IMG/VR virus record: IMGVR_UViG_3300032247_000268
Location: 1-27,486 of that record
Length of the DNA stretch: 27,486 bases
Origin: a virus
Lineage: Duplodnaviria; Caudoviricetes
Direction: 5' to 3' (one strand)
The notes beneath the pieces are model-generated. The model was not told where the DNA came from and searched no databases. It saw only the letters and a list, made by a program, of their open reading frames with translations. Every line of letters begins with the position of its first letter. Position 1 is the stretch's first letter. The translations under genes and the position numbers were made by a program. This document shows positions 1-27,486 of the stretch, in pieces.

Positions 1-173
1 CGTTGTTCATTGTGGCAAATGTTTCCAATTACCCATTGTACAATTCAAACAATTCAATTGATGACATCATCCCATCCCGTGAAAATTACAACACCGGATT
101 GGTGTTGGACAATTGTTGGGGCAAACAGACGTTTGAACAACGTTTCCAAGGGGAAAACGGGTGCAATTGTTGA
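1..173 (+). CDS. C-terminal fragment of putative head-tail adaptor (continuation of gene starting at 27170)
   Basis: Frame from position 3 reads LFIVANVSNYPLYNSNNSIDDIIPSRENYNTGLVLDNCWGKQTFEQRFQGENGCNC to TGA at 171-173. It resembles the C-terminus of Bacteroidota phage connector proteins. Confidence 0.6.
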   Translation, partial: LFIVANVSNYPLYNSNNSIDDIIPSRENYNTGLVLDNCWGKQTFEQRFQGENGCNC

Positions 174-218
174 TTTGTATGCATAAAAAAAACCAAGATA
201 AAATAAAAAAGTTGTGGC

Positions 219-1043
219 ATGAAAAGTTGGAATTCAGTGAAAAAAGCGTTGTTGGAGTTTTCCCGGATTCATCCGTTGGTGAATTCGTTTGGAACGGGCC
301 GAATAACGGACACAAATTCCGCAAAAATCGTGAATTTCGTTGATGCAGATGTTGACCGGATATACTATCCATTGGTTTTTGCATCACCGGACAATGCCAC
401 GTTGAATTCCGGATATTGCCAATTGAATTGTGGTTTGTTTTTCATGGATAAAGTTGAGGAATTCCAAAAATTGGCGGATGGTCCAACCACGGCGGATGGT
501 GTTGATTTGCAACAATTACAACCGGATGAAATCATGTCGGACATGTTGCAATTGGCAACGGATTATGTTTCCCAATTTACCAACAATTATGATTTGGAAT
601 TGGTGGGTTCACCATCGGTGACATTTTTTGATGATGTATTTTCGGACCGGGTTGCCGGTTGCCGGGTTCAATTCAATTTAGCCATCCCATTTGGTCCAAG
701 TATTTGCGCCATTCCAAGTTCCACCGGTCCGTTTTGGTTTTATTACGGGGCAACGGAAACGGGAATCATTGGTGATTTTTGGGATGGGAATTCGTTTTCC
801 ATCCGGCCGGGAATTGAAATTGAAATTGATTCCTTTGATTCCGGTGCAACACAAAACATGTCATTGTGGTTTGCCATCCCATCAACCATTTCCGTGACCA
901 ATTGGCGACGTTCATTGATTGACCGGGGGTTGATATCCACATTGTTCAATTTAATTGATACAACAACCCACAATGGGGTTGTGTATGATGTTTATATTTC
1001 CAATTGGCAAACCAATGCCACAACCCAAATGACATTGTATTGA
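219..1043 (+). CDS. Putative tail terminator/completion protein with extra C-terminal domain
   Basis: 274 aa. The N-terminal ~165 aa (HPLVNSFGTG, YPLVF, SDMLQLATD, FSDRVAG, CAIP) resemble the protein following the adaptor in Bacteroidota phages. Called from position and motif recall. Confidence 0.5.
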   Translation: MKSWNSVKKALLEFSRIHPLVNSFGTGRITDTNSAKIVNFVDADVDRIYYPLVFASPDNATLNSGYCQLNCGLFFMDKVEEFQKLADGPTTADGVDLQQLQPDEIMSDMLQLATDYVSQFTNNYDLELVGSPSVTFFDDVFSDRVAGCRVQFNLAIPFGPSICAIPSSTGPFWFYYGATETGIIGDFWDGNSFSIRPGIEIEIDSFDSGATQNMSLWFAIPSTISVTNWRRSLIDRGLISTLFNLIDTTTHNGVVYDVYISNWQTNATTQMTLY

Positions 1044-1044
1044 C

Positions 1045-2718
1045 ATGATAAATTTGACCGACAATTTTAATTTAAACAAACCGGCCCATTTGGATGCCCG
1101 TGTTGGGCCGTGGGAATCGGTGAATGATGCAACAACCAATGTTCCATTTGACCAACGTGAAATTGGTTTGACCATTGTTGTTGATGATGGTTCCGGGGCC
1201 GTTGAATATTGGTGGAAAGAGGGTTTGAGCAATGGGGATTTGGAATTGAAAACATCCGGTGGTGGTGGTGGCGGTGTTGCATGGGGTGGAATTACCGGGA
1301 CATTATCAAATCAAACGGATTTGGACACGGCATTGACTAATTTGTCAAATGACATCACCACAATTGATGGGGAAATTGCCACAATTCAAAGTGAAATCAC
1401 CACAATTCAAGGTGATATTTCAACCATTCAATCAAACATCACCACCATTGATGGCCAAATTTCGGACATTGAAACGGCATTGGATGGGAAATTTGACAAC
1501 CCAACAGGAACAACGGCCCAATATTTGGATGGTGTTGGAACACCAACCGATTTTCCAACGACCGGACAATCCGGGACATTGGTTCGGGAAATCCGAAATC
1601 AAACCGGGGCAACATTGACAAAAGGAACGGCGGTGTATATTACAGGAGCATCCGGAAATAAAGCCGTTGTGTCAAAAGCCATTGCAACCGGTGACACGAC
1701 ATCCGCACAAACATTTGGATTGATTCAAGCGGATATACCAAACAACCAAAATGGATTTGTTGTGGTTCGGGGGGATTTGGCCGGTTTGAATACATCCGCA
1801 TTTACAGAGGGCGCACAATTGTATTTGAGTTCAACCACGGCCGGTGGATTGACCATGACAAAACAATACGCACCAAACCATTTGGTCTATATTGGTATTG
1901 TCACACGTGTCCATGTGAACCAAGGTTCAATAGAAGTGGCCATCCAAAATGGTTATGAATTGAACGAATTGCATGATGTTTCAGCACAAACACCAACCAA
2001 TCGGAATGGATTGTTTTTCAATTCAACAACCAATTTGTGGGAATCCCGTGCCATTGCCGGGGCGGATTTGCCATCCGGAATTGATGCAACAAAATTGGCA
2101 AATGGAAACGTTTCCAATGCGGAATTCCAAACATTGGATGGTGTGACATCATCAATTCAAACACAATTGAATTACAAAGAATCAACCATCACGGCCGGGA
2201 CAACATCACAATTTTTCCGTGGTGATAAAACATTCCAACCATTGCCAAAAGTAACATTCCCAACCCTACATTTTAGCGGTTCGGCATTGGCCGGGAATTT
2301 CGGAAATGGTGTTGAGGGTGTGATACAAACATTGTCAATTCCGGCAAATACATTGGCATCCGGTGACATCATCCGATTGGGGTTCATGTATTCGTTTTCC
2401 GGAAACGTTGGGACAAAATCACCACGAATAAGATTTGGAAATAACACCACAACCGGGAATTCCATTTTTATTCCGGCATCACAAGGGGCATCCGTTACAA
2501 ACATTCAAGGTGAATTGTTCATGATTGTGACATCATCAACCAATTTGCGGATTTGGTCAACAACAAGTGTGACCGGGTTTGGGACAACAACATCCGCATT
2601 GACAAACAACACAATTGATTTGACACAACCAATTCCATTTTCATTCAACGTAAATAAGGCAACCGGAACGGACACGGCAATTTTGGAATCGGTATTTATT
2701 GAAATTTTGAAACCATGA
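1045..2718 (+). CDS. Fibre/receptor-binding protein with trimeric coiled coil
   Basis: 557 aa, Thr/Gly/Ser-rich. Contains a GGGGGG linker, WGGITGTLSNQTDL motif, Ile heptads, an RNQTGATLTKGTAVYI domain and a beta-rich C-terminus. Lies just before the holin. Confidence 0.75.
   Translation: MINLTDNFNLNKPAHLDARVGPWESVNDATTNVPFDQREIGLTIVVDDGSGAVEYWWKEGLSNGDLELKTSGGGGGGVAWGGITGTLSNQTDLDTALTNLSNDITTIDGEIATIQSEITTIQGDISTIQSNITTIDGQISDIETALDGKFDNPTGTTAQYLDGVGTPTDFPTTGQSGTLVREIRNQTGATLTKGTAVYITGASGNKAVVSKAIATGDTTSAQTFGLIQADIPNNQNGFVVVRGDLAGLNTSAFTEGAQLYLSSTTAGGLTMTKQYAPNHLVYIGIVTRVHVNQGSIEVAIQNGYELNELHDVSAQTPTNRNGLFFNSTTNLWESRAIAGADLPSGIDATKLANGNVSNAEFQTLDGVTSSIQTQLNYKESTITAGTTSQFFRGDKTFQPLPKVTFPTLHFSGSALAGNFGNGVEGVIQTLSIPANTLASGDIIRLGFMYSFSGNVGTKSPRIRFGNNTTTGNSIFIPASQGASVTNIQGELFMIVTSSTNLRIWSTTSVTGFGTTTSALTNNTIDLTQPIPFSFNVNKATGTDTAILESVFIEILKP
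1354..1479 (+). repeat. Six degenerate 21-bp (heptad) coding repeats
   Basis: ITTIDGE IATIQSE ITTIQGD ISTIQSN ITTIDGQ ISDIETA; the DNA repeats cacaatt/caccatt with a 21-nt period. Confidence 0.85.
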
Positions 2719-2864
2719 TGAAAGTTTATGCAATTACATTGGTGGATGGTTCCACCGAATATGATTTGAATTTGGTGGATGCCATGTCATTGTATCAACC
2801 CGGATGCCGTTTGTGGGAATCCACCAATGGCGGTGTTTCATACTTTGAAATTGAACCATCATGA
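2715..2864 (+). CDS. Small hypothetical protein, 49 aa (below ORF-track cutoff)
   Basis: MMKVYAITLVDGSTEYDLNLVDAMSLYQPGCRLWESTNGGVSYFEIEPS. Fills the gap exactly, with ATGA overlaps to both neighbours. Confidence 0.75.
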   Translation: MMKVYAITLVDGSTEYDLNLVDAMSLYQPGCRLWESTNGGVSYFEIEPS

Positions 2865-3271
2865 AATCATGGATGATTCATTTGTGGATTGGAGTGGTGG
2901 CATTTTTATCACCATTGATTCCATTGGCATTGTTGGTGTCCACATTGATTGGTGTTGATTTTGTTTTTGGAATTTACAGGGCATACAAAAACGGGGATGA
3001 AATAAGTTCCCGGAAAATGGGGCATTCGATTTCAAAGATATTTTTGTACAACATGGCCGTTTTGTCGGTGTTCATGTTGGAAAAAATCATCATTGGGACC
3101 AATTTGGAGTTCACCAAAATTTGTGTTGGTGTGATTGCCATGGTTGAATTGAAATCCATTGATGAATCATTCAAATTGTTGTATGGGTTTTCAATTTATG
3201 AATCCATCATCAAAAATTTGAAACGTGGAATAAGTGAAACAAAACCCAATAAAAATGAAAAAAACAAATGA
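2861..3271 (+). CDS. Holin (phage holin 4-like)
   Basis: About three hydrophobic segments, D-x-x-x-GI..A.K.G..ISSRK...SISK...Y and ELKSIDE motifs, and a basic C-terminus. Confidence 0.8.
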   Translation: MKSWMIHLWIGVVAFLSPLIPLALLVSTLIGVDFVFGIYRAYKNGDEISSRKMGHSISKIFLYNMAVLSVFMLEKIIIGTNLEFTKICVGVIAMVELKSIDESFKLLYGFSIYESIIKNLKRGISETKPNKNEKNK

Positions 3272-3485
3272 AATGGGTGTTTTGGAACGTTTGAACGGAC
3301 CAACACCAAAATTTTTCAAAAAAGTTCAAACCATGGGAATCATTGCCGGTTCCGTTGGTGCAATGATTTTGGCATTTCCGGTTGGATTGCCCGTGGCTAT
3401 TGTGAATGTTGCCGGTTATTTGATTGCATGTGGCGGAATTATGGCCGGAACATCACAATTTGCGGTTGATGATTCAAAAAAATGA
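3255..3485 (+). CDS. Small two-TM membrane protein, possible second lysis protein
   Basis: PTPKFFKK followed by two hydrophobic helices, a pattern common in Bacteroidota phages. Start may be 3255 or 3273. Confidence 0.65.
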   Translation: MKKTNEMGVLERLNGPTPKFFKKVQTMGIIAGSVGAMILAFPVGLPVAIVNVAGYLIACGGIMAGTSQFAVDDSKK

Positions 3486-3595
3486 ACTATATTTGAAACG
3501 ATGAATTCCATTCATTGTTTTTGATTGATGGCCGTGGTTTTGCCATGGCCATTGTTTTTGTTTTGATAGTGTTTTTCATGTAGTTTTTTTTGGAG

Positions 3596-3629
3596 TGTGG
3601 CCAATTGTGAAATTCGCCACATTTTTTTT
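3596..3629 (+). terminator. Intrinsic terminator closing the late operon
   Basis: TGTGGCcAATT-GTGA-AATTcGCCACA stem with a GNRA loop, followed by T8. Confidence 0.8.
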
Positions 3630-3715
3630 GCCCGAAAAATCTTTGTTTTTGATGGTGTTTTGACACAATTTGCAAAAATCGCAAATCTTTTATTGAATTT
3701 ATTTTGTTCAAAGTA

Positions 3716-3745
3716 TTGCACAATTCATTTTGTGTGTTACCTTTG
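3716..3745 (+). promoter_or_regulatory. Bacteroidota-type housekeeping promoter (early)
   Basis: TTG (3716-3718), 19-nt spacer, TACCTTTG (3738-3745) matching the TAnnTTTG -7 consensus. Lies 24 nt before ATG 3770 in the largest intergenic gap. Confidence 0.75.
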
Positions 3746-3769
3746 TTTTATAGTTAAACAATCAAAACA

Positions 3770-4075
3770 ATGGAAAACACATTAAACAAACCAAATCAAA
3801 TTGTTGAAATCCCAACGTTGAATTCGTATGAACAATTCCAAAAAAACAGAAGTAAAGCGGATATGTTGGGAGAGGAACATTGCCCATGTTGTGGCAAATT
3901 ATTGTTGAATCCAAAATATTTTGTGCAATCAATTTATGGTGGTTGTATGTATCCCAAAAATGACAAAAAATTTTACAATGATGCATGGATTGTGGGCATT
4001 GGTTCGGAATGCAGAAAACAAATTCCATCGGAATATCTAATGACACAATCCGATTTGAAAGATTGCACAATCTAA
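3770..4075 (+). CDS. Hypothetical early protein, possible Zn-binding
   Basis: 101 aa with CPCCGK and a distal IGSEC motif; A-rich leader. Confidence 0.75.
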   Translation: MENTLNKPNQIVEIPTLNSYEQFQKNRSKADMLGEEHCPCCGKLLLNPKYFVQSIYGGCMYPKNDKKFYNDAWIVGIGSECRKQIPSEYLMTQSDLKDCTI

Positions 4076-4132
4076 AATCAAACAAATGGGGGGTGCGCAT
4101 CCACAACGCACAAAAAATCAAAAATCAAAAAC

Positions 4133-4318
4133 ATGAAAAAACAAATTGAAATCATGCATTTCCCAACACGAACGTTGGATGTGCGCACATTCCCAACCGA
4201 AAAAATGGCCCAACAACATTTCCGTGAATTTGCGGATTTCCACAACCTTGACATTGATGGTGACATGGCCGGTGGAATTGGATTCGATTACCGGGTAACA
4301 TTAACCGAAATTGATTGA
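4133..4318 (+). CDS. Hypothetical protein
   Basis: 61 aa with an ATCAAAAAC-ATG leader and genome-typical codon usage. Confidence 0.7.
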   Translation: MKKQIEIMHFPTRTLDVRTFPTEKMAQQHFREFADFHNLDIDGDMAGGIGFDYRVTLTEID

Positions 4319-4321
4319 ACC

Positions 4322-4477
4322 TTGAACCAAACACAAACAACCATTTGGGGATTGGCAACATTGTTCATTTTCCTAATCACCAAAAACCCATTTACCATGA
4401 TATACATGGTTTTCATTGGGGCCTACATTTCAAAACGTATTGCAGATAAAAAAACCAAAAGACATGAAAACAAATAA
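4322..4477 (+). CDS. Small membrane protein, 51 aa (TTG start)
   Basis: MNQTQTTIWGLATLFIFLITKNPFTMIYMVFIGAYISKRIADKKTKRHENK: hydrophobic hairpin with a basic tail; fills the intergenic gap. Confidence 0.55.
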   Translation: MNQTQTTIWGLATLFIFLITKNPFTMIYMVFIGAYISKRIADKKTKRHENK

Positions 4478-4802
4478 CATGAATATCCCAAATTTAAATT
4501 CGATTGGACATCATGATGGTGATTCCGGTTGGTCATTTACCATCAAACCATTGGATGGGAATTCGGTGTCAAATCACATGTTGTGGGATATTTACCACAT
4601 TGCCAAAAATTTTGATTGGTATTCGGATGAATCATTGTTGGATGAATTGAATTGGTCATTGAAGTATTGCAACGAATACACAACAACCATTGCCCATTCA
4701 CCAAAATTCACCATGGACATTGATGAAACGGAATTCACATTTGAATTCCAATTGAACCGAAACGAAAACAATTTTTTAATCACATTTAATTTCAAAAAAT
4801 GA
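4464..4802 (+). CDS. Hypothetical protein
   Basis: Open frame; ATG at 4464 or 4479 is preferred over TTG at 4416. Confidence 0.7.
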   Translation: MKTNNMNIPNLNSIGHHDGDSGWSFTIKPLDGNSVSNHMLWDIYHIAKNFDWYSDESLLDELNWSLKYCNEYTTTIAHSPKFTMDIDETEFTFEFQLNRNENNFLITFNFKK

Positions 4803-5014
4803 AAAGAGAAATCAACAAAATCCGGGTGGGCCGGAAAAAAATTCAACCCAACGTGTCCGATGCATTGGCCATTGATTTGGAATACAACCGGGTAAAAAAA
4901 GGTTATCGGATTGCAGATTTGCCAATCAGTCAACCCACATACCGAAAATGCATCATTAATGGGGTAATTTCGCCGGACAAATTAGAAGTCATCAAACATT
5001 TTTTGTTGGATTGA
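4799..5014 (+). CDS. Small basic protein, possible Cro/XRE-like HTH regulator
   Basis: RVKKGYRIADLPISQPTYRKCIING..PDKLEVI loosely fits the XRE pattern. Confidence 0.45.
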   Translation: MKREINKIRVGRKKIQPNVSDALAIDLEYNRVKKGYRIADLPISQPTYRKCIINGVISPDKLEVIKHFLLD

Positions 5015-5045
5015 TTTGGAAAAAAGAATTGAACAAATAAATTTG
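5015..5045 (+). promoter_or_regulatory. Bacteroidota-type housekeeping promoter
   Basis: TTTG (5015-5018), 19-nt spacer, TAAATTTG (5038-5045): a perfect consensus match 21 nt before ATG 5067. Confidence 0.8.
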
Positions 5046-5066
5046 CAAAACCAAAAAAACAATTTA

Positions 5067-5729
5067 ATGGAAAACACAATCAAATCATTGGCCAAATCAT
5101 TGGTCAAAGCACAATCCACCATTGCCGGGGCAATCATGGATTCAAACAACCCATTTTTCGGTTCCAAGTATGCGGATTTGGAATCCGTGACCATGGCAAT
5201 CAAAAAACCATTGGCGGAAAACGGGTTGGGATATGTTCAACGGGTTCACCGGGAAAACAATTTTGTTGGGGTTGAAACCATCATCATTCATGAATCCGGG
5301 GAAACATTTTCAAATGGTGTCACATGGGTTCCCGTTACCAAAAACGATGCCCACGGATTTGGGGCCGGTTTGACGTATGCCCGGCGGTATTCATTGGCAT
5401 CATGTTTTGGTGTTATTCAAACGGATGATGATGGCAATGGGGCCATTGGCAACACAACGGCAAATGCGCCCGTTTCAAAGGCCAAAACAAACCAAGGTGG
5501 CCCAAAGTATGGCAACACTAAAAACGAACCAACCACGGCCAAAAAAACGGATGATGTTCCGGTCAAAAGAAAACCAACACCGGAATTGACCAAACAGGTG
5601 ATTGAACGTTGGTTGGGTGGTGAATTGGATGTTGTGCAAAAAGCAAATGAATTCATTGAAGTGGACCAAACCATGATGGATGAATTTTACATTGCAACCG
5701 GTGTTGAATGGAGTTTAAAAACAAAATAA
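5067..5729 (+). CDS. erf: ERF-family single-strand annealing recombinase
   Basis: NPFFGSKYADL, HESGE, GFGAGLTYARRYSL and DDDGN hallmark motifs. Start moved to ATG 5067, downstream of the promoter. Confidence 0.92.
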   Translation: MENTIKSLAKSLVKAQSTIAGAIMDSNNPFFGSKYADLESVTMAIKKPLAENGLGYVQRVHRENNFVGVETIIIHESGETFSNGVTWVPVTKNDAHGFGAGLTYARRYSLASCFGVIQTDDDGNGAIGNTTANAPVSKAKTNQGGPKYGNTKNEPTTAKKTDDVPVKRKPTPELTKQVIERWLGGELDVVQKANEFIEVDQTMMDEFYIATGVEWSLKTK

Positions 5730-5739
5730 AATCAAAACA

Positions 5740-6123
5740 ATGGAAACACAAATCAAAAAAGTTGGTGAGGACATCAAAATTGTAATCACCATTAATGCAA
5801 TCGAATTGGCCAAAATGATTGGCCCATCACAAACGGAATTGTTTGAAATGGAAACCCAAATGGAATCAAAGGAAAACCCATTCAAATACATTCAAATTCA
5901 CACAAGATTTTTTATTCAAGATTTAATTAAAGAATTTGGAATCAATTGTTGGATTCAACGGGATGAACCAATTGTCAACAAATTACGATGGTTTCATACC
6001 ATTGCAGATGTTCCACAAATTTTCAAACGTTTTAGTGAAAATGGATGGATGGATGTTGAATACAACCAAAACAAAACCCGAATCATCCGTTTCAAATTTA
6101 ATGACAATGCCCAATGGACATGA
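5740..6123 (+). CDS. Hypothetical protein
   Basis: 127 aa with an ATCAAAACA-ATG leader. Confidence 0.75.
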   Translation: METQIKKVGEDIKIVITINAIELAKMIGPSQTELFEMETQMESKENPFKYIQIHTRFFIQDLIKEFGINCWIQRDEPIVNKLRWFHTIADVPQIFKRFSENGWMDVEYNQNKTRIIRFKFNDNAQWT

Positions 6124-6584
6124 TTATCACAACCGAAAAATTGTTGGATTCAATTTCCGGCAAATCATCCGTGAATGCATTAGCAGAGGCAATGACATTC
6201 AACATTCAAGAGGGCATTACCAACCCATTGGAATTCCGTGTCAAAGCAAAAATGGTGATTGATGCGTTGGAAAATGCAATCAAAATGACCAATGATGATG
6301 CCATGGTTGAACAAATGAAATATGGCAAACGTTCGGAAATGTTTGGGGCCGTGATTGATTCCGTGGAAACAGGTGTCAAATACGATTACCAATCCACCAA
6401 TTGCCCGGAATGGGAACGTTTTGATGAAATGGTCAAACACTATTCCGAATTAAAAAAGCAACGGGAAACGTTTTTGAAGTCATTGAAAGAACCATTAAAC
6501 ATCATCACCGATGATGGAGAAATTGTGACCATCAACCCACCAATCAAAAGTTCAACAACGGCATTGAAAATCACATTGAAATGA
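6120..6584 (+). CDS. Conserved hypothetical phage protein
   Basis: NPLE, ETGVKYDY, RETFLKSL and DGEIVTINPPIKSS pattern recalled from Bacteroidota phages near recombinases. Start 6114 or 6120 (ATGA overlap). Confidence 0.75.
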   Translation: MIITTEKLLDSISGKSSVNALAEAMTFNIQEGITNPLEFRVKAKMVIDALENAIKMTNDDAMVEQMKYGKRSEMFGAVIDSVETGVKYDYQSTNCPEWERFDEMVKHYSELKKQRETFLKSLKEPLNIITDDGEIVTINPPIKSSTTALKITLK

Positions 6585-6805
6585 CAACGGCAAAATGGAA
6601 AAAAATGGTGGATGATTATGATTTCATCCACCGGATTTTGAACAATGAATCCAATGGCAAAAAACACAATGATGGAATCATCCGAACCATTGAATTGTTT
6701 TTGGACAAACACAAAACCCAATTATTACAACCGGAATCCCATTCGATGTTGGTTGATTTGTCAACCCGGTTGCAACAAAAGTTCAACAACAAAAAATTCA
6801 ATTGA
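6581..6805 (+). CDS. Hypothetical protein
   Basis: 74 aa with overlap coupling at both ends. Confidence 0.7.
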   Translation: MTTAKWKKMVDDYDFIHRILNNESNGKKHNDGIIRTIELFLDKHKTQLLQPESHSMLVDLSTRLQQKFNNKKFN

Positions 6806-7017
6806 TGGCAATTTTGACAAAACCCGAAAAATCAAAATACAAACACGTTTATGTTGTACGTGCGCAAGGAAAATGGTATTACCAATCATCTATTTTTGTT
6901 GATGGCAAACATACAACCCGAAATTTTGACAATGAACATGATGCCGGTAAATGTGTTGACATGAATTTGATTGGCCGTGGATTGCAACCCGTGAACGTAT
7001 TAAAACCCAAAAAATGA
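6805..7017 (+). CDS. Stand-alone AP2-like DNA-binding protein
   Basis: SKYKHV....GKWYYQSSIFVDGK....FDNEHDAGKCVD matches the AP2 domain pattern (SKYKGV..GKW.A.I..GK...F..EEEAA.AYD). Confidence 0.7.
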   Translation: MAILTKPEKSKYKHVYVVRAQGKWYYQSSIFVDGKHTTRNFDNEHDAGKCVDMNLIGRGLQPVNVLKPKK

Positions 7018-7226
7018 ACTATAAACAACCACAACACGTTGAAGACATCGAATCATTGAAATGGCGGATGTCTTATTTGGAAAACCAATTGACCGGTGAA
7101 ATGAATGATGAACAATTTGCCATCCGGGATGAAATCAACCAAATCAAAATCACAATTTATCAATTCAACCATCCACCACAAAAACCGGATGATTCAAATT
7201 TTGAATGTTTTGGTTGTGGTTCCTAA
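7014..7226 (+). CDS. Small coiled-coil protein with terminal CxxCGS
   Basis: 70 aa ending KPDDSNFECFGCGS-stop. Confidence 0.75.
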   Translation: MNYKQPQHVEDIESLKWRMSYLENQLTGEMNDEQFAIRDEINQIKITIYQFNHPPQKPDDSNFECFGCGS

Positions 7227-7232
7227 AATCGG

Positions 7233-7264
7233 AAATGGTGTGTAAATTGCACACCATTTTTTTT
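7233..7264 (+). terminator. Intrinsic terminator before replication genes
   Basis: AAATGGTGTG-TAAATTG-CACACCATTT perfect 10-bp stem followed by a T-run. Confidence 0.75.
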
Positions 7265-7277
7265 CAAAATCAAAACA

Positions 7278-7973
7278 ATGAATGGGTATAAATTAACCAA
7301 ACAATTGGTTCAAATGGTTCATCACCGGCAAATTTCATGGGGTGGATTCGGATTCGGTGTGTATTTGGTGGAATTGGCAAACAAATCCCGGTCCATCGAA
7401 TTTCCCGTGAATGCCGTTGACATTTCCCATGATACGGGGTTATCCCGAACCACCATCCGTGGGTTCATCAAAGAATTGCAGTCAAGTGGATTCATTACAA
7501 AATCATCACAAAAGTCAACGTACAACATCACCAAATTCACCATCAATGGATGGACAAAAATTGACCAACCGGTTGAACAAAAATTGACCATCCAAAATGA
7601 ATCAGTTGGACAATCAGTTGAACAAAATTTGACCAACCACACCATATATAAAGAAGAAAACTTAAAAACATTAACTAATAGTAGTAAGAGAGAAAAAACG
7701 ATTGATGATTTTTGGGATGAATTTTTGAACCAAGATTTGCATTGGCACCGGTTCCGGGATGCCCACCAAATTGACCGGGAAACATTGGAACAAAAACACA
7801 TCGAATTCAAAAAAACATCCGTGTCCAAAGGTGCAACCTACCCACGTATCCATTTGGCCAATTCACATTTTTTCAATTGGTTCATGTCCACAAAAAAGTA
7901 CGAAAAAAAATCCGGTGGAAAATATGATGGTAAAAGCCCGGCGGAATGGATGCGAGAAAACGGAATGATTTGA
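7278..7973 (+). CDS. Replication initiator (lambda O/DnaD-like architecture)
   Basis: N-terminal winged HTH (DISHDTGLSRTTIRGFIKELQSSGFI), repetitive linker with DNA iterons, and a C-terminal helical domain (HFFNW). Confidence 0.75.
   Translation: MNGYKLTKQLVQMVHHRQISWGGFGFGVYLVELANKSRSIEFPVNAVDISHDTGLSRTTIRGFIKELQSSGFITKSSQKSTYNITKFTINGWTKIDQPVEQKLTIQNESVGQSVEQNLTNHTIYKEENLKTLTNSSKREKTIDDFWDEFLNQDLHWHRFRDAHQIDRETLEQKHIEFKKTSVSKGATYPRIHLANSHFFNWFMSTKKYEKKSGGKYDGKSPAEWMRENGMI
7551..7695. repeat. Putative replication origin: three 20-bp iterons plus AT-rich tract
   Basis: TGGACAAAAATTGACCAACC (7551-7570), TGAACAAAAATTGACCATCC (7574-7593), TGAACAAAATTTGACCAACC (7619-7638), two AATCAGTTG copies, then A/T-rich 7644-7697. 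Confidence 0.7.
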
Positions 7974-7974
7974 C

Positions 7975-7982
7975 TATCTTTG
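7975..7982 (+). promoter_or_regulatory. Possible -7 promoter element
   Basis: TATCTTTG fits TAnnTTTG and lies 20 nt before ATG 8003. No clear -33 element. Confidence 0.4.
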
Positions 7983-8002
7983 AAACATCAAAAACAAATA
8001 CA

Positions 8003-8809
8003 ATGGAAAACACAAAAACCACCTACAAAGAAAATCCCGAACATGACCGGGTTTTTTTCTGCATCACCATCATTTCCGATGGGTTGTCCTATTTCGGAAA
8101 CCAAATGCCGGAACCAAATGAATTGAAACGAATGGCAAACCAATTGGATGATGATTTCATGTCCATTCCCGGATTGACCAAAGATTTGATTATGGATGCC
8201 ATGAAGCATGGCCGGAAAAATTCGGACAACATTTTGAAATGTTCACCACGTTTGATTTTGCAATGGGTACGGGATTACAAAATCCGGTTCGACAAATCAA
8301 ACGAACGGATTTCCCAATCATTTGTGACATTCACCAAACAACCCGTTTCCAATGATGAAAATTGTTGTTGGATTGTTTCATGTTTCCGGGAATTCAAAAA
8401 CAACAACGGGGACATGATGAAATTTTTTGATTTCGGTTCCGTGACATATTTGGCAATTTACCAACATGCCGGATTTTCATTGACCGAAAAACAACGGGAC
8501 ATGTGTTTCCAAAATGGGAAACAAATTGATTTCAAGTTGGGCGGATTGGATGAACTATTGTCCACCAAACAACAAAAAACGGATTCCATTGATGGCAATG
8601 CATCCGCATCCGCATGGGCATGCAAATTGTTTTTCGACCAATTCAAAACCGAATCCGATTTGAGGGATGCATTGATGTGGCATAAACCCATACATTCCGA
8701 CCATTGGACCAATGCATGGTATTACAATCCACAACGCCGGAAATACAATGAAGTGGTTGAGGAAAACAGAAAACACCAAGTTAAACAATTAACAATGAAT
8801 GCGAAATGA
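8003..8809 (+). CDS. Hypothetical protein, possible helicase loader by position
   Basis: 268 aa directly after the initiator; no Walker motif. ATG 8003 preferred (A-rich leader, no overlap). Confidence 0.6.
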   Translation: MENTKTTYKENPEHDRVFFCITIISDGLSYFGNQMPEPNELKRMANQLDDDFMSIPGLTKDLIMDAMKHGRKNSDNILKCSPRLILQWVRDYKIRFDKSNERISQSFVTFTKQPVSNDENCCWIVSCFREFKNNNGDMMKFFDFGSVTYLAIYQHAGFSLTEKQRDMCFQNGKQIDFKLGGLDELLSTKQQKTDSIDGNASASAWACKLFFDQFKTESDLRDALMWHKPIHSDHWTNAWYYNPQRRKYNEVVEENRKHQVKQLTMNAK

Positions 8810-9042
8810 CACACGATTTTGAGTTTGAAAATTACATCATCTATTTTGAAAACCCATGGTTGAAACAAATTGACATCACAATGGTCACGGATGAAAATGA
8901 CAACGTTTTGGAATTGACCGAACGTGAAATGGAACGTTTGCACAAAGAAACCCGGAAACATTGTGAATACAATGATTGGTTTGACCAATTCAAAATGGAT
9001 GATGGGTTCAAAATGTTGGATGATGATAATGAACCAATTTAA
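8806..9042 (+). CDS. Acidic hypothetical protein
   Basis: 78 aa, D/E-rich, ATGA overlap. Confidence 0.7.
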   Translation: MTHDFEFENYIIYFENPWLKQIDITMVTDENDNVLELTEREMERLHKETRKHCEYNDWFDQFKMDDGFKMLDDDNEPI

Positions 9043-9133
9043 GGCCATCAAAAATTCAATGTGGTATGCATATACCAACGACATGGTGAACGTTCAACCA
9101 CGGGCAAAAAAAACGGTAAATTTGACAATGTAA
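9029..9133 (+). CDS. Possible 34-aa peptide
   Basis: MNQFKAIKNSMWYAYTNDMVNVQPRAKKTVNLTM fills the gap and ends 1 nt before the next ATG. Confidence 0.4.
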   Translation: MNQFKAIKNSMWYAYTNDMVNVQPRAKKTVNLTM

Positions 9134-9134
9134 C

Positions 9135-9464
9135 ATGATGACAACACGAACCAAATACAACAACCGAAAAACAAATGTTGATGGGATTGTTTTTGATAGC
9201 AAAAAAGAGGCGCAAAGGTATGGGGAATTGAAAATGCGGGAAATGGTCGGTGACATCATTGATTTGAAATTACAAGTTCCATTCGGATTCACATTGCCGG
9301 GGGATTCAAAACCCGTTTTCAAATACATTGCGGATTTTGTTTATTTGGACCGGACCAACGGCCAATTCAAAATTGAAGATGTCAAAGGATTCAAAACACC
9401 ATTGTACAAACTGAAAAAAAAATTGATTGAAAAACAATTCAACATCAAAATCATTGAAATATGA
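9135..9464 (+). CDS. DUF1064-family PD-(D/E)XK nuclease-like protein
   Basis: KYNNRKT.VDGIVFDSKKEA.RY.EL, LQVPF, YIADFVY and EDVKG..T..Y.LKKKL motifs. Confidence 0.9.
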   Translation: MMTTRTKYNNRKTNVDGIVFDSKKEAQRYGELKMREMVGDIIDLKLQVPFGFTLPGDSKPVFKYIADFVYLDRTNGQFKIEDVKGFKTPLYKLKKKLIEKQFNIKIIEI

Positions 9465-9670
9465 AACCGGAATTTAGGATTATTGAAAAAAATGGAAAAT
9501 TTGCCGTTGAATATTTGCACATAACAAAACGATTTTTGATTGCAGATAAAAAAGAATGGAAACCATATATCACCTATTCGGGGATGTCGGAAAAAATATT
9601 TTGGCATGGTGATATTGAAAATTTGAAATTTAACTTAATTCTTGAAATTCTATCAAACCAAAATCATTGA
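9461..9670 (+). CDS. Hypothetical protein
   Basis: 69 aa, ATGA overlap. Confidence 0.65.
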   Translation: MKPEFRIIEKNGKFAVEYLHITKRFLIADKKEWKPYITYSGMSEKIFWHGDIENLKFNLILEILSNQNH

Positions 9671-9673
9671 AAT

Positions 9674-9874
9674 ATGAAACAACCAACGGCGGTGGATTGG
9701 TTATTTGAAAACATACTAATGACACCATTGGACATCCGTTCAATCAACAAATGTTATTTGCAAGCCAAGGAAATGGAATTGGAACAAATAATCAAAGCAT
9801 TCAATGAGGGAACGTTTGCCAATGATGAAAAGGTAAATGCCGAACAATACTACAATCAAACATTTGAAAAATGA
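9674..9874 (+). CDS. Conserved small Bacteroidota phage protein
   Basis: MKQ.TAVDWL...QAKEME.EQII.A...AEQYYNQTF pattern. Confidence 0.75.
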   Translation: MKQPTAVDWLFENILMTPLDIRSINKCYLQAKEMELEQIIKAFNEGTFANDEKVNAEQYYNQTFEK

Positions 9875-10323
9875 ATATTAGCAAACACATAACGTTTGAA
9901 GAGGCAACAAAATCCAACACGGCAACCCGGTTGGGTATTGATAACAACCCATCACCGGAAATCATTGAAACCATGAAAGCCACAGCGGAAAACGTTTTTG
10001 AACCAATCCGGAAACAATGTGGGCCAATCCGGATTTCATCATTTTACCGGTCACCGGAATTGAACCGGGCCATTGGTGGTGCAAAGATTTCCCAACATTG
10101 CAAAGGTGAGGCAATTGACATCCAAGGCATCAACGTGACCAATGCGGAATTGTTCCGGGTTGCATGTGAGTTGGACCAATTCGACCAAATAATTTGGGAA
10201 TTCGGGACATTGACCGAACCGGATTGGGTACATGTATCATTCAAAAAAGATGGCAACCGGAAACAGGTTTTGAGAGCCACAAAGATTGGCAAACGTACAA
10301 CATACGTTCCGCACCGACCATGA
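9871..10323 (+). CDS. Peptidase M15A-family endolysin
   Basis: ISSFYRSPELNRAIGG, SQHCKGEAID (Zn ligands H and D), DQIIWEF, WVHVS. Confidence 0.9.
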   Translation: MNISKHITFEEATKSNTATRLGIDNNPSPEIIETMKATAENVFEPIRKQCGPIRISSFYRSPELNRAIGGAKISQHCKGEAIDIQGINVTNAELFRVACELDQFDQIIWEFGTLTEPDWVHVSFKKDGNRKQVLRATKIGKRTTYVPHRP

Positions 10324-10655
10324 AAGTTCATCCATTCGACATTGGCCCATCATATGGTTTTGAACGTGGTGAGGAAATCAAGTTCATCAAATGGTTGTGG
10401 AATTACAAACAAAAGTTGAAACCCATGGTCCGAATGATTGGGGAAATTCGGAATGACAACCAACCCATGATTGATTTTTACATCAACATGAAAAATGAAC
10501 GGGATGAAATCAACAAAATTTTGAGTTTTAAAATATACACCAAACTTTGGAAACCATACATTGACAAAGCATTGATGTCAAATACCATTCCGGATGAATG
10601 CCGGGAATACATATTGACAAAACGTGTGTATTTCAAGGACCGGGATAAATATTGA
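10320..10655 (+). CDS. Hypothetical protein
   Basis: 111 aa from ATG 10320 (ATGA overlap with the endolysin stop). Confidence 0.7.
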   Translation: MKVHPFDIGPSYGFERGEEIKFIKWLWNYKQKLKPMVRMIGEIRNDNQPMIDFYINMKNERDEINKILSFKIYTKLWKPYIDKALMSNTIPDECREYILTKRVYFKDRDKY

Positions 10656-10674
10656 CAAACATGCATTTAATACC

Positions 10675-11547
10675 ATGAAAGTCAACACAAACATCATTCA
10701 CACGAAAGTCAATTTCGACCAAGGCCGGTATTTGTCATTGCTAATTTCGGACATACATTTTGACAACCCGAAATGTCGCCGTGACCTATTGAAAAACCAT
10801 TTGGAAACGGCCGTTGAACGTGGTGCCAAAATCCGCATCAATGGGGATTTTTTCTGCATCATGCAAGGCAAATATGACAAACGGGCATCAAAGGACCAAT
10901 TAAGGCCGGAACATGTTGGGCCGAACTATTTTGATTTGGTTGTTGATGAGGCAATTGAATGGTTCACACCATTTGCACATCACATTGAATGGATTTCGTA
11001 TGGCAACCATGAAACATCGGTTTTGAAACGAAATGAAATTGATGTGTTGAAACGTTTTGTGGATGGTATCAATTCCAAAACAGGTTCAACCATCAAATTG
11101 GGTGGATATGGTGGATGGGAGTGTTTTTCCGTTTCAAAGGGTGGTCATTCATCCAAATTCAATTTGAAATACATGCATGGATTTGGCGGTGGTGGACCGG
11201 TGACAAAAGGAACCATTCAGCATTCCCGGATGCAAACCATGGTGAACAATGCGGATGTTGTTTGGATGGGACACGTTCATGAATTGTACATCATGGCATC
11301 GGTTAAGGAATCCGCACATTATGGGAAATCATTGCACATCCGTCACAATGTTTCATGGGATATTCGCACACCAACATACAAAGATGAATTCATTGATGGT
11401 TCACATGGATGGCATATTGAACGGGGCGCACCACCGAAAATCATTGGTGGCATTTGGATGGACATGGGATGGAAACGAATTCAACGTGGTGGGGATGATG
11501 TGGTGGTATCGGATTTTGTTTTTTCGCCGTGTGTTGGTTATATTTGA
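10675..11547 (+). CDS. Calcineurin-like metallophosphoesterase
   Basis: All five motifs present: SDIH, NGDFF, GNHE, MHG, GHVH. Confidence 0.9.
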   Translation: MKVNTNIIHTKVNFDQGRYLSLLISDIHFDNPKCRRDLLKNHLETAVERGAKIRINGDFFCIMQGKYDKRASKDQLRPEHVGPNYFDLVVDEAIEWFTPFAHHIEWISYGNHETSVLKRNEIDVLKRFVDGINSKTGSTIKLGGYGGWECFSVSKGGHSSKFNLKYMHGFGGGGPVTKGTIQHSRMQTMVNNADVVWMGHVHELYIMASVKESAHYGKSLHIRHNVSWDIRTPTYKDEFIDGSHGWHIERGAPPKIIGGIWMDMGWKRIQRGGDDVVVSDFVFSPCVGYI

Positions 11548-11566
11548 AAACATAAAAAATTGAAAT

Positions 11567-11812
11567 ATGGAAAATGACAAATTTGTTGGAAAAGGTTGGG
11601 TGAACCAATATGGTGGAATCAAAATCCAATTGAAGTTGGAAGAAATCCAATCATTGCCGGTCAACCAATGGGGGGATGTGGAATTGTATGTTGGGCAACG
11701 CAAATCACCGGATGAAAAATCCAAGGCAACCCATTACGTGAAATTTTCACAACCACAAAACCCGGCCATGGACAATGCCGTGAAAAAATTGAATGATTAC
11801 GGATTCAAATGA
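11567..11812 (+). CDS. Hypothetical protein, possibly a small ssDNA-binding protein
   Basis: 81 aa, beta-rich (FVGKG, VELYVGQRKSPD, THYV). Function is a guess; no other SSB was seen. Confidence 0.5.
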   Translation: MENDKFVGKGWVNQYGGIKIQLKLEEIQSLPVNQWGDVELYVGQRKSPDEKSKATHYVKFSQPQNPAMDNAVKKLNDYGFK

Positions 11813-12333
11813 CAACATCAATGCATCCGTTAATTTTGGAATTTGTATCAAACAAAATGTACAAAGCGGATGCGGTGTCATTGGCCAAATGGGATGGCAA
11901 TGATTTGTTCCAAGAGGTCGCATTGATTTTGTTGCAGAAACCACCGGAAAAATTGACCATGATTTGGGAATCCGGTGGTTCCCGTTGGTATATTCAAAAA
12001 TTGATGTGGAATACATACCATGGCAAAAGGCAATTGTTTGACCGGGTGTATCGGGATAAATTGTCACGGGTTGATTTTGACACATGGTCCATGGTTGCCG
12101 TATATGACAACACGTTGGATGACAAGGTTGACCGGGAAAAATACCATGATGCATTTTTGGAATGTGTTGGTGGATTGAATGAAATTGAAAAACAAACCAT
12201 TCAATTGTCCATGTTCTACAAATCAACACGGGAATTTTCCAATTTTTCCGGGATTCCCTACAAAACATTGTCAACCAACATCAAACAAATCCGGGAAAAA
12301 CTGAAAACCGAAATACTAAAAAGAGTAAAATGA
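11809..12333 (+). CDS. ECF-like RNA polymerase sigma factor
   Basis: Region 2-like DLFQEVALILL..W; region 4-like LNEIEKQTI..STREFSNFSGIPYKTLSTNIKQIREKLK. Confidence 0.75.
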   Translation: MTTSMHPLILEFVSNKMYKADAVSLAKWDGNDLFQEVALILLQKPPEKLTMIWESGGSRWYIQKLMWNTYHGKRQLFDRVYRDKLSRVDFDTWSMVAVYDNTLDDKVDREKYHDAFLECVGGLNEIEKQTIQLSMFYKSTREFSNFSGIPYKTLSTNIKQIREKLKTEILKRVK

Positions 12334-12599
12334 ACATGATTTTTTTGTTGTTGATGATTCCGGTGTGGGCATCAACATTCGCATTGACCATCACCGATTT
12401 GACACGTTTGCCATGGTTGGATTTCAAACCATTCAATTGCTTTGTTTGTTTGTCATGGTGGTTTGGTTTGATTGGTGGAATTTGCGCCATGTTGATGATT
12501 GAATTGCCGTGGCATATTGAATCATTGATGGCAATTGGAACCGGTGGCATGTCGGTCATTTATACCTATTTCATCCGCAAAAATATTTGGAAACAATGA
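12330..12599 (+). CDS. Membrane protein with CxxC (DUF1360-like)
   Basis: Hydrophobic segments and KPFNCFVCLSWW. Confidence 0.65.
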   Translation: MNMIFLLLMIPVWASTFALTITDLTRLPWLDFKPFNCFVCLSWWFGLIGGICAMLMIELPWHIESLMAIGTGGMSVIYTYFIRKNIWKQ

Positions 12600-12946
12600 T
12601 AAAAGAAAAGACAATCCAATGGACCGATGAAATGTTTGATTCGGCCAAAACTTTATTTGATAAGTATTTGCAATGGGTACGGATTGGGGAACTAAGGTTG
12701 GACCAACCACAAACCGAATTGGTCAAAACTTTATTCCACCAATTGAAAGGCCGTGAAATCAATGGTGGTTGCACCGGGTGTATTGTCGATGCATTCGTGG
12801 TGGTCATGTCATTGTTTGAATTTGAACACCGGAAACGTTCACAAACCATCATGGATGCCATGGCCAATGTTTTAAAAGAGGAACCAACCCAAACAATCAA
12901 TCCCAATGCCGTTACCCAAAAGAAACCAAGAAGAATCAAAAAATGA
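12596..12946 (+). CDS. Hypothetical protein with CxxC
   Basis: GCTGC motif and basic tail; ATGA overlap at 12596. Confidence 0.7.
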   Translation: MIKEKTIQWTDEMFDSAKTLFDKYLQWVRIGELRLDQPQTELVKTLFHQLKGREINGGCTGCIVDAFVVVMSLFEFEHRKRSQTIMDAMANVLKEEPTQTINPNAVTQKKPRRIKK

Positions 12947-13358
12947 TTTCATTGCCCGTTGCATGGGGCATGAAGTTATGAAACAAGATTTTCCCGACAA
13001 CATCCAACGTTTGGCAGTTTGCAACACATTGGCCGTGAAAAAAAGTGAGTTTGAAAAAACGTTCAATGATTACCCAAAAAAGGTCACGGAAAATGCAAAA
13101 CGTGGAATTGAATTGAATGCCAAAAACGGAAACAAGTGCGCCACGATGGTGGGGAAAATTCGTGGGCAACAATATGCCAATGGCGAAAATGTTTCAATTG
13201 AAACCATCCGGCGCACCTATTCATATTTGAGCCGGGCCAAAACGTATTTCACCGGGGCAAATGAAAATGAATGTGGGTACATTTCATTCATGTTGTGGGG
13301 TGGAATGGAAGCGTTGAAATGGTCCGAAAATAAATTGAAGCAATTGGGGGAAATATGA
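12906..13358 (+). CDS. Conserved phage protein of unknown function (two small domains)
   Basis: MPLPK..EESKNDFIARCM..QRLAVC domain plus NDYP..NAKRG..CAT.VGKIR..YSYLSRA..LWGG domain. Confidence 0.75.
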   Translation: MPLPKRNQEESKNDFIARCMGHEVMKQDFPDNIQRLAVCNTLAVKKSEFEKTFNDYPKKVTENAKRGIELNAKNGNKCATMVGKIRGQQYANGENVSIETIRRTYSYLSRAKTYFTGANENECGYISFMLWGGMEALKWSENKLKQLGEI

Positions 13359-13657
13359 AAATTTCATTTGATTACGATGGGACATTAACCCAATCTAAGG
13401 TTCAAAAGATGGCGCAATTTTTTGTCAAATTTGGTGATGATGTTTATATCATTACGGCCCGGAACAAAACCATTGGTGGACCTGTTTTGGAAATGGCTAA
13501 AAAATTAAAAATCCCGGAATCAAACGTTTTTTTGACCGGTTCAAATTCCAAAAAAATTGAAACCATCATGGACAAAAAAATTGACATTCATTTTGACAAC
13601 AACAAAAACGTGGTTGATGCATTAAACATGAACAAATTGAATGGGGTATTGATATGA
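13355..13657 (+). CDS. Minimal HAD-superfamily phosphatase-like protein
   Basis: Motif I FDYDGTL, motif II ITAR, motif III K, motif IV HFDNN. Confidence 0.8.
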   Translation: MKISFDYDGTLTQSKVQKMAQFFVKFGDDVYIITARNKTIGGPVLEMAKKLKIPESNVFLTGSNSKKIETIMDKKIDIHFDNNKNVVDALNMNKLNGVLI

Positions 13658-14085
13658 AAAATTTGCCGGAAAATTGGGGGAAAAATGGGTTGAAACAAAA
13701 CCCACAAAACATCAACCGAAATGGGCGACCAAAAAAGATTGAAAACGTGGTGGGTGAATTGTTCGCCACGGAATTCAATTTGAGGTTGTCTAAATCACAA
13801 TGCCATGAAATCATTGAATCATTGTTGACCATGACACATGGCCAAATCACCAAATTGGGTGAACGGGATGATGTCCCATTTTGGATGAAAATGATTGCAA
13901 AAAAAATGGAACGTGACATGAACCGGGGTTCCGTTCATTTGATGGAAATTTTGTTTGACCGGGTATTTGGCAAACCAAAAGAAACCATTGACACAATCAA
14001 TTCATCACCGGAACCATTCATCCAAATTGATGTTGTTTCATCCGAAATCCCATTGGCAAATTCAGAAAATCAAATCATTGAATGA
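13654..14085 (+). CDS. terS: Terminase small subunit (putative)
   Basis: NRNGRPKK (DUF5681-like) and DRVFGKPKE; coupled to terL. Confidence 0.65.
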   Translation: MKNLPENWGKNGLKQNPQNINRNGRPKKIENVVGELFATEFNLRLSKSQCHEIIESLLTMTHGQITKLGERDDVPFWMKMIAKKMERDMNRGSVHLMEILFDRVFGKPKETIDTINSSPEPFIQIDVVSSEIPLANSENQIIE

Positions 14086-15245
14086 TGTTCAAAACATCGG
14101 TGATTTTTGAAAAAAACTATTCATCCACGGCCAAAATTGTCATCAACCAAGGTGGGACAAGTTCCGGGAAAACCTATTCCATTTTGCAATGTCTGTTTCT
14201 CAAATGCATTGAAATGGCACCGGAATTGAACAACAAAGTTGTGACCATTGTTGGTCAAGATATTCCCAACCTAAAATCCGGTGCGTTGAGGGATGCCCAA
14301 AATATTTTGAACACATCACCGGAATTGCAAAAATGGGTTCAATCATACAATTCCACGGAACGGATTTTCACATTTGTGAATGGGGCCACAATGGAATTCA
14401 AATCATTTGATGATGGACAAGATGCCAAATCCGGAAAACGGATGTTTGCATTTTTCAATGAAGCAAACGGGATTTCCAAATCCATTTTTGATGAAATATA
14501 CATCCGAACGGAAAAACAAACGTTCATTGATTACAACCCGAATGCCCGGTTTTGGGTTCATGATGAATTGATACCATTGCCGGAATCCGAATTGATTATT
14601 TCGGACCATCGCCACAACCCATTTTTGTCCGATGAAACACGGATGAAAATTGAAAATTTGAAAAACCGGGACATGGAATTGTGGCGTGTTTATGCCCGTG
14701 GCATGACAGGGAAAATTGAGGGTTTGATATTCCGGAATTGGTTTGTGGTTGATGCCATCCCATCCCATTGTGAATTGGTTGCATACGGATTGGATTGGGG
14801 TTGGAATCCGGATCCAACGGCCATGGTGGGAGTTTACAAAGGTGATGGGCAATTGTGGGTTGACCAATTGTTGTACACCAATGAAAAATTGAACACGGAT
14901 TTGATTGCATATTTGAATGAAATTGGATTCGATAAAACACACCAAATCATTGCAGATTCGAGCGAAAAAAAATCAATAGAGGAATTCCGGCGGTCCGGGT
15001 TCCGAATCATGGGTGTTTCCAAACCATCCGGTTCCATCCAATACGGAATTGATGTGTTGAAACGTTACCAAATAAACATCACCAAACATTCCAAACAAAT
15101 CATTGATGAATTCAACAATTACAAATGGGATGAACGGATGGGGGGAAAACCCGTGGACAAATTCAACCACGGAATTGATGCCATCCGATACGTTGCCATG
15201 ACAAAATTGGGAATCACAAACAAGGATAACTACCACATATTATGA
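14082..15245 (+). CDS. terL: Terminase large subunit (PBSX/SPP1-like)
   Basis: Walker A GGTSSGKT, Walker B FFNEA, DYNP coupling motif, nuclease GLDWG..DPTA and HGIDAIRY. Confidence 0.96.
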   Translation: MMFKTSVIFEKNYSSTAKIVINQGGTSSGKTYSILQCLFLKCIEMAPELNNKVVTIVGQDIPNLKSGALRDAQNILNTSPELQKWVQSYNSTERIFTFVNGATMEFKSFDDGQDAKSGKRMFAFFNEANGISKSIFDEIYIRTEKQTFIDYNPNARFWVHDELIPLPESELIISDHRHNPFLSDETRMKIENLKNRDMELWRVYARGMTGKIEGLIFRNWFVVDAIPSHCELVAYGLDWGWNPDPTAMVGVYKGDGQLWVDQLLYTNEKLNTDLIAYLNEIGFDKTHQIIADSSEKKSIEEFRRSGFRIMGVSKPSGSIQYGIDVLKRYQINITKHSKQIIDEFNNYKWDERMGGKPVDKFNHGIDAIRYVAMTKLGITNKDNYHIL

Positions 15246-15826
15246 AAAAAAAAGTTGACAACATTTGGCACAAATTAAAGGTGGGCCAATTCCAAGAAAT
15301 TCAAACGTTGGGACATTTGGAACCATTTGACCAATTGAAAACCATTGTGGCCATTGTGGATGAATTGTCCATGTCAAAGGTGGATGAAATGCCCATGTGG
15401 GATGTCCAACGCCGTGGTGTTGAAATCATGGACCAATTGCAAACCATGACACATGCCAAATGGAAAACCCATGTGTATTTGGATGGGACACGATACAAAA
15501 TCATCCGCATGTTTGATGAAATCACCACCGGTCAATTTGTTGAATACAACCATTGGATTCATGGTAAAACACCGGCGGAAATAATTGGGAATTTGCATTT
15601 GATTATTGCCACATTGTTGACCAAACACAAATATTTTGGGAAATGTGAACCATATGATGGAACGGCCCACAAAGAACGTTCGGAGTTGGTGCAAAACCAC
15701 ATGAAAATCATTGATGCCATGGGGATTGCGAATTTTTTTTTGGCCACATGGATTCAATTTGTAAACAATATCCCGGAATTTTCAAAAGTATTGATGAAAC
15801 AGGCGGAAACGGAATTGACCAAATAA
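15242..15826 (+). CDS. Putative tail assembly chaperone (gpG-like)
   Basis: 194 aa with a T9 slippery tract (NFFL) near the 3' end and an overlapping -1 frame ORF. Confidence 0.6.
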   Translation: MKKKVDNIWHKLKVGQFQEIQTLGHLEPFDQLKTIVAIVDELSMSKVDEMPMWDVQRRGVEIMDQLQTMTHAKWKTHVYLDGTRYKIIRMFDEITTGQFVEYNHWIHGKTPAEIIGNLHLIIATLLTKHKYFGKCEPYDGTAHKERSELVQNHMKIIDAMGIANFFLATWIQFVNNIPEFSKVLMKQAETELTK

Positions 15827-16008
15827 CACCATTTGTTCAAAATTACGGGTGGTTGATTTTGGTTGACAAGGTTGCCGGTGGGGACAAAATGAAATGGAAT
15901 GATGTTTTCCGGATTCCGGCTCGTGAATTTTTGAACATCATTGTTTTTTCCAACATGCAAAGGGAACAGGAACAATTTGAAATGGACAACCACCGGCGAA
16001 TGGTGTAA
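15739..16008 (+). CDS. -1 frameshift extension of tail chaperone (gpT-like)
   Basis: The -1 frame is open from the T9 tract: FGHMDSICKQYPGIF...NYGWLILVDKVAGGDKMKWNDV... Confidence 0.6.
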   Translation, partial: FGHMDSICKQYPGIFKSIDETGGNGIDQITPFVQNYGWLILVDKVAGGDKMKWNDVFRIPAREFLNIIVFSNMQREQEQFEMDNHRRMV

Positions 16009-16035
16009 TTTTTTGGAATTGTGCATTGGTAATTG

Positions 16036-16650
16036 ATGGCAAAAGACAATTTTTTTTCCGTTGAATTTGATTCATTTGGTGTTGATGAATCCGTGGCCAA
16101 TGATGTCACGGGTTTTGATGATGTCCAAAAGGTTTTGTTTGATTGGTGTGAAGAAACCACAAAATTGATGGTTGCCGAATTCGACAACATGCCGTTTGAC
16201 AAACAAGGGCAACGGGTTGGGCGGTCCACCGGTAATTTGCGCCAATCATTGGTGGCATTGCCGGTTGAAAAATTTGGTGAGGTTTACACGGCGGAAATTT
16301 CATCACAGGATGTTGACTATTGGGCATACTTCAATTATGGTGTCCAAGGTAGATTTTCAACAACCAAGGCACCGAATTCACCATTTCGATACAAAGACAA
16401 AATGCCACCATTGTCAGCCATGCAAACATGGGGAATGGAAAAGGGATATTTCACCGGGTTGGATGAACAACAACGGGAATCATTGGCCAAATCCATCCGG
16501 TGGCAAATCTATTCCACCGGAATCAAGGCCCGGCCATTTATTGAACCGGTATTGACTGAAAAACACATCCAAAAATTGACCGACAATTTGGGGGAATTCA
16601 TTGCCGGTGCAATTGCACAAATACAATTGCCCAAAACACCAAATAAATGA
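16036..16650 (+). CDS. Neck/tail completion protein (HK97 gp10-like)
   Basis: TGNLRQS, DYWAYFNYG, PP...W and GIKARPFIEP motifs. Confidence 0.65.
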   Translation: MAKDNFFSVEFDSFGVDESVANDVTGFDDVQKVLFDWCEETTKLMVAEFDNMPFDKQGQRVGRSTGNLRQSLVALPVEKFGEVYTAEISSQDVDYWAYFNYGVQGRFSTTKAPNSPFRYKDKMPPLSAMQTWGMEKGYFTGLDEQQRESLAKSIRWQIYSTGIKARPFIEPVLTEKHIQKLTDNLGEFIAGAIAQIQLPKTPNK

Positions 16651-17876
16651 TAACAATAAATAAAACACCGGAATTGTACACGTTTTCCGGGAATCCAATG
16701 ACCATTGTTTTGGATTCGGACAATTCATCCGTTGTGGGGATGAAATACGTTTGTGATGTTTCAATTGATGGAACATTGGTCACACGTTTGAAATGTTCAC
16801 CAAATTCAACCAATGGATATGGTTTTTTTGATGTTTCCGGGGTTGTTTCCAAGTTTGTGGGGATTGATGTTGATTCACAAATTTCATGGACCATGGGGCA
16901 AAATTGTGAAAACATGTTTGTTGATGTCAACGTGGAATTTGCAGAGGAAATTTCCGGAACAATCACCACGTTTTCCCAATATGATTTTCGGGCCATCACA
17001 TACGCCATGGATTGGTTGAATTTTCCAATTGAACCATTGGCATATTTTTTCCAAAATGGAACCATCCGTCACACACGGGCATTGACACAAAATCAAAAAT
17101 ACAAATTCACAATGGATACACGTTCGTATTTGTATTTTCCAATCACCATTCAAACATCATCCAACATTGATTTGATGCATGTGGAATATTTTGATGTCAT
17201 GGGGAATTTGATTCGACAATTTGAATTCAACACACCGGCCCGGGAATTCCATGATGCAACCGACCAAAACCCATCACCATTGATGGCGGTTCCATTTGGC
17301 CCACGGACATTGCAAATTTTATCGGAATTTGTTTGTTCTGATACACAACCGGGTTCATTTGCATTGAATGAAGCAAAACGGGTGGTGATGTATGGCGTTT
17401 TGAATTCAACGGATTTGGACCGATTAACAGAGGTTTATGAATACGAAATCATTGAACCATGCCCGGATGTTGAAACAACGGAAATGCATTTTTTGTGGGG
17501 TGGTGTTGAAACGTATGTTTTCACCAAACCCAAACGTGAATTTGTTGATTCGGAAAAAACCAATTCATCAAAACCATCCATGAATTTTTCAACCGGGTTG
17601 TACAATGTGAGTGATTCCGGCCGGTTCGTGGCAAACGTGAAATCCAAACAACGTTTTTCCGTCGTGTCGGATTGGTTGAATGATGATGAATTTGAATGGT
17701 TGTCACGATTGGTTCAAACACCGAATGCGTGGGTAACAATCCCAACATTGGGGAAAATGGTTCCCATCATCATCACCAACACATCATTCCAAAAATTCAA
17801 AAGACAATTTGACCAATTGAACCAATTGACCATTGAATTTGAATACACGTTTGACCAAACAAACCCATTCCAATGA
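16647..17876 (+). CDS. Tail/baseplate structural protein
   Basis: 409 aa, beta-rich, with GGVETYVF and SDWLNDDEFEWL..L..TP motifs; lies in the tail cluster. Confidence 0.6.
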   Translation: MITINKTPELYTFSGNPMTIVLDSDNSSVVGMKYVCDVSIDGTLVTRLKCSPNSTNGYGFFDVSGVVSKFVGIDVDSQISWTMGQNCENMFVDVNVEFAEEISGTITTFSQYDFRAITYAMDWLNFPIEPLAYFFQNGTIRHTRALTQNQKYKFTMDTRSYLYFPITIQTSSNIDLMHVEYFDVMGNLIRQFEFNTPAREFHDATDQNPSPLMAVPFGPRTLQILSEFVCSDTQPGSFALNEAKRVVMYGVLNSTDLDRLTEVYEYEIIEPCPDVETTEMHFLWGGVETYVFTKPKREFVDSEKTNSSKPSMNFSTGLYNVSDSGRFVANVKSKQRFSVVSDWLNDDEFEWLSRLVQTPNAWVTIPTLGKMVPIIITNTSFQKFKRQFDQLNQLTIEFEYTFDQTNPFQ

Positions 17877-20053
17877 TTGCCGAATTGTATTTGAACGGGC
17901 ATCGGATTGACATTGAAAATGACATCCCATTGCCGGTGACATATTCATTGAATGAAATTGAAAATCCAACGGAACGGAATTCAGCCGTGTCCAAAACCAT
18001 TGAAGTGGTTGGAACATCAAACAATGACCGGGTGTTTGGTGAAATCTACATGATTGACCAATACATCATTGATTTCAACCCATTGGAAAAAGCCACGGCG
18101 CAAATCATCCGGAATGGTGTTGAAACATTCCGTGGCATTGGACAATTGTTGTCCATCCGGAAAACCAAATCATTGGTGGTGTATGAATTGGGATTGTATG
18201 GGGAATCAGCCGATTTCATTCGGTCCGTTTCCACAAAGGAATTGACCGACATTGATTTTTCGGATTTGAACCATGAATGGAATTCAACCAACGTGTATGA
18301 TTCATGGGTGATTGCCGGAACCGGCAATGGGTATTGTTACCCGTTGATTGATTACGGTCAATTACCGGCCGGTGAACGGACAAACACACCACCGGCATCT
18401 CAATTGTACACCACGGAAATGTTTTACCCGGCAATATATTTGAAAACGTATGTTGACCGGATTTTTGCCGGTGCCGGGTTCACGTATGTTTCCAATTTTT
18501 TCAATTCGGAATTGTTTGCAAAATTGGTGGTTCCGTATGGTTTAGCCGGATTACCATTGATGCCGGAACAATTATTATTCCAACAAATGTTCCGCATTGG
18601 TATGGATGGAATCCAAGACATCAACCAAGGTTCAACCATTCAAATCAATTTTGCAATTGATACGCCGGAACCATTTTTCAATGGTGGCAATTATGACACG
18701 GCCAATTTTGAATTCGATTGTGTCACATCGGATTTGTATGATTTTGAATGCCACATGAATTGGCAACCGAATTTGTCAATTTTGGGATATGAACAAACGG
18801 CCATTGCACAATTATTTGTGAATGGGGCACCGGTTGGGACATTGACATCCTATACATGGGCACCAAATACAGGAAATGCGGTACAAGTTAGTGGAGTATT
18901 GACCGGAATTCCATTGAATGCCGGTGATGTTGTTGATGTTCGTATTTCTTTTTATTTGGATACGGAAACACCACCAATTTCATATTTGCGAATTTTCACG
19001 GATGGTTCGTTTTGGTTGAATAAGATTTCCGGAACACCAAACATGTCCGTTGGTCAAACATGGGACATGAACCAAACCATTATTCCAAAAATCAAACAAT
19101 CCGATTTCATGGCATGGGTGTTCAAAATGTTCAATTGTTTTGTGATGCCGGACAAATTTGATTCCAAAAAATTGTACATTGAACCATTCCCGGATTTCTA
19201 TGCAACCACGGAACCACCAATTGATTGGACACAAAAATTGGATGTTGAACAAACAATGACCATTGAACCGGTGGCATTGGCAACCCAAAAAACATTTGTT
19301 TTCAACCACCGGGATGGTGGTGAATTCATTGCCAAAAAATACCAAACGGCATTCAATTCATCGTATGGTTCCCGTGTTTATGAAATTGAAAACGAATTCG
19401 CCACGGATTCCAATGAACAAACCAATTTGTTTGCCATTGCACCGATGTCCGGGTACACATCATCATCCCGTTTGATGTCACGTATTTGGGACATGGATGA
19501 AAACGGAGTTGTCAAACCAATCAATCCGGGTTTGCGAATCATGTTTCATGGGTTCATTGTATATCCCAAAAATTCGGGATTTTTTGTATTTGAGGGAACA
19601 CCATTGGAATCATTCCCGTATGCCGGCCATTTGGATAATTTATACAATCCACAACACGATTTGTGTTTTGGAATCCCACGTGAAATTTATTGGACCAACA
19701 ACACGGAAACAAACCAATTTTGGAAATACACCAACGGCAATTTGTTCAACCGATATTGGCGTAATTATGTTGATGAATTGACCAATGTGGATGCAAAACG
19801 TTTGGTGGCCAATATCAATTTGGATTCGATTGATGTTTACAATTTGGATTTCCGGAAATTGATTTTGATTGGAAACACCATGTTCCGATTGATTTCAATT
19901 CGGGATTTCGATGCAAACAAAAACACATCAACCACATGTGAGTTCATCCGGGTGACCAATATTGAACCATTTGAGGCAACACAATTCACATTGACCAATG
20001 GGGCAAATGCATTCATTGGTGATGAACCAAAACCACAAACAATCATTGAATAA
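17873..20053 (+). CDS. Large tail tip/baseplate hub-like protein
   Basis: 726 aa; ELYLNG.RID, SKTI, YPLIDYG, PAIYLK, KMFN, IEP and DWTQKLD motifs typical of Bacteroidota phage tail proteins. Confidence 0.7.
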   Translation: MIAELYLNGHRIDIENDIPLPVTYSLNEIENPTERNSAVSKTIEVVGTSNNDRVFGEIYMIDQYIIDFNPLEKATAQIIRNGVETFRGIGQLLSIRKTKSLVVYELGLYGESADFIRSVSTKELTDIDFSDLNHEWNSTNVYDSWVIAGTGNGYCYPLIDYGQLPAGERTNTPPASQLYTTEMFYPAIYLKTYVDRIFAGAGFTYVSNFFNSELFAKLVVPYGLAGLPLMPEQLLFQQMFRIGMDGIQDINQGSTIQINFAIDTPEPFFNGGNYDTANFEFDCVTSDLYDFECHMNWQPNLSILGYEQTAIAQLFVNGAPVGTLTSYTWAPNTGNAVQVSGVLTGIPLNAGDVVDVRISFYLDTETPPISYLRIFTDGSFWLNKISGTPNMSVGQTWDMNQTIIPKIKQSDFMAWVFKMFNCFVMPDKFDSKKLYIEPFPDFYATTEPPIDWTQKLDVEQTMTIEPVALATQKTFVFNHRDGGEFIAKKYQTAFNSSYGSRVYEIENEFATDSNEQTNLFAIAPMSGYTSSSRLMSRIWDMDENGVVKPINPGLRIMFHGFIVYPKNSGFFVFEGTPLESFPYAGHLDNLYNPQHDLCFGIPREIYWTNNTETNQFWKYTNGNLFNRYWRNYVDELTNVDAKRLVANINLDSIDVYNLDFRKLILIGNTMFRLISIRDFDANKNTSTTCEFIRVTNIEPFEATQFTLTNGANAFIGDEPKPQTIIE

Positions 20054-20060
20054 ATAAGCC

Positions 20061-22013
20061 ATGGCAGATACTACCAAAAACATATTGATTCGGGTAAAAT
20101 CGGAAACCGAAGATGCAAACAAGGATTTCAAATCATTGCAACATGAATTGAAAGAAATTCAAAAGGCAATGAATTTGTTGTCACAAGCCGGGAAAGAGGG
20201 TTCAAAAGATTTTGAACTATTATCACAACGTGCCGGGGAATTAAAAGACCAAATCGGTGACACAAAGGCCCGAATAAATGCATTGGCATCCGATACATTC
20301 AAATTGGATGCAATGACCGGGGCGGTTGAGGGCCTTGCATCCGGGTTTGCAGTTGTTGAGGGGGCCACGGCATTGTTTGGTTCGGAAAATGAAGATTTGC
20401 AAAAAACATTGGTTCGTGTCCAAGGTGCCATGGCATTGTTGCAAGGCGCACAATCAATTCAAAATTTGTTGCAAAAGGAATCCGCCGTGTATATTGGTGT
20501 CACTACATTGGCCCAAAAAACATACAATGCCGTTGTTGGGGATTCCGTTGGTGTCACAAAAGCGTTCCGAATTGCATTGGCCACAACCGGTGTTGGTGTG
20601 TTGGTCGGTGTCATTGGGTATTTGGCATCCAATTGGGAATCATTAACCAATGCCATTAGTGGTTCAAACCGGGAATTGGGAATCACAAAAGAAACGTTGA
20701 CATCCGTGGCGGACCAATATGCAGATGAACAAGTTTCCGTTCGGATGTTGGTTCATGAATATGAAAATGTCAATACATCCGCATCCCGGAAAAAAGAAAT
20801 TTTGCAAGAGTTGAACAAGATTTCACCAAATTATTTTTCCACGGCAATCAAAAACACCAATGATTTGAAACGGGCGCAAGATTTATTCAACCAATCTTTA
20901 TTGGCGCAAGTTGGATTTGAGGCGGTCAAATCAACCATGATTGAAAAACAAAAAAAGTTTTTTCAAGACAATGGAGAGGCAATGCAACGTTTGAATGAAA
21001 TTCAAAATGAAATGAATTTGTTGCAAAAGGAAGCGGACAAAGAGGAACGTGGTAAAGCATCCGGGCGCATTGCAGTTCTAAGGATGGAAAAGGAACAATT
21101 AGAAGTCAATTTGTATGCAGCAAAAGGAATTTTCCAAACTGAACAAGATAATTTGTTGAAATATGCGGAAACGTTCAAAGTTCAAATGGACAAATTGGGT
21201 GGACCGGCAATTGAAGAAAAATCACCGGTTCAAAAATTGGCAAAACAAACAAAAAAGGTTGTGCGCCAAACATTTGATGATTTGGACATGTTGACATTGA
21301 AATCCGTTGGAACAATTGCCCAAAAAATGACAAGGACATTGGATGATTTTTCATGGTTTTATGAACAACAACGGGCATTGTTGGACACGTTCATGGATGA
21401 CAATTCCCATTCATTTGACCAAATGCAAATGCAATTGGACACGGCATTGGCGAACCGGGTTATTTCGATAACGGAATACAATGAACGTGTGGCCAAATTG
21501 AACCAATTGGAATATGAATCAAAGGTGGAAACAGGAAAAGCCATTGCCAATGTTTTACAAGCCATGTCCGATGCGGTTGGAAAACAAACCAAGGCCGGGA
21601 AAATTATGGCCACGGCATCCGCATTGATAAATACTTATTTGGGTATTTCCGAAGTTTTAAAAGCAAAAAACCCATACCCAGAACCATTCGGAACGGCCAT
21701 CAAAATTGCCAATGCATCGGTCATTGGAATCAACGGGTTCAAACAAGTTCGTGAAATCAACAAAGTTCAAATACCAAATCAATCCGGTGGTGGTGGCAAT
21801 ACGGGTTCACAACCATCATTGGCCGGGGCATCATCCGGTTCAATGCCCAATGTTCAATCGATCGGTTCACAATTGTCAAGTGCAACCAAAATCCAATTGA
21901 ATCAATTTGAAAATTTCAAAAACCCAACCATTCGGGCATATGTTGTTGAATCCGATGTGACCGGGACACAACAACGGGCAAAACGTTTGAAACAGACATC
22001 AACCATAAAATGA
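20061..22013 (+). CDS. Tape measure protein
   Basis: 650 aa, helical, Ala/Gln/Lys/Glu-rich, with a hydrophobic ALATTGVGVLVGVIG segment and C-terminal RAYVVESDVT. Confidence 0.8.
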   Translation: MADTTKNILIRVKSETEDANKDFKSLQHELKEIQKAMNLLSQAGKEGSKDFELLSQRAGELKDQIGDTKARINALASDTFKLDAMTGAVEGLASGFAVVEGATALFGSENEDLQKTLVRVQGAMALLQGAQSIQNLLQKESAVYIGVTTLAQKTYNAVVGDSVGVTKAFRIALATTGVGVLVGVIGYLASNWESLTNAISGSNRELGITKETLTSVADQYADEQVSVRMLVHEYENVNTSASRKKEILQELNKISPNYFSTAIKNTNDLKRAQDLFNQSLLAQVGFEAVKSTMIEKQKKFFQDNGEAMQRLNEIQNEMNLLQKEADKEERGKASGRIAVLRMEKEQLEVNLYAAKGIFQTEQDNLLKYAETFKVQMDKLGGPAIEEKSPVQKLAKQTKKVVRQTFDDLDMLTLKSVGTIAQKMTRTLDDFSWFYEQQRALLDTFMDDNSHSFDQMQMQLDTALANRVISITEYNERVAKLNQLEYESKVETGKAIANVLQAMSDAVGKQTKAGKIMATASALINTYLGISEVLKAKNPYPEPFGTAIKIANASVIGINGFKQVREINKVQIPNQSGGGGNTGSQPSLAGASSGSMPNVQSIGSQLSSATKIQLNQFENFKNPTIRAYVVESDVTGTQQRAKRLKQTSTIK

Positions 22014-22020
22014 TAAAAAG

Positions 22021-22617
22021 ATGAACAACGAAAATGAAATACCATTGTTTGAATGTGTGATTGATGAAAATGATTTTGAAACCGGTGTGAACTTTGTTGC
22101 ATTGGTTGGGAAACCGGCCATTGAACGGAATTTCCACATTTTCAATGAATCCAAAAAACATCAATTCCAAATCAATGATGAACGGCGGATTGTTTCCGGT
22201 CCGTTGATGATTCCGAATTTGCCAATTTTCCGGCATGATGAAAAAACCGGCCCGTATTATGTAACATTTTCCGAATCCACCATTGAAAAAATTGCCATGA
22301 AATTCATGAAAAATGGGTTTGGTAAAAATGTCAACATGCAACATAAAACACCAGTGGATGGGGTATACATGTTTGAAACGTTTTTGATTGATGGCAAACG
22401 TGGAATCAACCCACCAACGGCCATGAATGATTTGCCACATGGGACATGGTTTGGTTCATACAAAATTGAAAATGATGATGTATGGGAAAACAAAGTGAAA
22501 ACCGGTGAATTCCGTGGGTTTTCAGTTGAGGGGGCATTTGATGAATTGTTTGTGTTGAAACAAAACCAATTCAAATCAATGTCCATGGTTGATGAAATTT
22601 TGGAGTTGTTGAAATAA
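22021..22617 (+). CDS. Prohead serine protease (XkdF-like)
   Basis: RRIVSGPLMIP, NMQH, GTWF and VKTGEFRGFSVEG. Confidence 0.85.
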   Translation: MNNENEIPLFECVIDENDFETGVNFVALVGKPAIERNFHIFNESKKHQFQINDERRIVSGPLMIPNLPIFRHDEKTGPYYVTFSESTIEKIAMKFMKNGFGKNVNMQHKTPVDGVYMFETFLIDGKRGINPPTAMNDLPHGTWFGSYKIENDDVWENKVKTGEFRGFSVEGAFDELFVLKQNQFKSMSMVDEILELLK

Positions 22618-22672
22618 TTTCGGCCAATTTTTTTCAACCCATGCATTTGTTTTCAAATAAATTTTTCAAAAT

Positions 22673-23269
22673 ATGAATACAACAAACCAATTGTTGGTGG
22701 GTATCCGAAACATTTTGAAGATGTCTAAAAATGAAGCATTTGCAATTTACACCACGGCATCCGGAACGGATGTGAAAATTGATGGTGAAATTGTTGTTGG
22801 TGCAAAAGTTTTGGCCATTGGTGAAAATGGAATGGAAATCCCGGCACCGGATGGGGAACATGAATTGATTGGTGTTGCCAAAATTGTGGTCACCGATGGT
22901 GTCATTTCCGAAATCATGCCCATTGAGGATGAACAATCCGTGGAAATCGAAATTGAAGCAGAAACCGAGAAAATGGCGGATGAATCAAACGTTGAATTGG
23001 CGGTTGAACCATCAACCCAATCCGTTGATTACGGCCCGGAAATGGAATCCATGGCGGAACGAATCACAAAGTTGGAAACAATGATTGCGGATTTGATGTC
23101 CAAATTGGGTGGCATGTCCAAAATGAACGAAAAAATGGCATCCATGTTGGGAAAAATTGAATTGATGCCCACGGCGGAACCAACCAAAAATGAAACGTTT
23201 TCAAGTTCCAAAAAAGATGAAAAATGGGAACGTTTTGAAACATTGAAACAAGTATTAAAAAATAAATAA
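22673..23269 (+). CDS. Capsid scaffolding protein (putative)
   Basis: Acidic, with a PAPDGEHEL motif and C-terminal coiled coil; lies between protease and capsid genes. Confidence 0.7.
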   Translation: MNTTNQLLVGIRNILKMSKNEAFAIYTTASGTDVKIDGEIVVGAKVLAIGENGMEIPAPDGEHELIGVAKIVVTDGVISEIMPIEDEQSVEIEIEAETEKMADESNVELAVEPSTQSVDYGPEMESMAERITKLETMIADLMSKLGGMSKMNEKMASMLGKIELMPTAEPTKNETFSSSKKDEKWERFETLKQVLKNK

Positions 23270-23275
23270 AAAAAA

Positions 23276-24223
23276 ATGAGTTACACATTTACAGCACCAT
23301 TAACGCAGTACACTAACCAAAATGTATTGCCATTGATTACCAAATCATTGTTTGATGCCCGTACAATTTCACTAATCAACAAACAAGTTGGTTTGAAAGG
23401 TCCATCAACATTGAATTTGATGACCGAAACCACATCATTTGCGTATGGTTATGGTTGTGGGTTCACATCAAACGTTGGAACCAATGCAACCGATTTCACA
23501 CAACGCACAATCAACATTGTTGATGTCAAGGTATATGAATCGTTATGCCCAAAGGCCTTGCAACAATATTGGATGCAATCACAATTGCCATCCGGTTCCA
23601 TGTTGACAACCATTCCATTTGAGGAACAATATGCCACAATGAAAGTAAAGGCCATCCAAAAGGCATTGGAAACGGCCGTGTGGACCGGTACCGGTTCCGG
23701 CAATTCAATCACCGGGTTTGTGTCAATTTTGTCCGGTGTTACGGATTGGAATGCAACCGTTTCCGGATGGACAACATTGACATTGGCGGATTTGACCGGT
23801 TCATCCGGCGGTGCAAATGTCATCAAAATGTTGAACCGAATTGAAGCCAACATCGTGGCGGATATTCGTGGGGCGGATGATGTTGTCATTTTTTGTGGCA
23901 TGGACATGTTCACCATCATCAAACAAGGTTTGGTGGCGCAAAACTATTTCAACATTTCATATTTGAACGGGGTTGAAACATACGAATTGACATTGCCCGG
24001 TTCAAACATTCGTTTGATTGGTGTGAATGGTTTGAACACATCAAATGATTTGTATTTTGGCCGTTTGTCTAACTTCTATTTCGGAACCGATTTATTGGGT
24101 GAAGAGGAAAAATTTGAAATTTTCTACGCAAAAGAGGCGGATGAAGTACGTTTCATGTGCGAATTCAAAGCCGGTGTACAAGTTGCATTCACCGACCAAG
24201 TTGGCCGTTTCATGATTGCATAA
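23276..24223 (+). CDS. Major capsid protein
   Basis: 315 aa after the scaffold; CGF, FTQRTI, ESLCPKAL, W.G and FGTDLL motifs; followed by a terminator. Confidence 0.85.
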   Translation: MSYTFTAPLTQYTNQNVLPLITKSLFDARTISLINKQVGLKGPSTLNLMTETTSFAYGYGCGFTSNVGTNATDFTQRTINIVDVKVYESLCPKALQQYWMQSQLPSGSMLTTIPFEEQYATMKVKAIQKALETAVWTGTGSGNSITGFVSILSGVTDWNATVSGWTTLTLADLTGSSGGANVIKMLNRIEANIVADIRGADDVVIFCGMDMFTIIKQGLVAQNYFNISYLNGVETYELTLPGSNIRLIGVNGLNTSNDLYFGRLSNFYFGTDLLGEEEKFEIFYAKEADEVRFMCEFKAGVQVAFTDQVGRFMIA

Positions 24224-24230
24224 ATTGACC

Positions 24231-24263
24231 ATGGTGGTGGGGTAAAATCCACCACCATTTTTT
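24231..24263 (+). terminator. Intrinsic terminator after capsid gene
   Basis: ATGGTGGTGG-GGTAAAAT-CCACCACCAT followed by a T-run. Confidence 0.85.
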
Positions 24264-24285
24264 CCACCAAATAAAAGATAAAAAA

Positions 24286-24780
24286 ATGAGTTGTTCAATT
24301 ACAAGCGGATACACGTTAGATTGTAAAGAATCCGTGGGTGGAATAAAGGCCGTATATATTGCGGATTTCACATCCATCACATACGATACACCGGCCGGTG
24401 GTGTCATTGCAGATGTCACAACCGGTGATTTTTTTCTATTCGAGTTACCACCACAAACCGGAAATTTCACCATCACGGCAAATTCATCAATTGAAAATCA
24501 ATCCACGTTCTATCAAACCGAATTGGTGATTGCATTGCCACGTTTGTCAACCACGGCACGAAATCAATTCATGGTTTTGACCAAAGGCCGTTTCGCCATC
24601 ATTGTTTTGGACCGATTGGGGAACCAATACGTTTTGGGATATGAAAACGGATGTTTTGCCACAACAGGAACGGCAGTTTCCGGAACGGCAATGGGGGATT
24701 TGAATGGACAAAATTTGACATTCACATCATTGGAAACGCAAGCGCCATACATGTTCACGGGTGAAGTTCCATTGGATTAA
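24286..24780 (+). CDS. Major tail tube protein
   Basis: 164 aa; MSCSITSG..LDCKESVGGIKAVY and SGTAMGDLNG..LTF..E; flanked by terminators. Confidence 0.75.
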   Translation: MSCSITSGYTLDCKESVGGIKAVYIADFTSITYDTPAGGVIADVTTGDFFLFELPPQTGNFTITANSSIENQSTFYQTELVIALPRLSTTARNQFMVLTKGRFAIIVLDRLGNQYVLGYENGCFATTGTAVSGTAMGDLNGQNLTFTSLETQAPYMFTGEVPLD

Positions 24781-24801
24781 AATTCCACCACATATTTCAA
24801 C

Positions 24802-24832
24802 AAAACCGGTTCCAATTTGGGCCGGTTTTTTT
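24802..24832 (+). terminator. Intrinsic terminator after tail tube gene
   Basis: AAAACCGGTTCCA-ATT-TGGGCCGGTTTT stem followed by further Ts. Confidence 0.8.
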
Positions 24833-24868
24833 ATTTGGCACAATTTGATTTTTTGTGCATTTGTTTTC

Positions 24869-25237
24869 ATGCAATTGTTGAATTCCGGAGAAAACCAACG
24901 TTTGTTTTTCACGGCCACGGAAAACATGGTGAGTGGAAATTATTTGTATTTGTTGATTGAACATATTTCAACCAATGAATCATTTTTTTTGTCATTCCCA
25001 AAATCCGCAAACGTGTCAACATACACCGACCGGTGGGATGGGTTTGATGTTACAATCCCAAACATTCCCATTGGCCAATGTCGGTATTCACTTTACGAGG
25101 GTGAAACCGGTGCAATATCGGTTGATTCGCCGGAAATTACCCGAATGATTGAATGCGGATTGTACCAAGTTTTGACAAATGAATCAACGGATTTCACAAT
25201 TGAAAATCCAATCACATATTTTGAACCGACAATATGA
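24869..25237 (+). CDS. Hypothetical virion protein
   Basis: 122 aa from ATG 24869 (the longer ORF-track start crosses the terminator); ATGA-coupled to the portal. Confidence 0.7.
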   Translation: MQLLNSGENQRLFFTATENMVSGNYLYLLIEHISTNESFFLSFPKSANVSTYTDRWDGFDVTIPNIPIGQCRYSLYEGETGAISVDSPEITRMIECGLYQVLTNESTDFTIENPITYFEPTI

Positions 25238-27162
25238 AAAGTGAATACGCCATTGTAACATCACCGGCCGTGTCTAATCGGACACAAATGAAATTTGAAT
25301 TGGCCATGCCCGTTTTCAAGGTGGTGACCGGAAATGATTTTGTTGTGTATGGTGAAGACAACAAATTCCCAATGTATTTGTTGGAAATGTACCAACGTTC
25401 CGCAAAACACAACGCCATCATCAATGGAAAAGTCAATTACATTTTCGGTGGTGGGTTCACATACGACACAAACAAATTGACCGATGAAATGATTGGGCAA
25501 TTGGGGGATTTCATGGAGAATCCAAACCCATTTGATTCAATGAATGATGTGTTGCGAAAAACCATCATGGACAATGAAATTTTCAATGGTTATGCATTGG
25601 AAATTGTTTGGTCATTGGGTGGCAAAATTTCATCCATTTCCCACGTTCCATTCCATGAATGCCGTGTGTCGGTGGATGGCAAAAAAATTGGCCGTTCAAA
25701 ATTGTGGGATGGCAACCGGAAACCAAAGGATTTGGAAATTTTTGACCGATTCAACCCGGAACAAAGATTGGGAAAACAAATTTTCTATGTGGTGACATAT
25801 TCCCCGAATTGTTATCATTACCCAATCCCAGAATATTTCGGGGCCATGGCATACATTGAAAGTGATTCCCGAATTGCCAATTTCCACGTTCAAAATTTGC
25901 GGAATGGGTTTTTGGGTGGATTCGTTTTCCAATTCAACAACGGGGTTCCATCCATCGAAAAACAACGTGAAATTGAACGCAAAGTCAAATCAAAATTTGG
26001 TGGTGATGATGGTGAACGCATAATGGTTGAATTCACGGATGGGGCGGAATACGGCATGAAATTGATTCCGGTTCAAGCCAATGATTTGGACAAACAATTT
26101 GACATTTTAAACGAATCAATCCAACAGGAAATTTTCACGGCGCACCGGGTTACATCCGGAATGTTGTTTGGGATTAAGGAATCCGGCCAATTGGGTGGCC
26201 GTTCGGAGTTGGTTGAATCATACGAATTGTTCAAATCGGTGTATGTCAAAGACAGGGCAAATGAACAAATCCGTTCATACAATTATTTATTGTCATTCAA
26301 TGGTTTTGGCAATGTGTTGGAAATTATCCCAACCGAACCAATCAAAGAACAATTAAGTGAAACAACGTTGTTGCAAATTGCATCCCGTGGTGAATTACGT
26401 ACCATGATGGGATTGCCCGATGATACAATTGAAGTTCCAAAAACCACCGATTCCATCCAATCATTGTCACCATTGGTTGCGAATAAGGTATTGGAAAAAT
26501 TGACCGATGGGGAAATACGTTCATTGGTTGGATTATCACCAACACCACAAACATTTTCATCCGTGGATGATGATGATTTGTTGATTGCAGAATTTGAAAA
26601 CCATGGGGAATGCCAATCGGGTTTTGAATTATTGAAATCCCGGCCAATGCGATATGGGTTTGAATTGAAAGAAAATGAATTCAAATCGGATTATGAAGAT
26701 ATTGACAAACAAATTGTCAAGAAAATAGACAAAAACCCAAACATTTCATCGGATACCATTGCATCCGAATTGGGTTTGGACATTGATTTGGTTTCCGAAC
26801 GAATTTCCGCATTGATTGAAAATGGTTCCATCAAAGTGACCGGGACATTGAAAGAAATTGGGGAACCGGCAAAAGATTGGGTTAAGTCAAAGGACATGAC
26901 ACAAATGTTGGAAATTCGGTACAAGTACGATGTGTTGCCGGAATACGGGCCAAAATTGTTGGAAACATCCCGTAAATTTTGCCAATACATGATTGAAAAA
27001 AACCGGTATTACACACGTGAGGAAATCAACCAAATTTCCGCAAAGATGGGGTATTCGGTATGGGAACGCCGGGGTGGATTTTACACCGACAAAAAAACCG
27101 GATTGACACGGCCGTCATGCCGTCACATTTGGGTTCAAACATTAGTGAAAAAACGTAATTGA
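25234..27162 (+). CDS. Portal protein with C-terminal extension
   Basis: YGEDN.FP.YL, SAKHNAII, YP.PEY, NLRNGF and IFTAHRVTS.MLFGI motifs; about 200 extra residues at the C-terminus. Confidence 0.85.
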   Translation: MKSEYAIVTSPAVSNRTQMKFELAMPVFKVVTGNDFVVYGEDNKFPMYLLEMYQRSAKHNAIINGKVNYIFGGGFTYDTNKLTDEMIGQLGDFMENPNPFDSMNDVLRKTIMDNEIFNGYALEIVWSLGGKISSISHVPFHECRVSVDGKKIGRSKLWDGNRKPKDLEIFDRFNPEQRLGKQIFYVVTYSPNCYHYPIPEYFGAMAYIESDSRIANFHVQNLRNGFLGGFVFQFNNGVPSIEKQREIERKVKSKFGGDDGERIMVEFTDGAEYGMKLIPVQANDLDKQFDILNESIQQEIFTAHRVTSGMLFGIKESGQLGGRSELVESYELFKSVYVKDRANEQIRSYNYLLSFNGFGNVLEIIPTEPIKEQLSETTLLQIASRGELRTMMGLPDDTIEVPKTTDSIQSLSPLVANKVLEKLTDGEIRSLVGLSPTPQTFSSVDDDDLLIAEFENHGECQSGFELLKSRPMRYGFELKENEFKSDYEDIDKQIVKKIDKNPNISSDTIASELGLDIDLVSERISALIENGSIKVTGTLKEIGEPAKDWVKSKDMTQMLEIRYKYDVLPEYGPKLLETSRKFCQYMIEKNRYYTREEINQISAKMGYSVWERRGGFYTDKKTGLTRPSCRHIWVQTLVKKRN

Positions 27163-27169
27163 TAAAAAG

Positions 27170-27486
27170 ATGGACAAGGCGTTGTTTATTACGGAAACGG
27201 ATTTGAAAAATGGAACGTTCATCAATGAAAACGTTTCCATGGTCAAGTTGCGACCATTGGTCATGATGTGTCAAGAAATGCAAATCCAACCCATCATCGG
27301 TTCCGATTTGTACGATGAAATCGGACAACAAATCATTGATGGGAATTTGTCAAATGAAAACCAAACATTGTTGTTTGAATATATCCAACCGGCATTGAAA
27401 ATGTGGGTAATGGCGGAATCACCAATGATTTTGTCATTTCGGTATGTCAACAAAAATGTTGAACGTGGGCAATCAGAAAACAACAC
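27170..27486 (+). CDS. Head-tail adaptor (putative), N-terminal part, runs off window
   Basis: MDKALFITETDLKNGTFINENV...QEMQIQPIIGSDLYDEI...YIQPAL; open to the window end. Confidence 0.7.
   Translation, partial: MDKALFITETDLKNGTFINENVSMVKLRPLVMMCQEMQIQPIIGSDLYDEIGQQIIDGNLSNENQTLLFEYIQPALKMWVMAESPMILSFRYVNKNVERGQSENN

Follow-up and report, generated by a model that had tools for sequence, protein, structure and literature searches.

Selection against AG/CT and TA in a near-complete siphophage genome, possibly reflecting host defences with very short targets

The window analysed here, that is, the whole stretch of 27,486 nt, is a near-complete 27.5-kb siphophage genome (CheckV completeness estimate 95%), likely from a phage of a Bacteroidota host. 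About 77 nt are probably absent between its end and its start, as estimated by hand with the colinear relative G001 as a guide. All genes called in the window are carried by the + strand, and no tRNAs were found in it; the main features are listed in Table 1. The gap between the late region and the following genes is inferred to be untranscribed because a terminator and a promoter-like site flank it, the latter being one that we take to resemble the Bacteroidota-type promoter consensus. When compared with named phages, the capsid protein gave no match, and a DNA search with positions 1-8000 gave one short match.

Table 1. Features of the phage genome, with positions in the window
Feature	Position	Strand	Remarks
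Whole genome	1..27486	.	Genome-wide depletion: CT 99, AG 448, TA 715
Intrinsic-terminator-like hairpin	3526..3554	+	13 pairs + T tail; ends lysis/tail part of late region
Putatively untranscribed gap	3565..3735	.	Depleted too: CT 2/9.6, TA 5/19.2, AG 4/7.4
Promoter-like site	3716..3745	+	Bacteroidota-type -33/-7, 19-nt spacer; contains one residual CT
ERF-family ssDNA annealing protein	5067..5729	+	
DUF1064 / Holliday-junction-resolvase-like nuclease	9135..9464	+	61% to the copy of unbiased relative G002
Peptidase M15 endolysin	9871..10323	+	
Metallophosphoesterase / 'DNA repair exonuclease'-like protein	10675..11547	+	Also in unbiased G002 (58%)
Terminase large subunit	14082..15245	+	Top-matching named phages infect Bacteroidota
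Major capsid protein (putative)	23276..24223	+	Sits after protease/scaffold; PHROG of unknown function
Portal protein	25234..27162	+	

A general feature of this genome is the loss of AG/CT, with a symmetrised rho of 0.166 genome-wide, 547 sites remaining and all 1-kb bins depleted. A first-pass annotation, made by eye, had described CT as nearly gone and AG as strongly reduced; the loss is stronger than was claimed (rho 0.17), and the hand counts given (1 CT and 9 AG in 1-420, none of either in 19201-19500) are exact, with about 36 expected in the second interval. TC/GA is indeed plentiful, as was noted there (rho 0.94; coding-strand GA 0.96). TA, with a rho of 0.286 across the genome, is a second purged pair, while CA/TG and CC/GG are enriched (1.5). 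UV dimers are excluded as a cause, given that TT (1.40), TC (0.94) and CC are not low, and so is a translational (tRNA) cause, since depletion is equally strong across codon junctions and in non-coding DNA (CT 6/73, AG 18/85). The codon shift that had been described was confirmed in 44 ORFs chosen by hand (8,764 codons), in which 540 of 634 Leu codons are TTG, 290 of 320 Arg codons are CGN, NCT codons number only 26, and none of 43 stops is amber. The purge has also altered the composition of the proteome: dipeptides that force the motif stand at 0.52-0.54 of expectation, versus 0.96 in the unbiased relative G002, and Tyr content is down from 4.70% to 3.44%, with Lys and Ser content maintained.

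As for the length of the word that is avoided, the depletion persists under protein-preserving nulls, a comparison already proposed in the first-pass annotation, with CT at 0.07, AG at 0.28 and TA at 0.35 of expectation, and with codon-junction z values of -26, -26 and -28, respectively, when codon usage is held as well. All 16 contexts of coding CT are at or below 0.43, and all 16 of unforced AG at or below 0.54. A single AG/CT term takes away 2,465 of 9,093 cross-validated nats and merely shifts from -1.93 to -1.91 after the addition of 37 greedy 3-6-mers, so that a few 4-6-bp sites do not account for the depletion, which resolves to 2-4 bases. Flanks on either side of the core both matter, and their effects are roughly multiplicative (additive R2 0.89 and 0.77). 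Of all trinucleotides, AG after C falls furthest below first-order expectation (0.42). The pressure on TA is a second one, separable from that on AG/CT; a single trinucleotide uniting the two was rejected, being over-represented relative to first-order expectation (1.80). The cost of CT followed by A is nevertheless non-additive (interaction +3.26), which hints at a common target base for CT and TA. Avoidance of closely opposed nicks gave no clear signal, at low power: opposite-strand pairs with gaps of 0-15 number 21 and 29 against about 26 expected each, and the only pairs missing are those directly next to each other. A greedy motif search that allowed full degeneracy yielded terms without a clear interpretation.

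The depletion could in principle come from mutation alone, biased by sequence context and without any selection on the motifs, and the enriched CA/TG and CC/GG pairs are what transitions would make of TA and AG. However, at 785 synonymous polymorphisms across 10 haplotypes, after control for the direction of base change and with gene-bootstrap intervals, motif-bearing alleles skew to low frequency, the minor-allele log-odds being +1.29 (0.53-2.06) for CT, +0.62 (0.12-1.11) for AG and +0.59 (0.24-0.92) for TA. CT, AG and TA are thus under present-day purifying selection, which acts against AG/CT in both orientations. Loss has moreover occurred by several routes, including transversions: where both unbiased relatives have a Ser codon of the AG-starting box, Ser is retained in the window at 43 of 84 sites, and 35 of these 43 carry a codon of the other box, a switch that takes two transversions. 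Together with the maintained Lys and Ser content, this bears out the earlier preference for selection over mutation, and the mutation-only reading, already largely refuted, is the least probable of those considered here.

Syntenic relatives at 49-68% capsid identity do not have the bias. AG/CT is also purged in a separate lineage (G409, L390), and in trees built on the major capsid protein the purged clades are non-monophyletic (p-AU 1e-60). The G409/L390 lineage has lost AG/CT independently of the window, and a host-side cause is therefore indicated. The coding-CT flank profile is common to the window and G409 (Spearman 0.73-0.76), while that of L390 is different and weakly anti-correlated; TA is normal in L390, and the TA pressure is found in the window's clade only. 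Because flank profiles vary among purged lineages, a single enzyme reading plain duplex AG is not established. The first-pass annotation had recognised no methylase, and we found no family match either in the 44 ORFs or, for two families, in a six-frame search. Having no methylase is not enough to bring about the purge, and methylase loss as its trigger is unsupported: G002 has two methylases, but the complete relative G413 has neither searched family and is unbiased. Another possibility is that a phage-encoded nuclease cuts host DNA at AG/CT and the phage protects itself by losing the sites. Two nuclease-like genes are present in the genome, in which no methylase was found, and the chlorovirus nickases are a virus-encoded precedent (PMC3017599). 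Yet both nuclease-like genes are also present in unbiased G002, no gene was found that is present in both the window and G409 but missing from unbiased relatives, and the small clade-specific ORFs gave no family match above the cut-off, which makes this explanation very improbable.

The rarity of CT relative to AG had been attributed to forced Lys/Glu/Gln-then-G junctions. These make up 244 of 433 coding AG and explain the difference in part, but the asymmetry remains in unforced counts (CT 85/977, AG 180/1099) as well as in the penalties of a codon-chain model (-3.35 for CT vs -2.23 for AG). The coding-strand asymmetry is thus real and not just a codon artefact, and genome-strand and transcription effects are inseparable because all called genes lie on one strand. 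L390 is strand-symmetric (-1.23/-1.24). In G409 (0.69-0.71) and in L390 (0.52) the flank profiles of the two strands mirror each other, with palindromic sites and Arg codon shifts as confounders in G409; in the window they do not (Spearman -0.23 to -0.19).

Asymmetry of this kind could be the work of a host anti-phage toxin that modifies or cleaves single-stranded nucleic acid with a loose dinucleotide preference, hitting T after C or before A, with the more exposed strand purged more. On exposed ssDNA this could be a deaminase or a DarT-like ADP-ribosyltransferase, and on mRNA an enzyme similar to CmdT or an RNase. Such a toxin would fit the strong excess of the coding-strand CT penalty in the window (-4.33 vs -2.29) and in G409 (179/1099 vs 871/1120), the multiplicative flank effects, as expected of a low-specificity enzyme, and the non-additivity of CT and TA. 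On the other hand, coding-strand AG is selected against as well, the putatively untranscribed gap is depleted, and L390 is symmetric with normal TA. Anti-phage toxins of the DarT/CmdT kind usually work through abortive infection, so that little would be gained per removed site. According to the available text of the two sources, DarT2 and CmdT are anti-phage enzymes with 2-4-base single-strand preferences, and CmdT, which acts on GA in mRNA, shows that targeting at the dinucleotide level exists (PMC9967889; 10.1101/2024.02.24.581662). However, neither the T-rich ssDNA motifs of DarT2 nor the GA of CmdT described there is depleted in the window, where TT, TC and GA are abundant. A toxin is thus an unlikely, though not far-fetched, cause.

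The phage could also simply mirror the chromosome of an unsampled host with the same signature, and a common host would make independent lineages converge. One order is mildly low, with AG/CT of 0.59-0.64 at its low end and TA of 0.38-0.42 in G395. In a sample of 401 genomes from one class, however, all 401 Bacteroidia have CT-repeat pattern counts far above those expected at rho 0.17, the lowest AG/CT measured directly being 0.59, and 0.72 in 40 Chitinophagales stretches. Ongoing selection would, in addition, still be in need of a cause, and we consider such amelioration quite improbable. The generic host bias that the first-pass annotation had set against its own reading was found in no Bacteroidia chromosome among the 401 screened, a sample that need not include the phage's own host. 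Among 185,579 species genomes, the capsid profile matched five loci, including a prophage in Chitinophaga polysaccharea (37%), with hits in 2 of 301 Chitinophagales and 0 of 35 genomes of the G395 family; neither this profile nor spacer searches yielded a host, and no enzyme that could be responsible for the purge was found. Erosion of CRISPR PAMs, with an AG-like PAM (plus a TA-containing one) lost site by site over long coevolution, would account for a target of 2-4 bases in dsDNA that spares the host chromosome and varies among hosts, which would suit the differing flank profiles, and a TA-containing type II-C PAM is described for Flavobacterium columnare in the accessible part of PMC8092290. 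But both core flanks matter, none of 16 short matches lay in a CRISPR-like array (436 genomes against window 1-19900; a weak test), and the depletion differences in the portion of PMC4246573 at hand are at most about 0.16 (log-ratio) versus 5- to 11-fold here, in measures that are not identical. PAM erosion is therefore improbable.

We consider it most likely, with a probability of roughly 0.45, that the AG/CT and TA loss comes from DNA-directed defences of the host population with very short, asymmetric, AG-centred targets. The part of the first-pass reading that invoked a host defence directed at a very short motif is supported by selection, by a bias that none of the screened Bacteroidia chromosomes shares and by convergence; a single enzyme reading plain AG is not established. 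A DNA-level target is favoured by selection on both orientations, by the depleted gap and by the strand mirror of G409 and L390. The host, enzyme class, methylation mark and orientation rule are what we infer: the host's own DNA would carry a modification on the lone A of AG, present on one strand only, and unmarked DNA would be attacked, either by a set of 3-4-base specificities with a common AG core or by one enzyme of loose specificity whose flank preference is graded, either of which would cover almost every flank context. There are probably several specificities, and orientation would matter in part, as it does in Type III or MANTIS systems. For an activity preferring inverted pairs, stripping coding-strand CT would be cheapest, as every CT is avoidable, and the forced Lys/Glu/Gln-G AGs would then remain in one orientation. 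That 547 sites have survived means that each can carry only a small, graded cost and not a lethal one. L390, being symmetric and with a different flank profile, implies that the orientation rule is not general. TA would be a second pressure limited to the window's clade. The non-additivity of CT and TA is a feature for which an AG-centred model does not account.

Avoidance of orthodox Type II sites, as presented in the available text of PMC6286503, is likewise a host-imposed loss of short motifs by synonymous change, and several classical 4-6-bp sites are also almost missing from the window, which is consistent with a restriction-rich host; a discrete-site account applies only to these. Type II sites are 4-8 bp and usually palindromic, whereas the target here is a non-palindromic two-base core in all contexts, with many remaining sites, a graded, strand-unequal penalty and amino-acid change. 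For sites of Types I, IIG and III, the same text reports that avoidance is absent or rare. Type III and MANTIS sites are asymmetric with A on one strand only, as is AG/CT, and one-strand depletion under inverted-pair systems has precedent (PMC3874151; 10.64898/2026.09.23.753747). The sites known so far are, however, 5-6 bp (same sources) and the window is depleted in both orientations; the orientation bias seen in the window and G409, and not in symmetric L390, is confounded with transcription direction. Nt.CviQII and M.CviQII (PMC3017599, PMC3299994) show that a nickase can work at the AG level and that a methylase can act on AG, but these are virus-encoded, have a eukaryotic host and protect by methylation, unlike this phage. 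Nt.CviQII, which had been put forward as a precedent (RAG), needs a purine before AG, a rule that does not hold in the window, where AG after C is depleted equally or more. The same dinucleotide, CpT(ApG), is depleted in a host-linked manner in large DNA viruses of invertebrates, although the hosts are eukaryotic and the loss is partly attributed to non-canonical methylation in the sections available of PMC4219779.

We tentatively suggest that freshwater Bacteroidota may carry an undescribed family of orientation-sensitive, dinucleotide-reading defences (directed at AG or, in sister systems, at TA, GC and CG) that has independently rewritten the codons and amino acids of several phage lineages. 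If so, dinucleotide defences would be a bacterial counterpart of eukaryotic antiviral sensing of the CpG/UpA type. Phages are known to avoid 4-8-bp restriction sites and, to a weak degree, PAMs, and a convergent, 6- to 11-fold purge of a two-base word that alters the proteome and is under measurable present-day selection would mean policing of foreign DNA at far shorter words than those catalogued. The footprint, with its core, flanks and strand, would serve as a specificity profile to be matched to environmental methylomes and defence islands and as a host-prediction signal for uncultured phages, and the enzyme behind it could be a useful frequent cutter or marker. The GC pair is lowered in the window too (rho 0.69), which, like the TA purge, had no place in the earlier account.

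The purge of CT and AG claimed in the first-pass annotation extends over the whole window: every 1-kb bin is depleted, the totals are 99 CT and 448 AG (symmetrised observed/expected ratio, rho, 0.166 by whole-window count), and the earlier hand counts were exact on recount. TC/GA is near normal (rho 0.94). Two further losses had been overlooked: TA is purged as well, with 715 sites left (rho 0.286), and GC is reduced (rho 0.69). Under the protein-preserving null suggested at that stage the depletion persists: over 44 plus-strand ORFs picked by hand (8,764 codons in all), CT, AG and TA stand at 0.07, 0.28 and 0.35 of expectation, and with codon usage also kept the junction z-scores are -26, -26 and -28, respectively. 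Non-coding DNA (1,394 nt) is depleted too (CT 6/73, AG 18/85). The capsid gene has 8 CT in 948 nt against a genome mean of 3.6 per kb, and translational selection possibly offsets the purge there. Because TA- and AG-containing stop codons have been lost, the reverse strand carries many spurious long ORFs that can mislead gene-calling software: they cover 12.4 kb, against 3-5 kb in relatives without the bias.

Coordinates of features
Sequence	Position	Feature
Window	3526..3554 (+)	terminator-like hairpin
Window	3565..3735	gap, putatively untranscribed
Window	3716-3745	promoter-like site
Window	23276-24223	capsid gene
G002	L091:2113-3126	C5 methylase
G002	L091:9627-11135	ParB-N4/N6 methylase fusion
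G002	2258-3070	second long ORF overlapping the C5 methylase gene, other frame
G409	L232:9192-12329, L227:581-1651	glycosyltransferase, NAD-dependent epimerase, Methyltransf_24 cluster
L126	1-9802	GC-purged locus
L390	1-7863	AG/CT-purged locus

Several classical 4-6-bp sites are also almost absent from the window, and a few ordinary restriction sites had been named as the account that would undo a two-base reading. A codon-chain model that takes the proteins as given has a cross-validated negative log-likelihood of 9,093, which drops to 6,628 with a single AG/CT term and to 5,943 when TA receives a term too. Since the AG/CT term is stable (-1.93 to -1.91) once 37 3-6-mers are greedily added, that account fails; the TA term is partly absorbed by flank-specific terms (-1.41 to -0.54). 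All 16 flank contexts of coding-strand CT lie at or below 0.43 of expectation, as do all 16 of unforced AG (outside unavoidable Lys/Glu/Gln-then-G junctions) at or below 0.54. The AG/CT depletion may be a stack of AG-centred 3-4-mers.

Mutation bias as the source of the depletion is hardly credible given the allele frequencies, serine codons and protein composition. Among 785 clean synonymous biallelic sites in 10 haplotypes (near-identical contigs merged), with base-change direction controlled, the motif allele is skewed towards being the minor one (log-odds CT +1.29, AG +0.62, TA +0.59, all gene-bootstrap intervals excluding zero; GC as single predictor, +0.80), and the equilibrium penalties rank alike (CT -4.33, AG -2.29, TA -2.21). 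Where both unbiased relatives use an AG-starting Ser codon, Ser is kept in the window at 43/84 sites, 35 of them switched to the other Ser box; the reverse switch occurred at 2/58. Over 27 orthologues (6,574 codons each) shared with G002, a syntenic relative that lacks the bias, Tyr falls from 4.70% there to 3.44% in the window, with 53 Tyr-to-Phe changes versus 23 reverse, and AG-forcing dipeptides stand at 0.54 of expectation versus 0.96. The AG/CT depletion, as first proposed, and the TA depletion are due to selection and not mutation. Very weak per-site selection in a large population would suffice for penalties of 2-4 log units, which is consistent with the 547 surviving AG/CT sites.

The suggested screen of relatives revealed the purge in two places, with unbiased lineages between them. 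Ten of the 85 viral loci examined first, lying on 8 contigs and all with 86-99% protein identity, carry the signature; AG/CT is 0.76-0.85 in relatives with 49-68% capsid identity and about 1.1 in distant ones. In a second purged phage, G409 (30 kb), whose capsid is 36% identical, the coding-strand ratios are 0.16 for CT, 0.60 for AG and 0.65 for TA; the 79 terminase relatives closest to it show no bias. L390, a sister of G409 with 74% capsid identity to it and the only purged case of this kind among 68 new loci, has CT 0.20, AG 0.33 and normal TA; TA pressure is separable from AG/CT pressure. A 20-row capsid tree splits the purged genomes into two clades, and the hypothesis that they form one is rejected (p-AU 1e-60; 0.0002 in an earlier 18-row tree). 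No G409 gene matched the window but not G002, and that two lineages converged with no phage gene in common suggests a cause on the host side; a nuclease encoded by the phages themselves is very improbable.

Once forced junctions are removed, the coding-strand CT penalty exceeds that of AG both in the window (CT 85/977 vs AG 180/1,099) and in G409 (179/1,099 vs 871/1,120), and the coding-CT flank profiles of the two correlate (Spearman 0.73-0.76) while being uncorrelated with those of unbiased relatives. Counting against a single rule, L390 is strand-symmetric with a different flank profile, cross-strand mirroring of profiles is present in G409 and L390 and absent in the window, a low-power count in the window shows no clear avoidance of close opposite-strand site pairs, and CT followed by A costs far less than the sum of the CT and TA penalties (in the window, C precedes Tyr codons 15 times vs T 44, and TT-starting codons 6 times vs T 251). 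All called window genes lie on one strand, so that genome-strand and transcript effects are inseparable there. It could be that a toxin acts on single strands, which we consider unlikely; the 171-nt gap between hairpin and promoter-like site is depleted of CT (2/9.6) and TA (5/19.2), less clearly of AG (4/7.4), which, if it is untranscribed, favours DNA over mRNA as the target. Erosion of CRISPR PAMs, another source of short-motif loss, is improbable. The most likely cause, at a probability of roughly 45%, would be a defence of the host that is directed at DNA and reads very short, asymmetric targets centred on AG, probably with several specificities, and with partial orientation sensitivity. 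Depletion, selection, convergence and asymmetry are demonstrated; the host, the enzyme, the mark of self and the rule of orientation are what we infer.

The purge resembles restriction-site avoidance in its working, but is pushed down to a two-base core, and it falls outside orthodox Type II avoidance, DarT2 and CmdT (ADP-ribosyltransferase toxins) and the chlorovirus CviQII system. Nt.CviQII is described as nicking R^AG and M.CviQII as modifying AG (PMC3017599, PMC3299994), Type III systems as needing inverted sites, with all 36 in T7 in a single orientation (PMC3874151), and MANTIS as leaving depletion on one strand (10.64898/2026.09.23.753747); site length sets the purge apart from Type III and MANTIS. 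Within the literature outside subscription journals, mostly judged by listings, we found no description of an AG/CT purge of comparable size in a bacteriophage. The purge is real, selected and convergent, and is explained by no described system among those testable here. It is doubtful whether a bacterial defence of a new, dinucleotide-reading class lies behind it.

The window holds nearly all of a tailed-phage genome: CheckV puts completeness at 95%, and a hand estimate against the colinear relative G001 suggests that only some 77 nt are missing. Its genes include those for a terminase, a portal, a head protease, an ERF recombinase, an M15 endolysin and a holin. The 44 ORFs match no methylase family and six-frame searches for two such families were empty, bearing out the first-pass annotation. 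The host is likely a member of Bacteroidota: 23 of the best 25 of 1,141 terminase matches are phages of Elizabethkingia, Bacteroides, Parabacteroides or Flavobacterium, the best portal matches are Nonlabens phages, and a capsid relative (37% identity) lies within a 515-kb Chitinophaga polysaccharea contig. We take the promoter-like site to be Bacteroidota-type. Six of the 11 studies containing part of the sequence carry a freshwater or lake label. Amelioration to the host signature, by which the bias would be the host's own, is quite improbable: a CT-repeat pattern occurs in 401/401 Bacteroidia genomes (two unpublished, neither decisive) and never falls below about 14 per Mb, when a rho of 0.17 would leave almost none. 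Measured directly, AG/CT reaches a minimum of 0.59 (20 stretches, 19 genomes, 17 chosen as low scorers), is at least 0.64 in another 19 members of the family to which the lowest genome belongs (one unpublished) and has a minimum of 0.72 in 40 Chitinophagales stretches. The proposed chromosome check thus places no sampled Bacteroidia genome near the phage level, within a sample outside which the inferred host may lie. The lowest-scoring genome (G395; L095, L096) has AG/CT 0.59-0.62, TA 0.38-0.42 and 43-45% GC.

Loss of particular dinucleotides seems to recur in this set of phages. L126 (portal 57% to the window) is purged of GC instead (rho 0.45, interaction -2.72) with ordinary AG/CT, and CG is the lowest dinucleotide (<0.5) in 70/273 viral loci of a redundant set (L181-L217, many of L011-L080), falling to 0.13-0.25 in endolysin relatives. 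L390, with CG rho 2.13 and low CA/TG, is very unlike G409, where CG is 0.52. The methylases of the unbiased G002 are tabulated. The G409 cluster, between terminase and structural genes, possibly serves virion or surface glycosylation. Contig names of L004, a window-clade phage, and L127, from G409, bear the same record-set number, and the two phages may co-occur.
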